From Botryllus schlosseri (lineage: Eukaryota): a DNA stretch of 64,000 nt. Location: positions 20,772,001 through 20,836,000 of the forward strand of contig CM119371.1 in the NCBI GenBank assembly GCA_051294905.1. Direction: 5' to 3'. This document shows, piece by piece, positions 1 through 64,000 of the stretch. A program made the position numbers and the translations under genes. Within the stretch, counting starts at the first letter, position 1. Every line of letters starts with the position of its first letter. The notes under the pieces are model-generated. The model did no database searches, was not told where the DNA came from, and was given only the letters and a program-made list of their open reading frames with translations.

Positions 1-149
1 CTGAACCTTACAAGACAAATACCATCCCGCTGAGAAAAATTTTACGCCAGTGAAGAAATACCAATTTGAAATCGTGTGCGTCTTTCAGTTTAGTACGTTC
101 ATGCGATTCTATATTTTTTGATTTAGCGGACTGGAAGTCACGAAATAAC

Positions 150-860
150 ATAATGTGACGAAGTCATATCAACGGGTCCGCCCGCCCGAAGATGTTTAAT
201 TATTATTTACGGACCCTCCCGTCTTCAAGACACTTCACTCATCTCTACCGGTAAATCTAATTGCGTGAGTAGAGAGGACAAGAAAGTGATAGCAATATAT
301 ATGCAATTGCCGATCTGATTGACCGATTTTATTATAAATTACCGAAAATTTTCGCGCTTCGCGCTGGCTCACTATACAGTACAGCTGATTGCGTGACAAA
401 CGCGAACAACGTGATTAGGGGGGGGGGGCGTTTTACCATCCTATGGGAGCCCAAGACCCAAGTTTTTCGGTTCTCTGACGAGGTGCTGCTTCGTTCCTGC
501 CAACGGGTATACTCCCAAAGATGTTTAATTATTATTGAGTGGTCCTACCTTTTGGAACACACGTCACTCAGCTCTACCGGCAAATCTGATTACGTGAGCA
601 GAGAGAAGATAAAAATTGATAACAATATATATGCAATTCCCGATCATACTGACCGATTCAATCATGAATTCTAGAAAATTTTCGCGCTTCGCGCGCTTAG
701 GCGATAAAAGTTGATTCACTAAACAACCCCCAATGTAGATGATAAGTAACCATAAAAAGGGTAAAGCCTGAGGGGGGTCTGGGGGGCGAAGCCCGCCAGA
801 AGTTAGGTTTATCACCCTATGGGGGGCCCAAGACCAACGTTTTGGGGGGGGGCTGACGAA
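150..860. repeat. Interspersed repeat with an internal ~190-bp duplication (about 190-365 vs 518-697); further copies at about 22410-22690 and 39400-39510
   Basis: Shared blocks gatgtttaattattatt, ctctaccgg.aaatct, caatatatatgcaatt and aaaattttcgcgcttcgcgc. The gggggtctggggggc motif occurs at both 774 and 22674. Confidence 0.75.
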
Positions 861-1283
861 GTGCTGTTACGGCCCTGCAAGTAAGTATGTCTAAAAGTCG
901 GGTTTTCGACGAATCAAAACGAGTGTTTCTAGTAGGTAAAAAACGCATCAAAAACCCAAGAGTCTGGCTATAAGCATAGCGGAATGATTCAATTCGAACA
1001 CAAAACCAACGTCGATAAAGCATAAATATATTCAGTCGGGTAATTGATCAGTTTTCGGCTGATATCTAGCCTGATTTTGGACAAGATTGTTTTCATATTA
1101 ATCCTGTATTTTCAAGTAAATTATTTAATGCAAAATAAACAGCTGTGATGTTACGAAATAGGAAAAAAAGCAATTCATTGCAATCACATGCAAGTTTGTT
1201 ATCATTATAGTCGACTGCTTTCACAGATCTATATCTATATAAATAAATTAATTATTCTGCTTACAACAATTATCTCCTTTTAG

Positions 1284-1483
1284 ATATTAAAAAGGAATTT
1301 CTAGTATCTGTTGATGCATTTCTGAGTGCAACGATTAGTCCTCTCGATCGATTGAAGCCAAAGTTCACGAATGACCGCCATCCGATTAGGATACGTGATT
1401 TATATAAACTGATGATACTATGTGACAATAAATTCGAGAACTCCATGGCGGATGGACGTATTGAAGAAAAAGACATTAAAGAC
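1284..1483 (+). CDS. Exon A (200 nt): (D)IKKEFLVSVDAFLSATISPLDRLKPKFTNDRHPIRIRDLYKLMILCDNKFENSMADGRIEEKDIKD
   Basis: Acceptor ctccttttag, donor gac|gtaaga, open frame. Resembles the end of the atlastin/GBP G domain (EF...L..P..L.PK..NG..I...DL). Confidence 0.8.
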
Positions 1484-1983
1484 GTAAGAAAAATATGCTC
1501 TTGCTATTTTAGTACTTAATGACTTCGCTTCTGCCGAATTGTAGCACGGCCTAATTCAGTGGTTCCCAACTTGGGGTCGACGAAACCACTAAATTTGCAA
1601 CGTGATCAATAATCAATTTGGTATTTTACCATCTCTAGGGTAGAAAATTATGATGTTTTGATCTATATGATATGAAACAGTTTGGCTGGAACTGAAACGT
1701 GAGCACCAACATCAGTAAAACCCCGTTTGTGATAAAATATACTGCTAGACAAGCTCATTTTAATTGCATGTAATCTATTAAACTATTAGAGCATAATATC
1801 CCGCCAGGTGAGATCACAGATTTGAATGGAAGCTGTCAGCTGTAACAATATCATACGGCGAATGTAGTCAGAACGCCGGTAAATTTTAAAATGAAACAAA
1901 ATTACGACATATCGCATCTAAACTGCTAAAACGACGCTGCTAAATACTATTGAGTGGATGTTATACTTGAGATAATATTACAG

Positions 1984-2052
1984 GGGGAAGACCGAGTGGC
2001 ATATGAAAGAAAGTACGAACAGCTGTATGAAGAATTCGTTGACACGATCCAG
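1984..2052 (+). CDS. Exon B (69 nt): GEDRVAYERKYEQLYEEFVDTIQ
   Basis: Acceptor attacag, donor cag|gtaggt, phase 0/0, helical peptide. Confidence 0.8.
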
Positions 2053-5000
2053 GTAGGTATATACTATTTTGTATAAAGTCAAAAAGAATAAGAATGAAAA
2101 AGCAAAATTCGAAAAAAATTACCAGGAACCATATACTGAACCACCTCCATATGCTTTCCTGGCTTCAACATTTAGTTGCATGGTATTGTCATTACACGCA
2201 AAGAGAAAGTGAACGAAAGCTTCTGGAAACGAAATACACAAGCAAATACACGATTAAGCTGGACTGAACGTGTATATCTATCTGATATTATAATAGGAAT
2301 ATGGATAGAAAAATATTCAATATTTTTTCAAAGAAGATGACTAACACGCACGCCAATGAATTCCTATAAACGTTTTTTTTTCTTTTTTGGAGGCTGTCAA
2401 ATGATTGAGTGGATTGTTGGTTATTGGGATTATTATCACAAATCTTTCAAAATAATAGATAGACCAGAATAAAAATAAGGTAGGGGATAATAAATCTAAT
2501 ACTGTAATCCAAATTGCTTACCATTAATTATACCAAGGGCGTTTTTTTTTAATATGTCATGATTTTGTCGAAATTGTAGCGTTAGGTCAAGAAAGTGTCA
2601 AAATTCTGTACAAATTCAAAATTGTTTTGCAACCTATATTTCGTTTTTTCGTATATGTTTGCGTTGTCTGTGAACTTATAATTCGCCATTTTACATGCTG
2701 CAGCCTTCTTATAGGCCTACCGTTGTAAACGACCCATTATCCGCTCATTGTGATGGATAAACGGCCAAATGAAACAAATTGTTGGATATGGTGATATGCT
2801 GTCGCAATATCTTAACTGAAGGAAGACCGCGTGGGCAGTCGTTATAATCAGGGATGGTGTGAACGTGACATTCACGTTCGCGTTCTGTGTGTGAACCTCA
2901 CAAATTAAGAGGTTCACGATCACAGAAGCAGCTTGGTATGTGCATTGCAAACCGTTTTCATATATTACCAGTTATTACGTCATTATTATATCTATAATTT
3001 AAATTATTTGCAATCCAACTTCAGACCACTCTATGCAAGTATAAAAAAATCAACACTAAACGAGCACCTTACCCCACACCTTACCAATCCCAAAATTTTA
3101 CTTGCTGTGTTACAAAATTTTGCTCGAAATATTCATCTTCCCGGTTGTGAATATTTATCAAATGTCTAAGGTGAGCATGACCCGAAATCACATGGCATCA
3201 AGAACGAAATACAGTAAAGATCAGTAGTCAGCGAATTATACTTATTCAGCCGATCACAGAAATTGATATATAAAAAATACGTCATCTAATGCAAAAAATC
3301 AAGCAGGCGTTCTGATTCCATCAGCTCAATACCAATGTCACAATAGTCAGGCACCGAATTCAATACATTGTCTGGTCTGGCTTCTACCGTTAAGGCGTTA
3401 GCTTACATTCCCTTGCAAATTCTCGTCGGAATTGTTGGCAAAGAGACGGAAGATAATAATTTTATGAAAGTCAGCATGTACTTCAGTATTGTGGCATAAT
3501 GTAACTTGAGTCGTCGCTAGGTATGTCTGTTTACAATAACACATCTGTTCACTGACATGTGTGGTTGAAATTAGCAATGTGACGTCACCTGTCGTCATAA
3601 GGTTCACGTTTGCATTCACAAGCAACCTTTCAACAATTATCCAGGTTCACACGGGGGTTCGCACCGTCCATAGTTATTATATCAGGAAGCTCATGATGAG
3701 AAATTGTGATGTATAAAACATCGTCACAATCAAGCAACACGGTGTGTTAACAGCAGTGTGAGCACAACTTCAGTGTTATCAGCCAACATCTGCTTCTGGT
3801 ACACGTTCTTTCTCCATTCTGAATAAGGACAGACACTTTTTACCCGAGAATGTAGGAAAGTATCTTTCGCCGCACTGCTATTACTTTTAATTATTTTTAT
3901 CATAATGAGATTGTAACGAATGTAATTCTTCGTAGGTCTGGATTTCGTTTAAGGCGACTACCAAGTCCCAAACCTAACTTTCAGTACTATACCCCCATCA
4001 CCATGAAATTTTCACAGTCGCTATATGTCGCTATGCTATATGCAAAAAACAAGAAAAATCTCACCTTCAGATTGAGGATTTGAATGAGAAAAAATGGCAC
4101 CGACACGGGAATGTATATCTCAAAATTCTGCAGTCCTCTTTTCAATAGAGCGCCTTCTTTTGGAAGTACTAGGACAGTGCCATGTTGTGGTAAAATTTGA
4201 AGGAGTATGTCCAACCCCTCTGGGTAAATTTTATTTCGAGATTTCAAAGATTCAAATTTCAGGTAATTTTTTCAAAAAGTTTGCCTTGAAGCTCTGTAAT
4301 TCAGCGCAAGGTAGATCTAGGCCAAATGACGCTTAGCATAACATAGGTCTCGATGTTAGCTTATCAATAAAACCTGACTGATTACTATACGATATATATG
4401 TCATATAAATTTTTGATTTACCATGAGGCTGTTCGACAAAATTTTACAATAGAGAAAAACGATAATAAACATTTTACCAGTAATAGAAGAGTAATAGCAA
4501 GTAAGTTAGAAGACTAAGAAGAGTAGAAGAGCAATAGAAGTTTTTAGTTATGTTTTGTATAAGATAAGATACTATGTTGATATTTCAAACCAGGAAAAAA
4601 TTGAAAATTTTAATATTTTTTCTAACTTGTCCCCTCAATTAATTCTGACGATTCGAGTTTGATATGGTGTGGGAGGATTTTATGGAGTACTGAAATTCAC
4701 GTCGCTTGCCTCTGCAAGTTCTTTTTGTTCGCTTATTTTAAAACTGCACTACTTCCTAATTGGCGAGGAAGCTTTTAAACCATTCCATTTGACTACGTGA
4801 AATTGACACTTGGTGGACACATGACGATGCATTCTTCCTTCTTGTCTGAACTGGCTGCCATGAGGACGCAGAAATAAAACTGTCTAAAAACTATTGTGAA
4901 TCTCTTTACATCGACTATATTAGGAGGTCTTTCACACTTCCACCTATTAAATTGTTGTCGAAATGATGATTCACATTTTAAAGTGAAGGATATTTCTTTA

Positions 5001-5717
5001 TTGCACGTAAGTGATCGTTACAAGTTGATGAAACCAGCATATTTAAAGTGATATTCTAACAAAATGCGATAGGTGGAGACGTAGCCAAGGTTTAATTTTC
5101 CCCGAATCATATACTATTAGATATGGCATTAGCAAAGCACGGAGATTTCAGCCGCATTTCTGTAACAATAGAGGGCACGATAATCAAGGAGACGAACGTC
5201 AAGATTAAATTAAGCCTATAGGACAGTGGTTCCCAACTTTTTGTCATCATTCCCCATATCAGATGTATTCCGAGCCGTCCTTCCTTACTACCCAATTTAT
5301 TTTAGTTTATTATGAAGCAGGTTGTATGAGTGCACAAGACACACAACCCACCAGTGCGCAAGAAAGTCGCCTATTATTGCAACATGAAACATATGTGATG
5401 AACCGATACTTGTTACACTCAAAATTTAGCGAAAGCGTGATTTCACGTCATACAGGTCATGCTCCATGCGTTTGTGAAGCCATGATTGGTTATCCAGTCT
5501 TAAAAATGCGTTTTTGTGAACAAGGCGCAAACTAATTCTCGATACATACAGTCCAGAGCAGTTAACTGGTAATGGTATTTGCGTATGTGTCTCCGTAAAT
5601 ATGTAGACTGTCCTGTATGTAATGTGCCCTGTAATAAATGTGTCTATTCCCCCCAAGAAACCGTTGAATTTCCCACCGTTTGGGAACTGGTATAGTTTAT
5701 ATGTCTGCATATCATAG

Positions 5718-5921
5718 CACATGGATGCTGAATCTTCAATCGCAATCGAGGGTCGTTGCGTTGAATTGTTGAGACAAAAACTCCAACAATTCTGTGAAGA
5801 CGTATCGAAGTGGAATGTCAATGAAGTGGGAAGGCAATATGAATCGAAATACAAAGAAAGACTTACTGTTCAAATGGAAAATGCTACAGCGAGACGAGTC
5901 TTGAAATGGATGAGCCAACAG
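5718..5921 (+). CDS. Exon C (204 nt): HMDAESSIAIEGRCVELLRQKLQQFCEDVSKWNVNEVGRQYESKYKERLTVQMENATARRVLKWMSQQ
   Basis: Acceptor atcatag, donor cag|gtattt, phase 0/0. Overlaps ORF 5721..5936. Resembles atlastin middle-domain helices 2-3. Confidence 0.8.
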
Positions 5922-5988
5922 GTATTTATAGTGTAGAGACTCAATTTACCCCCACACTAATTCTAGTCACAGACTCCTCTTAATAATT

Positions 5989-7372
5989 ACGATGGTCAAC
6001 AAAATAAAAAATATGTATTTTTTGTAGAACATCCAAGGGCTATTTCTGTTTTTTTCGAGGATGCTGATTACAAATATTTCATAAGTTTAGCCAGATTGGC
6101 TTTTGTTCGGGAGATATGTATGCCTTTAAAAAGTCCAAAATTACCCTGTTTATCCCTGAATATTTTACATGAAATGAATAAAATCGTTGTTTTTTCTTTA
6201 AATTTTACACTGCGCATAAATAGATAATTGATCATGAAGAACACTCATGTCGTTCTCAGTCATAGTATCATTATTAACCTAACCTGGTGCCAAATATTTT
6301 TCGTAAAAAAAAACAGTACTTCTGCGCAACGGAAACACATATTCTCCTGTATCAATTTGTCATTCTACCAAGATTAAAGAGGATAAAAAAAGCTATAAAA
6401 TATGTCCTTGAAAGGCTTAACTACAATACTCATTTGCGTCTCATTTCTTTCGACTTGTAAATGGATAATATTCCACTGAGTCAACAAAGTGAGTATGCCT
6501 ATACTATCCCTATCAAACGAGAAGCTTACATCTGGTATATTTGATAGATTTAAGATTCGAATATGGATGAATGATTTCAATTTCATAAAAGGAAGGAGTT
6601 CACTGCATGGAATTTATCCTTAGGTGTAGTGAATGATATTTTTAGATGATCACAAAGCACCCAACTACAAACAGTTGGTCCGAAAATTTTTATCTGCATA
6701 TGGAAAGCTTAAAACAAACATGAGCATAAATGTTCACTTCCTGTTCAGTCATCTTGATATATTTCCTGATGATCTTGTTGATTAGCAAGGGGAGAGCTAC
6801 CAACAAGACATCAAAACAACAAAAGAAAAATTTTAGGGCATATGAGATGAACATATTATGGCAGACCATTACTCGAACATTTCAAGAAACTCCACCAAAT
6901 TGCAACTAGCGAAAATCGTACAAAAACAAATTTGCTTTTAAATAAATGAATCATATTATATTCCAGTTGAATATTTCAAATTTACAATAGTTTGTTGATG
7001 TCAAACTGTGTCAAACCATGTTATTTGACTATCTAGAAAAATACTCATATATATGACCGGAGTTATTTACGTACATGATATCCGTGAAAGTCTATAACTG
7101 TGATAAACCCAATACCACTTAATATAGTGCTGTTGGTGTATTTTGATTTAAAAGAGTCTTCTGTGAGTAAATAACAAGTATATTGAATTCCTAAACTTTA
7201 TAGTACGACTGAGCCAATTTTTACCAAGCCATTGCAGCAAAAATTGGAGATTTTGGTCATCTCCAAAACAAGAGCCAATTTGAAAAATCGAAGGCCATAA
7301 TTGGATTTAGTGCCCGTCAGAACCCCCAAAACCACTCTTACTTTATCCGCCTAAAATATGTGTTGATCAGTG
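5989..7372 (+). mobile_element. Decayed Chapaev3-type DNA transposon
   Basis: About 6500-6880 translates, with stops and frameshifts, to LSNEKLTSGIF..., AW..., HKAPNYKQLV...NMSINVHFLFSHLDIFPDDLVD*QGESYQQDI...IMADHY. This matches the Chapaev3 transposase C-terminus. Ends are ...tggtcaaca and tgttgatcagtg. Confidence 0.8.
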
Positions 7373-8484
7373 TTATCACGCTTGCGGGATCCTCAATCTC
7401 CGGAAAATACCCAAAATCAGAGATTCCCAAGATTTCTCTTCATTCCCCACTTCTGGTTAATTCAAGGTACTCGTGTCCCGTTACCGCCTACTCCTCAATT
7501 CAACCCTTAAAATTTTTCGCTACCATAAGAGTGGCTGGGATTTTATATAGTAGGCTAATGCCTTGATATTGATGCAAATTAAGACGTTCATATATTGATA
7601 GTCAAGACCCGTGTATTCAATGATTGCGGCACTTTCTGATAAGTTATCAGATCAAACGGCATTCCGGCATTTCGTCGTAATTTCTTTTAATTTTAGTCAC
7701 CAAGTTTTATCACAATTAAAGTTCAACAGCGTGATGTGCCGGATGTAATGGAAAAACTATTATGCATATTCGAGTGCAGCCAATATCTCTGGGACACCTG
7801 ACAGAAGATATGTAGGCTACAATATCCTTCTACTGCAACGTGAAATTTCTTGTGCAACGGTATCCTGAAAACTTCTGCTAAACCGTTAAAGCACGTCATG
7901 CTGCTCGTGCTAAACGTGTTTGTGACTCTAGTATTGGTTTTCCAGAATTCATAATGAGTTTTTTGGATACAGGACAGAGCAATCACCTGGTAACTGTGCA
8001 TCCGTACACCTTTATATACTGTAGCCTATGTAATTATTTTGCAACTACGTCCGTTCTCCATCTGAAAGCTCCGAATTCCCCACCAGTTAGAAACCAATAA
8101 TGCCCTAAATAAAACTAGGTCAAAATATTAAAGAAAGATTCATAAATACTGGCAATCGAGTATTATAGAAGCTATATCCCAGTGTGAGAAGCTGGCGTGA
8201 TTATACCTGCTATGATCGGAATATTGTGGCGTTTATTCTCAAGTATTGGGCAAAATGTTAAGGTGTTATTAAAAAAAACGCTCTAAATCTATCTCTAGTA
8301 TGGTTCTCTCTTTTATTTGCCTCACAAAGAGCCATGCGATGGATTAGATGCATTGCAATGTTATATATGACGCAATGAATTGCAAGCTAGAAGTCCAACA
8401 ACCCGTCAAGTACGACAGTGTCTCAACTATATGTAAATATATTGCTTGATTCATTCACTATCGTTTGAATTTGATGCCCTATCC

Positions 8485-9355
8485 CAGTGGTCGTTCGTCA
8501 GAAGAGCCATGTTGGCCATATATTTTCGATTTTAACTCCCAAAGAGCCATATATGTCAATCAATTGTTGCGTCACAATTGTAAATTCGTGACGTCATTGC
8601 AGTACTAATTCGAACTCACTACATGAGATTCGTCGTGGGCGCCGTATTTTATCTGTAAAAACTAGCAGGCTACTAATTATCCTGTAATAGCGCAACTCAA
8701 CGTAAATAGCTCAGAATTTATAATACCTGATATTCATCTAAACTATAGCACTGAATCCAAAAATTTAAATATTGATCGACTTCTCAATTCTCAAAGTATT
8801 CGGCGTCAACATGGATGTTGCACTACACGTCTGCATATTAACGGCAGTAGTAGAACGCTACTTCACAATCAAGAACGTAGATAGTAATTTGAATTTGTAA
8901 TAGGAATGTCACTTTCAACTTCTAAAGCATTTCTTTTCTCGGTGTAGATCAGGAAGACAATGTGAATTTTGAAACTTGATTGTCATATAGTCGTCTATAT
9001 GTATGCTATTCTTTTTCGTCAATAGTATGGTGCTATCCAAGATTATGCGGTGCGCGACGTCGGATACATCGATTTCGCGAGAGGTATCGGTCGCTGGCGC
9101 TACACCAACTTAAATTTGAGGATATTGTAAATCGGTCCGAACCCTTAGACCCGGTATAGGCCACTGGCCTGACCTATCAAACACATGTTTATGCTGCCAC
9201 GAGAATATTTATTTTGGTCGTTATGAAAATGTACTAACAAGTTGCTGCAATATTGATTAAATTAGGTTCAAAATAAATAAAAAAGTCAAAGAGCCATATC
9301 TTGTACCAAAAAGTGCTATATATATGGCTCGCGAGCCATAGGTTCCCGACCACTG
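8485..9355. mobile_element. Non-autonomous hAT (Charlie/Buster-like) element
   Basis: TIRs cagtggtcg / cgaccactg. TSD ccctatcc / ccttatcc. GAGCCAT subterminal motifs. Reverse-orientation relative at 18778-20374. Confidence 0.85.
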
Positions 9356-10206
9356 CCTTATCCCATTTCACGAATGCCCAGGCGAGACCGCCGAAAACTA
9401 CATTTTTACTGGGTCATGATTTCAGGCTATTGATTTCGTTAAAATCGTCAACACGGAGTTTTGCACATCTACGATGTTTGGGTTATGGTATTTGACTTTT
9501 TGATAGACTAACTAAATTAGCTCCGCATTGCGGTATTTGCTTGCTGCTTACCGTAAAAAATGCCATTTTCGGGGGTCCCACCAGGTCTTTCGTGATATGG
9601 GGAAGTACCGATTTTTACAGCTCTGCGGAAGCTGGCAGCGAAATGCTGCCATGTAGGTTTGTAACCTAAAGAACATAAAAGTGTATGTATGCTCGATTGA
9701 ATAGCGCAGAAATGAACGAAACGAGCAGACACGAGGATGTGCAGATCCACCATACCGACTATTCACTAGAAATCTTTATAATATACAGGAGATGCTGGTT
9801 TCGTTGGTTCGCTGTGAAGAATGCCCTCATCAGTCGTAATCTCAAAAACCTACTTAATAGTCGCGGCTCAGTGTTCTTGGCGTCAATATATAGCTGTATA
9901 GAAAGATATCCTTGTTCCATACAGATTAGATCTCAATAGTTTAACCAATGATGCGACATCTTTCACTGGTATATAACTTAACAATATTCAATGTTCGCAG
10001 AACTTTTTCCACGCGATATTGATACGTAAAACATGATATCTAGGTTGATCATAATGCCTCTGGTTATGAAACTTCAGTTTTTATACAGTTTTAAGGGAGC
10101 AAATCAATCATTCTATTCGAATGAGATAATTTGAAATTTCAAGCGTTTTTTTATATCGGTATGGCTATAAACTAAAATTTACATAAACTAACATTATTTT
10201 CACCAG

Positions 10207-10275
10207 GAAATGAAGAAGCAGAGATTGAAAGAAGAGAGTCGTCGTCTACTGGGGGTGTATGTTGCAGATATGAAA
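10207..10275 (+). CDS. Exon D (69 nt): EMKKQRLKEESRRLLGVYVADMK
   Basis: Acceptor ttttcaccag, donor aaa|gtaggt, phase 0/0. Same length as exon B. Confidence 0.75.
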
Positions 10276-10680
10276 GTAGGTATTGGTTTATACCACATAC
10301 CACCAAACCTCAATGGTTACGAACCTATGGTGCAAACAAAATGTAGATATATTATTACTATTATGTTTCGGTTATTCTACTCTCTGTAATAAAACCTTTC
10401 ATGTTGACTACAGAAATTTCTTTCCGACGCCTGGCAGCAATTTCGGGTTTATTAGTAAAGCTTTCAAAGCTAAAAATCAGACCATGCATGTCAATATATA
10501 TCAAAGCTGCAAGAGATCAACAATGTCTGCGGCTTGTGCGATAATAAAATCGCCACAATAAAATATCTCGTGGGAGAGCTCGTCTTTACATAGGCTACAT
10601 AAACCAATGATGTATCATTCGTATTATTTCAAAACACCTTCTACTGACTTTTTTTTGCTTCGGATGCTAATCCTTCCACA

Positions 10681-11210
10681 TTGATGAAAACAGCGCTGCA
10701 CACGGAATTTAGCTCAATTCCAACCAGTAGAAGTAGTTTTCTTGGAGTAGAAAGTTTTGAATATACAATTAAAAAACAAAAAATAAATATTTTAAATTTT
10801 TCTGTCAACCACATAAAATTCTTAGGCTATCAGTAGAGATGATGCATATCAAATTTGGCTCAATTTCAACCCCCAAAAGCGAAGTTGTTGCAGCAGAAAA
10901 ATTTCCAATTCCATGATTTTATATTAAATACCCATATTAAATACTATTTTATTCAATTCCAAATTTTTCTACTGCAATAACTTCGCTTCTAGTGGCCGGA
11001 ATTGAACGAAATTTAGTGTGCATAACCTCTACTGACAGCCTATTAATTTTATGGGGTTGACAGAAAAATTTCGAAAATTAATTTTTTCGTTTTTAATAAT
11101 AAATTCTAAACTTTTTACTGCAAGAAAATTGGTTGTACTAATTGGAAGTGAGCCAAAGCTGGTGTGCAGCGTTATTTTCACCAACCTAACAATTTTATCA
11201 AGTAGCCAGT
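10681..11210. mobile_element. Palindromic (fold-back) non-autonomous element
   Basis: Imperfect inverted arms of about 230 bp (e.g. aaatttttctgtcaacc / ggttgacagaaaaattt; cgctgcacac / gtgtgcagcg). Second copy at 61367-61774. Confidence 0.8.
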
Positions 11211-11942
11211 GAAATCTGAACTGGCCCAGATATCATCAACGTCCTGTTCAATTCTCGCTAAGGACCTTTTTAGTCGCTATATGAAATTTGTCCGAATTCA
11301 AAATAATGGTCATTGCAATTACGACGACGTGGAGCTCTCGTGAAAGTGGAGATTACGTGGTGCTCTAGTGTGCGTGAATTTATTTCATAAAAAATCGCCC
11401 GATCTACTACAATAGGGCTTTGCCGTGAAAATGTGCCGACTTTTGTATTACAGAAATTGGTTCGAATGCACCGTCGGAGACCGTTGGGGTGCATTAGTAA
11501 AGGGGCGTGCAACGAGAGAGGAATAATTGGCCAAAACTTTTCATAGGCTTTGTTATCGACATGGTCGGCAGTCGGCACCGAATAGTCACACCCTTTTGCA
11601 ATCTGAGTAGTATATCAATGCCGAGATTCTTTTATAGATCATCGTTGCATACAATTGTGCAATTACCATCATTCTTGACACATTCATTCATGCATTAAGG
11701 CAAATGTTCGCGCCTTCAGTTCGACCAGAACAAAAAAACTTTGCTATTTGGGTATTTGAAAGTTCTGATATGTTGCTAGGCAGGGGCTGTTATCTATTTG
11801 TGTGTTGTAACCAGGTCCGAAAAAAACATTTTTCATCGCCCTTCGGCCCAAAAAAGCACTGATCTTGGTCCCGCTCTAGGGCAATCGATGCAACTTCTTA
11901 GAGGCTTACTATATGCATCTGGTTGTTAAAGTTAGTTGAGAA

Positions 11943-12599
11943 CAGGGCCGGCCAACCCGTGGCCCGCGAGAACGCTTAGAGTGGTCTGCGAGGTAATCTT
12001 CGAAATAAGTTATAGTTATATGCCAAGATTGTGAACTTGCAAGGCAAACCAAAATATGAAATAAGAAATATCATTATTATGGCAGCAACACTCGGGATGT
12101 TGATGACTAAAATATCAGTTCCGATGCATTGGTAGATCCATGGGCCCGCCACATTTCAGGTAGGTCTTCGTTCATTACAATAAAGTAGATTATTTTGCGC
12201 GATATGTTGTCACTCGATTTATTGCTTTAAATATTGTTACTTACTCCTGAAAATAAATAGATTCACAGATTGAGTCTAACTACATTCGCAATTACAAGAG
12301 AAAGTGTCGTCGAACATGCGACCTGGCGTTTGCAGAAAGACCGTCGAAGATGAAACCTAGGCACAAATGATTGACACATGTTTGCCAAAAATTTCGGTAT
12401 CGATATGTAAAGACGCCGAAAAGTCCAGTCCTTGCAAACTGAGCCTAGCGATATACAGCAGACCGACAATATAGCCTACTCAAATACCAATATTATTGAC
12501 CTATAAAGTTTTAAAAAATTTCGCGCCTGGTGCGACTGATGGCCGGCGGAATGGTTCGTCAATTTCATGTGACCCTTTGGCCGAAAAGGTTGGCCCATG
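11943..12599. mobile_element. Non-autonomous hAT (Charlie-like) element
   Basis: Ends cagggccggccaacc / ggttggcccatg. TSD gttgagaa / gtttagaa. Confidence 0.7.
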
Positions 12600-12989
12600 G
12601 TTTAGAACATCTGTCTTTGATTAAAGCATCAAAACGGCCTTTACCGGCTCTAGAAATATACCGTTATATTATAATTGCGATTACAGTTAGACTTATCTCA
12701 GTAAATGATGGTTAAGTATATCTATTTTTGATTGAATTTATTTGCGTAGGTGGTGCATGGACCCATATTTAATATTAATGAAAGCTTGACTAAATCGCGC
12801 GCAGCGCAAAGAAAAGTTTCTAATGCATAAGTCGGTTTAAAAATAATATTGCTATGTTGTTTTACGAAAAAATTCAGAGCCTACTCCAAGCCTTAAAAAT
12901 TCCGGACATTTAAGCATATTTTAGAATTGAAAAAACAAAAACATTTGTGGCGGTTGCAAAAGCTTCCAAACGTCCATCATGCTGTTGTT

Positions 12990-13790
12990 TTGTATCGTAA
13001 TAATTGGTAATAACGTCTAGATAAGCGATAGCGGCTTATAGTTCATTACTTTTTATAAATCTGTCAAAAAAGCTTTGAAACGCAGCAATTCCATTAGCGA
13101 TTTCAAAGGGAAGCCTGCAAAATTGATATAGACGACCGCAACCTTCGAATGCAGTAAAAGGCTTATCATTACTTCCAAGAGGTATCTGATGGTAAACGGA
13201 CTTCAAATCTATCGCACTGTACCATTTAGCTCGAGCTACATATTATACAACGTTTTCAATATTCGGAAGCGGATAAGCATCTAGTGTATTATAGCGGTTG
13301 ATGATTATTTGAGAGTAATCAACGACCAATCTCTTCTTATGTCTGGAGTCCTTCACCACCAACACCTGAGCTCTCCACGGAGACGAGGGAGGTGTGATCA
13401 CTTCAAATTCTATGAGGTTCGAAACTTCGTCACGTATGAACTCCTTGTCATCATAACCGTAGTTTGTAGACTTGGTAGCCAAGGGCTTCATGTTTCCATC
13501 TACAAACCGCATAATACATGGCGTCTCGTTCACTTTAGTAGCTATCACATTACTAGCATCGGTTTCTGCTGCTCTGTTAGCGCCCCCGTTAGCGCTTGCA
13601 TTCGCGACCATCCAATCGCCACCGCCTCTTGCTCTGCCACTGTTTATGGTTATATCTCCATCGCAACTGAATTCAAAAACAGCTCTTTTATGCTTTTCGA
13701 ATAAAATATGGCCTAGAGCCAAATCGCAACAATGATCGTCGAGATCGCCGAACCGAACAAACTTCGACATTCAATTACCCAAATTCACAA
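12990..13790 (-). mobile_element. Degenerate Ty3/gypsy pol fragment (end of protease plus RT N-terminal half)
   Basis: SSPWRAQVLVVKD...KKRLVVDYSQ..N....LDAYPLPNIE, then a stop, then WYSAIDLKSVYHQIPL...FTAF...LYQFCRLPF..., and YLDV after a frameshift. Confidence 0.9.
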
Positions 13791-14182
13791 GAGCACAGAC
13801 GAAACCCTCGACCAATACAAATCATGATATTATATGAAGAAACAACAATCCCCACAGTAACCAACACAGTGACCCCGGACATGGACAAACTGTCCATTGC
13901 GCGTATAAATTTTTCGCTGCAAGCAATTAAACAAATGTTACATACATATTTCAAAATCGCTCTGATGACCCCGGGACCCAATCTTATACTTTTCGCGACC
14001 CATGTCTGGATAGCGATCCATAGTTTAAGTACCTAAGTTCTACCGCGAAAAAAGCGTGCAATCTATCATATTGTCATATTTGTTGACTTTTTGATCATCA
14101 ACCTTCTATATGCCGTGAAAGCAATTTGCTAATATCATAAATATCGAAATGAACTATTAAATTGTTGTTGAATATTTTACAG

Positions 14183-14353
14183 ACCTGCGATACCGTGAGC
14201 AAACTGAAATTCGAACACGATAAAATCCTCTCGAAAATACGCAACACCGAAACGGAATACGATGAGGTCGAGCTGATTCATCTCGTCGATGCTAAATATA
14301 AGCAGATGAAACAGAATATTATGGAAGAAAAACAAAACGAGCAAAGGATTACG
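14183..14353 (+). CDS. Exon E (171 nt): TCDTVSKLKFEHDKILSKIRNTETEYDEVELIHLVDAKYKQMKQNIMEEKQNEQRIT
   Basis: Acceptor attttacag, donor acg|gtaaca, phase 0/0. Lies inside ORF 14162..14371. Confidence 0.8.
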
Positions 14354-17300
14354 GTAACATATATTTCGTAATATATGCGCTGCTTCAACTACGAAACAAG
14401 TACTACTATGCCAATATTTCATGTAACAATATTACTCTGACAACAAGGATATCTCAAACCAATACTAATATTGTATGAATAGAGATTTAAAATACCCGCT
14501 GGTGGTTTTAAACTCGCATTTGAAAACATGTTGCTATACTATACACTGGAGGTGTTGATACCATCATCATCCATAGTAAATGCGATAGCATCATTCTACA
14601 CTAGCTATTGCGGCAACGGTTTACAAAATTACTAAAGAAGTTGTTTAGTAGGGTTTGCGAGTTCCCATATGCGACATGGAGAAAATCCATGAAAAATATA
14701 ACAGAAAATGACGTCACTGGAAAAGTCGGACATATCACCATAATATCAGTAGGCGCTGCCTTTCTGAAGGGTTCTAGATCGTTTCTGAAGACCAAATTTC
14801 ATTATTATTATCATCATCATCATCATCAATAGCAGTTTACAGCATTATCATGAAGTGATTTTATGTAGTCTCTAGATCTTCCAGATAGATTTTACCCATA
14901 TTATATTTAACAAGGATTAACATTTCAGAACATGACAAACTGACTGACTCCACCGAAACAAAATTTCCCGAATTCTAATTTATTAAAAGAATTGAAATGT
15001 ATTTTCGGGTTAGGGTTAGGTAACAGAATGTGTCAAATCTCTCGTCGGTGGCGAAATATACACCGACAATGCTTGGGACATGTTACATGAATGCAGTGGT
15101 TTATTATAATTCATGTAAAATTAATAGCGCGTACTTTGAGATAGCCTATTCCCCGTTAAACACTTCCGTCACAATAGCTCTAGTTATTTTCCACAAAAAG
15201 TTTCGAATTATATGTTGTATTCTGCAGCACATAGCGTGTCGAAATCGAAGAAGGAGAAGGCACTTTACCACTTTTGTGAGTGAGAGCCCTTTGCGCATTA
15301 AAGAATGATTAAAATGTTTCGCTAAATACATTTGTATACAAGAACTGTAAAATTGAATCTTCAGAATATGTATTCATCCTATCATAAAGGAGGATACTGT
15401 TTAGTGCTGTGACCTACAACCTCACATGGACGTTGTATAATACACGTTGCTAGGTTGCTGTATTTGGAATGCATGTATGTAAAAGATCATAACCGGGTGC
15501 AGTACTGAATTCAATGAGAGGCAAGATCTCTACCATACTCTCAGTTGCTTCACCAGTCACACAAAGCAATAAATAAATCCAATACTCTCTCGTATTTCCA
15601 ATCGCAGCGATGAATTCAGGATGTGGACATCAGGCTCGAGCCAGATTGTATGAGTCCGTAACCGGTGGTTGTTTTAATAAGAACGACCTTAGTTTGATCC
15701 CCGATATAGCACACACAGTGATTGTAGCGATAATTAGTCGAGTGCTCCTCAGGCGTGATTAAAGCGCAAAATATTTATAATAGTAATGCCCGAAAAGACC
15801 GACCCCTTACCAATTTTTCACTACAGTTCATAAAATATGGGTGGGGGCGCCAGACCTAGGTAGTTCTTGAAAAGGGGCACTGCGGGAAAAAACGGTTAAA
15901 AATCATTGATAGCTGAAGACTCGAGCGTTCAAACTAAATAAATTTGACCGCATTCAAGAGCTACTGTCGCACTGATGTCGAAAGTACGTCTTAAAAAATG
16001 TAATCAATGCCATGGGTCCACCCTAAGTAGCCTATAAATTATGAAAATTGATATATTTTCGAACAATCGTGGTGAAGCAAAGATAAGTGTGCAGGGTGAT
16101 TGTGCTGCGTCACTGCAATTGTTCAGAACAATGCCGATTATCAAATTGCAAGGGTTATTTCTGAGTGGCTCAATTGTCCTGATCAGATTTTAGGGTACAT
16201 TTTCGGAAACAGGGCAGCAGTGGCTCTCGGATCAGATCATAATTATCTAATTTGAACCCTCGGGTCGCCAGCAATATAGGATTATGAATTGCGCCGCTTG
16301 TGCCCTCCTTAGAAGTGAATTTCTCCCGGCAGGCAATCGTGACGACGAGACTGGTGTATTTATTCAATAACCAAGTTCCGAGTAGCCAAATAGATGTTAT
16401 CGTGAGTACGCTGATGCCCGAAGCCTAGAAGTTATTAAGAAAAAAAAATGCGATTTGCTACACCTGGATCAATATTTTCCAGTCAAGAATATTTTGGTTA
16501 TAAAAATAAAAGCTTAGATTACTATGCTATAGACTACTGTGTATAGTTGCCGCGATATTACCATAACGTACCCATCGTATTGATATGAAAACTAGGACTG
16601 GCACCATACTTGCTTTGCACAAGTTACTCGACCAGGCGCGTCAGGGGCAATTATGACACACCCCTTATGGTTTTATCTTGTCAATGCTGAATAACCTTCC
16701 CCGTCTAGACTACTGGTACAATGCTTATTTGCTGATATTCTATCAAAACAAAATTAATCATGTTATATCTTGAAAGCCAGGGCTTATCGGTAAAACCGAT
16801 TTCAGTGCTGCCGTCATCTTCTATAGGCAATAAATGGGAACATCCGAAACGAAGGGAGACACCGGTCTTACTTAAGTTTCCTGCGTGTTTTACGGTAGAT
16901 TCTCATGTTGCTGACCAATAGCATAATGTCAATAGACTTCTATACCACTATATACCACAACCATTATTTTATAGTTTTGTTCGTAGATGACATTGTTACA
17001 ACCTCATACCGGTGTTACAATTGTCCTGGGTACGGTCGGGGTGCAATCATAAACACTTGAGAAGCGATTTTCAAACGCAAAATGTTCATAGTGTATTATT
17101 GAAGCAAGTTCGGTTTTTGCTTCTATATAACGCATGATGTTACTAGTTTCCTTAGGCAATAATTTGAAAAGTAAATATTTATGAAAAATGGATTTATCGT
17201 CAAAAACATGTGAAAATTGTTACTATTATCCCCATACTCCCCTACGTCTAGATTTAGCTGTAATCGTTTGATTTGAAAGTAATCGTAATCACAAGATCGA

Positions 17301-17590
17301 TTACTTTATGAAGTGATCAGCCCATGTCTGCTCTGTGTATAGTGACAGTCAGTCAGTCAACCCGCAAATTTATTGATCTGCCATGCACTACTGACTGTAG
17401 GCCTACTCATTGGTTTTTTTACCGCCCTTTTAGTTAGCGTGACACAAATCTATGCCCTATGTAAGTCTTGCATCCTAAACGGATGATACGAATGAGAGTT
17501 TTTATTCAAACAATAAAAACATCCGTGGAATAGAAATATTACTGTAAGATATTGATAAAAGGGACATGTCGATTGAGAATGTGCCTGCAC

Positions 17591-17984
17591 CAAAGATGGA
17601 GCGGATTTGAAATTTCTATGTCATAATCCAATCGAAATCCGAACCTTCAAATCCTAATTCTAAACCTAATCTATAATTTTCGTATATTCCAATCCTAATT
17701 CTGATCCTAATCCGATTCAAACTTTGAATTCCATTTAGAAAGCCCACATCTTATTCGTATAATTCGGTCAAAGAAGTACGCTTACTGAGTGGCAAAATAC
17801 ACGAAGTAGCTTTGGTAGGACGAGAAACGTTGGCGCCACTGGCCACAGGACATAAATCTTTCGAAAATACAATCCTAATCCATTCAATAAAAAATCTCAA
17901 ATCCCAATCCAATTCAAATCCGCCGAAATTTCAAAAATCCGATTTTCCCAAATCCTAATCCTAATCCATGATCATATCTCCTCT
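17591..17984. mobile_element. Probable MITE with AATCC subterminal repeats
   Basis: Clusters of aatcc/aatcct at both ends. TIR and TSD not cleanly resolved. Confidence 0.45.
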
Positions 17985-18777
17985 GTAAGTAAGAATTTCT
18001 AACTGAATTTCATAACCTTTATAAATAGTCAGCCGTCTCGCATCTCTACCGAGGACGCCTGCCCGTGTGAGTGCGTGACTTATGAAGTTGTAATCCTAGA
18101 TAAAGCGATACATTTGTTTTCTGATAGAAACTGCGGCAACTTGCGCAGCAATCGGATGCAGGCGAATCATGCACGGAAAACAAACCAAGGGTCCAGGTAA
18201 ATAGGCAAATCATACTGTGTAATCCACAGTTTCTTTAACAATATGCGGATATTGACACGGATAAGTACGCCTCCTCAATGCCTATTTCTGAAAAGATTCC
18301 GTGTCCGGTTTTCGAAACCGAATGGTTCTGTAATATTCAGTCTCAATAGTCGATTTGCCATACGTGGAAAATTACCGACATTCATGCAGATCAGTGACGC
18401 GCGGTGAGGTTCATGGTTGGTGAGGCGCTAACACCCTACCCACGCTTCCTCGCAGACACAAACACACACGTAAGATACCTCATAAACATACTCAAGGATG
18501 TGAATAGCAACATCAGAAAGAGAAAGCGGGTCGGCGAAAGGTTTTTCTCTCCACCTTTTTCACCGTTTCACTTCATTTTTACTTGAGTGGAATATTCACT
18601 TATTTTAATCGATTTAATAGGGATTGCTCGGCGGAAAGGATGAAAATATAAATAAAAAAGATGTGATTTATAGCACTAATTTCGGTTGTCTATTTTCTAT
18701 TGTCCTTTGTTGCAGGTTGCAACTGCATTTCGTTTGTATCGTACATGTTTGCACTGTCAATGAACCACAGCCTATAT

Positions 18778-20374
18778 CGGTGACCGGGAGCCTATGGCTC
18801 GCGAGCCATATATGGGTATTTTGGGCATAAGATATGGCTCTTTGCGTAATTTTTATTTTTGTGCCTAATTTATCTATATTGCAGCAACTTGTTATTAAAT
18901 CATCAGCACGACCAGTATAATTATTGTTTTGGCAGCATAAACATGTCTTTGAGAGGTTGATACAGTGGCTTGTTCGGGGTTAGGGGCTCGAACACCCTTT
19001 TCAAAATCCTCAAATTTAGATTGCTGTCGCGCCGGCGACCAATATCACTCCCGAATTCGATTTACCCACCACGAAATCTTGGATTGCACTATACGTTGAA
19101 TATTCAAAGAGAGTAGGATATGTGGCAGCACCTGTATGACAATGCAGCTTTCAAATACACATTATCTTCCTGATCTACGGTGAGAAATGAACTACCTTGG
19201 AAGTGACATTCGCAATTACAAATTCAAAGCTCAAACAACGCCATAGATATCCACGTTCTTGATTGATAACGTAGCTATGTAGTCGCTGTTGAAATATAGG
19301 CGTGTGGCGCAACTTTATGTTACCGCCGTATACTTTGTGAATTGTGAAGTCGAATCGGAATCAGTGCGACAATTACTTTCGATTAATATCAGTTAATATA
19401 AATTAGGGTTACCATATGGTGGAAATCTGAAAAGAGGACACTTTTTCCGAGTTTTCAGACTTGAAAAACTGGAGAAGAATTTTCAAAAAACGGTAAATTT
19501 TCACTTTGTGGGCGATAGACTAATAAAAGGTAAACTTTCCGCCCCGCTCCCAAAATACCCGGTGGATAATACTTACGATAAAATACTTACGCTGAATTGC
19601 GCTATTACATGTAAGGCATCGCCTAGCTGTGCGTCACATACGCCTTACGTGTCTTTTCACGCTTTATTTTCGAACAATAAATAGGCAAGTTGCATGATTT
19701 TGGTAGTAAAAATGTTCAAAATCTAGTAGACAGTTGAGGCACGGCGTCATCCGCCTCCCCTGACCCCACGTCACTGGTACGTCACACATTACAGTGCGTA
19801 TGTATAGCCTACTGCTGCATAGTGAACATGTTTGGCTCCACCTACGCATCATGGGTCCTGGCATTTAAGATTAGCATCAAGACGAACCTACGATTTCGTA
19901 TGACTGAAGGAAGTCTAAAATTTCATATGAAGCTTAACCTCAACCAGACTACAAAGTCATCAGGAATGCCATGCAACACCAAATTACGCATTGACTGTAA
20001 AACCGTGTAAAACGTAGATTGATACTATTACTGTAGTCTACGTATGTTGGAAATCTGAATGGTAATTGTCTTATCATACGCCACTCAGTGCAATAAAATT
20101 AAAAACATATACCTTGCAAAAGATCTATGTAACTCAAGTTTTGCATACTCATTACTCAAATAAAGGCAACCGGTATGATTAGTACGGGTTTTTACAGAGA
20201 AAATACGGAGCAAACGAGGAATGCCATTTAGTGATTTCGAATTTGCGCTAGCATGACGTTACCATTTTTCAATTGTGACGTAATAGTTGATTGACATATA
20301 TGGCTCTTTGGGAGTTCAATTCGAAAATATAGGGTCAATATGGCTCTTCGGACGTAAAAGGTTCCCGACCACTG
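18778..20374. mobile_element. Non-autonomous hAT element (family of 8485-9355, opposite orientation) with two internal insertions
   Basis: Perfect TSD gcctatat. Right TIR ggttcccgaccactg. Collinear with the reverse complement of 8485-9355 except for extra sequence at about 19404-19585 (begins tagggttacca) and about 19610-20175. Confidence 0.85.
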
Positions 20375-21184
20375 GCCTATATTAAGGCTATGGCTCTTAC
20401 TGCAATAACACGTGAAGAATTACAAGCGCACCATTTTACGATCAAATTCCAGTGGCTGATCGGGGCCTACGTAAGCCGTAGGTGCCTGGCTGATATTAAC
20501 CAGCGCGTTGTCGGCATAAAAAAGGTGCGTAGCCAGGGAGTTTCTCATTTATAACTAGAAATCCCGTCCTTTTGTAATGCCAATTCGCTAATTCGTATTA
20601 TCCATGCTGCGTACTGCAAATTAGCGAGAATCATTTGTGTGAGGAATGGGGCATCGATATCTCATGTGCACTATCATTAGTGGTTTGATTTAGCGCGTCC
20701 AGTCCGCATGCAGGCCTGCTACCGTTTGCAGAAACACTTTCGTCAAACAGTAACAAACTCTGAAGGTAATATATTGTGTGTGTACTGTTTATGTATCTTT
20801 TGGATTAAAACTTATGCCCGCGTCTGAGCAAATGGCGCTCGGTGGCATTGCCGAATCTTGGCATTTTGGTACAACTAGCGGACTCTGTAATTGTAAATAT
20901 TGCAGGTTTGCGGCATGTCTACAATTTCGCTATCAGCGCAAATTGGCCTGCCGGCTATTCAATCCGACAAAATTGATCACTACTATGTATTTCGCACAGC
21001 GTACTGAGGCTGATTTCAGTAAACTAACGATCCTCATTAAATGTACAAATTCGGGCACTTCTTCGTTATTCCCACACATCGAAAAGATGATCCCCATGAC
21101 ACCAATAAATGTCTCCTATAGACATTAACAGAAAAATTTATCAACGTCCAAATGAAATGTTTTTCGTGTTGGCGTGAGGTAGAC

Positions 21185-21340
21185 GGATATTAGGGACGGG
21201 GGAGAGTGATATTAGGGTGGGATAGGGTTAGGATATCCTAAGATTAGGGTTTGGGATATTAGGGTCGGGAGTTATTACGGACGGAGAGCATGGTATTAGT
21301 GTGGGTTAGGTTAAGATATCCTACGATTAGGGATGGGGAC
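21185..21340 (+). repeat. G-rich degenerate TTAGGG-containing repeat with an ~85-bp higher-order duplication
   Basis: Many (ta)ttaggg units. The block tatta.ggacgg...gatatccta.gattaggg occurs twice. Confidence 0.7.
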
Positions 21341-22789
21341 AATGTTCCCTCTAAGCTGCGCACGTGCGCAAATGCGCAGTGCTGAAACGGTCTCTGCGCA
21401 CAGAAAATCTAGGCTGCGAATAAAAATCCGAAGTGATGACTTTTTTTAATCGTTGCGCACTCTTGTCCGAGGCACCGCGCAGGCGCTCAGACTCGAGAAA
21501 AATGAGAGGGAGCATTGCCAGGGGTAAATAGTGCTATCGCTGAAGTCTGAAACCGAGGTAGGCCTACAAGTGCGGCCCGAAAAGGCAAATATTGCGCACC
21601 GCGAAACAATGAGAATATGCAATCGCGTGCGACTCACGAAAGAGATTTTTTTTACTATGGTATCGTACGCGTGAGCGATACTGATATCATATCAATAGCG
21701 CAATCCTTTGTGGGAATGGCGGAATAACATGGTTTAAAAAAGTTATAAATGACAATGGGCTAGCTCGAAGTTAACTGCGAGAAACTAACGAATAGTGTTC
21801 TCCGCGTGGCATGAACATTGTGTAAGATTTACTGTACAATTACATGCCGCGAATTTTCGAAGTCATCACTTCCATCAGGCGCATCTAATCACGTATGGTG
21901 ATATAGGATAATATGCAGAATATGCAAGTACAAGCAACAATATTGTTGAAAAAATCCATCCCTTTGCAAACGTTGATCGGGAAATGCAGCAACTATATGC
22001 ACTGTAGGGCGTTGCATTAGATCAGATTCTCAGCAGCACAGATTTGTGATTTTATTCGATTCGTTTGAACGGGCATCTTCTGTCGATAAGTTCATACGCT
22101 GATCTTGTTCTTGCTTCAATCAGACTTGAATATTCGTATCATTATATCTGACTGTATGTCTTGATAGTAATGAGGGCATTGCCGGTATTAAGACGTCACA
22201 TCAGTGTTTTAACGCGATAGGCCTACATCGATCGCACGTATTGATTTCAAGTGCGTTCTCGTGCGTGTATGTCTGTCTTCTAGTAATCCATAGTATGTCA
22301 CCATATCGTCGCAGTGGAATCAAAGTGACTTATGTCCAGATTTCAATATCTTTTGGCATAGCAGATAGGAGGTCACGAAATAGCATGATCTAAGGAAGTC
22401 ATTATACCAACGGGTACGCACGAAGATGTTGGATTATATTTAGGGGTCCTACCTTTTCCAACACATCTCACTCGATCAGCTTTACCTGTAAATGTGATTA
22501 CGTGAACACAGACAGGATTAAAATTGATAGCAATATATGCAATTCCCGATGATATGGACCAAATTGATCATGAATTATAGAAAATTTTCGGGCTTCGCGC
22601 GTTTAGCCGGAACGCCCACTAATCGAAAACCAGACATAGATGATTAGTAGCGGTGAAAAGCTTGTAGCCTGACGGGGGTCTGGGGGGCTTTGCAAAAATA
22701 AAAGTCGGCGTCTATTCCTTGCGTGTATAAGTTTCTAGTTGTAAAAAGTGGACACCCTCTCCCAGACTTACTACATAAAAGTGATTCAA

Positions 22790-23345
22790 AAATATGCTAT
22801 AAATTATTTCTATAATGGTTCTTTTCTCCTTGATTTGCATAACAAAGAGCTATATGATAGGTTAGCTGCATCTTACTGATATCTATGACACAATGGCTTG
22901 CAAGTAAGAACTTAAAGTACTCTTACCAAGCACGACCGTGTCCGAACAATATTTAAATGGATTGCTTTAAAAATTTTGTCGTTTAAATTTGTAATAGTTT
23001 CCCATTTCACGAACGCCCAGACGAGGCCGCCGAAAATTACATTTGCACAGAGTCACATTGTCCAGGCTATTGATTTTGCTAAAATCGCCAAGAGTGAGTG
23101 TTTGTACTACGCCACGTTTGCAGACGTCGGTGTTTTGGGGCGTGTTATTGGACTCGTTTTAGTGGGAGGGAATTATCGTTATGCTGTTTGACTTTTTGGG
23201 GAATATTAATCCCACATTGCATAAATTTCTTGCTATGAACTCAGAAGAATGTAATTTTTGACGGTCCCGTCAGAATTTTTGGCGGTCTTTGGCGGTCCAG
23301 AATGTCCCGGAATCAGTAAAGTAACAAATTTGGCAACTCTGTAGG
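22790..23345 (+). repeat. Uninterrupted copy of the repeat that is split by the hAT insertion at 8485 (about 8280-8484 plus 9356-9660)
   Basis: Shared collinear blocks acaaagagc, ttgcaag, tcccatttcacgaa.gcccag, caggctattgattt and acagctctg/caactctg. Confidence 0.75.
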
Positions 23346-24775
23346 AACTAGATTAGAAACCTTTCGAGTATATCATACTACTACCTCTACTGCCTGCCAA
23401 TTCAACAAAAATTATGAATGAAACTTTTTACTTTAACTTTCGCCAAAATCAGGTGCAACTCCCTCGCGATTCGACTGCAACTCAAACTTACCCTAGTCAT
23501 TACTCTAAATCCAAAAATTAGGGCACTCATTTACGGATATCAAAATATGCCGATTACTAACGAAATATCACTGAAGATCTTCGACTTACTAATCGTTGGA
23601 TTGATCAATCCAATGATTGACCGTGAATCCACATTATATCGACATTTTCTACTTGATCCAAAGATTTTCATTCGCGTTTTATGGATGACTTTTGGAAGGT
23701 AGTGCGCGGATCCCCGATGGATCCAAATTTGAGGATTTTGCTCAATGCAATTGCCTTCATACAAAGGCCTTTCAAATCTTATTCACATTTCTACCTGAAA
23801 TTTGAAACATAAACATAAAAATCGATAATATCATATATGCCAATTTTATAGTTTTAAAAATTACTTTTTGGGAGTTTTTGCATCTGGTTGTCGAAATGCC
23901 AAAAATAAACGTCCTGATCATAGCAGTACTGTAAAGAAAATAAAATGCTTCGCCAGTGGTTCCCAACGGGCGCGAAATTCCCCTCCCCCAGTGGCCGATT
24001 TTGAGAAATGAAGGGGAGGGAAATACCAAACAGCGCGACCGGGGTGACAGGGGCGAAAATACTACAACGTCCAATGATGTATATTTAACCAACATGGTCA
24101 AAAAATGCACTCGAAGCCGGCCGAAGTGAAGTGAAAATCCGGTACGGACGCTTACGAGGGTTGCATTAAAAACAAATGGTGTTTTAAAAGACTTTGTTTA
24201 AAACATGTTTTAAACAGTGTTCTAAACAATTGCCATTTAAAAAAAATTAGGTTGTAAAATTATGCCATAATTGTGTAGATACTTTCGAAAAGACATGTTT
24301 TATGAGCCCACGGACAATTAGCACCCGATATAGCCGACGTATATCGATACGGGACGGTCCGAGCCCTCAAAATAGTCGGTTCAACAGCAATAGTACATAT
24401 GTTTCGTCAAAGGAGCTATATTTACCCTATATTTTCAATTGTCAATGTCAAGAATTACGAATATCACGAATATCACGAATATTCAACTGTGACGTCATGG
24501 CTAAAAAAAAACAAAGAAAAATAAAACAATAAAAAACATGTATTAAACAACGGCCTTGTTTTAAAGATGTTCGTTTTAAATTGATTTCTGTTTCAAATGC
24601 AACCCCACTTACAGCCCTGCATAGGTTTTTGCGTTACATCGAAGCTAAATTAATGAAATGTTCATATTTATTTTACCAAATTCAAATTTCCAATGACGTC
24701 ACGTACCGAAGTTGACCCCTGAACCGAACGTAGCGACAGTGAAACGGTTGCTTTTAATTGTCTATTTTACATCAG

Positions 24776-24880
24776 GATTTACGAAAAGAAATGATTGACT
24801 GGATTGTGAACAAACACAAGATGAGCCTTCCACCTCTATGGATCGAATTGATGAATGATAAAGCAAATAGCAAAAATAAG
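24776..24880 (+). CDS. Exon F (105 nt): DLRKEMIDWIVNKHKMSLPPLWIELMNDKANSKNK
   Basis: Acceptor ttttacatcag, strong donor aag|gtaagc, phase 0/0. Confidence 0.75.
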
Positions 24881-25039
24881 GTAAGCAGTCTGCTGTACTA
24901 TAGCAAGCTGAACAGAATTCGCTCTTAAAACTGATTTAAATTACGTCTTTCGGGACTCCGATAACGATGAATATTGCGGGAATCATAGAATTGGATAGCA
25001 CATTTGAATTTCCGTTTTGAATCCCGTGGTCATAGTATT

Positions 25040-25175
25040 AGCCTTGAATTGTATATTCATATTGAAGTGAACCCGAATATTTTCGGCTGACACTCGTCTA
25101 GGGTAATCGTCAGCAACTAGTAGAGAATAAGAAAAAACATTGTGTATCAACAATCGTATCACAAAATATGACGTA
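25040..25175 (-). mobile_element. Solo 3' terminus of a Penelope-like element
   Basis: Near-identical to 28060-28172, including the hammerhead-like motif. Confidence 0.75.
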
Positions 25176-26008
25176 TCACTCTACAAAATGAGACCCTGTA
25201 ACATAGTCAGCATTCTCGTAATCATTTGTAGTTCCTTCCCATTCTTCGCATAGACTCTGAAAATTGAGCCTGCACCAGTTGCATGTAGGCCTAATCCTCA
25301 TAGCGTGCTGGAATTTATTTCAAGAGGAATAGTACCTGATGTATCGTCAAATAGATGGATATTGTGGGGAAGTAAGGTACACAGCGCATTGGTTTTACAT
25401 TAACGTCACTGCACAAATATAGTGTGTTCGAATTCCATCTATGCTAATAATGTACGCGTCGGAGGTTTGTCTGAGCTTCTCTACGCTGGCCTCACCGCAG
25501 TCGCATTATCTTCAAACGCCATGCGCTGAAGTTAGGCCGATCTACAATTCGTCGGCAATGATTCTAGTGAGGAATCACAAATCAGAGTGAGAATGCGGAG
25601 TGTACGCGAGGGAGAACAGAATACGTCCGAACCTTCCCAGGAGCCATACAATGTATCCGTAAAATATCTACCTGTGGTATTATCATTATCATATTCACGA
25701 TTCACAGTGAAACTGGCAAAGACCTACAAAATCCGGGTGTAATTTACTCCCTAATGAAAGATCATAGTTTTTTTTAAATTCAAGTAATAGAGGCAAAGTT
25801 CTCTTCCCATGCAATACATTGAAATCTCGGATTTCAGAATTACGGTAGCTGAATAATTTTCAGGGGGTGCAGAGGTTTAAATGAATAAACATAAAGAATC
25901 CAAATCACATATATTATGCTCTGAGTTCCCCTAACAAACGTAGCATATTGGTGCATTCAACGTCCTCTGAAGAATATACACAGTGACCAATAACGTGACC
26001 TTTTAGAT

Positions 26009-27572
26009 CAGAGGTCTTAAACTCAAATGTGCTCGCGGGCCAATTTCCTACTCTTGATGACGCCGCGGGCCGCACCACCAATAATAGGGGAATTCAATGT
26101 ATAATTACCTAGTAGGCTTATTTTACGGGATGGGATCTAAAAGCCTATTCTCGTAAAATCGTGCATATTGCGAAGAATATTTATCAGTTCAGGAAATTAG
26201 CCGAGAAAAGATTCCACTTTTGGTTGATTTGCAACATAATTTCAAGTTCTAGATAGCATATAGGACTATAATTCCACAATGCATCTCGCACCCCCTGATG
26301 TGGCGCTTCGTACCCCGAAGGGTCAACAGACCATCCTGGTTAAGAAACCCCAGAATAGAAATATCCAATTACCGAATAATCCATTGGTGTTACAGTTGTG
26401 GAGCGTACCACTACCTTACTCTCCACCGGCGATAATAATATGAATGAAGAGAACAAAGATCACCCAGGATGTATAACTAACTATGCATAACGGGAGTAAC
26501 TGAATGCCAATGGATTCCGTGCTGACTATATTAGATAGCTTTATACGCTACGTAACTAGGGCTTGGCACAATGATTCGAGTACACGAATCTGAATCGAGT
26601 ATAAATTTTAATGATTCGAGTGGAGTAGCAAAATAGGATTTTTCGAGTAGGGACATTATACGCTTTTCGCCACTGAAAGGTAATTTATCAACGAGAATTA
26701 TCGTTTCGATACTAACTTTCGCTGTTGAAGCCTTGAAACCTTGATTGGCGGTATCGTAGCATACGAAATATATAGTACAAAGCTACGAAGGTTACTGGAC
26801 GAAGCACATTTCCGAAGCCATGATTATGCCACAGCATTGTCACAGTGGAATGAAATCGGTACGGTCGAAAAAATACCAAAGTATGATTTATGAGATGTAT
26901 AAGATACATTATATTCTTTACGGTTGCATAAACTGTACATATTTGAACTTTAAAGTATAGCATTCCGTTATGACGTCATAATGAGTGATAATCGATTACT
27001 CGGCTCGACTAGAAGCATATTACGTGATTCTGAATCGAATCACTCTGATACTCGATTTTACCCAGCCCTATACGTAACGCAACGACATTTTGATATATTC
27101 GACTACTATTTTCCATGACAGCTAGTTTAACAGTTTGTTGCATAAGTGGTCGTAACAATTAGTCACGGCGTTCCGAGTCACACGTCCTTCTGTGATTTTA
27201 ACGTTTGATTAAACTCGAGTCATTTATGTTTTATAATCAGTCAGTCCGAATTCGAGTAATTTTACGAAATATTTCGCTCAATTCCGTATCACAATTTTCA
27301 GTCACGAATCGTCAATGGTTCGTGTTTTATCATCACGGACTAGAAATGTGACCTAATAGCTGATCTTCCACCGCATAATAATTTTTGAGAGTGATGTGAT
27401 AATGAAGTCTGATGAGATTTCCGGTTTTTGGAGCAGTTTTAGAGTGAACTCTAAGTTCTCAAATCGATCAAAGATATGTGGCAGTTGAATAAATTGTCAA
27501 ATACCTAAAAATTCAAAATGCCGTCGTGGGCCGCACAAAATGCTCTCGCGGGCCGCGTGTTTGAGACCTCTG
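26009..27572. mobile_element. Non-autonomous hAT (Charlie-like) element
   Basis: TIRs cagaggtcttaaac / gtttgagacctctg. Perfect TSD ttttagat. Reverse copy at 51587-52826. Confidence 0.9.
26557..27070. mobile_element. hAT MITE nested in 26009-27572
   Basis: TIRs tagggcttgg / cccagcccta. Perfect TSD tacgtaac. Absent from the sister copy (empty site near 52100). Confidence 0.85.
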
Positions 27573-28009
27573 TTTTAGATGGTGTCTAATGGAACTTTTG
27601 CCAGAATTTTTGCATATTTCTTATGAGTTTTTTTTTTGCTTACGATCCCTGTTGGACCAATGATTATAGGCACAGAATTTATTTTGCATCGCCGGATTTT
27701 TCACATTTCATTTGTTTTTTAGTTTGATCATCATGTCCAGGCGGTTGGAACTCATTTGCGCTCCGCTATAACTGGTACATCCCACAGAATTTTTACTTGG
27801 TCATTTTCTGTCATTGGTTCTGAAGGGTAATCATGCCAATTTTTTGTCGTGGTGCTAATGCTGAAATGTTTGAATAATTCAAGATGAATGAAGTGACCCA
27901 TCCTGTTGTGTCCCCATGTATAGGCTATTCGGTAGCTGCGAGCGCGCCACAGCCTGACATTAGTTACGCTACAGTTTCATTTTGGTTGTGGTACATTCTC
28001 TATTTGCAG

Positions 28010-28800
28010 AGCTTCTTGGAGGTAAAGAACTTCAGCATACAATTGAGTAGTATATTATTATTGAAATGAACCCGGATATTTTCGGCAGACACTCGTCAGC
28101 GGTAATCGTCAGCAACTAGTAGAGAATAAGAAAGAACATTGTATGTCAACAATATTATCACAAAATATGACGCCACCAGCATGAAACTTCGAATGAGAGA
28201 GCGTTCAGTGCACTATTCCTAGGTGATACACGAAGTCCTTCTGTTGACAGAGTTTCGGTTGGTGCATTTTGATAAAAGTCGACTCCGAGGCACGCAAGTG
28301 AAAGTGTGAACGGCCCGGCCCCTCCCAATAACCCGATATTTGTCGTGTTGGTAATTATTCGCACAAATCGGATTGTCCAAAAGATGTTTGCCGATTGCAG
28401 AATTCATGGCCTTCGAACGGCCAGCATCGGTGAGCTTTTCACCGAGCGTGATGCACGTGTTCTACTAAATCTAGGAACATGCTGGTTTATGCGTTCCTGC
28501 AGACGCTTTGACGTTCTTCCCACGTAGTCACAATCACAGTGGCACTTATATTCGTACACTACATTACTTTGTTGAAGTGTAGGAAGCAGGTCTTTGTGAA
28601 GGGAGCAGTTGCGTAGTCGTAAAAATCACATTGGTTTTGACTGTGTCGTAACATTTATCTGACCGCAGAAATCAATTGGTTTTCAAAGCGGGTAGAAATA
28701 GGACCAATCCAAGGTAGATGGATATAAACATCTTTTATTGTTCGTTCTGTGAGCACTGTTGATTTTTCTACGTGGAATTGCGTTAATTTCCTCTTCATGC
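28010..28800 (-). mobile_element. Penelope-like retroelement fragment (GIY-YIG endonuclease plus 3' end)
   Basis: Minus-strand translation VYIHLPWIG...QQSNVVYEYKCHCDCDYVGRTSKRLQERINQH...SAIGKHLL, with frameshifts. Confidence 0.9.
28070..28104 (-). ncRNA. Degenerate minimal type I hammerhead ribozyme motif (PLE-associated)
   Basis: Minus strand reads accg CTGACGA gtgtctgcc GAAA atat cc gggt. The sister at 25071-25105 reads accc tagacga gtgtcagcc GAAA atat TC gggt. Confidence 0.6.
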
Positions 28801-28989
28801 CTCTATTTGTCATCTATGTTTTGCTTCAGGATTCTTACTTGGATATATCTAAATAATAATATCACACAACAACTACAGTAACGCTTAGAGCCTGTTTATA
28901 CCTTGAGCCTTATGTCCTTGCTTTTGAGCATCGAGGACGACTTTTCTTGCACAGTCACTCCCACACTCAATTCGCTTTCGATTTCTTGT

Positions 28990-29160
28990 GTCACCTATAT
29001 TGGCACGGAGCTCCATTTTTTTACTTTGGAGCTCGGCTCATTGTTTCTCTGGGCTTTTCAAGACGCTCCGTTGACAGTGGGATCAGCGGTATGAAACCCC
29101 GGATGGATACTAGCGCCACTGGCGTCCTGTCTCAAAACCTCGAATAGTAAGGCGCAGATC
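28990..29160 (-). mobile_element. Old SINE-like repeat (family of 40500-40690)
   Basis: Minus strand has cgctgatcccactgt...ttgaaaagcccaga...agccgagctc, matching 40613-40670. Confidence 0.55.
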
Positions 29161-30261
29161 CAGGGTATAGTACTGGGTTTACTCAAGCACCTATTACGAC
29201 TCTGAATCCGTCTACTTAATCAATAAATACAGCGTCTCTACCCCCGACTTCTCATATTTTCTTCACATAAAATTCATCTGTTAACTTATTCGAAAATTTA
29301 GGGCGAAGTAGGGTTAAACGCTCAGGTGATGTAAGACGCCCACCGTTAACATTAAAGAACAAAGCGAGCGTTCAATGCGTCACATTATCGCAAAAATCAC
29401 CTAATGGTCAGACGAAACTGTCATATTAATTTCCACGCCCGAATGAAGATTTGTAACGTATTGGGCATGGCTTCGTTCTATGTAAACATTGGTAAGAGCA
29501 ATTTCCCACTACACGGCAAGGATCCTACGTGCGACAAGTAGCAAAATTAATCTTACTGACACAGCAAAGTAAACAATGAAAGTCGATAATTGATGGACGA
29601 ATAGCTGCGGAAAAATCTTTTTAGCACGACATAGAATATGCGGGCATAATCAGGTCGTCAGCAGAGGATCGTCTGTTGTCCACATGACCAGGAATATGTG
29701 CAGACGGTCCAGGGGATTTCGAACTAGTGTTACTTTATGTGTTTCTAATACCGTGCATATCGAAATCGCAAGCACTACAACCGAAGAGGTCACAAAATTA
29801 CGTCGATTTTCTTGCAGTCTATGAGATTTGCAGATATTCATCGCAGATTTAAGGTTTCATCATTCGACTCAAGATTATCCTCAAACAAAATCAGACGATT
29901 AGCATTCTCCGGAATAAGCTAACTAAGAGTCAGTAATCTATCGTAGTATAATAAGTATTTCACCCAAGTACAACCCACAACCCCTATGTTGCAGTCAAAC
30001 TGACCAGTAGCCTACACTACGAGCCCCTCCGGAACCGGGTGAAGTATGGTTTGAAAATGAACAATTGAACATGCTCAACTGCTCGTAGAAGATAAACTTT
30101 GTGGATGTCCACCTACACATGACATACCTGATAAGTTCTAGAACTGCCACGGTACCCTTTAATTAGCGTATCAACGGTCCTGACTGAATCTAGAGATTTG
30201 TCAAAACTCATACACGCATCCGCGTATCCGGCTGTGACTCCACAGACCTGCTAGGTAGCAT

Positions 30262-31201
30262 CAGTGATGGGTTGACTCGAGTCATCTTTTTCACATGACT
30301 TGACTTGACTCGACTCAATTTCCTTAAATGACTTTACTTGAATTGACTCGGCGTATCAGAAATGTGTATTGAGTCGTGACTCGAAGCAAAATTCACGAGT
30401 CAATTTCAAGTCATCAAGTAATCGGTGTCGGTAAAAATCACTGTATCTTGCATATGTTCAGATTTTTCGCCAAACACTTGTGTAACCCGTGAGAGCGACC
30501 AATCATTCAATGTCTGTGCGTTTTACTGAGCCTCGATTGACGATTGTTCCCTCGCAAATGACCGCAGACGAAGTGATCGAAGCTTACAGCTTACGCTGTC
30601 ATAACTCTAGTAGTAAAGTAATAGAATAGCAAAATGTCTATTTTTGTTCTCTGTTTTTACCTTGACCAAACCTCTTGTTCTATTGAAATTGAAATCTAAT
30701 ATATAGTTTATATAGTTCTCAACAATTGGCGCGGGCTCGAATGGTATCATATCTATTTGTAAATTAGTAATACATTGCATCTTATAAATTCGTTTCTCTA
30801 TTCTCTATTTTGGCTGGTAACTATAAACTGAGGCTATGCAATTATATAGTTTAACAGTTCTAGGTATATGTGAGCAATACAGCGCCTTCTTGCCTGTATG
30901 TTTCACGCGATATTCGTTCATCGGTTCGGAATCAATGACCACTCAAACTGTATTTCAGACAGTTAGCAAATTGCAATGACGTAACCATGCCTCATACATT
31001 CTTCGCAAAAGTAACTTAACTTGAAATGTGACTTGACTCAGGGCTTGACTTGACTTGACTCGAGTCACCTTTGAAAATCGATTGACTTCACTTGACTCGA
31101 GTCACCTTTGAAAATCGATTGACTTGACTTGACTTGAGTCAAAATGTGCAATGACTCGAAATGATTCGTGACTGGCGGGTAATGACCTGATCCCAACACT
31201 G
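30262..31201. mobile_element. hAT MITE with GACTC/GACTT subterminal repeats
   Basis: TIRs cagtgatggg / cccaacactg. Perfect TSD ggtagcat. Internal 37-bp tandem duplication near 31057-31130. Confidence 0.9.
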
Positions 31202-31600
31202 GGTAGCATACACATACATATATTCCAACTCTCCGAATCAGGCTCTGACTCCTCAGGCCCGCTAAGTATCCTACACATATAAACGGCCACCTGTTGTACC
31301 GATGTAGCAATATAGCGCTTCCATTACTTGCTCTGGTGATATCTTTTACTTCAGGAATGCTGTAATGTAATGTACCGATAATATCAATTTTGCTGCATGC
31401 TTTACTGATATCCGGTTGAAGTTGAATAGTCAATTACTGATACGTTGTAGTAGCCTTGAGCTTTCAACTGTTATAAAAACCTTTCGTTTTGCAGACTCCA
31501 CTGAATTTTTTACGAATATCCAAGGCCACGTGGAAAGTAAGATTCTTTAAGTCCAATTACATGTTCATACAATAAAAGAGAGTGCCATCTTTTCGTGCAG

Positions 31601-31831
31601 GAAACTAAGTTTCTTACCTTGGAAGAGAATGATATGGATGCTATTTACGTTATCGCGGGAAGTAAAGTCCTTGGCAGTTATTGGGATTGCGTCCTTCAAG
31701 ACATCGAAAAATCGAACATAGAAAAACTGAATGAGAAATTGTGGACCGAATTGATGAAAAGCGTAAAAAGTCGGGCCCCGAAAAAATGTCTTCCACTGCA
31801 CCTGTCGGGTACACCCAACGTCTTTTTCAAA
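31601..31831 (+). CDS. Exon G (231 nt): ETKFLTLEENDMDAIYVIAGSKVLGSYWDCVLQDIEKSNIEKLNEKLWTELMKSVKSRAPKKCLPLHLSGTPNVFFK
   Basis: Acceptor cttttcgtgcag, donor aaa|gtaagt, phase 0/0. A weaker in-frame donor agc|gtaaaa at 31762 is also possible. Confidence 0.75.
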
Positions 31832-34800
31832 GTAAGTTCCTGGAAGATTCAAGACCACATCTCATGATCGCGTCCTAAATGTACGACTTATAATTGTAGA
31901 ATTGTTAACGTCTGTACTAACATCTGCAGCATTCTCGAAACTGTCCGCCTTTAGGAGACGCCCAGTTGGCATTCACAAGAACTGCTAAGTAGCGATGGTT
32001 TGAACCCCTTAACGGCCATGCTGCTATTAGCCGGCTAAGCAGTATGCATCTCGGCGTATTCAGCCGTGAGTCACGTGTTTCACATCTAGTTATCATAAGG
32101 GCACCATACGTCCTCTTTTCAGATGATTTGTCCTCTTTTTTGATTTTTTTTAAGTGTCCTCGGAGGACGCCCTAATTTATTCTTTTTTGAGGATTTTGGT
32201 TACATAAAGGGCCAAATTCGACTGATATACATTAAGTCAGCACTGTAGGAACGCTGCGGCGGCTATTTCGGGAGCTGGACCGGTAAGTCAATCTCCTGTT
32301 AATGTGAAAGAAAAACTGTATTTTCCGGGAGTTGAGCCTCTTTTTTCAGTCAAGCAACCACGAAGTGGGTAAAATTAACCATTTTTTCAGGATTTTCCTT
32401 CGGTTTTGAAAGTTATAAATACCTATTTATATCTATAGCTACTGCTCGTTCAACTGGAAAGTTAGGGCACATTGCATTGGAATAGCAGTGACGTAACGTT
32501 AGCAGTCTATACTCAAAACTTTCCTGCAATTCTATAATTAAAAACTACAGAGGCCAAGCCAAGCAAGAGTATTTTAGAAATATAATTTTTTTCTTCTTCA
32601 TAAATCCATAACCTAATATATTTTGGAGGCCGCAAGAAGGCTATCTGGGGGCCGCGTTTGGGAATCACTGGTCAAAAGACTCACGACCATGGGACCTATG
32701 AGACGTACGCTCAAAAACTCAAATTTGTTAACTTGTTTTATTTTTGTGTACTATAAGCTAAGCTACAGCAAGCCAATGAAAAATGTTTCGTCGCGACCTG
32801 CAAGATTAAAATAGAATATATCAACTCAAATGTTGGCATAAAATCATATTTTGATTTACGCCCAAACCTACAAAATTAATGCCACATACATATTACCCGC
32901 AAATCGACATTTTGACTTTCAAATACCTCGTAATAGCGATAAAACACCACATATAACTATGATTTACAGCCTCTATATATATGTAGGCGAGTTTCTGTTG
33001 TTAAGTGAATAGTTGGTTCATCTATTTTGCTTGATTTGGCTATGGTACCATAGGTCCCCCACCCCATAAATATTGTAATTGACATGAAAATAGTTCACTC
33101 GAGGATGGTAATAATTCAAAAAATGTGTGGCATTATATACCCTGATACAAGCCCTATACTTCACATCACATCGCGGGTTGGTTAGTCTGAAAGGTGATAC
33201 AGAAAAATGCAAATGTCGATCCAAATTTACTTTACACCCCCTAAAACGTATATCATTCGTCACAGACCCCATAACGCACGCAGGTCGAATTATTTTGGAT
33301 GTCAGGAAAGATTCTGTCAGCATGTATTGTAGACAAATTCACGGAGTGTAATCATGGAATTATCATGAATAATTTTTCAAGTATTTTCGGTCCCAGTGAT
33401 CCATCGGTACCACATCTCCCCTACATGCTGAATTTTTAAATATGAACTTATGTATCAATTGGAACAATCAAATGCTCTATTAATGTAAGTGTGTAAATGT
33501 ATAAAAAAAATCACAGCGCAGAACGCGAAAGCGAACCTCATGTTTACACCATCCTTACTGTTAAGGGTTCATAGAACAGGTTCGACTGAGGGATTCTTCC
33601 CTAAGTGATATTGATATTTAACTACTTTTACTTGGCCGTTTTCCGTTTTTATAAATAATTTCTTGGTCTAGAATGGTCTTTTACTTACTCTAAAATCGTT
33701 TTTTTTCGCCTGTAGGTAAGTAGGAATTTGCGAGATCAATTCGACTTCCGCTCGAATACCCATGATAAATTCTGTGGCCACTGCAATTTCGGCAATATTG
33801 CAAATTTCTGATGCTAGGTATTGTATGGAAGCTCCAATCGACTAATTCGCAGAGGTACTTTTTCGAAATACTCAAAATGGTTTTACCTATCTTCCCCTTT
33901 TCCTGAAGTGGGTATTTTAGAAGACTACTTCTGTTTCAGTTTTTAGGAAAATCTTTGCCAATAATACTCCATTTTAACTTGCTTGTAAACAGGTGCTTTC
34001 CACTTGATCTCCAGTAAGAATTTGCGACGGTATTCGTACTTCTACTGGAGAGTGCCCACTATATCTACTTTGCTTTCCTCTGCCGACGCTATTTATTACA
34101 CAATTGAAAATGATAATTTTTCGATTTATTGGATATTACATCTTTTTGAAGTTGCCCTTTCGAATTTATCCGCTGCCGCTGATATTTCAAAGATTCGGGT
34201 TATTTTGTGGAATTACCAATTTTATTGATGCAGCGACGGCATTAAAAATTCATATAACAAGCTTCAGGTAGTTTTGTATTTCAATATTTTTTAGATCGAT
34301 GTAGCAGACGTTCGACTCTTGGTGAGAAGAATTGTTGCGGGAGCCACACATTGGGTTCCGGGTAGGAATAAGTCCCCGCCGGAAAAGGTAGGATTGACAT
34401 TATGTTGTAATATTATCCAATAGATCTACGTTCACTCAACTGGCGCGGACCACTTTTATGGTTTATTTTCGCAATTTTTGTGAGGTGTTACAAAGTGGGC
34501 ATATTTGAAGGTTTGTAATGACTCGGGTCGCATTTTCACCAGGATTTTCTTGACTTCAGTCGTTTCCCTAAATATGGACAATAAGTCGACGGACGAGTTT
34601 GCACTGGATAATCAAAATATTGACAATTTTTTACTTAAAAATAAACTCAATTTTGACAAAATTTTGCGGTCAAGCATTTGAATCAGGCATTGTTGCGCAT
34701 AACTCTATAATTGCAGCACTCTTCTTCATTTCTGGTTAAAACTGTCTGCCCTCACGAAGTAGCTTGGCAAGAATAGAGACAAAACGTTCAACAGCAGTAA

Positions 34801-36259
34801 TTGTTTACTGGCGGAATTGAATTTCATTGTATAAAACCGGAGTGCTAGTAACACACATATCGCTTCATACCGACAATTTCTTTCTTCGTATTTAGATTTT
34901 GAGATATCAGCGCTAACTTTTTCGGTGTGATGATCATCGCGCCATGTCGACTTATTTGTTTGATTAGAATAAGATGGTTTGTTAGTCACGATGAGTAGAC
35001 AACGGGCCATCTACCGCCGTAAGGCCATATAGTATAGTCGAGAAGGTGTGTAAAAGTTCACCTATAGTGCAACCTCGACGATAGCAACCCAATTTGTTGA
35101 TGCTACAATTTTCACAAAAGTTTGACTTTTTTGCAATGACAAAAATAATTTTCCTACTGATAGCATTGCTCGGATGTGTATTGTTATAACCTCATAAACC
35201 CACCATTGTTGCGTTACAATTGAATTACGGGATTCCCGCAGCACTCTGAGCAGCTTAGCACTTGATAGCGTACTCATAATCATTGTGAAACAAACTTTCC
35301 AAAAACACGATGAGTTTGAATGCTTTCTCAGTTTGAATCAGTGGCTCGTATATGTAGCATCTTTTACCCGCCAGCTTCCGCTTCCCGAGATTTGCATGGT
35401 ATTGCCCGCATATTAGAAGGGCAGTGTTATAGTTCAGTAGTGGTCGGTTTTCGGGCTCGGGCTTGGCTTTTGAAAATATTTCCGACTTGATGCGTGCCGA
35501 ATGACCGGCCAAAATAAGCGATGTATACCAATAGTTGTCACAATTCCACCGTCTGTGCCACTCTAATGGTTAATCCAATAAAACGGAAAGCAAAAACATA
35601 CGACCCAATATAAATTGACCATATAACTCACCGTAGATGTGAAATCGAATTGTGAATACCTTGGGCGCTAACCGGATAGGTTTGGTACCATGCCCAACCG
35701 TCATAACGACAACCTGCTTTCATCCCGACAAATATCACAATCTTTTCATCATCAATAAGTCGACCGGTTACTCGGCGTGTTTCAAGCCCAAAACATTGTA
35801 CGGAGTCAAGCCCAAACCTGATAACCTGACCCAATAATAGACGCCAAAACCCAATTTCATATGCTTGATTGTAAGAAAACTGAATATATCAGCCAGGAGT
35901 TTCGGTGTTTATCTCAATAATGAGCAATGAACACTTTGACTTGGACTATGACTTGAGTCTCAACAGTAGGATTCAGACTCGAACCATTGCTCCCTGACTT
36001 GGACTTGACTTGGTGGTAAAGAGAAAATGTCTCGACCTAACTCGAGTCAAATCTATCAACGTAATATTGACTTGTGACTTGATTACAAACATGATGGCGC
36101 GGCCGAGCTTCTTTACTACTGTTACACCACCGATATGTCGATGATACCTTTACATATTCAAGAATTAGTCAGAATATGATACGTCTCCTGATCGATCAAA
36201 CTCACTAGACACGATACTGCGATTTACAATTGATATTGAACGCAATAACTCACTGACAT

Positions 36260-37210
36260 TTTGAGGTAATTTGACCAAAAATCAAGATACTAACAATTTT
36301 TAAACTTCTTTAAACTCCTAGGTTGAAATGCATGTTTTTCTCACTAAGTGCGGGTAATCGTGAGCAGAGTATTGATGTAATGACCTGTATTTGGATCTTG
36401 AGTACATCTGTAAACTACGTAATAACGGTTGCCCTGAACACGTCATCAACCGCTCAATACCGAAAGGAAGTTGAAGCAAATTAACGCGTAGAAAAAATCA
36501 ACAGAGTCGTCCGAACGAATAACTAAATACGTCTGTGTACGTACACTGTACATCTACTGCAGATTGACTGTAACCAACATAATTTTTACGACAACATTAC
36601 TGCTCCATGCTTCACACAAACAACGTCTTTCCGTATGTCAACAATGTGATGTCGTCTATGAACATAAAAAATTGCGATAGCTATTGTAGCTACGTGATGT
36701 GGACTAGACATCGTTCGCAGGAATTCATAATGATCATCTCTCGAGATTTATTCGAACAGGCGCATCACACTCAGAGGAAGGATCATCCTTATTTATCCCT
36801 TGACGCTTTAATCAGAACAGGCAATGGTCGTGAACGATATCATCAGGCAACTTTTATTATTGACAGTTTTATTTAGTCGATAAAATGTCGACACGACAGA
36901 TCTATTCGTTCGTTTATGTGCCATGAAGTTGACTTTTATCAAAATCCGCCAATCTAGGCTGTGGCAGCAGATGAGTTTGTGTGCAATTTGATTATAGCCT
37001 ACATTTAACCCAAGTCATCTATTCGCTTCGAATTTTCAAACTTTCCGTGCTGGTAAAGTCGAATGTGGTGTTTCAATGGTTGATATACAAAATTCTTCAC
37101 ATATTTCTATTATTTGCTGACCCTTGTCGGGCAGCAGAATCATAAATTAGGGTTGGTTTCAGTATGAGTCTATCATTCTATTGTATATTGAAGTTCTGTA
37201 CTTCCGAGAG
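36260..37210 (+). mobile_element. Older, highly decayed Penelope-like copy
   Basis: NGCPEHVINRSI-like peptide at about 36423. Blocks gacttttatcaaaat and attgtat..tgaagttct match the reverse complement of 28010-28800. Confidence 0.55.
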
Positions 37211-37258
37211 TCTATCCAATTGTATTAAGTTAATAATATTTTTTGGTAAAACAGGATG

Positions 37259-38020
37259 AATAACGAGAAACAATTACTGCATATTGTTAATTTATTCGCT
37301 AAAAGCTTTTGGGCTGACCCTCATCAGTAGCGAACGTCAGTGATAGGGTGGATCAAATTCGAAATGTCAGAACTATTAGTATGGCTATGACGTAATTAAT
37401 AACAAAACTAACAACTAGTAGACGGGCAAGATACGGTAGTAACGATACAAAACAAACGTTAACGAGCACATATTCAGTTATAAATAACCGAGAACACAGC
37501 ACACAACAATAATGATATATTCCAAGGATGCTGTGGCGTTCCTTCAAGCTACAGAGAATCGGCTTTAGCAGCTTTATGATCGTAGATTTCAGGACCTTCA
37601 AATGAAAAAGAGAACGGTCACGAGCAACTATAGAAAATTGACTGTCATTGTAATGATCAGCACATTCTGTATGGGATCAGAGATGCTGTCCAATAGCCGA
37701 ATTACAAGCAGTAACTTGATCATAACCACGCAGTGTGTCAACAGACTGAGATGATGGAGTTGGAGAAACATAACTTATTGCTGTGGGATATGCTGGCGAA
37801 TTATTTGCTGCAAGCGCTGTGACGTGCGACCTACATACCGACTGTCACATCGGCACGTGCATTCATATATAATGTTGCTTTGATTTGTCGCAGGTAGCAA
37901 ATCCTTTTGCGTTGCAGGCATCATAGATTTCGTCATGAAGATTATCTGCGGTTCTACTTGTGAAAAACTATGCCTCACTGACGATTTAATTTGCTTTTCA
38001 CATCATCACCCGAAATTTGA
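37259..38020 (-). mobile_element. Penelope-like element fragment (GIY-YIG), left arm of an inverted pair
   Basis: ORFs 37775..37978 (NQSNIIYECTCRCDSRYVGRTSQRLQQIIRQH) and 37353..37601 (LKVLKSTIIKLLKPILCS). Confidence 0.9.
37294..37335 (-). ncRNA. Degenerate minimal type I hammerhead ribozyme (G12 of GAAA mutated to C)
   Basis: Minus strand reads ttcgcta CTGATGA gggtcagcc cAAA agct tt tagcgaa: 7-bp stem I and palindromic stem III. Confidence 0.65.
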
Positions 38021-38088
38021 TGATGAATGCAGAGCAAAAGAACACAGTGAGAAAATTGTGGCCCTTAAAGCCAAACTAAGCAGCTTAG

Positions 38089-38797
38089 CACAAGTAGAAT
38101 CGCAGATAATCTTCATGACAAAATCTCTGATGCCTGCAACGCAAAAGCTTGTGATACCTGCGACTAATCAAAGCAACATACTCTATTAATGCACGACCCG
38201 ATATGACATTCGGTATGTAGGTTGCACGTCTCAGTGCTTGCAGCAAAGAATTCACCAGCATATTCCACGGCAAATTAGAATAAGTAATGTTTCTCCAGCT
38301 CCGTCATCGCAGTCTGTTGACACACTGCGTGATTATGATCAAGGTACTGCTTGTAATTCGGCTATTGGACAGCATCTCTTATCCCATCTAGAATGTGTTG
38401 ATCATTACAATGACAGTCAATTTTCTATAGTTGCTCATGGCCGTTCTCTTTTTCATTTGAAGGTCCTGGAATCTACGATCATAAAGCTGCGAAAGCCGAT
38501 TCTCTGTAGCCAGAAGAAACGCCTCTACACCCTTGGAATATTTCATTATTGTTGTGTGCTGTGTTCTCGGTTATTTATAACCGAATATGTGCTCGTTAAC
38601 TTTTGTTTTGTATCGTTACTACCGTATCTTGCCCGTCTAGTAGTTGGTCGTTTTTGTTATTAATACGTCATAGAAACAAAATAAATTTATATTTCGAATT
38701 TGATCCACCCTATTACCGACGTTCGCTACTGATAGGGGTCAGTCGAAAAGCTTTTAGCGAATAAATTAACAATGTGAAGTTATTGTTTCGCGTTATT
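38089..38797 (+). mobile_element. Penelope-like element fragment (GIY-YIG), right arm of the inverted pair
   Basis: ORF 38238..38663 (SAIGQHLL...FSIVAHGRSLFHLKVLESTIIKLRKPILCSQK). Reverse complement of 37259-37962 with scattered substitutions. Confidence 0.9.
38721..38762 (+). ncRNA. Degenerate minimal type I hammerhead ribozyme (CUGAUGA changed to CUGAUAG)
   Basis: ttcgcta CTGATag gggtcagtc GAAA agct tt tagcgaa. Confidence 0.65.
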
Positions 38798-38834
38798 ATG
38801 AAGTTCTGTGCCACATATAGCTTGTTTAAAACAG

Positions 38835-38921
38835 GAAGAATATACTGCTATGATCAATCGTGCTGTTGATGAATTCTGGAAAATATTCGCTGAGGATGGA
38901 CCGGCCCATCGATCTGAAGAT
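38835..38921 (+). CDS. Exon H (87 nt): EEYTAMINRAVDEFWKIFAEDGPAHRSED
   Basis: Acceptor tttaaaacag, donor gat|gtaggt, phase 0/0. Confidence 0.7.
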
Positions 38922-39809
38922 GTAGGTTTGGGCTATCTTCTGCATGGAATTATAATAGTTCAAATTTCAATACAGTGACCGTTCCTGCGAAACGCATCAA
39001 TTCCTAGTAATTATTTATTAAAGCTAGTTGGAAATATTCTTGTACCGATAAATTTTGCTGATGTATCACGTGCCTATTAGTGAATCCGGACTGTGCCACT
39101 TTCACCCTGATCAGATTCATCATGACCCAGAACGGATAAATTCGACTTGTATGGTTTGCAGAATATTTTTTTTTAGTATAAGCGATGTAACTTCTCGCAA
39201 TGTTTTGAAATTCCACGATCGCGGGAATGATGTGCCCTATATAAAAAAAAGCCAACTCGGCATCGTGGTCTCCTCACTTCACCGACAATATTAATGGGAG
39301 GTCAAGAAATATAAGCATGCAACGAAGTGACTAATAATAATTGCCCCACCGAAGATGCATCATCACTTATAGCTTGCACTAAATTTTCGATAACTCCCCT
39401 CCATCTACTCTACCGGTGAATCTGATCACATGGGATATGAAATAATATGTCAAACTACCAATAATGATGAAATTGATAAGTGAAAGAATATGAAAGAATT
39501 TTTGCGCGAACAGTCTCATGTCATGACCATGACCACTCGCGATTTTTGGGGCGTATAGTAACCCTGTATGATTATTGATTAAGTAGATTAGTGCGGATTT
39601 CGCCGGAAATGGACAAAGACACTTAATTATTGGTTTGTTCGTTTTTTTTATTCACACATACACAGTGAAGCTTATCGCCTATACAGTCATTTGCGCCAAG
39701 ACATTAATTTCAGTAATTTCAGTCCTTTGTCTTTGTAACTTTTCGGACGACTACCATGCTCGCTCTCTTTAATCATCGACCACTCTCGTCTTGCACGCGT
39801 CCATATCCT

Positions 39810-40010
39810 GTACTTTGCTGTCGACTTTTGGCTCGGCTCACCTTCTCTCAGGGCTTTGGAAACACTGCTACGGCAGTGTGGTCAGCGATGAGGAGAAAGC
39901 TCCTAGAGAAACCACGACACGTAGTAGGCTAGTTGGTTCGAACCGGTATTGGAACCACTGCCATTGGTGTCACGACGCTGGCGTAAGCGGTGTCCTACAA
40001 AGAGCCTAGA
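39810..40010 (-). mobile_element. Old SINE-like repeat (family of 40500-40690)
   Basis: Minus strand has ...gtgtcg...ctcctcatcgctgacc acactgc...gcagtg...aaagccc...agccgagc. Confidence 0.55.
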
Positions 40011-40499
40011 AGTGGGCCGTGCTATAAGTCGGCAGTTACGGAATTAAAATGATGAACATCGGTCTGGTGTAAATGACAATATTAGTCGACAAGCACCATG
40101 AATACCGCAAGCAAACAAGCTTTTCGCAATGTTTTGAAATTCCACGATCGTTTGAAACGGAGAGTGTCATCACGCGTGCCAGTTTCCCAAAGCCACGCTG
40201 TGCCGAAATCAGTGTTCAAAAACTTCGCAGTTGTCACAACACACAACGAACCACACTTTCTAGTGATTATGCCGACTGATGAATAAGTCCATAGACGGGA
40301 AGGATCAACATTGTCAAGTAAAAGGGAACTGTTCCGGTACAGCTGATAGAATAGCCCAACGCCTGGGTTGGCCATAGATTGCCCTGACTGAATCGATTTT
40401 GCATTTGGTACTTTACGTTTTTTTGCTTTTTTGTTCATCAATCGTCTCAAAACTACGCAGCAATTTCCTTTTAAAAGTACATCACCACCAATTGGTTGG

Positions 40500-40690
40500 G
40501 GAAGCGAGTTGCGCAGTTGGTTAAACACTATAGTCACGACATCGATGGTAGATGGTTCGAGTCTCGGCTCTGCCATGTTTCTATGTGTCGGAGGTTTATC
40601 TGGGCTCCTCATCGCCGATCCCGCTGTAATACAGCGCATTGAAAAGCCCAGACGAAGAGAAAGCCGAACTCGTGAAAGGAGACAGCAAAT
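40500..40690 (+). mobile_element. tRNA-derived SINE-like element
   Basis: A-box-like ttgcgcagttgg (40509) and B-box-like ggttcgagtct (40554), followed by a structured body shared with two other copies. Confidence 0.6.
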
Positions 40691-42071
40691 GAGCCGAAAA
40701 AATACTGAAGTTCAAGAAGACATGCCATTATGCGATTATGAAATTGACTGTGTGGGCGCAAATAACCACGAGTTGCAAGCGCCAATAATATACGTTAATA
40801 TAAACAAAACAACAACCACCAATTGGTCTCAGCTCCCCCTACCACCCAATTTATAGTCAGTGCACCTCCAAACGCTCATCTCATTGCGATTGCCCTATTC
40901 ACGTTTACCAACGCCCACAAGGAGCGCTGGCACCCACTTTGGCACTAGACTAATATGAACTGGAAACCCGTACCATAGGCCGCACACCAAAATTGACAAT
41001 TTATGGCGACAGCACATTCGTTACGGATTTCAATCCACGGGTTCTCTGGTATACGTTAGGCTATACAAGATGCACATTGCACAATCAGGTGTAGCGTTCG
41101 CGCTTTATACTGATCCCTATGGTGTTTATATTAGTCATGCATCTGAATCAGACATGGGGTAATCGCGATTAGTAATCGTAATCGATTACGACGATTACAG
41201 CATTTTCAAGTAATCGTAATCGCAATCGATTACATTCGAAAAAAATCCAAAGTAATCGTAATCGTAATCGACTACTTCGCATATCTAATCGATTTTTTCG
41301 TGAAAGAACGATTACTTTTTATTTGTACAATGAACATGACATAACCGAACAAGGAAGAGATATTCGAGAACAAGGAAGAGATATTATACCAGGTTATTTA
41401 TAGCGCAAGCGGTTGATTTTCGAACGCCACTGATCATTATTACGTCAGAAATATTAGCTTTGCTCGTCCTTGCGTAAGAAGTATCCACACGTAGTGAATA
41501 TATATTCTATGTACATTGTTGTGTGATTGTTAGAACAGTGTAAGCCATGCTGTATATCAGGTTATCAATACACTCCAGACGCCACTACCTTGCAGCAAGA
41601 TAATAATCACCACTCTGCCTAGTTTCAAATAGTTACTTTTGTATTGATGTTTGGTTATGCTTATAGTTAAACGCAGTTTGACCGTTGCTGCTTGGCGAGC
41701 AGTAGGCCTATCTATGTAGTATACGTATGTATTGTACGTACACCGGACAAAGATTTGAAGTTTTGTACTCGTCAGATAAAACGTTACGCTGCGTTTATCT
41801 ATCATAACCGAGCCGTTCTTTGCCGTTTCTCGTAACGGCATAACCGGCAGCTTGCAGTATCTGTATTAAGTGGAAGGTAGAATTTTAAGTTCACTTTATC
41901 TTATCCTCATATGACTACTTCAAACGGGCGCCAATCGTTATTTCACAATTCTTCACTCGACATTTATACCTGCCGCCATAGCCCTCCGCTTATGCACCAC
42001 GTAAGCGTGGGTTGTAGGTACAATCAGAACCAAAGCAGCAATTCGTCCCCCACTCCAACAATTGGTATTGG

Positions 42072-43664
42072 TAAGGTTTGTAACCAAGTTACAATGTTCT
42101 GAGTCGCAAGTCAATCTCACTTTTATAGTTATGACTCGAGTCAGAGAGAGAGAGAGAGAGAGAAATATTTATTGATTCGTCCAACCGAAACGAAAATAAC
42201 ATTGGCGCATGAAATTATAACAAGATACTTAACGGTGTAGGACAGGGTGTAATCGATATGACTCTGGGTAGGGTCAACTAGTCTGATCACACCCTGCATT
42301 AACAGTGACAGATATTCTTTATAAATTTGGTTGCAGTTGGTTGGGATTATCTAATTCATCATAGCATAACATAAATAATAACAATAACATGGAAAAAAGG
42401 GTAAGACAAGTGGTGTTAGTAATAGAAGATAAGGTGTCTGAATAATTCTTCTTTGAATAGGTGATAAGGAAGGTCTCTGATAGATGTAGGTATAGTGTTC
42501 CAGATATCAGGACCGACATATTCGATTGATTTCTTTGTGAGGTTACTGGTGGGAGGGCGTACATGGATGTTGCCCTTGGAAGAATATCTGGTGTTGTGGG
42601 AGTGTACACTTCGAGCAAGCACGAATAAATGGTTGAAGACGGGAAGCAAGTCATTCGAAAAATATCGATGCATTAATTTTGCAACTTCAAATACAAATAT
42701 GTCATCAAATTTCAAGATTCTGTGTTTGCGGTAGAACTGGGACAGTCTGGTTCGAAGGGGCAGGCCGGCCATCAAACGCAAGGCTCGGTGTTGCAGGGTT
42801 CGAGTTTTAGAGCAATGAGAGGTGCATGCAGTACCCCATACAATAATGCCATACTGCAGATACGAGTAGAAAAGTGAAAAATAAATTGTCCTAAGTACAG
42901 ATCTAGGAGCTATGTGCCTGAGTCGGGTCATTACACCAACACATCTAGAAAGCTGAGTAATGGTATGAGCAATGTGCGGTTTCCATGACAATTTAGAGTC
43001 AATGACAATTCCAAGATATTTTGTTGAGTCACAGAGGGAAATACGGTTGTTATTCAGATTCACAGTAAAGTTATCAGAGGCAGTATTAAAGAGTAGCATC
43101 ACAGTTTTATCAGTATTTAAACTCAGTTTGTTGGCAGCAAGCCATTGAGAGACTTTAATAAGTTCACTCTGCACAGTACTTTGTAGGTTGTTTACATTAT
43201 CTATTCAAGTCTATTCATTTTCAATCCCCCCCCCCCCGAGTCAAGTGCGAGTCCAAGTTAGCTAGTATAGGGTCGAGTCCGAGTCATATTTTTTGTCTCG
43301 AGTCCGAGTCCAAGTCGTTATGTTCACAGATCAGTTTTCTGATCAATCCGGTTCAACCCACTTTTTTCAACTCTGCTCGAGGGATATAGAATGGCTCGTG
43401 TTCATAATATCGTATTTTTCATCAGGTTTCACAGTTTACGGCCCCATTTCCAAGTATCAGGACTGATAGACGAAATACAAATAATGTGGTAACATTACTA
43501 TTCTTCGAAGTTACATGGAATGTCTGTATTGGCCGTTCTAGTCTCGAGTCATGCAAAATGACTCGAGTACAAGTCGAGGTAATACAAAAAATAACTCGAG
43601 TCAAGTGTAGTCACCAAAAAATCGCGACTCGAGTCGAGTCATGACTCGAGTCATTACAACCCTG
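42072..43664. mobile_element. hAT MITE with GACTCGAGTC repeats, nested in 41149-44746
   Basis: Perfect TSD ggtattgg. Ends taaggtttgtaa / ttacaaccctg. Confidence 0.8.
42143..43200 (-). mobile_element. 5'-truncated CR1-group (L2/Crack-like) LINE: RT C-terminus, 3' UTR and (TC)n tail
   Basis: Uninterrupted ORF 42416..43174 (WLAANKLSLNTDKT...KYLGIVIDSKLSWKPHI...GPDIWNTIP). The minus strand has AATAAA followed by (TC)n at 42143-42172. Confidence 0.92.
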
Positions 43665-45924
43665 GGTATTGGGGCCCCATAGGGTGGTCAGTTTTCAAGT
43701 TGATGAGTGAATTTCGTCAATAATATTGGTAATTGCATTATCTTGCTATTCATTCAGATTTACCGGTAGAGCTGGGGGCAAGTAATTCATAATTATAGCA
43801 TCTGGTATGTTGTTTTAATTTCATTATTGTATGTTGTTAATTCGTGACCTCCCGTCTTTTATATAATCAAAAGATACTGTAGTCGCCCAAACGTAGCAGA
43901 CTAAAAGAAAAACTTTCGTGAGACGCACACACAAATTGCCATATCTTCATTCCTCTGTGAGTGCCCCGGCCGGGTGGCATTTGCATTGTTGCGGCTCAGA
44001 TTGGAAGGACCGGACTATTCGTCACGCCCACAGAGCGCGGCTACTGACAATGGACACATACCCAACTTTTGGGCAAGGTCATTCTTGGGTAGCACACTTT
44101 GTGGAGTTGAATGTTGGCCGAAATTGCTTACGTCTTTTGGTGTGTCGTGGCGGGGTAATGACCGCCACCGAAATGCCTATTCCTATAAATTATGCATGCT
44201 TTTTTCTTGAGGGGGAGAGGTATGCATTTCAAAATCAAGCTATTTAGAGACATTAAATCCCGAAGCTCGAAGAAAATTTACAAGTTAAGAAACTCTCTTG
44301 AAAAATCGTTGATTTACAAAATACTTTAGAGTCCCCTTAGAGCTCGCTCCCGGTCCTATTGGGGAGTCTGGGGTGTGGCAGTTACGGACCTGGCAAGAAT
44401 GCAAATCGTTGGGTGCGACGAATAGTCCTGCATAGAGGTGGGCAAGGGGTGCATTATGACGTAACAAGCAAATGACGTATGACTGATAAAGAAAGTTGTT
44501 ATCTCATTAGACCTTTTTCATCGCAAGCCAAATTTATATTGTCTTCCAATATCTCTTCTGAAATTAGTTCTAAGAAGTAAAACAAATGTAATCGGGAGTA
44601 ATCGTGATTACTTTTGAAAAGTAATCGTAATCGTAATCGACTACTTCCTGATTTGGCTGTAATCGTAATCGTAATCGTAATCGCGGGATTCGCAAGTAAT
44701 CGTAATCGCAATCGATTACATTCGTGAAGTAATCACCCCATGTCTGATCTGAATCCTTCGGCGGTTGGGCACCTTGATACAGTCTCTGTAGCAGATTTGT
44801 CGTGAATCATCAGCTTCCTTAGAAGTTGTTTCACATTGACAAGGGGTTCTGCTGTACCCTAGCCCTATTAATATTACCCCTTATTCCAATCGAAATAGGT
44901 GCCAACTGCCAATTGTCGGTAAAGCCATTACGAACATAAGATGCGCAGGATATTTTTCAAGAATGAATGCCGTCAAATAGGCACCCATAATGATTAATCA
45001 GTAGGCCTCACGCAACGTTGTCAATTGCTAGCACCAGTTCCCAGTACAAGTATTTGATCCATAAACTTCAAGACCAGGTAGCGCAAAGAAGGAAAGAAAA
45101 CGGTGGTGCATCAGCGACATCGGAACATTGAATATATCTCTGTTTCGTGCCCAATAAGCTTACTCGCTTTTAATGATGACACTTCGATTCTATATGCTGT
45201 ATTATTTACTGCAACAAAATATGTGAATTTGGTTTTGTCGGTGTATCTCGTGGAGAAGATGTAAAAAAAACAAGATATATATTTAATCAGGCTATACTGA
45301 AATTATTGGGCCTTGTTTCGCCGCATCCTATTTGAACGATACCAACCCAATCCAGTTGTGAATTGTAATATCATTACTGATTTAGTTTAAAATCCACCAT
45401 AGGCATCTTGTTTTAGTTACAGATAAAATATGTTGCGAATAGTGAGCTCACAATACCGAACCTCCAGTTAGCTAATCAGATTTGATCGTCAGATTTTTTT
45501 TTACAATTTTTAAATTTCGCGTATAGATCAATATGTCGTTCTCGTGAATTGAATATTTCGATTTGAGGTTAAAGAAAGTGTAATGCTGTCACCCTAACTA
45601 AACTTCAAACAACGCTTCACTATAGTATACCTATGTATAGTATGTTTCGCATGGTATGGCTGGAGGCCGCGTGTTGATTTTGTTGAGTTAGGGAGTTGGC
45701 TCAGAGTGCGGCAGAAGATAGATGGGAGTGATTGTGAAGTAGGCCTATTAGTAGTCGGGAGCAGCAGCATGAAGTACTGGTGGTATCAGGCAGTTAAGGA
45801 GTGAAGTAGTGGTAGTTGGCTTTGTATTTACAGGCTGGAGTTGGATGTACCTGTCGGAATCTCCGTGAGGACAGTTGGATTGGCCACGGGCTGGCCACTG
45901 ACGATGCTACTCGACCATCTGGGG

Positions 45925-46949
45925 CAGGGCCGGACAAAATGCCCTCGCGGGCCGCGGGCAGCTTCTCGCCTTACATGATAATGTGGCCCGCCGACGATCA
46001 GTCTGCCGAGATTCCCTACTACTTGATTACTACATCAAATTTTAGTGACTGTATATTAATATATTCGTGTGTGCGCACTGTACAGCATGCGAGAGTGAAG
46101 CTTCCTGGTAAGTTCGTCGAAGCGAGAAGGGGCGAAGCGACAGTTAACTTAGATTTTTTTCGCGCTCCACGCGATTTACCTTAGGCTCATGGTCTTTACG
46201 CTATCTATGGTCCGAATTTCAGATTTAAGAATTCTCTCATCAATAGCCATAACCTTTAATACCATCCAACTATCCGTTGGGATGGTTAGCATTCTGATTC
46301 GCCTCATTAATATTTGTGATATCACGATAAGTGGGCGCGGAATTTTTCACTATCAAAAGGGGGGTGGCGTGTTAAAAAAAACCGACAAGATAGCGTAATG
46401 GTTAAGCGTCCGGCATTCTGATCGGTAGGTCGTGGGTTCGATTCCCGGCCGGGTCAGACCAAAGACCTAATTAGTAACACTGGTACCCAAGGCTTCCCTG
46501 CTTGGCGCTCATGCATTACTGGGATAGCATGGAGGGGTGGTGCATGACTTGGAAAGCCGTAAAGGCTATATCTGCACTTCCTTGTCCAGCGGCATATGCA
46601 CTTTATGCACTCATGGTATGCATATGCGCAGATCGTGTGTATGTGTATCGTGAGTCGGTGTATATGCCGCAATAACATCAAGGCCAAAAATAAACTACGT
46701 CCTTCCTTCCAGTTGGAGAACCACATGACAATGCTGTTCTCAAATACACATTTTCTTCGTCATGGTCGGCGAGAAATTGCTTTTAAATAACACTGCTTCG
46801 TTAAAATACTATCATTAAATACGATTCATACCATGTATAATGTATATGTGAAGAAATGGGCAAATAATGTATCGATTCAGCAATCCGGCCCGCGAAGTAC
46901 TTAATTTTCTTATATCCGGCCCGCCGACTGGAGAAGTTGCCCGCCCCTG
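45925..46949. mobile_element. Non-autonomous hAT (Charlie-like) element containing a SINE
   Basis: Ends cagggccggacaa / ttgcccgcccctg. TSD atctgggg / atctaggg. Confidence 0.75.
46384..46560 (+). mobile_element. tRNA-derived SINE, probably MetaSINE superfamily
   Basis: A box tagcgtaatgg (46391) and B box ggttcgattcc (46435). Followed by gggtcagaccaaagac...tggtacc...cttccctgcttggcgctc, which resembles the Meta central domain as I recall it. Confidence 0.75.
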
Positions 46950-47738
46950 ATCTAGGGCATGGGCGGCACATTTCTCCGGTAAGCGGGCTTGATATGGGGA
47001 AATAAAGTATTTGGCGAGCCAGATTACAGACTCGATTCAATATTCGCTTATTCCTCAACCTTACAAGGAATAAATCGTGTTCATTGTAAACTTTAAGTTT
47101 AAGGCATAGAGATTAAAACAGTATTTAATGAATTTATTAACGTAAGATAAATCAATAGCTGTTGAGGTCAATCAGACACCTGTGGTCGATCAAAGTTTTA
47201 AGCAGGTTCCGGGAACTCAGAATTCATGTCCGATGTAAAACCCGTCTTGACGAAAAAAAGTATATTTTCCAGTCCTACTTCCGAATGACCCGCCCGACCG
47301 ATAGCATTAAAGGTTTCGCGTCATTTGTGGGGTTTGTTAGTTCAGCATGGCCATTTGCCTGGCTGTCAAAGCTGTAAATGAGGAATAATTTCCAAATAGG
47401 ATGACATTTAAGCGTCATCGGAGGACATTTTCGATTTCCCGGAAAAGTAGGACAAATGGCAACCCAAACCATAATGAGAACATGAGTTTAGTGTGAATGG
47501 CCCTTTCGAGTATTGTGCCACGGAATATAATCTAATATATAACCGTATAGATTTGTGTTGTTTTGAGTTTCGTTTGCGAGTGCCACGAGTTGGGAAAAGA
47601 CGAGATCCTGAGCCCACAAGCATGTCCGTGTTCCGTTATTGCATCGTACGCCATTTCAATTATTGTTGACCTATTTAATGATGATGTTGGGTTACGGTGG
47701 TTATACTGATCATAAATACTTGCATATGCTTATTACAG

Positions 47739-47909
47739 ATAACTACTCATCCGGATCTTATCTGGGTAAATTACCTGGAAAAAATTGAGTCAGTGAACAT
47801 CACATTTCTGAATGGGATATGTCCCGCTCTAATGGACGGATATCGTGAGCTTGAAGTGATCCTGAAAAATTCGAAAGAGGAAATGGCCGCGATGCGGAAA
47901 AGTAGTCGG
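47739..47909 (+). CDS. Exon I (171 nt): ITTHPDLIWVNYLEKIESVNITFLNGICPALMDGYRELEVILKNSKEEMAAMRKSSR
   Basis: Acceptor ttattacag, donor cgg|gtattc, phase 0/0. Same length as exon E. Confidence 0.7.
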
Positions 47910-48596
47910 GTATTCGCCTAACCTAAGCTTCTTATATTGGTTATAATATCCATATTTTAGGTTGTGTCAACTGAGTGGCATTTAAACATCGTGAAAGCTC
48001 CTTTATGTAACAGAAGTATGGTTCATTTTGTTTGCAAAGAGACAAATAACCGTGGAGTGACGGAAACTAACTTGCTTCAAGTGACACATTGACATTTTCT
48101 ACCTGAACTATCGTCGAGACAATTACCACAACCTTACCCCAACCTAAATTCATCACTGGTCCCAATTTATAGTGTGTGGACTAGTTTTTCATTGGTGAAA
48201 GTATCATTGTGATTTTTAAGTGAAAATATAGAATTAGCGTAATAAACATAATTACAGTGTGCTCTGAATGGAACCTTTCTTTATTGTTGACCAAGAAACA
48301 AAATAGAAACAGTATTACCGGATGAGGTAGCCTACACGACAACGAGACGTCACTTGAGACGATCAAAACTGGGACTTTATATCCTGTCTCTTTTATATCT
48401 TCTTTAATTTTGTATTATTTATTATATAATGATGATGTCTCGGCTACATCGGTGATTTCACGCGGATATTGTTTATTATGATTGCTGATATGCCGACTTG
48501 TTGCACAGAACACTTACGTTCCACGGTTTTCTTAACCATTGCTTTCATAAATAAGAGTATGGTCGACGCATAAATAAACTTCCAACGCTTTGGTAG

Positions 48597-48680
48597 TGCG
48601 AGGAATAGCGTAGTGGTATGATCCACAGCTGCAACACCAAACGGTTTCGGATTCGAATCCGACCGAGGTCGACTCCAGAA
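48597..48680 (+). mobile_element. Truncated tRNA-derived SINE head
   Basis: A box tagcgtagtgg and B-box-like ggattcgaatcc. No closable cloverleaf. Followed by a hAT-like end (cagtgacgtgtggt). Confidence 0.5.
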
Positions 48681-49659
48681 TTCCTACCTAAGCAGTGACG
48701 TGTGGTAGGGTCGTGGCTGGTAAGGCAGTGACCCCTTTAGAGACAGATTAACAAATATATAAACTCAGAATGGTTGCTGATCCAGTTGGAGACATCTTCC
48801 TTATCACATTAGCATGCTTTACACGAAGACTGCTTAAGAAGCTACTTATTGTACGTATCCATAATTGTAGGTCAGGCATATATATGGATGGAAAATACAT
48901 AACAGCTACACGTCAATGAATTGGCCCTGGAATGCATGTTGTCCGTGGCAATCTCGCGATTACCGGGGTTTGCGAAGTGGATACCGCATTGTTTCACTAC
49001 GCAGCGATTTCGGATTGTTAGCAAACGATGGGTTACAAGGCAAATACATATGTCACTCGCCTAGTCATGTTTATTTGCATTGTCATTGCAATTAACAAAA
49101 TCAAAGCTGAGTCACACATTTTCTAGCGATTTGCGGGGTTCTGGTGTTCTGACGTTAATATGAGATATGCACATTGCGCAGTCGCAGGTGTGACTTGGCC
49201 CTTCTGTGATTCACTTTTGCTGCACTACTCGTGCAATACTTTTCAACAATAAATTAGCAAACCATCCAACGTAAAATGTTTAAAATTCAGTCATTCATAT
49301 ATATCGATAGAAAATACCTATATTTATTTATATTATTTTATTAAAGATTTCACAATTCTATTTTGGTCATCTTGCGCACGTCACTGTACCTGACTGTTGG
49401 AGGATTATCTAGGCTTCAGCCTGCCATCTAATTCGCACAAACACTGTCTCATAGAAATAAAGTTCTCGAGATGGGCCGTGTTTTAAGTTGGCAGATATGG
49501 AATCAGAATGAAGAAAGTCGGCCCGGTCAAAAGTAAATGACCATTGTAGCCGAAAAAATATGAAAACCGCAAACAAAAACGAAACCAACAAAAACGATAT
49601 GGTAGGAATTGGGGGCCTCTCCTGGTCGGATTCGAACACGCAACAGTGGCATGGCATGA

Positions 49660-50200
49660 TATGGTATCATAGTGTCCTATATGGAGTAGATCAAAGGCAA
49701 ATTTGCGGCCATTTTTACCGGCTTGCGAAGCAATAAATTCAGTCAAACGGGTATCAATGGAAAGCTGCTGCTGTACTTATTTCGAACTTTTTTTTCTGTT
49801 CATGATCCTGGAACCCCAAAATCATCCTATAAATTTACATTGTGATCGAGTTTGGTCATTGTGACATGAAAATTCTGCGTGGCAAAACGAAAGTGAGTCT
49901 AAGAAAAAAGCGGCGGGCAGTCTTGTTGCGTCACAATGTAAAAACTCGATCACATGCAAATTTTCGACGCAGATTTCAGGGGGTTCTTGGACCATGGACA
50001 AAATAAAATTTATATTTTTCTAATCAGTACAGCAGCAGCTGTCCATTGATACCCGTTTTGTTTTATTGAATTTAGTGCTCGGCAATCCGGTCAAAAATTG
50101 CCGTTATTTTCCTTCGCTCAAATAAAAAGCATGACGTAATCCAATGCAGTGATCCGTTCAGTCTCGCCGTGTCCACACCATATATGACACTATGATGGTA
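49660..50200. mobile_element. Fold-back (long inverted repeat) element
   Basis: aaacgggtatcaatgga.agctgctgctgtact / agtacagcagcagct.tccattgatacccgttt; atcatagtgtc.tatatgg / ccatata.gacactatgat. Confidence 0.8.
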
Positions 50201-51104
50201 TGGTATGGGAAGAAATTTCGGCATGGAATATTGGAATGTGCAAGTATGGTAGAGTAGGGAAATTTCCAAGTATGATAGGGATATTGTGTTCCGTGCCTTA
50301 GTTTTGCAGTTCTGCCAGAACCATGAAAATGACCAAACTTTTGAATTTGCAAATCGATTGCATGCCTTGTCTCGACTCGAGCCAAGTCGAGTCATCAAAA
50401 AAGCACAACTCGAGTCATTAAATGCCTGGTGGTAATCATCACATTTCGAACCATGACACACGCAACCGGATTACCCATTTTTTTCATCGCGCTAAAGGCT
50501 ACAACGCGCGCACTGATGCAGTTGAATTAGGATAAAAAACAGGATTTTGTACGAACTAAGAGTTTGTGGGTGAAATTGATCCTAAGACGCGGATAGACAG
50601 AAGCCCTGGCATCATATAACAGCAATATCAGATTATATTACAATGACGTCACGGCATCAGATGACGTGGTTGTTATTGATTTCTCGTTTTTTGAAGTCGA
50701 TTCATGATTATATCGCAGCGTTTTCAAGTCGCTGAATGTATGATTCCGTGGCCAATTGATGATTTCCATGTCGGCATACGCGAAGGGAAAATATCAAAGT
50801 TATTTACCCTGCACATACCTACGTAACGAGTAGTATTACCTCTCCTACCTCTACCGAGTACAAACCTACTATTTTGCATTAACTGTGGTTAAAAATTGAA
50901 ACATATTTCGGAGCATATTTAGACAGAAAGTTGTATCAGATGTACAGATGTACAGATGTACACCGTGATTTACAATTGCGACACATCTGCAAATCGAATT
51001 TGAACCAAGGTTAATACTGAAGAATAAAGTGCATCATTTGGATATACATTACAGTATATAAATCGAAAATTTCAAGCATTCACTAACATTATCGACTTTT
51101 ACAG

Positions 51105-51176
51105 GAAGACATGGAGAAAAAACTCACTCTGTTCATGACGCACATTGTGATAACTATACATGAGGAATTCCAAAAA
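51105..51176 (+). CDS. Exon J (72 nt): EDMEKKLTLFMTHIVITIHEEFQK
   Basis: Acceptor cttttacag, donor aaa|gtgagg, phase 0/0. Confidence 0.75.
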
Positions 51177-51586
51177 GTGAGGAAATTTAAGTTAAGAATC
51201 AATACATTTTATTTGCTCTATTGATTTCCGGAATGAGACTTATACCTCTCTATCCACGACATCGATGTCTAACGCATATCACAGTTGTTCTCAGATGTTT
51301 TAGACACGCCTCATGAATGTTAGTGAAGAATTTCGCGTCATCGTATTGTGATATTAAAAAATATTAGGAGGAACAACCAGAATATTTGTAATTTCAACGT
51401 ATAATTTGATGGCATGGACGGTTATCACGGTTAGGAGACCTCTCAAAGATGAAAATTAGACTATAAGAGCAATAATTATTGCCTAATTATAATTACAATA
51501 TTTGAGCAAAAACTGTCGGTTGAATATTTTTTTAATATTTCAATATATTTTTCGATATTTTTCAAATGCAACGACGGTACGTAGAA

Positions 51587-52826
51587 CAGAGGTCTCAAAC
51601 ACGCGGCCCCCGGGCCGCATGCGGCCGGCGAGATCATTCTGTGCGGCCCGCGACGGCATTTTGAAATTTCAAGTATTCATCAAAATATTCAAGTGCTATA
51701 TATCCTTTTTAGATACAAGAACCTAATGTTCACCCTAAAACTATGCTATAAAAATCACTGAAATCTCAACAAACACTATCACATCACTTTTAAAAGTGAC
51801 CATGCAGTAGAAGATCAGAGCTATTACGTCACATTTCTAGTTCATGATGAAAAAACATGACCCGTTGTTGATTTCTGACTGAAAATTGTGATTTGGTTTG
51901 GTTGGACCTTTCGTTAAATTATAATCTATTTCGGATTAACTGGGTGAATAAATAAAAACGACTCGAGTTGAGTCGGGTCAAGCGTTAAAATTAGAGAAGT
52001 ACTTGCGACTCGCAACGGGGACTTGGTAATCCTATGAACGCTACAATCTATGAAACTGTCATGGGGAATATATAGTATTACAGCAAAAGGTCGTAGCTTG
52101 CGTTGCGTAGGTTATATAGATAGCTATCTAATCAAGCCAGCCTGGCAACCATCGGCATTCTGTGACCCCCCGTGACGCATAGTTGGTTACATGCTGGGTG
52201 TTTTCGTTCTCTTTATCTATGTTATTATCGGTGGCGAGTAAGGTAATAGTACGCTCTACAGTTGTAACACCAATGCATTCTTTGGCTATTGAGCATTTCT
52301 GTTCCAGGGGTTCTTAACCAGGGTCCGTAGAGCCCATCTGGGTACGAAGAACCACATCAGGGGGTACGAGATGCATTGTGGAATTAGGCCGATATGCTGT
52401 GGAATGTTATCTCTACGAATTTATTCTGATATCAGATCAATCGTTAGTAGATTTAAAAATATTCTACGTAAAATCGTGGCACGTCAAAGGTCCAATAGCT
52501 GCAATATCATAACCCGACAGTTTTACGATGTCATAATCAATCGTCTCGCATGGTGTCTATAACTCATTATTTTAACAAATTATGCCCGGCACAAAAACAA
52601 TTTGATCCGAAAATTTGAAAGTGTGATTTTCTCCGTATCAAGCATGAATAGTACAATAGTGAATTCCATTTCCACGATGTTTGTGGAATGCTTGTCTGCA
52701 AGATCCCGTTAAACAAGGCCTACCTGGAAATCATACATTGAATATCCGTATTATTGATGCTGCGGCCCGCGGCGTCATCAGAAGTAGGAAATTGGCCCGC
52801 GAGCACATTTGAGTTTGAGACCTCTG
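51587..52826. mobile_element. Non-autonomous hAT element, reverse copy of 26009-27572 without the nested MITE
   Basis: TIRs cagaggtctcaaac / gtttgagacctctg. TSD acgtagaa / acgtaaaa. Confidence 0.9.
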
Positions 52827-54542
52827 ACGTAAAATATGTTTATTTGTGGTATTCATGGTGTTTGTCGACTACTATGGTCAATTTTTCATCCAAGCCAGGC
52901 CGATATTCCTCATTCTTATTCCGCTCCGTAACTGCAGACCTGTAGCACGGCCAACCTCTAAGCCGTATGTAAGACACCGCTTACGCGAATAAGATGGCGA
53001 GGAGGACCCTAGATATATACTTAAAATGCTTTCAACCCATGGTGCGGGCCGCACGAATTTCAGGCCTGGTACTTGTTACGAGAAAAACATACTCGGGTCG
53101 CAGGTGTTTGGTCACAGAATATTCCAGTTGACTACTTCTGGCCTGCAATAACATGCGCTTCTTAAGAGTGGAAGTATACAAATTGTGTCTTGATTGGGTC
53201 TACTCGTAGCGGCTACGTCGACTTTCTAAGCCACGTCGATTTAAACTATTGCTTCTTAGATTCATAAGGCACATTATTCATGGCAGATGACATGACCTTC
53301 TAAGTTAATATCCTATTTCTCCGTGACTCTGAGTCTTTCTCGACAGACAGACCATAAAAGCATCAGCGAACCCCCAAACGCAGTCACCAGCTAATCCAAA
53401 TTCAGAGACCTTATTTTATCGATGCAAGGTCCGGTATCAGCCACAATGTAACGTCAGTGTACGGATGGTACGACGCTACTATGACTACCGATGACCAGTT
53501 AATTTGAGTAAATAACCAAAATTGCATCTATGAATGTCATCAATGCACATCCTGCCACGGGTTAATTTGTGCGTGGTGCTTTGAATACTCGTTGGTAAAT
53601 GAAAAAAATGCTCTCCTGTTTATTTTGTCTGTGTTTAAAAATTACCGTCTTTCCATCGTAGGCTTATGCATCGCCTAGGCCTACTTGGTTGTATCAGCAA
53701 ATTACTGCTACGCAGTGTTTAGTTGAAGCACGTTCTATTGTGGCGAACGGAGTCTAGTCTGACAAATTTCTAATCTTAGGAGAATGTGCTATAAATAGGA
53801 ATATATAGGATATTATAGTTTTCAATATATCGGAAAGAATAGCATTATATAGCACACCTATCGCTCAAACTGATTCCGACAATATACTGTAAATTAGTCA
53901 TGCCAGTGGAACCCTCTAAAATTACCCTAATATACCAAAAACTACATTTTCATGTGTATTCATTTCGGCTAGGGTACCCGTAATAAAAAAAATCTAGTGA
54001 CAATAAATATTGCGAAGCTCGAAAAAAATAACATATGTTGAATAAATCTGCCTCATTCTCAGCGAAGTCTCGTGTATCATGCCATTACCGGTCATCACAG
54101 CTTTAGATATTGCCGTATTGTTTGATCGCACCTAATCTTGTCTTCATAGAAACACGTTGGTACTCCACTGATAACAGCATTGTAGTTTGAGGTCCACTGC
54201 CGGTACCAACATGGAGCAGTCTGCCTTGTTCACTTTTCAATTCCAAACCTTAGCTACATTGTACATAATCAAATTTTGAGACTTGTTGATACGTCAGCAC
54301 AGTACTAATCTCAAACGGTACGCGAGTAACAAAGTTTAGAAATCACCATCGCAGATACTTCAGGAGGTTGCGATATCTCAATAATTACTATTGTAATCTA
54401 CTTTCATGATACTTCTATATTTGAATTTCGTAACGGCGTACTTAACTATATGCTGCCTCTTGTCGAAGTACCAATAGGTAACATTTTCGACAGGTTACTT
54501 CTCAATTTACTCTCACAAATTTACCGGATTTTGTCAATTAAG

Positions 54543-54836
54543 GTTATGGTGGACCGTCATTACAATCCTGTCCAGCTCAAGGCAAAGTACATGCAGCGTG
54601 TGAATCGCGGGTTCAACAACATGTATGATGATGTCATAGGCTTCGGAAGTAAGGCGCAGATAAAAGAGTTGATTTATGAAAGAGCGATGGTGGAACAAAC
54701 TCTGGAGAATATTCTGCAAGAAAATGAAAGAAATGAAGATGTAATCGATAATTTCCAGGAAAACATCGATTTAGGGGACAGTATTTTCACGAAGATTTCA
54801 GAATTCTTCACATCTTTATTCCAGCGCAATGACTAA
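54543..54836 (+). CDS. Terminal exon K: VMVDRHYNPVQLKAKYMQRV...DSIFTKISEFFTSLFQRND*
   Basis: Acceptor ttttgtcaattaag, in frame with ORF 54450..54836, ends in TAA. HYNPVQLKAKY resembles the atlastin middle-domain turn (FLAPNDLQTKH). Confidence 0.8.
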   Translation, partial: VMVDRHYNPVQLKAKYMQRVNRGFNNMYDDVIGFGSKAQIKELIYERAMVEQTLENILQENERNEDVIDNFQENIDLGDSIFTKISEFFTSLFQRND

Positions 54837-55045
54837 TCTGTTTAAACGTAAAATAATGAAACCAACGGAGCCGGAGCAGATAATATGATCATAACGATAA
54901 ATGGTATGCCGTATATTTTGATTTAATATTGATGTACTCTTGTTGTATGGAGCTTGAAAGTATATCGTACGCCGCTAATCATTCGACGAGTACGCCTTGA
55001 ATTACATGATTTGTACATTTTGATTTGCAAATGATGATTGTTCGA

Positions 55046-55051
55046 AATAAA
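55046..55051 (+). promoter_or_regulatory. Candidate polyadenylation signal of the GTPase-like gene
   Basis: First AATAAA I found after the stop codon, about 210 nt downstream. Confidence 0.4.
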
Positions 55052-55543
55052 TTCACTGGTCAACAGATATTTTGTGGCAGACACAGTAAGAATGATTGTT
55101 ACGGTTCTGCCGGGCACTGATTCCGAATGATACCTTTTTTCAAATTGGCTCGGGTTTTGGAGATAATCCATGGGGTTCATTTGACTAAAACATATTTTTG
55201 ATTAAAAAAACGGCTCAGTGGTAACAGAAAGTTCAGAAATTCACCTCGATTGTAAGCAATTTAGTGCAATCTTTTAAAAGGTTACAGCATAATATGTTAA
55301 TCTCATCTTACCCTAATATATTTCTTTTGTTGTTTGGATGTTTTGTTGGAATCTTTTTTGTCCCTTGCTCATCACTCTAATCACCAAGATGATCAGAAAA
55401 TATATCAAGATGACTGAGCGGGAAGTGAACTTTATTGCTAATGTTTGCTCTAAGTTTTTTAGAAGCCGATACCATTTTCGTACTTATTGTTTGTACTTGG
55501 GGGATTTATGATTTTCACAAAAGTTTTATTTACCACCTCCTAG

Positions 55544-56470
55544 CAGACTTTGACAACTAGAAAAATTTCAGCTTTTCCTAATTAGATTAGAATTAGAATT
55601 AAAGCTACACAGTTGTTTTCAAATTAGATTAGAATTAGAATTGGAGATACACGATTTTTCCAAATTAGACTAGAATTAGAATTAGAAATACACAGCGTTT
55701 TCTAAATTAGATTAGAATTAGAAATAGAGCGGCACAGTTTTTTCCAAATTTGACTAGAATTAGTATTACCGAATTCGCAAAAACTAGGAAATTGAATGAA
55801 TTGTGAATGAAAAAGAAATAGCTTCTGGCAAAAAATTCATATCGAATCACAGTGCATTCCCATAACGATGAAAATGGTTAACTAGGCTACTGTGCAAAGT
55901 TTGGCTGCTCGTTTTGTACTATACCAGGGGTCACCAATACACGGCCCGCGAGGTCATATTGCCTTGACGTGCAATGGCCCAGACACTACCAATATCGAGA
56001 CTTAGAAAACGGCCTGTGATAACTATCCCTTTTTCTTTGCTGCTGTTCTGTTTGTGATCGAAACTAGAATGTTGTTCGCAGACTACAAGCTACTAGGACA
56101 ATGGCTAATATTCGTCGCACAATAACTACTATGACTGCACGCTGCACGGTGTAAGTACTGCGATAGCGGCTTGGCACTGGATTTCCCTGCGCGAGAGGGA
56201 TAATCTGGTAAATTCGCAGCAAAAATGCCGCGGACGAAGAGGCATTTTCATTAAAACAATAAATTAGATTAGAATTAAAATTAGAGAATAGGAACATTTG
56301 ACAAATTAGATTAGAATTAGAATTAGAGCATAAGAACAAATCATAAATTAGATTAGAATTAGAATTAGAGCATACAAACATTTCACAAATTAGATTAGAA
56401 TTAGATTACTGGCATTTCGCTATAATTTAGTGAAATTAGACAACTAGAATTATCAAGTTGTCCAAGTCTG
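55544..56470. mobile_element. hAT MITE with AATTAG subterminal tandem repeats
   Basis: TIRs cagactttgacaac / gttgtccaagtctg. TSD cctcctag / cctcctaa. Repeated aaattagattagaattagaatt units at both ends. Confidence 0.85.
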
Positions 56471-56753
56471 CCTCCTAAAACAGGGATTCCCAATTACAAC
56501 ATAGCCAACAGGTAACAGCCAATGCCGCGTGTGGTCGAAGCTGAAATTTGTATTGTGATTCCAGAATAGGCCTAAGGTGATCAGGCAAATATATATAGGC
56601 CTGTGGAATTATCACCTCTTGGAACAGGGGTGGGCAAACTTTTGAGCTCGCGGGCAGCATTCAACATCTGGATCCATTCGCGGGCCGCACTATATAAAAT
56701 TGGGATTATAAACCCAAACACAATATTGGTATTGGCATGGAGATAATCTAGAT

Positions 56754-57922
56754 CAGGGTTTCTCAAAGGGTGGGCCACAGGAGCATTTGAGGTGGGCCAC
56801 AGAGCTATTTAGAAAATTTTAGGATTATGTAAGTTTAGTTATATTTGTTATGTTATTCGCTAAAAATATATTAATTATCTAATTATACGTAGGCTACGTA
56901 AAGCTTTTCATCCGACTCTGATGAGTCGTAGTAGCACGTATGCAGTCAGCATGTTCAAGTCGAAAACGGGAGGGAGAATCGGCGGCATTTTCCACTGGCT
57001 ATGACAACCTACGGCTAACAGCAACTAAACTAATTTCGAGTTGGAAGGTAATGCTGAAGTAACCAAGTATTCCGGCAGGGTCATATGTCGTGTGCCGTTG
57101 AAAGGGGCGTGCAATAAACTCGGAATGAAGTGTAATTGAAGTATAGATTTACTGTAGGCCATACTTAGGCAAGTCATCGTATTATTGTAAAATAAAAATA
57201 GCCATAATTGCAAATTATTAGCAACTTCTGGTGGAGGTAAATGCTGCACCATTGCAACGAATCATTACGTATTACGAAGATTTATCGGAGCGCATTAATC
57301 TTTGGAGTCGGTTAAAAATGTCCTCCCTGGAAATCGCTATTCGTAATGCAAGAGACTCATGAATTGATTGCATCAGTTGGTTTGTTACAAGACATACGAC
57401 ATGCATGGTACAGCATGCATATTAAATAAATCTTTCTCCGCTTCTCTGTAGTACCCCATTCATCAATAAATTATTTGAAGCTGTCCCGGATTATATTATT
57501 CCCCACAATAGTGAAACTAAAATTCCAATGATACGGCGGATGCGTGGATCTGCTCACTGTGTTTCGCGACGCGAATGGAGGAGCGGACGATCATACACAG
57601 AGTTTTAGCCTATGATCTACCAGGTCCGTAACTGCTGCACACAAACCCCCAATTGCGGGAGCTCGATGGGGCCCAAGATCATTTCGTTGCTCGTTTGTTA
57701 GCGGATATTTATTAGACATGAAAATATTCGTCGCGCTTCGCGCGATTTCATGTGCCGAGAGTATATTAAGAGAAAAATACCCATATTGTGGAGAAATAGG
57801 CATATCGGGGACGTTGATTACCACGCAATGAACAGGATTATTCCTCCAAGATAAGAGGTGGACCACAGCACATTTTCTAACCGGAAAATGGGCCACGGCC
57901 AAGAAAGGGCTGAGGACCCCTG
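56754..57922. mobile_element. Charlie-like hAT element nested in 56625-59248
   Basis: Ends cagggtttctca / tgaggacccctg. Perfect TSD atctagat. Confidence 0.85.
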
Positions 57923-58240
57923 ATCTAGATGCTTTTTTATACCAACCAAGTCTTGCTTTGGCGAAATCATACACGCGGCAGAAACAGTGGCGAGACTTTA
58001 TAAGCTGGTCGACCTCAAGAACCAATTTGTCAAAACTATAGGGATGAAAGTTGTTGGTTAGTCCCGATTCTTAAAAAATGGACAAAAATTGAAATCGGTG
58101 AGCAGCTATCTTTTCATAGATTTGCTAATTCACTTTTGTGTCAGTTCCAGGACGCACAATGCTGACAGCATCAATACCATATTACCTTCAAACACGCTTC
58201 TAATATGTGTAGATAAAATATAACTAGCCTACTTTTACGC

Positions 58241-58829
58241 CAGGAGGTGGACAAATATTTGGCTTACTATACGAACAGAAATCATGAGTGGGCACTGGAA
58301 ACGGTAAGGAACTGTTCATATTCGCACCAGCGCGATAATTTTTTCACATTCACTAATGAATTTCGTCATTAATATTGGTAGTTTGACATATTAAAGCCAA
58401 ACCTTAACTTTTCTCAGAGTTTAAGGCCAGTTATAAATGATAATGCATCTCCGGGTGGGCCAATTGATGTTAGTCAATCTGTTGCAAGCTGTTATTTCTT
58501 GATATCCAATGAGATTGTCGGTATATAGAGGTACGAACGATTCCGAGTTGGTATTTCTATGTGAGGCGCACCATTTTCGTCTGCTTTTCGCATCTGTACT
58601 GTGGGGCTCTGATATCAAAGACCGTTACTATATTAAAATCGAAAAAGTAAGTGAAATTGAATCGCACGCAGCGCGAAGAAAATTTCAAGACTAATTAAAA
58701 TTTTTCAAGAAAGCGGAAGTCATCTGGTAAATTCAAATTGCATGTCGATGGCCGCCAACACATACTAAATAAATTTCGCATCCACGGCCGCACAAATTTC
58801 TTTTTACGGCTGCAGGTTGGCCACCCCTG
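58241..58829. mobile_element. Probable second nested Charlie-like MITE
   Basis: Ends caggaggtggacaa / ttggccacccctg. Flanks ttttacgc / ttttacta (2 mismatches). Confidence 0.5.
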
Positions 58830-61366
58830 TTTTACTAATACAGAGATCGATTCTACCTAAAACACGCGCGAATGGTTTTCTCCAAGCACAGCACTAAACT
58901 ATATCTAAGTTGCTGGAGTGGCCAATCAGCAATCACACTGGGGATCCGAATTATATCAATTCCGATTAGGATTTCTGTGATGTTTAGCAGTTCACATTCA
59001 AAATGCGTGGGCCTTTAGGTGAGGTCGGGCTCTCGCACCAGTTATTATACATAAAAAATAATATAGGAAGTATTTACATTAGAATTAAAATGGTAAACTA
59101 TATTAGGAAAAAGCTTAATCAAGTCCCTGTAGATTTTTAGTCGAAATTTAATCAATATCTTTAATAAGTTTCTTGAGACTCTCGCGGGCCGAACAAAATG
59201 GTGTTGCGGGCCGCATACGGCCCGCGGGCCGTAGTTTGACCACCCCTGTCTTAGAATGAAATCCATGTTGTGAGCTAAAGTTCCTTTCCTATAATATCAA
59301 ATAAGAATCTTCCCTCCGTATTCGAATCCGAGGTCCATCAAAGAAACCCCAGCAAACACAGTACAGACCAAAGATGTAGAAAAGCCGAGCCGATATAGTA
59401 GATATTAGATCTCGGCAGGTCGTAGAAAGGGGGATTTTGTGTCGACTCAATTCAACGTCTTTTCCATGTCCTTCAATAATGTAAATATTATGCAGATGCT
59501 ACAGCCTTTAAACATGGAGAGTAGAATGTAGATCCTACGTTAGAAGAAGAAGATCCTGATATAATAACCTGTTTTCTACCACTATGGGCTTAACCTGATC
59601 ACGGCTGCGTACACACACCACATTATTTACTACATATTAATCACATTTGTGATAATTTAATTTCAAACGAATTGGCAATAATGCCGTTGTAAAAAATAAA
59701 ACGAACAAACGAACGAATGTCTTTAGAAAGAAAGTGAAAACAGTCCTTATCATCAGGTTTCATCTTCTGATGAGCCAGTTAAATAACCAGCATGCGGCCT
59801 TTTTTTTTCAACACCCTGCAGAAATAAAATGAAAATGATGATTAATAGCTAAGACATTCGTACTGCGAAAATGGCAGAGGTAGCGACTAACGAATGACTC
59901 CTACATTTTTCTCGCCCATACTTACTAAAATGGATTCGATTCTGAACTATTTCCACTCAAGTTTTCAAGTTTTATTATTATATTTTTTAATATTATATGA
60001 CTAGAGAACTGACTTCAATCGTCACTTCTACTTGATTATCAAGATCAACGATGACTACTTCAGCACTCTTTGAAAACAGCCACTAACACAAAAAGAATTC
60101 TTGACTAAAATTTCTTCACATTCTGTCCAAAATGATCAATTCAACAATCCAAATGAATCAGTTATTTGGCAGCTAGTTGGAGAGATATATACTCAAGTCT
60201 AGAAAGTGGAATGATACTCTGCCTGGAAAGCTGAAGACCTAACAATATTGTGTACAGAGAACAAAACATTTGAGTGGCGACACTGGTATAGACATTAATA
60301 AATTATTAGAATTGACAGCAAGATAACCAGCAAGACATTAAAATGAGAATTAGTGCAGTTTCTTAGGCTGTAGTGATACTCAGCCAGTAATTGACCTAGC
60401 AGAGAGCAAAACGTTGTAAATAAAGCGAGCGAAACCTCCGACAAATGATACGATATAACATTAGAATCGACAGTCTTACTAGAAGCAGAATAACAATCAT
60501 GAGGGGTTAGAGAACAGAAGCCCGGGAAGTGACCATCAGAAATTACTGCATACTGGCCGAACAAATCCATGACCATTAACAAATGGTCTTTCAATAGTCA
60601 ATATTGATACCAAATGACACCACACCTATTTCATAGCAACATTTAGCAAATACAGCGCTGGAGTCAACCTTATATAAGCCCTAACCAAACGCCCATTAGT
60701 TTTCCCACCTACTACTTCGCGGATGGAAATACGCATTAAAGCGAACGGACGCGACTTGTCACACTCTTGCTATTTCTGCTCCTTTTTTCTCTTCGTTCCT
60801 CTTCTCTGTCGCTTCCGCTTGAGGAGAGAAACAGTCGGCCGCGTTTACGGATCGTGAATTCCCGGTGGGTGATTCTTCCTCGAATGGTCAGCACCTTGAC
60901 AATTGAGAACAATGTTGTTGCAAAATGCATGACAATTTGAAAGTTACATCATTCTAATTATTCCAGTTATGGCCGTGAATCGTTACAAGTGCGGTAACCA
61001 TAAGAATTATTACTATACTTCAACTACAAATACAATAGGGCCTATATTGTATAAAATGATTACCAATTCTTTTACGTTGATCGAGTCCCAAATAGATGAA
61101 ATATGTCAAAGAATTTGCTAAATTTTTGTATAATTTGACAGATTCCGAAATCTTCTCAAAGTGCACCTTTCAAAAATTTGATATCAAGACTCCCAACATT
61201 TTACAATTCGAAGTTGGATGGCTTTACCAATACAAGCAAACAGTTTGTATCGCAATTGACAATTATGTAGAGAACGCTGCGAGACATATGAGTAGGCCTA
61301 CCCTAAAACGTTTCTCTGACATGGACATTAGGGCTATTAAAATATGACTTTTTTTCACAAATCGTT

Positions 61367-61774
61367 CTGGCTACTTGATAAAATTGTTAGGTTACCTAAT
61401 TTAAGCCTAAACACAAAATTTGGTTCAATTCCAGCCAGTAACCGCTTTGCTACAGGAGAAGAAAGTTTCTATTTATTATATAAAAATAAATAGGTAATAA
61501 AAATTTGAGAATTTTCTGTTCACCCCATGAAAGTGTTAGGCTGTCTATAGAAACGATGCTCACCAAATTTGGTTCAATTCCAACCAGTGGAAGCGGAGAT
61601 ATTGCCGTCGAAAAATTTGGATTTGAATAAAATAGTATTTACGGTGACCGATTCTTTGTTTACTTATTAAAGTTGTGCTCACCGTAAGTACTATTTTATT
61701 AAAACCAAATTTTTCGACAGCAATAACTCCGCTTCCACTGGTTGGAATTGAGCCAAATTTGGTGAGGATCGTTT
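61367..61774. mobile_element. Fold-back element (family of 10681-11210), right arm interrupted by the LINE
   Basis: ctggctacttgataaaattgttaggtt is the reverse complement of 11183-11209. Near-perfect arms at about 61551-61646 and 61680-61774. Symmetry stops abruptly at 61774. Confidence 0.85.
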
Positions 61775-62376
61775 GGAGTATTTGGTTGTATTAAGGCCGC
61801 TAAGGCAATAGCATAGACCTAGCTACCGTAATTGCTAGTAGATTTTCTTAGACTAAGCTTTTCACTTAGGCTAATTAACTTCTTCTTCTACTTCTTCCTT
61901 TTCGTCGCCGTTGGATTTCTACTTCACTTCGAGTCTCCTTCAGACTCATCCCTTCTCCCTCCTGAGACTTGACTCCTCTTCGTGAGTCAGGTCTCAAGGA
62001 GTCTTTATCTACCTCTCCGAGAATTGGCTCGTCTTCGTGAGTCAATCTCGGTTGAGTCTTTTCCCTCTTCAAGTCTTGACTCGATCGCGTGAGTCAGGAC
62101 TTGTCGAGTCCTTTCTTTAGAGACTTGACTCTCTCTTGAGTCAAGCCTCTCCTCTGTCTACGATACACGCCGTCTTTGTGTATCGTACGACCACTAATTA
62201 CCTTATCTCGCACGGTTGTCGTCTGTCTAGACAGACATCGTACCATTCTGCCTTGCCGAAAGCGATAACATAGTTCCGCACTTACTGCAGCTTAAGCTTC
62301 TAAAAGACGATATACAGCCTTGAATTGAGACGCTACAAGCCTTACTAGGCCATACGTACGCAGAATTTCAAGTGAA

Positions 62377-63618
62377 ATGGCATACGCAAGTGCTCTACGT
62401 AACGAAAAGTGGCATAGAATTACCTACGGGTATAGACCGAGATCGCTAGACATTGTCACACCTCTAGAAAGCAATGCAGCTGAAGTAATAGATGCAATAA
62501 TCAAACATCCTTTACTCAAGCATCAAACAAATGAGATAGCATCTATCTTTCAAATAGGTAGAGCTACCTATAACCTCTCCTTCCACAAGGAATCCCCAGT
62601 GGACGCCTTGATGGAATCTTTCCTGAGGAATACTGAAGATGGAATAAGAACGGAAAACGGCACCCTATATCTCCATAAACCGCAACCTCCCGCGATACAA
62701 ATAAATATCAGGGCTGTGCCCACAGAAGTGGAGAATGAGGAAGTAATACACAAGATCGAAGAACTAGAATGCGGGACGATACGAAACATCAAAATGATTT
62801 ACCACAAAGGCACGAAAATACACAACGGATACCGCCAGGTGATCATAGACAACTATATCCCTGGCAAAATCCCAGCTTTCATATACTTAGGCAGGGCACC
62901 CTGCAAAGTATATCTCCCAGCCGACGAAGCAACAAACAAATGCTTTAGATGCCTTAGAGCAGGACACAATGCAGCAGATTGTCCGAACGAGACAGCGTGC
63001 CTAATCTGTAAAGAGTATGGCCACAGAAGAGACGCATGTCCACAAAATGAAAACGCTACAGTGCAGATGAATAACCCAAACCAAACAGTAGAAGATACAA
63101 TGCAGATAGAAAATGATGAACAGGCAGCTCAGAACCCTCCATTAAGTCAGAACGAAGAAGTTATAGAGGAATCTGAGCAAGAAGAACCAGAACAAAAGGA
63201 AGACGAACTGCATGATTTCTTTAACCTGGCGGAGAGTTCACCACCGACTCCAGATAGAAGCGAACTGGACACAACGATAAAACCAAATGAAGAAATAGAA
63301 TCTAACAGTGAAAATGAAAGCATACAACAAACGGACGATGAACTACATAGAGTAACGAGCGAGGAAGACACACAAAAAAGTGCAAACACAGACAAGAATA
63401 AGTCAAAAAAAGCAAAGAAAATAACCAGCAGAACTGGCCAAACGGCAACACTTGCGAGAAGATTTGAAAGCGGACGCTTTACGGCAGAGGAGTTCTTTGG
63501 CAAGAACGTCTTCTCGCCCAATAAGCGGAGTAACAACGACCGAAGTCCAACGCTTATATCGGAAGATGGTGCAAGGAGAAAACTTTTGAAGGCAGACGAC
63601 CTCAAAAATAAATCCTAA
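62377..63618 (+). CDS. LINE ORF1p, gag-like, with two CCHC zinc knuckles (413 aa)
   Basis: CFRCLRAGHNAADC and CLICKEYGHRRDAC, an upstream RRM-like region (NGYRQV...IPAFIYLG) and an acidic/basic low-complexity tail. Confidence 0.93.
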   Translation: MAYASALRNEKWHRITYGYRPRSLDIVTPLESNAAEVIDAIIKHPLLKHQTNEIASIFQIGRATYNLSFHKESPVDALMESFLRNTEDGIRTENGTLYLHKPQPPAIQINIRAVPTEVENEEVIHKIEELECGTIRNIKMIYHKGTKIHNGYRQVIIDNYIPGKIPAFIYLGRAPCKVYLPADEATNKCFRCLRAGHNAADCPNETACLICKEYGHRRDACPQNENATVQMNNPNQTVEDTMQIENDEQAAQNPPLSQNEEVIEESEQEEPEQKEDELHDFFNLAESSPPTPDRSELDTTIKPNEEIESNSENESIQQTDDELHRVTSEEDTQKSANTDKNKSKKAKKITSRTGQTATLARRFESGRFTAEEFFGKNVFSPNKRSNNDRSPTLISEDGARRKLLKADDLKNKS

Positions 63619-63657
63619 AACAATCCGACCACTGAACATGTCCCCTGATCCGATTAA

Positions 63658-64000
63658 ATGGCCTTTAACCTGCACTCACTTAACGTCAATGGCCTACGGG
63701 CACATTGGCAAAAAATAAAACGATTTTTGAAAACCGAAAAGAAGTGGGATATCATCTGCTTCCAAGAAACCCACAGAGTGGACGATAACACCATTAACAA
63801 ATGGGCAGAACAAAACAACATCAAATACTATCCAAACCAAATCGGACCAAAAGAACAATGGACAGATAAAGAAGAAGGAAAGAAGCTATACTTTAGAGGC
63901 ACCAGTATCCTCATTAAAAAAGAACTGGGAAAAAAGTACCACATAGGAAGCCAAATAGTTGTAGCGGATAGAATCCAGGCAATATCAATGACCGATATCG
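63658..64000 (+). CDS. LINE ORF2p N-terminus, APE-type endonuclease (partial)
   Basis: MAFNLHSLNVNGLR...WDIICFQETH...RGTSILI...R. No stop before the window end, so it is absent from the ORF track. Confidence 0.93.
   Translation, partial: MAFNLHSLNVNGLRAHWQKIKRFLKTEKKWDIICFQETHRVDDNTINKWAEQNNIKYYPNQIGPKEQWTDKEEGKKLYFRGTSILIKKELGKKYHIGSQIVVADRIQAISMTDI

Follow-up and report, generated by a model that had tools for sequence, protein, structure and literature searches.

How an atlastin-type GTPase comes to carry a long helical stalk is the question raised by a gene of the tunicate Botryllus schlosseri that lies in the window (the whole stretch of DNA that was analysed, 64,000 nucleotides of contig CM119371.1). 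Atlastin, the textbook fusion GTPase, has a short lever made of one bundle, whereas Sey1p and the guanylate-binding GTPases (GBPs) have long stalks. The best explanation, which is judged moderately probable when taken as a whole, is that the window holds the 3' two-thirds of a single protein-coding gene of an animal genome and that the product is an atlastin-derived large GTPase without a membrane anchor. Its five three-helix units, each encoded by a pair of exons, would have arisen by serial duplication of a cassette, and the protein would act as a soluble tether or coat.

Gene structure, G domain and paralogs

The preliminary description listed one exon (exon A) followed by ten exons of alternating short and long length, separated by phase-0 introns and joined in one open frame. 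This series was reproduced on the forward strand with exactly the same lengths (Table 1). All introns from exon A to the last exon (10/10) have an AG acceptor, a GT donor and phase 0, while the intron 5' of exon A is in phase 1. When joined by coordinates, the exons form a single stop-free frame. The odds of a strict alternation of five short and five long exons are 1 in 252, an arithmetic figure that applies to size classes picked post hoc.

Table 1. Exons of the gene within the window and the downstream signal. Helix assignments are predicted; identities are at the amino acid level.
Feature	Length (nt)	Position	Strand	Predicted content and remarks	Borders	In paralog P1	In paralog P5
Exon A	200	1284..1483	+	End of G domain; acceptor phase 1, donor phase 0	ttag..gtaaga	80%	56-58%
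e1	69	1984..2052	+	Unit 1 helix 1; maps on helix 333-363 of the P0089 model	acag..gtaggt	100%	78-82%
e2	204	5718..5921	+	Unit 1 helices 2 and 3, atlastin-type three-helix bundle (3HB)		Single match in genome search	Single match in genome search
e3	69	10207..10275	+	Unit 2 helix 1, distal half of long connecting helix	ccag..gtaggt	78%	Collinear 69-nt AG/GT exon, weak similarity (E 2.9)
e4	171	14183..14353	+	Unit 2 helices 2 and 3	acag..gtaaca	84%	35%
e5	105	24776..24880	+	Unit 3 helix 1	tcag..gtaagc	85%	47%
e6	231	31601..31831	+	Unit 3 helices 2 and 3 plus loop; loop modelled with low confidence in both homologs, with a short additional helix before it in the P0089 model alone	gcag..gtaagt	73%	38%
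e7	87	38835..38921	+	Unit 4 helix 1	acag..gtaggt	61%; 93 nt, tag..gtaggt	Tentative (E 6.5); collinear, AG/GT borders, 102 nt
e8	171	47739..47909	+	Unit 4 helices 2 and 3	acag..gtattc	61%	44%
e9	72	51105..51176	+	Unit 5 helix 1	acag..gtgagg	71%	50%
e10	294 (incl. stop)	54543..54836	+	Unit 5 helices 2 and 3 and C-terminal amphipathic helix IFTKISEFFTSLFQ		Single match	Single match
AATAAA		55046..55051	+	Likely polyadenylation signal, read in the sequence, ~210 nt 3' of the stop

A complete G domain of the atlastin type is encoded by five exons located 3-25 kb upstream of the window together with exon A. Such upstream exons had been predicted when the product was first called an atlastin/GBP-type GTPase, and the prediction was borne out by matches of two of them to Pfam GBP (E 1.7e-5 and 8e-9) and by the motifs read in the spliced model, namely the P-loop GPAREGKS, the switch I Thr, DTEG (DxxG) and LVRD (RD). 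The resulting gene model comprises 16 exons and an open frame of 819 amino acids (aa); the exon carrying its start codon was not found. For one of the exons, Gx3b, a 69-nt version was rejected as its six extra residues are absent from all homologs and are encoded by what looks like a polypyrimidine tract with CAG at its end. Judged from the sequence, Gx3b is probably 51 nt long and hence the protein probably has 813 aa.

Five paralogs, this gene among them, are arranged in tandem. In P1 all ten tail exons were recovered at E <= 3e-8, collinear and with in-frame AG/GT borders, and in P5 eight of the ten were found at E <= 2e-5, with e3 and e7 weak alone but collinear. The exon structure is conserved in both paralogs, which have open frames of 838 and 828 aa, and dN/dS is 0.26-0.43, alike in short and long exons. 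Many further GBP-domain loci are present in the same genome.

The closest full-length relatives come from tunicates. One of these proteins, P0089, is an 828-aa Styela clava protein annotated as uncharacterised; residues 11-815 of the gene model align with its residues 25-826 (E 3e-46), the one end-to-end alignment among 128 matches. The two top HMMER matches (P0001 and P0002) were discarded as relatives since both are repeat proteins rich in Thr/Asp or Ala/Thr whose scores sum many weak matches. When e10, e2 and the P0089 tail were used in k-mer protein searches, only the query itself was returned and no protein of this gene. This outcome for e10 and e2, together with the missing start exon, would fit exons that belong to a pseudogene or to pieces of different transcripts rather than to one functional gene. 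However, three paralogs keep an open frame across 16 exons, dN/dS lies well under 1 in each exon class and a protein from another species matches the model end to end, making a nonfunctional or composite locus very improbable.

Within the dynamin-like large GTPases compared here, the encoded protein stands closest to atlastin. The homologs carry a full-length GBP domain (Pfam E 1e-41 to 1e-45), and Pfam scans of these homologs give GBP and not the RHD3-type G domain (PF05879). In a search of PDB sequences, residues 19-417 of P0089 matched residues 34-429 of atlastin-1 with E 4e-56, compared with E 2e-10 for GBP5, and the atlastin-1 match extends through the first three-helix bundle. The protein thus combines a GBP/atlastin-type G domain with G1-G4 motifs and a three-helix bundle directly after it, as expected of the atlastin family. 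The identification of module 1 (the first exon pair) with the atlastin middle domain, proposed initially by eye, agrees with this match and with an hhalign probability of 94.7% (E 6e-8) against a profile of the canonical 3HB.

The predicted helical stalk and its exon pairs

Two homologs, each only ~24% identical to the Botryllus protein, were modelled with AF2 from the same 16 input sequences (pLDDT 77 and 81, pTM 0.53 and 0.52). Both models show a tail of five times three helices plus a terminal helix, with an additional short helix following unit 3 in P0089. In every unit of these models the short exon corresponds to helix 1 and the long exon to helices 2 and 3, exon borders having been placed on the models by means of an alignment of six sequences, parts of which are uncertain. 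The five two-exon modules recognised in the preliminary description therefore find their counterpart in five predicted three-helix units. All five short-to-long borders lie 0-4 or 0-5 residues from the C-terminal end of a helix (random-draw P 4e-4 and 1.1e-3), and three of the four long-to-short borders sit 21-28 residues deep in connecting helices of ~56 residues. Exon e5 contains a Pro-Pro pair (residues 519-520), therefore helix 1 of unit 3 may be kinked in the Botryllus protein.

Unit 1 resembles solved three-helix bundles, as does the region of unit 5 in each of the two models, and the assignment of units 2-4 as true bundles is based on helix lengths and on fold matches to GBP1 and Sey1p. 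In each model these fold matches extend as far as unit 2, and in just one of the two they continue past it (rmsd 23 A); the GBP1 fold match spans only the G domain and two bundles. On the models, the tail is probably a helical rod in which five three-helix bundles follow one another, with a short and a long exon coding for each. The tail could instead be a generic helical or coiled-coil extension without modular repeats, with the alternation and the fit to helices being coincidence combined with artefacts of alignment and prediction. The moderate confidence of the homolog models, the extra helix and long loop in unit 3, and the absence of both inter-module sequence similarity and any Pfam repeat family are in keeping with such an extension, but the agreement of two separately run models on the fifteen helices, the position of every short-to-long border at a helix end, the bundle matches of units 1 and 5 and the odds of the alternation make it improbable.

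The modules bear no detectable sequence similarity to each other. The best blastp match between modules had E 0.2, all ten pairs had hhalign probabilities of at most 3.5%, and a split Smith-Waterman comparison of the tail with itself scored 46 versus 40 +/- 5 for shuffles. Pfam searches of single exons and homolog tails gave no family at E <= 10. Sey1_3HB was absent from the Pfam matches of the tails and GBP_C (PF02841) had no match at E <= 10 in three Styela homologs or in the five long exons of the window, although their absence from these matches does not prove that either domain is lacking. Against the canonical 3HB profile, module 2 matched with a probability of 42.4% (E 2.6e-4), within ~8 residues of the expected helix register, and module 3 with 11.2% (E 2.7e-3) in the expected register. 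For modules 1-3 none of 100 column shuffles, a lenient control for helical sequence, reached the observed score, and reversed profiles gave E of about 0.1. Modules 4 and 5 had probabilities of 1.0% and 1.7%, and one in 100 shuffles reached each score; the alignment of module 5 with the atlastin middle domain that had been made by eye was thus not upheld.

In the same genome, the canonical atlastin gene offers a possible source for the exon pairs. There, helix 1 of the single bundle is encoded by a separate 72-nt phase-0 exon, and helices 2 and 3 together with the transmembrane hairpin are encoded by the next exon; the homologous exon of this gene also ends at the position where exon A ends. 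Going by the models, units 2-5 likely arose when the pair of exons coding for the bundle of canonical atlastin was serially duplicated as a cassette. Since the modules lack mutual sequence similarity, duplication is inferred from intron positions and predicted structure, and it is likely rather than proven because resemblance to the atlastin bundle profile is confined to modules 1-3. The five-fold duplication advanced at the outset is thus favoured by gene structure and predicted fold but finds no echo in sequence similarity among the modules. Introns might also favour helix ends for other reasons.

Another explanation for the stalk is inheritance. A multi-bundle ancestor of GBP, atlastin and Sey1p would have passed its bundles to this lineage, which lost the transmembrane hairpin, while canonical atlastin was shortened; the exon-pair rhythm would then be a very old repeat or the product of intron gain at helix ends and not of atlastin cassette duplication. 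However, in the PDB-sequence search the G domain together with unit 1 came out much nearer to atlastin than to GBP, modules 2 and 3 weakly resemble the atlastin bundle profile (module 3 at least in the expected register), the tails match neither GBP_C nor Sey1_3HB, and the canonical atlastin bundle has the same intron position. An inherited stalk is considered unlikely on these grounds.

Relation to other large GTPases

Compared with atlastin (ATL1-3 and Drosophila atlastin), the Botryllus protein lacks the transmembrane hairpin and has ~400 extra residues that correspond to four more helical units, and its gene belongs to a fast-evolving tandem array of five paralogs. Sey1p/RHD3 has four units and transmembrane segments, whereas the Botryllus protein has five predicted units, no transmembrane segment and a G domain of the GBP/atlastin type with no RHD3 Pfam match. 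Identity between Sey1p/RHD3 and the Botryllus-type protein is about 13-14% in structural alignment, and the likeness between them is probably convergent or very old. The description of the protein as unusually long-armed agrees with the predicted five-bundle stalk but holds only in a relative sense, because Sey1p and GBP1 are known to have stalks of several bundles as well.

GBP1, GBP2 and GBP5 resemble the Botryllus protein in being large soluble GTPases whose N-terminal domain is of the Pfam GBP type and whose helical stalk starts with two bundles. Like the genes of the Botryllus array, GBPs form multigene, fast-evolving families, in their case immune ones. They are, however, much more distant in sequence, as the GBP5 match indicates, and the Botryllus-type tail has no GBP_C match. 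The tandem array of five fast-diverging paralogs fits a lineage-specific and possibly immune role.

In the literature searched, no paper on such proteins in tunicates was found, and the nearest subjects were the silkworm protein BmAtlastin-n and the Sey1p structure. BmAtlastin-n of Bombyx mori is described in the excerpted text of PMC4926086 as a 770-aa atlastin homolog with a G domain and a coiled-coil but no transmembrane segments, which is cytoplasmic and restricts a baculovirus. As far as that excerpt goes, it is the nearest described functional analogue, likened to the Botryllus protein by description only.

A broader scenario is that a branch of tunicate atlastins lost its anchor, rebuilt a Sey1p-like rod of five bundles by cassette duplication and expanded into a tandem cluster acting as a GBP-like, cell-autonomous immune or tethering system recruited to membranes through the conserved amphipathic helix, a case of convergent evolution of a long-stalk dynamin-superfamily effector; as a complete account it is tentative and rather unlikely. 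If it exists as proposed, a soluble five-bundle derivative of atlastin would provide a natural series in which stalk length and membrane anchoring can be set against function, and it would illustrate cleanly how a domain can grow through duplication of an exon cassette. The quickly diverging tandem cluster points to a possible defence family akin to the GBPs.

The C-terminus and a proposed membrane association

A Kyte-Doolittle scan found no 19-residue tail window at >= 1.6 in any of six proteins (P1, P2, P5, P0089, P0131 and P0071), and the absence of a transmembrane hairpin is thereby confirmed for all six tails. The C-terminal amphipathic helix of e10 has a hydrophobic moment of 0.66, ranking fourth among 481 tail windows. 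The terminal helix is conserved, with a hydrophobic moment of 0.63-0.91, and is the top of all tail windows in four of the six proteins. A CaaX isoprenylation motif is found at the C-terminus of membrane-binding GBPs. The Botryllus protein differs in having no CaaX box, as the model ends in FQRND and its last four residues include no Cys.

By analogy with the characterised families, the G domains would dimerise head to head in a GTP-dependent manner and the first bundle may serve as a lever, as in atlastin. Peripheral binding to membranes would be through the amphipathic helix, displayed at the end of a rod of about five bundles, and for this reason the protein might be a soluble, recruitable tether or coat like the GBPs or BmAtlastin-n and not a fusogen resident in the endoplasmic reticulum (ER). 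Its function may be that of a GTP-driven, membrane-associating tether or immune effector.

The same scan recorded hydrophobic C-terminal windows in the relatives P0095 and P0015, and two weak C-terminal windows in P0111 besides a hydrophobic N-terminus.

Gene structure and the upstream G domain

The gene for the atlastin-related GTPase P2 lies in a eukaryotic assembly of 495 Mb, and the window around it has a GC content of 36-42% with abundant stop-to-stop ORF noise and transposon remnants. The preliminary description had claimed that exon A is followed by ten alternately short and long exons of given lengths, all in phase 0, size classes that were chosen after the data had been seen. Stop-free AG...GT (or GC) intervals of these lengths were scanned and then inspected. 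Every exon was placed, each of the ten introns that follow exon A has GT-AG borders and lies in phase 0, and the quoted peptides are located on the + strand (table).

Features of the P2 gene and related sites (window positions unless a contig or genomic stretch is named; negative positions are upstream of the window)
Feature	Position	Strand	Remark
Exon A	1284-1483	+	200 nt
e1	1984-2052	+	69 nt
e2	5718-5921	+	204 nt
e3	10207-10275	+	69 nt
e4	14183-14353	+	171 nt
e5	24776-24880	+	105 nt
e6	31601-31831	+	231 nt
e7	38835-38921	+	87 nt
e8	47739-47909	+	171 nt
e9	51105-51176	+	72 nt
e10	54543-54836	+	294 nt, stop included
AATAAA	55046	+	downstream of e10 stop
Polypyrimidine tract	L012:6654-6671 (-3346..-3329)		rejected as coding
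Transposon remnant	13036-13242	-	
Transposon remnant	62329-63999	+	
Transposon remnant	L011:3720-3977	+	
Canonical atlastin gene	C11:27388516-27396704		L006+L030, 8.2 kb examined
Canonical atlastin helix 1 exon	L030:861-932		72 nt

The G-domain exons that had been predicted upstream are also present. A genome search with the Pfam GBP profile gave a match 17.5 kb upstream of the window and four similar matches on the same contig, about 200 kb apart. In the 40 kb upstream, 125 of the 164 + strand ORFs of at least 45 aa were scanned (those of stretches L010-L012, with the 39 of L009 left out), and two match GBP, at profile positions 2-44 (E 1.7e-5) and 75-126 (E 8e-9). A switch I exon, a small exon and an RD-motif exon were added through paralog comparison and reading of the DNA. 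The phase-1 donor before exon A and the phase-1 acceptor of A form one Asp codon; the other introns are all phase 0. The 16 exons join into an open frame of 819 aa, in which the catalytic motifs (GPAREGKS, the switch I Thr, DTEG and LVRD) are intact. No start-codon exon was found. The small exon probably measures 51 nt rather than 69 nt, giving a protein of 813 aa, because the six extra residues are absent from all homologs and are a translated polypyrimidine tract. This tract at first seemed coding, since its translation reads as a "conserved" peptide across the three paralogs, but it precedes a CAG acceptor and the homologs show that it is intronic.

Relatives and lack of a membrane anchor

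With the P-loop exon (66 residues) as query, an exhaustive HMMER search returned 128 matches. The top two, P0001 and P0002, were rejected as relatives; they are long Thr/Asp-rich and Ala/Thr-rich repeat proteins that sum many weak matches. When spliced P2 was compared with the 128 by BLASTP, the sole end-to-end alignment was to P0089 of Styela clava (828 aa, "uncharacterized protein LOC120343220"; q11-815/s25-826, 23.8% identity, E 3e-46), the rest aligning in the G domain and in some cases through the first bundle. Other Styela relatives carry the annotations "atlastin-1-like" (753 and 812 aa) and "golgin subfamily A member 6-like protein 22" (839 aa), and further G-domain relatives occur in another tunicate, mites, ticks, an ostracod and a flatworm. 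Three Botryllus paralogs and the Styela proteins align jointly to a common C-terminal motif, and the only Pfam domain in the aligned homologs is the GBP N-terminal domain.

Among all PDB sequences, P0089 matches atlastin-1 at E 4e-56 over residues 19-417 (chain 34-429), the G domain and three-helix bundle, which corresponds to P2 model residues 6-402, through e2; GBP5 scores 2e-10. No hydrophobic window is found in the tail (the stalk after the G domain) of any of six proteins, namely P2, its tandem paralogs P1 and P5, the Styela homologs P0089 and P0131, and P0071; more distant relatives have C-terminal ones. P2 is therefore derived from atlastin but lacks the membrane hairpin. Support is good for the gene, for its family and for the missing membrane anchor.

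The tail ends in a conserved helix, IFTKISEFFTSLFQ in P2, whose hydrophobic moment is top or nearly top of the tail in five of the six proteins (rank 1 in four, rank 4 in P2); in P0071 it ranks 17. Passages of PMC4926086 describe a cytoplasmic silkworm atlastin homolog, lacking transmembrane segments, that restricts baculovirus. By analogy, the best but still tentative guess is that P2 might be a GTP-driven tether or coat that binds membranes peripherally, possibly in defence.

Exon pairs, predicted helical bundles and the origin of the stalk

The strongest GBP-domain locus in the genome is the canonical atlastin gene. Its counterpart of exon A stops at the same position, also in phase 0; a phase-0 exon of its own encodes bundle helix 1, and the following 432-nt exon encodes the other two helices together with the transmembrane hairpin. 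The short/long pair, which P2 has five times, is therefore the ancestral encoding of the atlastin bundle. Three intron positions are common to the two genes, one ahead of the RD-motif exon, one where the G domain ends and one within the bundle; the atlastin gene has one extra intron within the counterpart of Gx4, a single exon in P2.

Structures were predicted for P0089 (pLDDT 77, pTM 0.53) and P0131 (pLDDT 81, pTM 0.52) from a 16-sequence alignment, and the P2 borders were transferred onto them through a shallow alignment of six tail sequences. Both tails are helix-only, with five three-helix runs and a terminal helix; runs 3 and 4 are parted by a low-confidence loop, and P0089 has one additional short helix after unit 3. 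All five short exons correspond to helix 1 of a run, and the long exons to the loop and helices 2 and 3. The short-to-long borders lie 2, 0, 2, 1 and 4 residues from the helix C-end in P0089 and 5, 1, 2, 0 and 4 in P0131, sums matched by 4e-4 and 1.1e-3, respectively, of 200,000 random draws in a test chosen after the data had been seen. Three of the four long-to-short borders lie 21-28 residues within long connecting helices. The two predicted structures and the intron positions thus support a five-unit architecture tied to exon pairs.

The five modules proposed in the preliminary description therefore fit the predicted runs, but they are mutually dissimilar in sequence. BLASTP between modules gave a best E of 0.2, hhalign probabilities were at most 3.5% for all ten pairs of module profiles (shallow alignments of six tail sequences), and split Smith-Waterman on the tail scored 46 against 40 +/- 5 for shuffles. 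In the tail of the mite "Atlastin-2" P0111 (827 aa), by contrast, this procedure clearly recovered a tandem repeat some 109 residues long (388, with shuffles at 47 +/- 8); atlastin-like proteins of other invertebrates therefore do undergo recent duplication of a helical unit.

Against a profile of 18 canonical bundles, modules 1 to 5 gave hhalign probabilities of 94.7, 42.4, 11.2, 1.0 and 1.7% (E 6e-8, 2.6e-4, 2.7e-3, 0.052 and 0.03), scores reached by 0, 0, 0, 1 and 1 of 100 column shuffles, a lenient control for helical sequence; reversed profiles gave E of about 0.1. The match of module 3 is in the expected helix register and that of module 2 is off by about 8 residues or less. Of the two modules previously aligned by eye with the atlastin middle domain, module 1 thus holds and module 5 does not. 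Duplication of an atlastin cassette is the best explanation of the stalk, though not a proven one. Its main rival is an inherited multi-bundle stalk, such as passages of PMC4576867 describe for GBP1 and Sey1p.

Tandem paralogs and transposon remnants

Exons e2 and e10 each match exactly five places on the contig, one per G-domain match, which points to a tandem series of five + strand paralogs at 20.55-21.52 Mb. Exon comparison covered P1 and P5, leaving out P3 and P4. Both have collinear counterparts of all 16 exons, with AG/GT borders, lengths that vary by multiples of three only, and open frames of 838 aa (P1) and 828 aa (P5). All ten tail exons match in P1 (E <= 3e-8) and eight in P5 (E <= 2e-5), where sequence similarity is weak for e3 (E 2.9) and for e7 (E 6.5), the latter chosen as the best AG..GT ORF. 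Nei-Gojobori dN/dS across the G domain, both tail halves, short exons and long exons is 0.29-0.43 for P2 against P1 and 0.26-0.38 against P5, values that mark the short exons as coding sequence under purifying selection.

Divergence between P2 and P1 (C1:20550001-20630000) is a mosaic, split between window 1-29500 and 31500-54836. From the G domain to e5, dS is 0.21-0.28 and introns are still alignable; from e6 to e10, dS is 0.63 and intron similarity is mostly gone. The pattern suggests that the tandem copies have undergone gene conversion or unequal crossing-over.

The transposon remnants include a reverse-transcriptase fragment (RVT_1, E 1e-7), a hAT dimerisation domain within an upstream intron of P2, and a LINE-like element in which a 429-aa ORF precedes an endonuclease-like one (Exo_endo_phos, E 6e-4, below the Pfam cut-off) extending past the window end.

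Follow-up and report, generated by a model that had tools for sequence, protein, structure and literature searches.

The 5' ends of several retroelements resemble the one considered here, and the comparisons below follow the available parts of the cited reports. In mouse L1 (L1Md A, G and T), monomers of about 200 nt stand in tandem and in variable number, with a spacer before ORF1 (PMC6454616, PMC5381506); A monomers carry two AP-1 sites, and deletion lowers transcription (PMC6454616). A section on tandem motifs in mammalian L1 5' UTRs describes duplicated shorter motifs, and hairpins are not described in that section (PMC5381506). The structured 5' ends of Trypanosoma cruzi L1Tc (Pr77/L1TcRz) and of R2 (an HDV-like ribozyme) are each a single pseudoknotted ribozyme at the very 5' end of the LINE; in L1Tc one sequence is both promoter (as DNA) and ribozyme (as RNA), a precedent for coexisting readings (PMC3383444). 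Crocodilian SINEU and Tx1-Mar carry at their head a 5' fragment of a small RNA of spliceosomal type, and Tx1 has been described inserted in Tx1D, a non-autonomous DNA-transposon-like repeat (PMC4494074). Dinoflagellate retrogenes are host genes whose genomic copies start with a DNA-encoded spliced leader, the relic being truncated and in tandem (PMC12014239).

The window (the whole 64,000-nt stretch of Botryllus schlosseri DNA that was analysed) contains a genuine array of four hairpins, a structured repeat shared by several families, in the leader of an ascidian LINE headed by a spliced leader (SL). Like the mouse monomers, the array units are tandem, variable in number and set off from ORF1 by a spacer. 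Each also has an AP-1-type heptamer, a sequence match that need not mean binding. Unlike the monomers, the units measure 49-55 nt, and each is a hairpin in which pairs are compensated, a feature that neither L1 report describes for 5' UTR repeats; the element moreover has a spliced leader at its start, and a promoter role is only putative. Rather than one pseudoknotted ribozyme at the tip, simple repeated hairpins lie 190 nt inside the element. The head and the insertion into a palindromic repeat recall SINEU and Tx1, but here the head is a spliced leader on an autonomous LINE, and a hairpin array is not mentioned in the available part of that report. The likeness to the dinoflagellate retrogenes ends at the leader, since this is a LINE and one near-complete copy. 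A literature search over mostly freely available papers (chiefly titles and abstract openings, Repbase apart) returned no description of leader-headed LINEs in ascidians, nor one of such a hairpin array. The features are listed in Table 1.

Table 1. Features of the element and its flank (window positions; a dot marks features given without a strand)
Feature	Position	Strand	Remark
Palindromic MITE-like repeat, insertion target of the LINE	61367..61774	.	right arm ends at 61774
Spliced-leader copy, 23 nt exact, 5' end of the element	61773..61795	+	first TT shared with flank
5' leader, 581 nt	61796..62376	+	0 ATG
Small 6-bp hairpin, GAGTC/GACTC words in reverse order	61931..61947	+	-5.6 kcal/mol
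Unit 1: 17-bp stem, one bulge, 8-nt loop; AP-1-type heptamer at 61983, third GAGTC at 61999	61959..62006	+	-26.5 kcal/mol
Unit 2: 13-bp stem, bulge, G-U in core; AP-1-type heptamer at 62038, third GAGTC at 62054	62013..62061	+	
Unit 3: 13-bp stem, two double-compensated pairs; AP-1-type heptamer at 62090, third GAGTC at 62106	62065..62113	+	
Unit 4: 12 pairs and one A.C mismatch, 6-nt loop; AP-1-type heptamer at 62137, without third GAGTC	62119..62150	+	
Unrelated 10-bp hairpin after the array	62159..62187	+	fold
Perfect 16-bp palindrome	62221..62236	.	weak as RNA hairpin
ORF1, 413 aa, intact; two tandem RRM folds, two CCHC knuckles, acidic tail	62377..63618	+	
ORF2 start, AP-endonuclease-like; runs off the window	63658..64000	+	114 aa inside

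The hairpins were first described in a sequence-only reading, at 61959-62001, 62017-62051, 62070-62103 and 62119-62150, and their arms and loops match the sequence. The inner stem that they were said to share is also borne out: the two-arm core TG(A/G)CTC-loop-GAGTCA occurs four times in the 64-kb window, every time in the array. Their outer arms do differ, as had been claimed, but they are not unrelated; the four units are homologous, with 72% mean column identity and two invariant outer pairs, and thus are copies of one 49-55-nt unit. The proposed period of about 50 nt holds roughly, the exact spacing of unit starts being 55, 52 and 49 nt. Each unit consists of a pyrimidine linker, an outer arm, TGACTC, a 6-8-nt loop ending in T, GAGTCA and the other outer arm. 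In units 1-3, the third GAGTC follows exactly 15 nt past the second, and its GAG pairs with the CTC at the base of the stem. The loop T and GAGTCA together form TGAGTCA, the AP-1 consensus; it is perfect in all four units, against 0.15 expected by shuffling. The 5' core is a full AP-1 site in none of the four (best match 6/7). Unpaired bases in 61925-62240 on the plus strand are mostly pyrimidine (101 of 122), and 55 of the 61 G residues in the array region are paired.

Folding of 61900-62300 on the plus strand, the check suggested with the first reading, gave -143 kcal/mol (z = -8.55, with 0 of 100 shuffles as good); the minus strand of the same 401-nt region gave z = -6.61. When the whole leader is folded (61772-62400), almost every stem pair in units 1-4 reaches a probability of 0.9-1.0, and the flanking hairpins that had been proposed at 61931-61947 (6 bp) and 62159-62187 (10-11 bp) form as well. 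For the latter, one X8 contig end has a similar 5' arm, a different loop and the beginning of a complementary arm. At 62221-62236, the sequence is indeed a perfect 16-bp palindrome, but it makes a weak RNA hairpin (6 bp, -5.6 kcal/mol), with no internal pair above 0.5 probability in the whole-leader fold. As RNA, its 4-nt loop is self-complementary. The palindrome contains GTCTAGAC, a Smad-binding palindrome. A reading of GTCT/AGAC as Smad sites is retained only as a side remark; the counts, 10 against 5.8 expected and 5 against 2.8, are inflated by duplication of the unit. A Microprocessor substrate was considered and set aside, as stems of 13-17 bp look too short for that enzyme. Among 300-nt tiles of the window, the array region ranks 5th by folding and the adjoining palindromic repeat 1st. 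Tandem Repeats Finder did not report the array. Rfam gave 0 matches in the window at the gathering score; at E <= 10, the matches over the array were limited to weak miRNA, CRISPR, sRNA and snoRNA models (E 3-9). Rfam miRNA matches at 61568-61757 belong to the palindromic repeat, far below the gathering scores, and were discarded.

Upstream of the element, the palindromic repeat has inverted arms at 61551-61631 and 61694-61774, and the right arm mirrors the left (as its reverse complement) up to 61774, then departs; in a relative of the repeat at about 10620-11209, both arms continue. The segment 61773-61795 reproduces without change the final 23 nt of the leader named 'Chordata 1' (PMC3795323, Table 1), which is assigned to seven ascidian species, Botryllus schlosseri and Halocynthia roretzi among them (PMC3795323, supplement 2); judged by this identity, it is the stolidobranch ascidian spliced leader. 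Because the copy is followed by GC (61796-61797) and not by a GT donor, it is not an SL RNA gene. A search with the leader sequence returned 0 viral and 0 prokaryotic contigs. The leader lies exactly at the 5' junction of the element, a position supported by joints in three runs. Among the contig joints listed for these runs, 5 of 10 depart at 61795-61800 and rejoin at 61877-61965; related elements thus have an identical head and different sequence behind it. We infer a full-length copy, reverse-transcribed from an RNA that contained the array and the whole leader. The leader itself may have been acquired by trans-splicing or by capture of the 5' piece of the leader RNA; capture of a small RNA's 5' piece has been proposed for SINEU heads in the available part of PMC4494074. 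One 203-nt X1 contig (depth 186) is identical to 61776-61955 and has 23 extra letters upstream, about 20 past the leader start; these could represent a flank or target held in common. The 80 nt that follow the leader contain nine AGs, at 61802-61869, seven of them TAG, which are possible alternative acceptors.

Downstream of the leader copy, the 5' leader is ATG-free, as is none of 1210 tiles of the same size elsewhere in the window; mononucleotide shuffles predict 7.6 ATGs and dinucleotide shuffles 3.1, with P(0) = 0.03. The sequence-only reading had placed the array in the 5' UTR of a LINE, and the coding part agrees: an ORF1 with RRMs and zinc knuckles is followed by an ORF2 with an AP-endonuclease-like start. 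A model of ORF1 residues 1-225 from a 37-sequence alignment reached a pLDDT of 89.9; its best matches are tandem-RRM proteins (nucleolin, hnRNP A1) with E about 2e-6 and modest TM scores of 0.3-0.4. Pfam finds the zinc knuckles. On this predicted structure, ORF1 is of type I, with RRMs directly before the CCHC knuckles; the available part of PMC4120745 defines this type, describes its domains as transcript-binding and places it in several clades. Seven ORF1 relatives have 42-60% identity, and 47 proteins in a larger library reach E 1e-10; none was confirmed among 31 candidates from prokaryotic genomes or 66 from viral contigs. For ORF2, the Pfam Exo_endo_phos match (E = 5.8e-4, 20.1 bits) is under the curated cut-off of 24.5, and exonuclease III structures in the PDB match with E = 4.7e-4, so that the AP-endonuclease assignment is weak but consistent. 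None of 67 candidate ORF2 relatives was confirmed. We take the element to be an APE-type LINE, and suspect the L1/Tx1 group; its RT and 3' end lie past the end of the window. The 39-nt spacer between the ORFs (63619-63657) contains an ATG at 63638 that is out of frame, and a stop codon in frame immediately ahead of the ORF2 ATG.

Related elements can be seen in contigs of three sequencing runs. The records aligned number 101 for X1 (36 of them <90% alike), 15 for X8 and 18 for X9; the unit recurs in these relatives, its core conserved and its loops variable. Over the array, the depth in X1 is uneven, from 616 to 5,794 per bin, against 430-560 over 62196-62800, so the unit is common to many other elements. 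X8 and X9 carry near-identical pieces of the family at depth 2-6, and so perhaps do not represent independent species. At two joints, 92 and 101 nt are skipped, roughly two units, which indicates that the number of units varies among relatives. The 24 runs listed included no RNA run with the sequence, and about 12% of RNA run X21 gave 0 reads on the stretch, neither of which bears on expression. A search with the two-hairpin pattern returned 71 loci from metagenome contigs, but viral contigs gave 0. The metagenome loci were rejected as homologues: the best scores 35 bits to the unit model, versus 40-70 for the window's own units, from which the model was built. The 71 loci gave no blastn match to the window and no ORF1 relative beyond two knuckle matches of 22-25 aa (L068). 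Several of them (L068 1777-2047, L069 2800-3070, also L014, L030, L045 and L054) belong to an unrelated repeat family with several paired TGACTC/GAGTCA sites; in L069 it lies directly before an ORF that by eye resembles an LTR-retrotransposon RT-RNase H.

The central claim of the sequence-only reading was that pairing is retained despite sequence divergence. It is supported by a count over 13 stem pairs in four units (52 cells, registers set by hand), with four double-compensated cells, three G-U pairs, one mismatch and one bulge. When the 11 outer-stem substitutions are scattered randomly, at least four compensated cells arise with P = 3.5e-5 to 1.9e-4, values that are optimistic because the stem ends and the unit-2 register were picked by pairing, which inflates the simulation. 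In an unedited alignment, four pairs are altered on both sides; 1 of 500 shuffles is as high, a count that rests on four paralogous sequences and is not a probability, and slid controls give 0-1. Units 1-3 fold better on the plus strand than on the minus strand, and unit 4 better on the minus strand. For the 5' arm of unit 4, its own 3' arm is a poorer pairing partner than that of unit 1, so the register is not fully fixed by the divergence of the arms.

Covariation, which had been proposed as a check, was followed among the four paralogous units and in the contig variants listed (40 of 160 difference rows), so that changes in pairing partners may hide among the rest. In this listed set, 22 rows fall in 61959-62150. 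Among 11 listed variants at paired positions, 8 keep pairing on the plus strand and 5 on the minus strand (18-36% expected), and 4 of those 8 merely revert the window's own G-U pairs. Sites listed as variable are 1/48 in the core, 1/18 in the third motif, 6/30 in loops and 10/61 in outer stems, in a comparison at 80% alignment that favours conserved cores and in which units can cross-map.

Taken together, the compensated arms, the tolerance of G-U pairs on the sense strand and the pyrimidine-rich single strands make folding in RNA likely. The reading we tentatively put foremost is that the units are RNA hairpins under selection and serve as a loading platform for ORF1p, the RNA-binding protein of the element itself, which would most plausibly make use of a fold repeated in such a leader. 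Also in its favour are the lack of ATG in the leader, the incomplete 5' AP-1 core of all four units and the two RRMs and two knuckles of ORF1. Four tandem modules of about 50 nt would fold in the element's RNA as repeated hairpins, kept paired by selection on the sense strand. The stems would hold the purines and leave the pyrimidine-rich loops and linkers exposed at regular spacing; the element's own ORF1p, as the putative partner, would dock on the repeats and start coating its RNA, and this binding would mark the RNA for retrotransposition. The footprint of mammalian trimeric ORF1p, given as 50 nt in the available part of PMC3852968, matches the period but belongs to a different type of ORF1. 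Counter to docking, the stem core is fixed and the loops are free, the opposite of what a loop-reading RRM leads one to expect, and the support comes from only four paralogous units and from contigs that are not independent. The same bases may double as transcription-factor sites in DNA.

A constant core beside unconstrained loops is typical of sites for DNA-binding factors, and this, with the AP-1 sites of mouse L1, lends some weight to the main rival, possible but less likely, in which AP-1-type (bZIP) factors would read the array as DNA and each unit would act as an internal promoter monomer. In that case the inner stem would be two opposed AP-1 sites, and the outer arms would come from fold-back template switching or have a secondary role in RNA. 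The perfect heptamers fit, as their first T is in the loop and yet invariant in the window; so do the 15-nt spacing to the third GAGTC, fixed in units 1-3 and seen again in one X9 contig end, the variable unit number, and paired TGACTC/GAGTCA sites that are common in unrelated repeats (71 loci). The heptamer count is not independent, however, since the four descend from one unit. Further points against the promoter interpretation are that no unit has a complete heptamer as its 5' site and that some X9 contig ends, with C for the loop T or with G following GAGTC, lack the heptamer. Unrelated repeats have both sites full in 158 of 291 paired sites, versus 0 of 4 here, and the third motif is not AP-1. 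A DNA site needs neither compensated outer arms nor a sense-strand G-U bias. CpG-island character, looked for as in L1-type promoter monomers, was absent: GC is 45.6% and CpG is not in excess (31 versus 29 expected, background ratio 1.06).

The ATG-free 581 nt suggest a scanned leader, and stems of -16 to -26 kcal/mol stand in the scanning path; hairpins could thus control ORF1 translation from leader-capped RNA, by slowed scanning, shunting or internal entry on the linkers. The available part of PMC8535693 reports that 5' UTRs of mammalian L1 have IRES activity. We consider such control unlikely, as a leader free of ATG agrees with simple scanning, to which strong stems would be an obstacle, about 225 nt separate the end of the array from the ATG, a match to an Rfam IRES is absent, and the invariant core is left unexplained. 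It is very improbable that the stems instead hide splice signals and so keep the array from being cut off the RNA by trans-splicing of the leader or by cis-splicing, despite several fitting details: the leader stands at the start of the element, a pyrimidine tract and then AG are present in each unit, the GTGAGT donor consensus is present in units 1-3 (GT(A/G)AGT in three units versus 0.28 expected), nearly all G residues are paired, and unpaired acceptors attract the leader, according to the available part of PMC1488885. On the other side, the GT sits in the loop and its G is variable in relatives (62089 G>T), YAG is not clearly depleted (6 versus 9.1 expected), and unprotected AGs persist between the array and ORF1. 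Most AGs are GAG, a poor splice acceptor. An array without any function, a tandem-duplicated palindrome with symmetry repaired by template switching in copying, would agree with the small number of units and with the 17 of 71 unrelated loci that have at least two units with at least 5/7 outer pairs around the same core. This, too, we hold to be very unlikely: the unit is common to many diverged elements, core and third motif are conserved with loops free, and template switching yields Watson-Crick pairs, not a strand-biased G-U pattern.

A broader conjecture, improbable as a whole, combines RNA docking by ORF1p with parts of these alternatives. SL-headed ascidian LINE families would have in common a 50-nt module with a double code: in DNA it would be an AP-1 promoter monomer and, in RNA, a hairpin that shields against trans-splicing and nucleates ORF1p. 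If true, no earlier LINE leader would offer a repeated loading signal for ORF1p that is defined in sequence, and the module would touch two open questions, how LINE ORF1p chooses its own RNA and how promoters are retained in trans-splicing hosts. With its fixed core, compensated stems and known spacing, the module is a clean substrate for separating the RNA and DNA readings; if the promoter reading alone holds, it is a compact invertebrate-chordate parallel to the mouse L1 monomers.

Elsewhere in the window, three other ORF remnants that resemble retroelements were recognized by eye: the 3' part of a LINE at 42416-43204 (minus strand), the start of an LTR-type RT at 13243-13770 (minus strand) and a GIY-YIG-like segment at 38190-38663 (plus strand).
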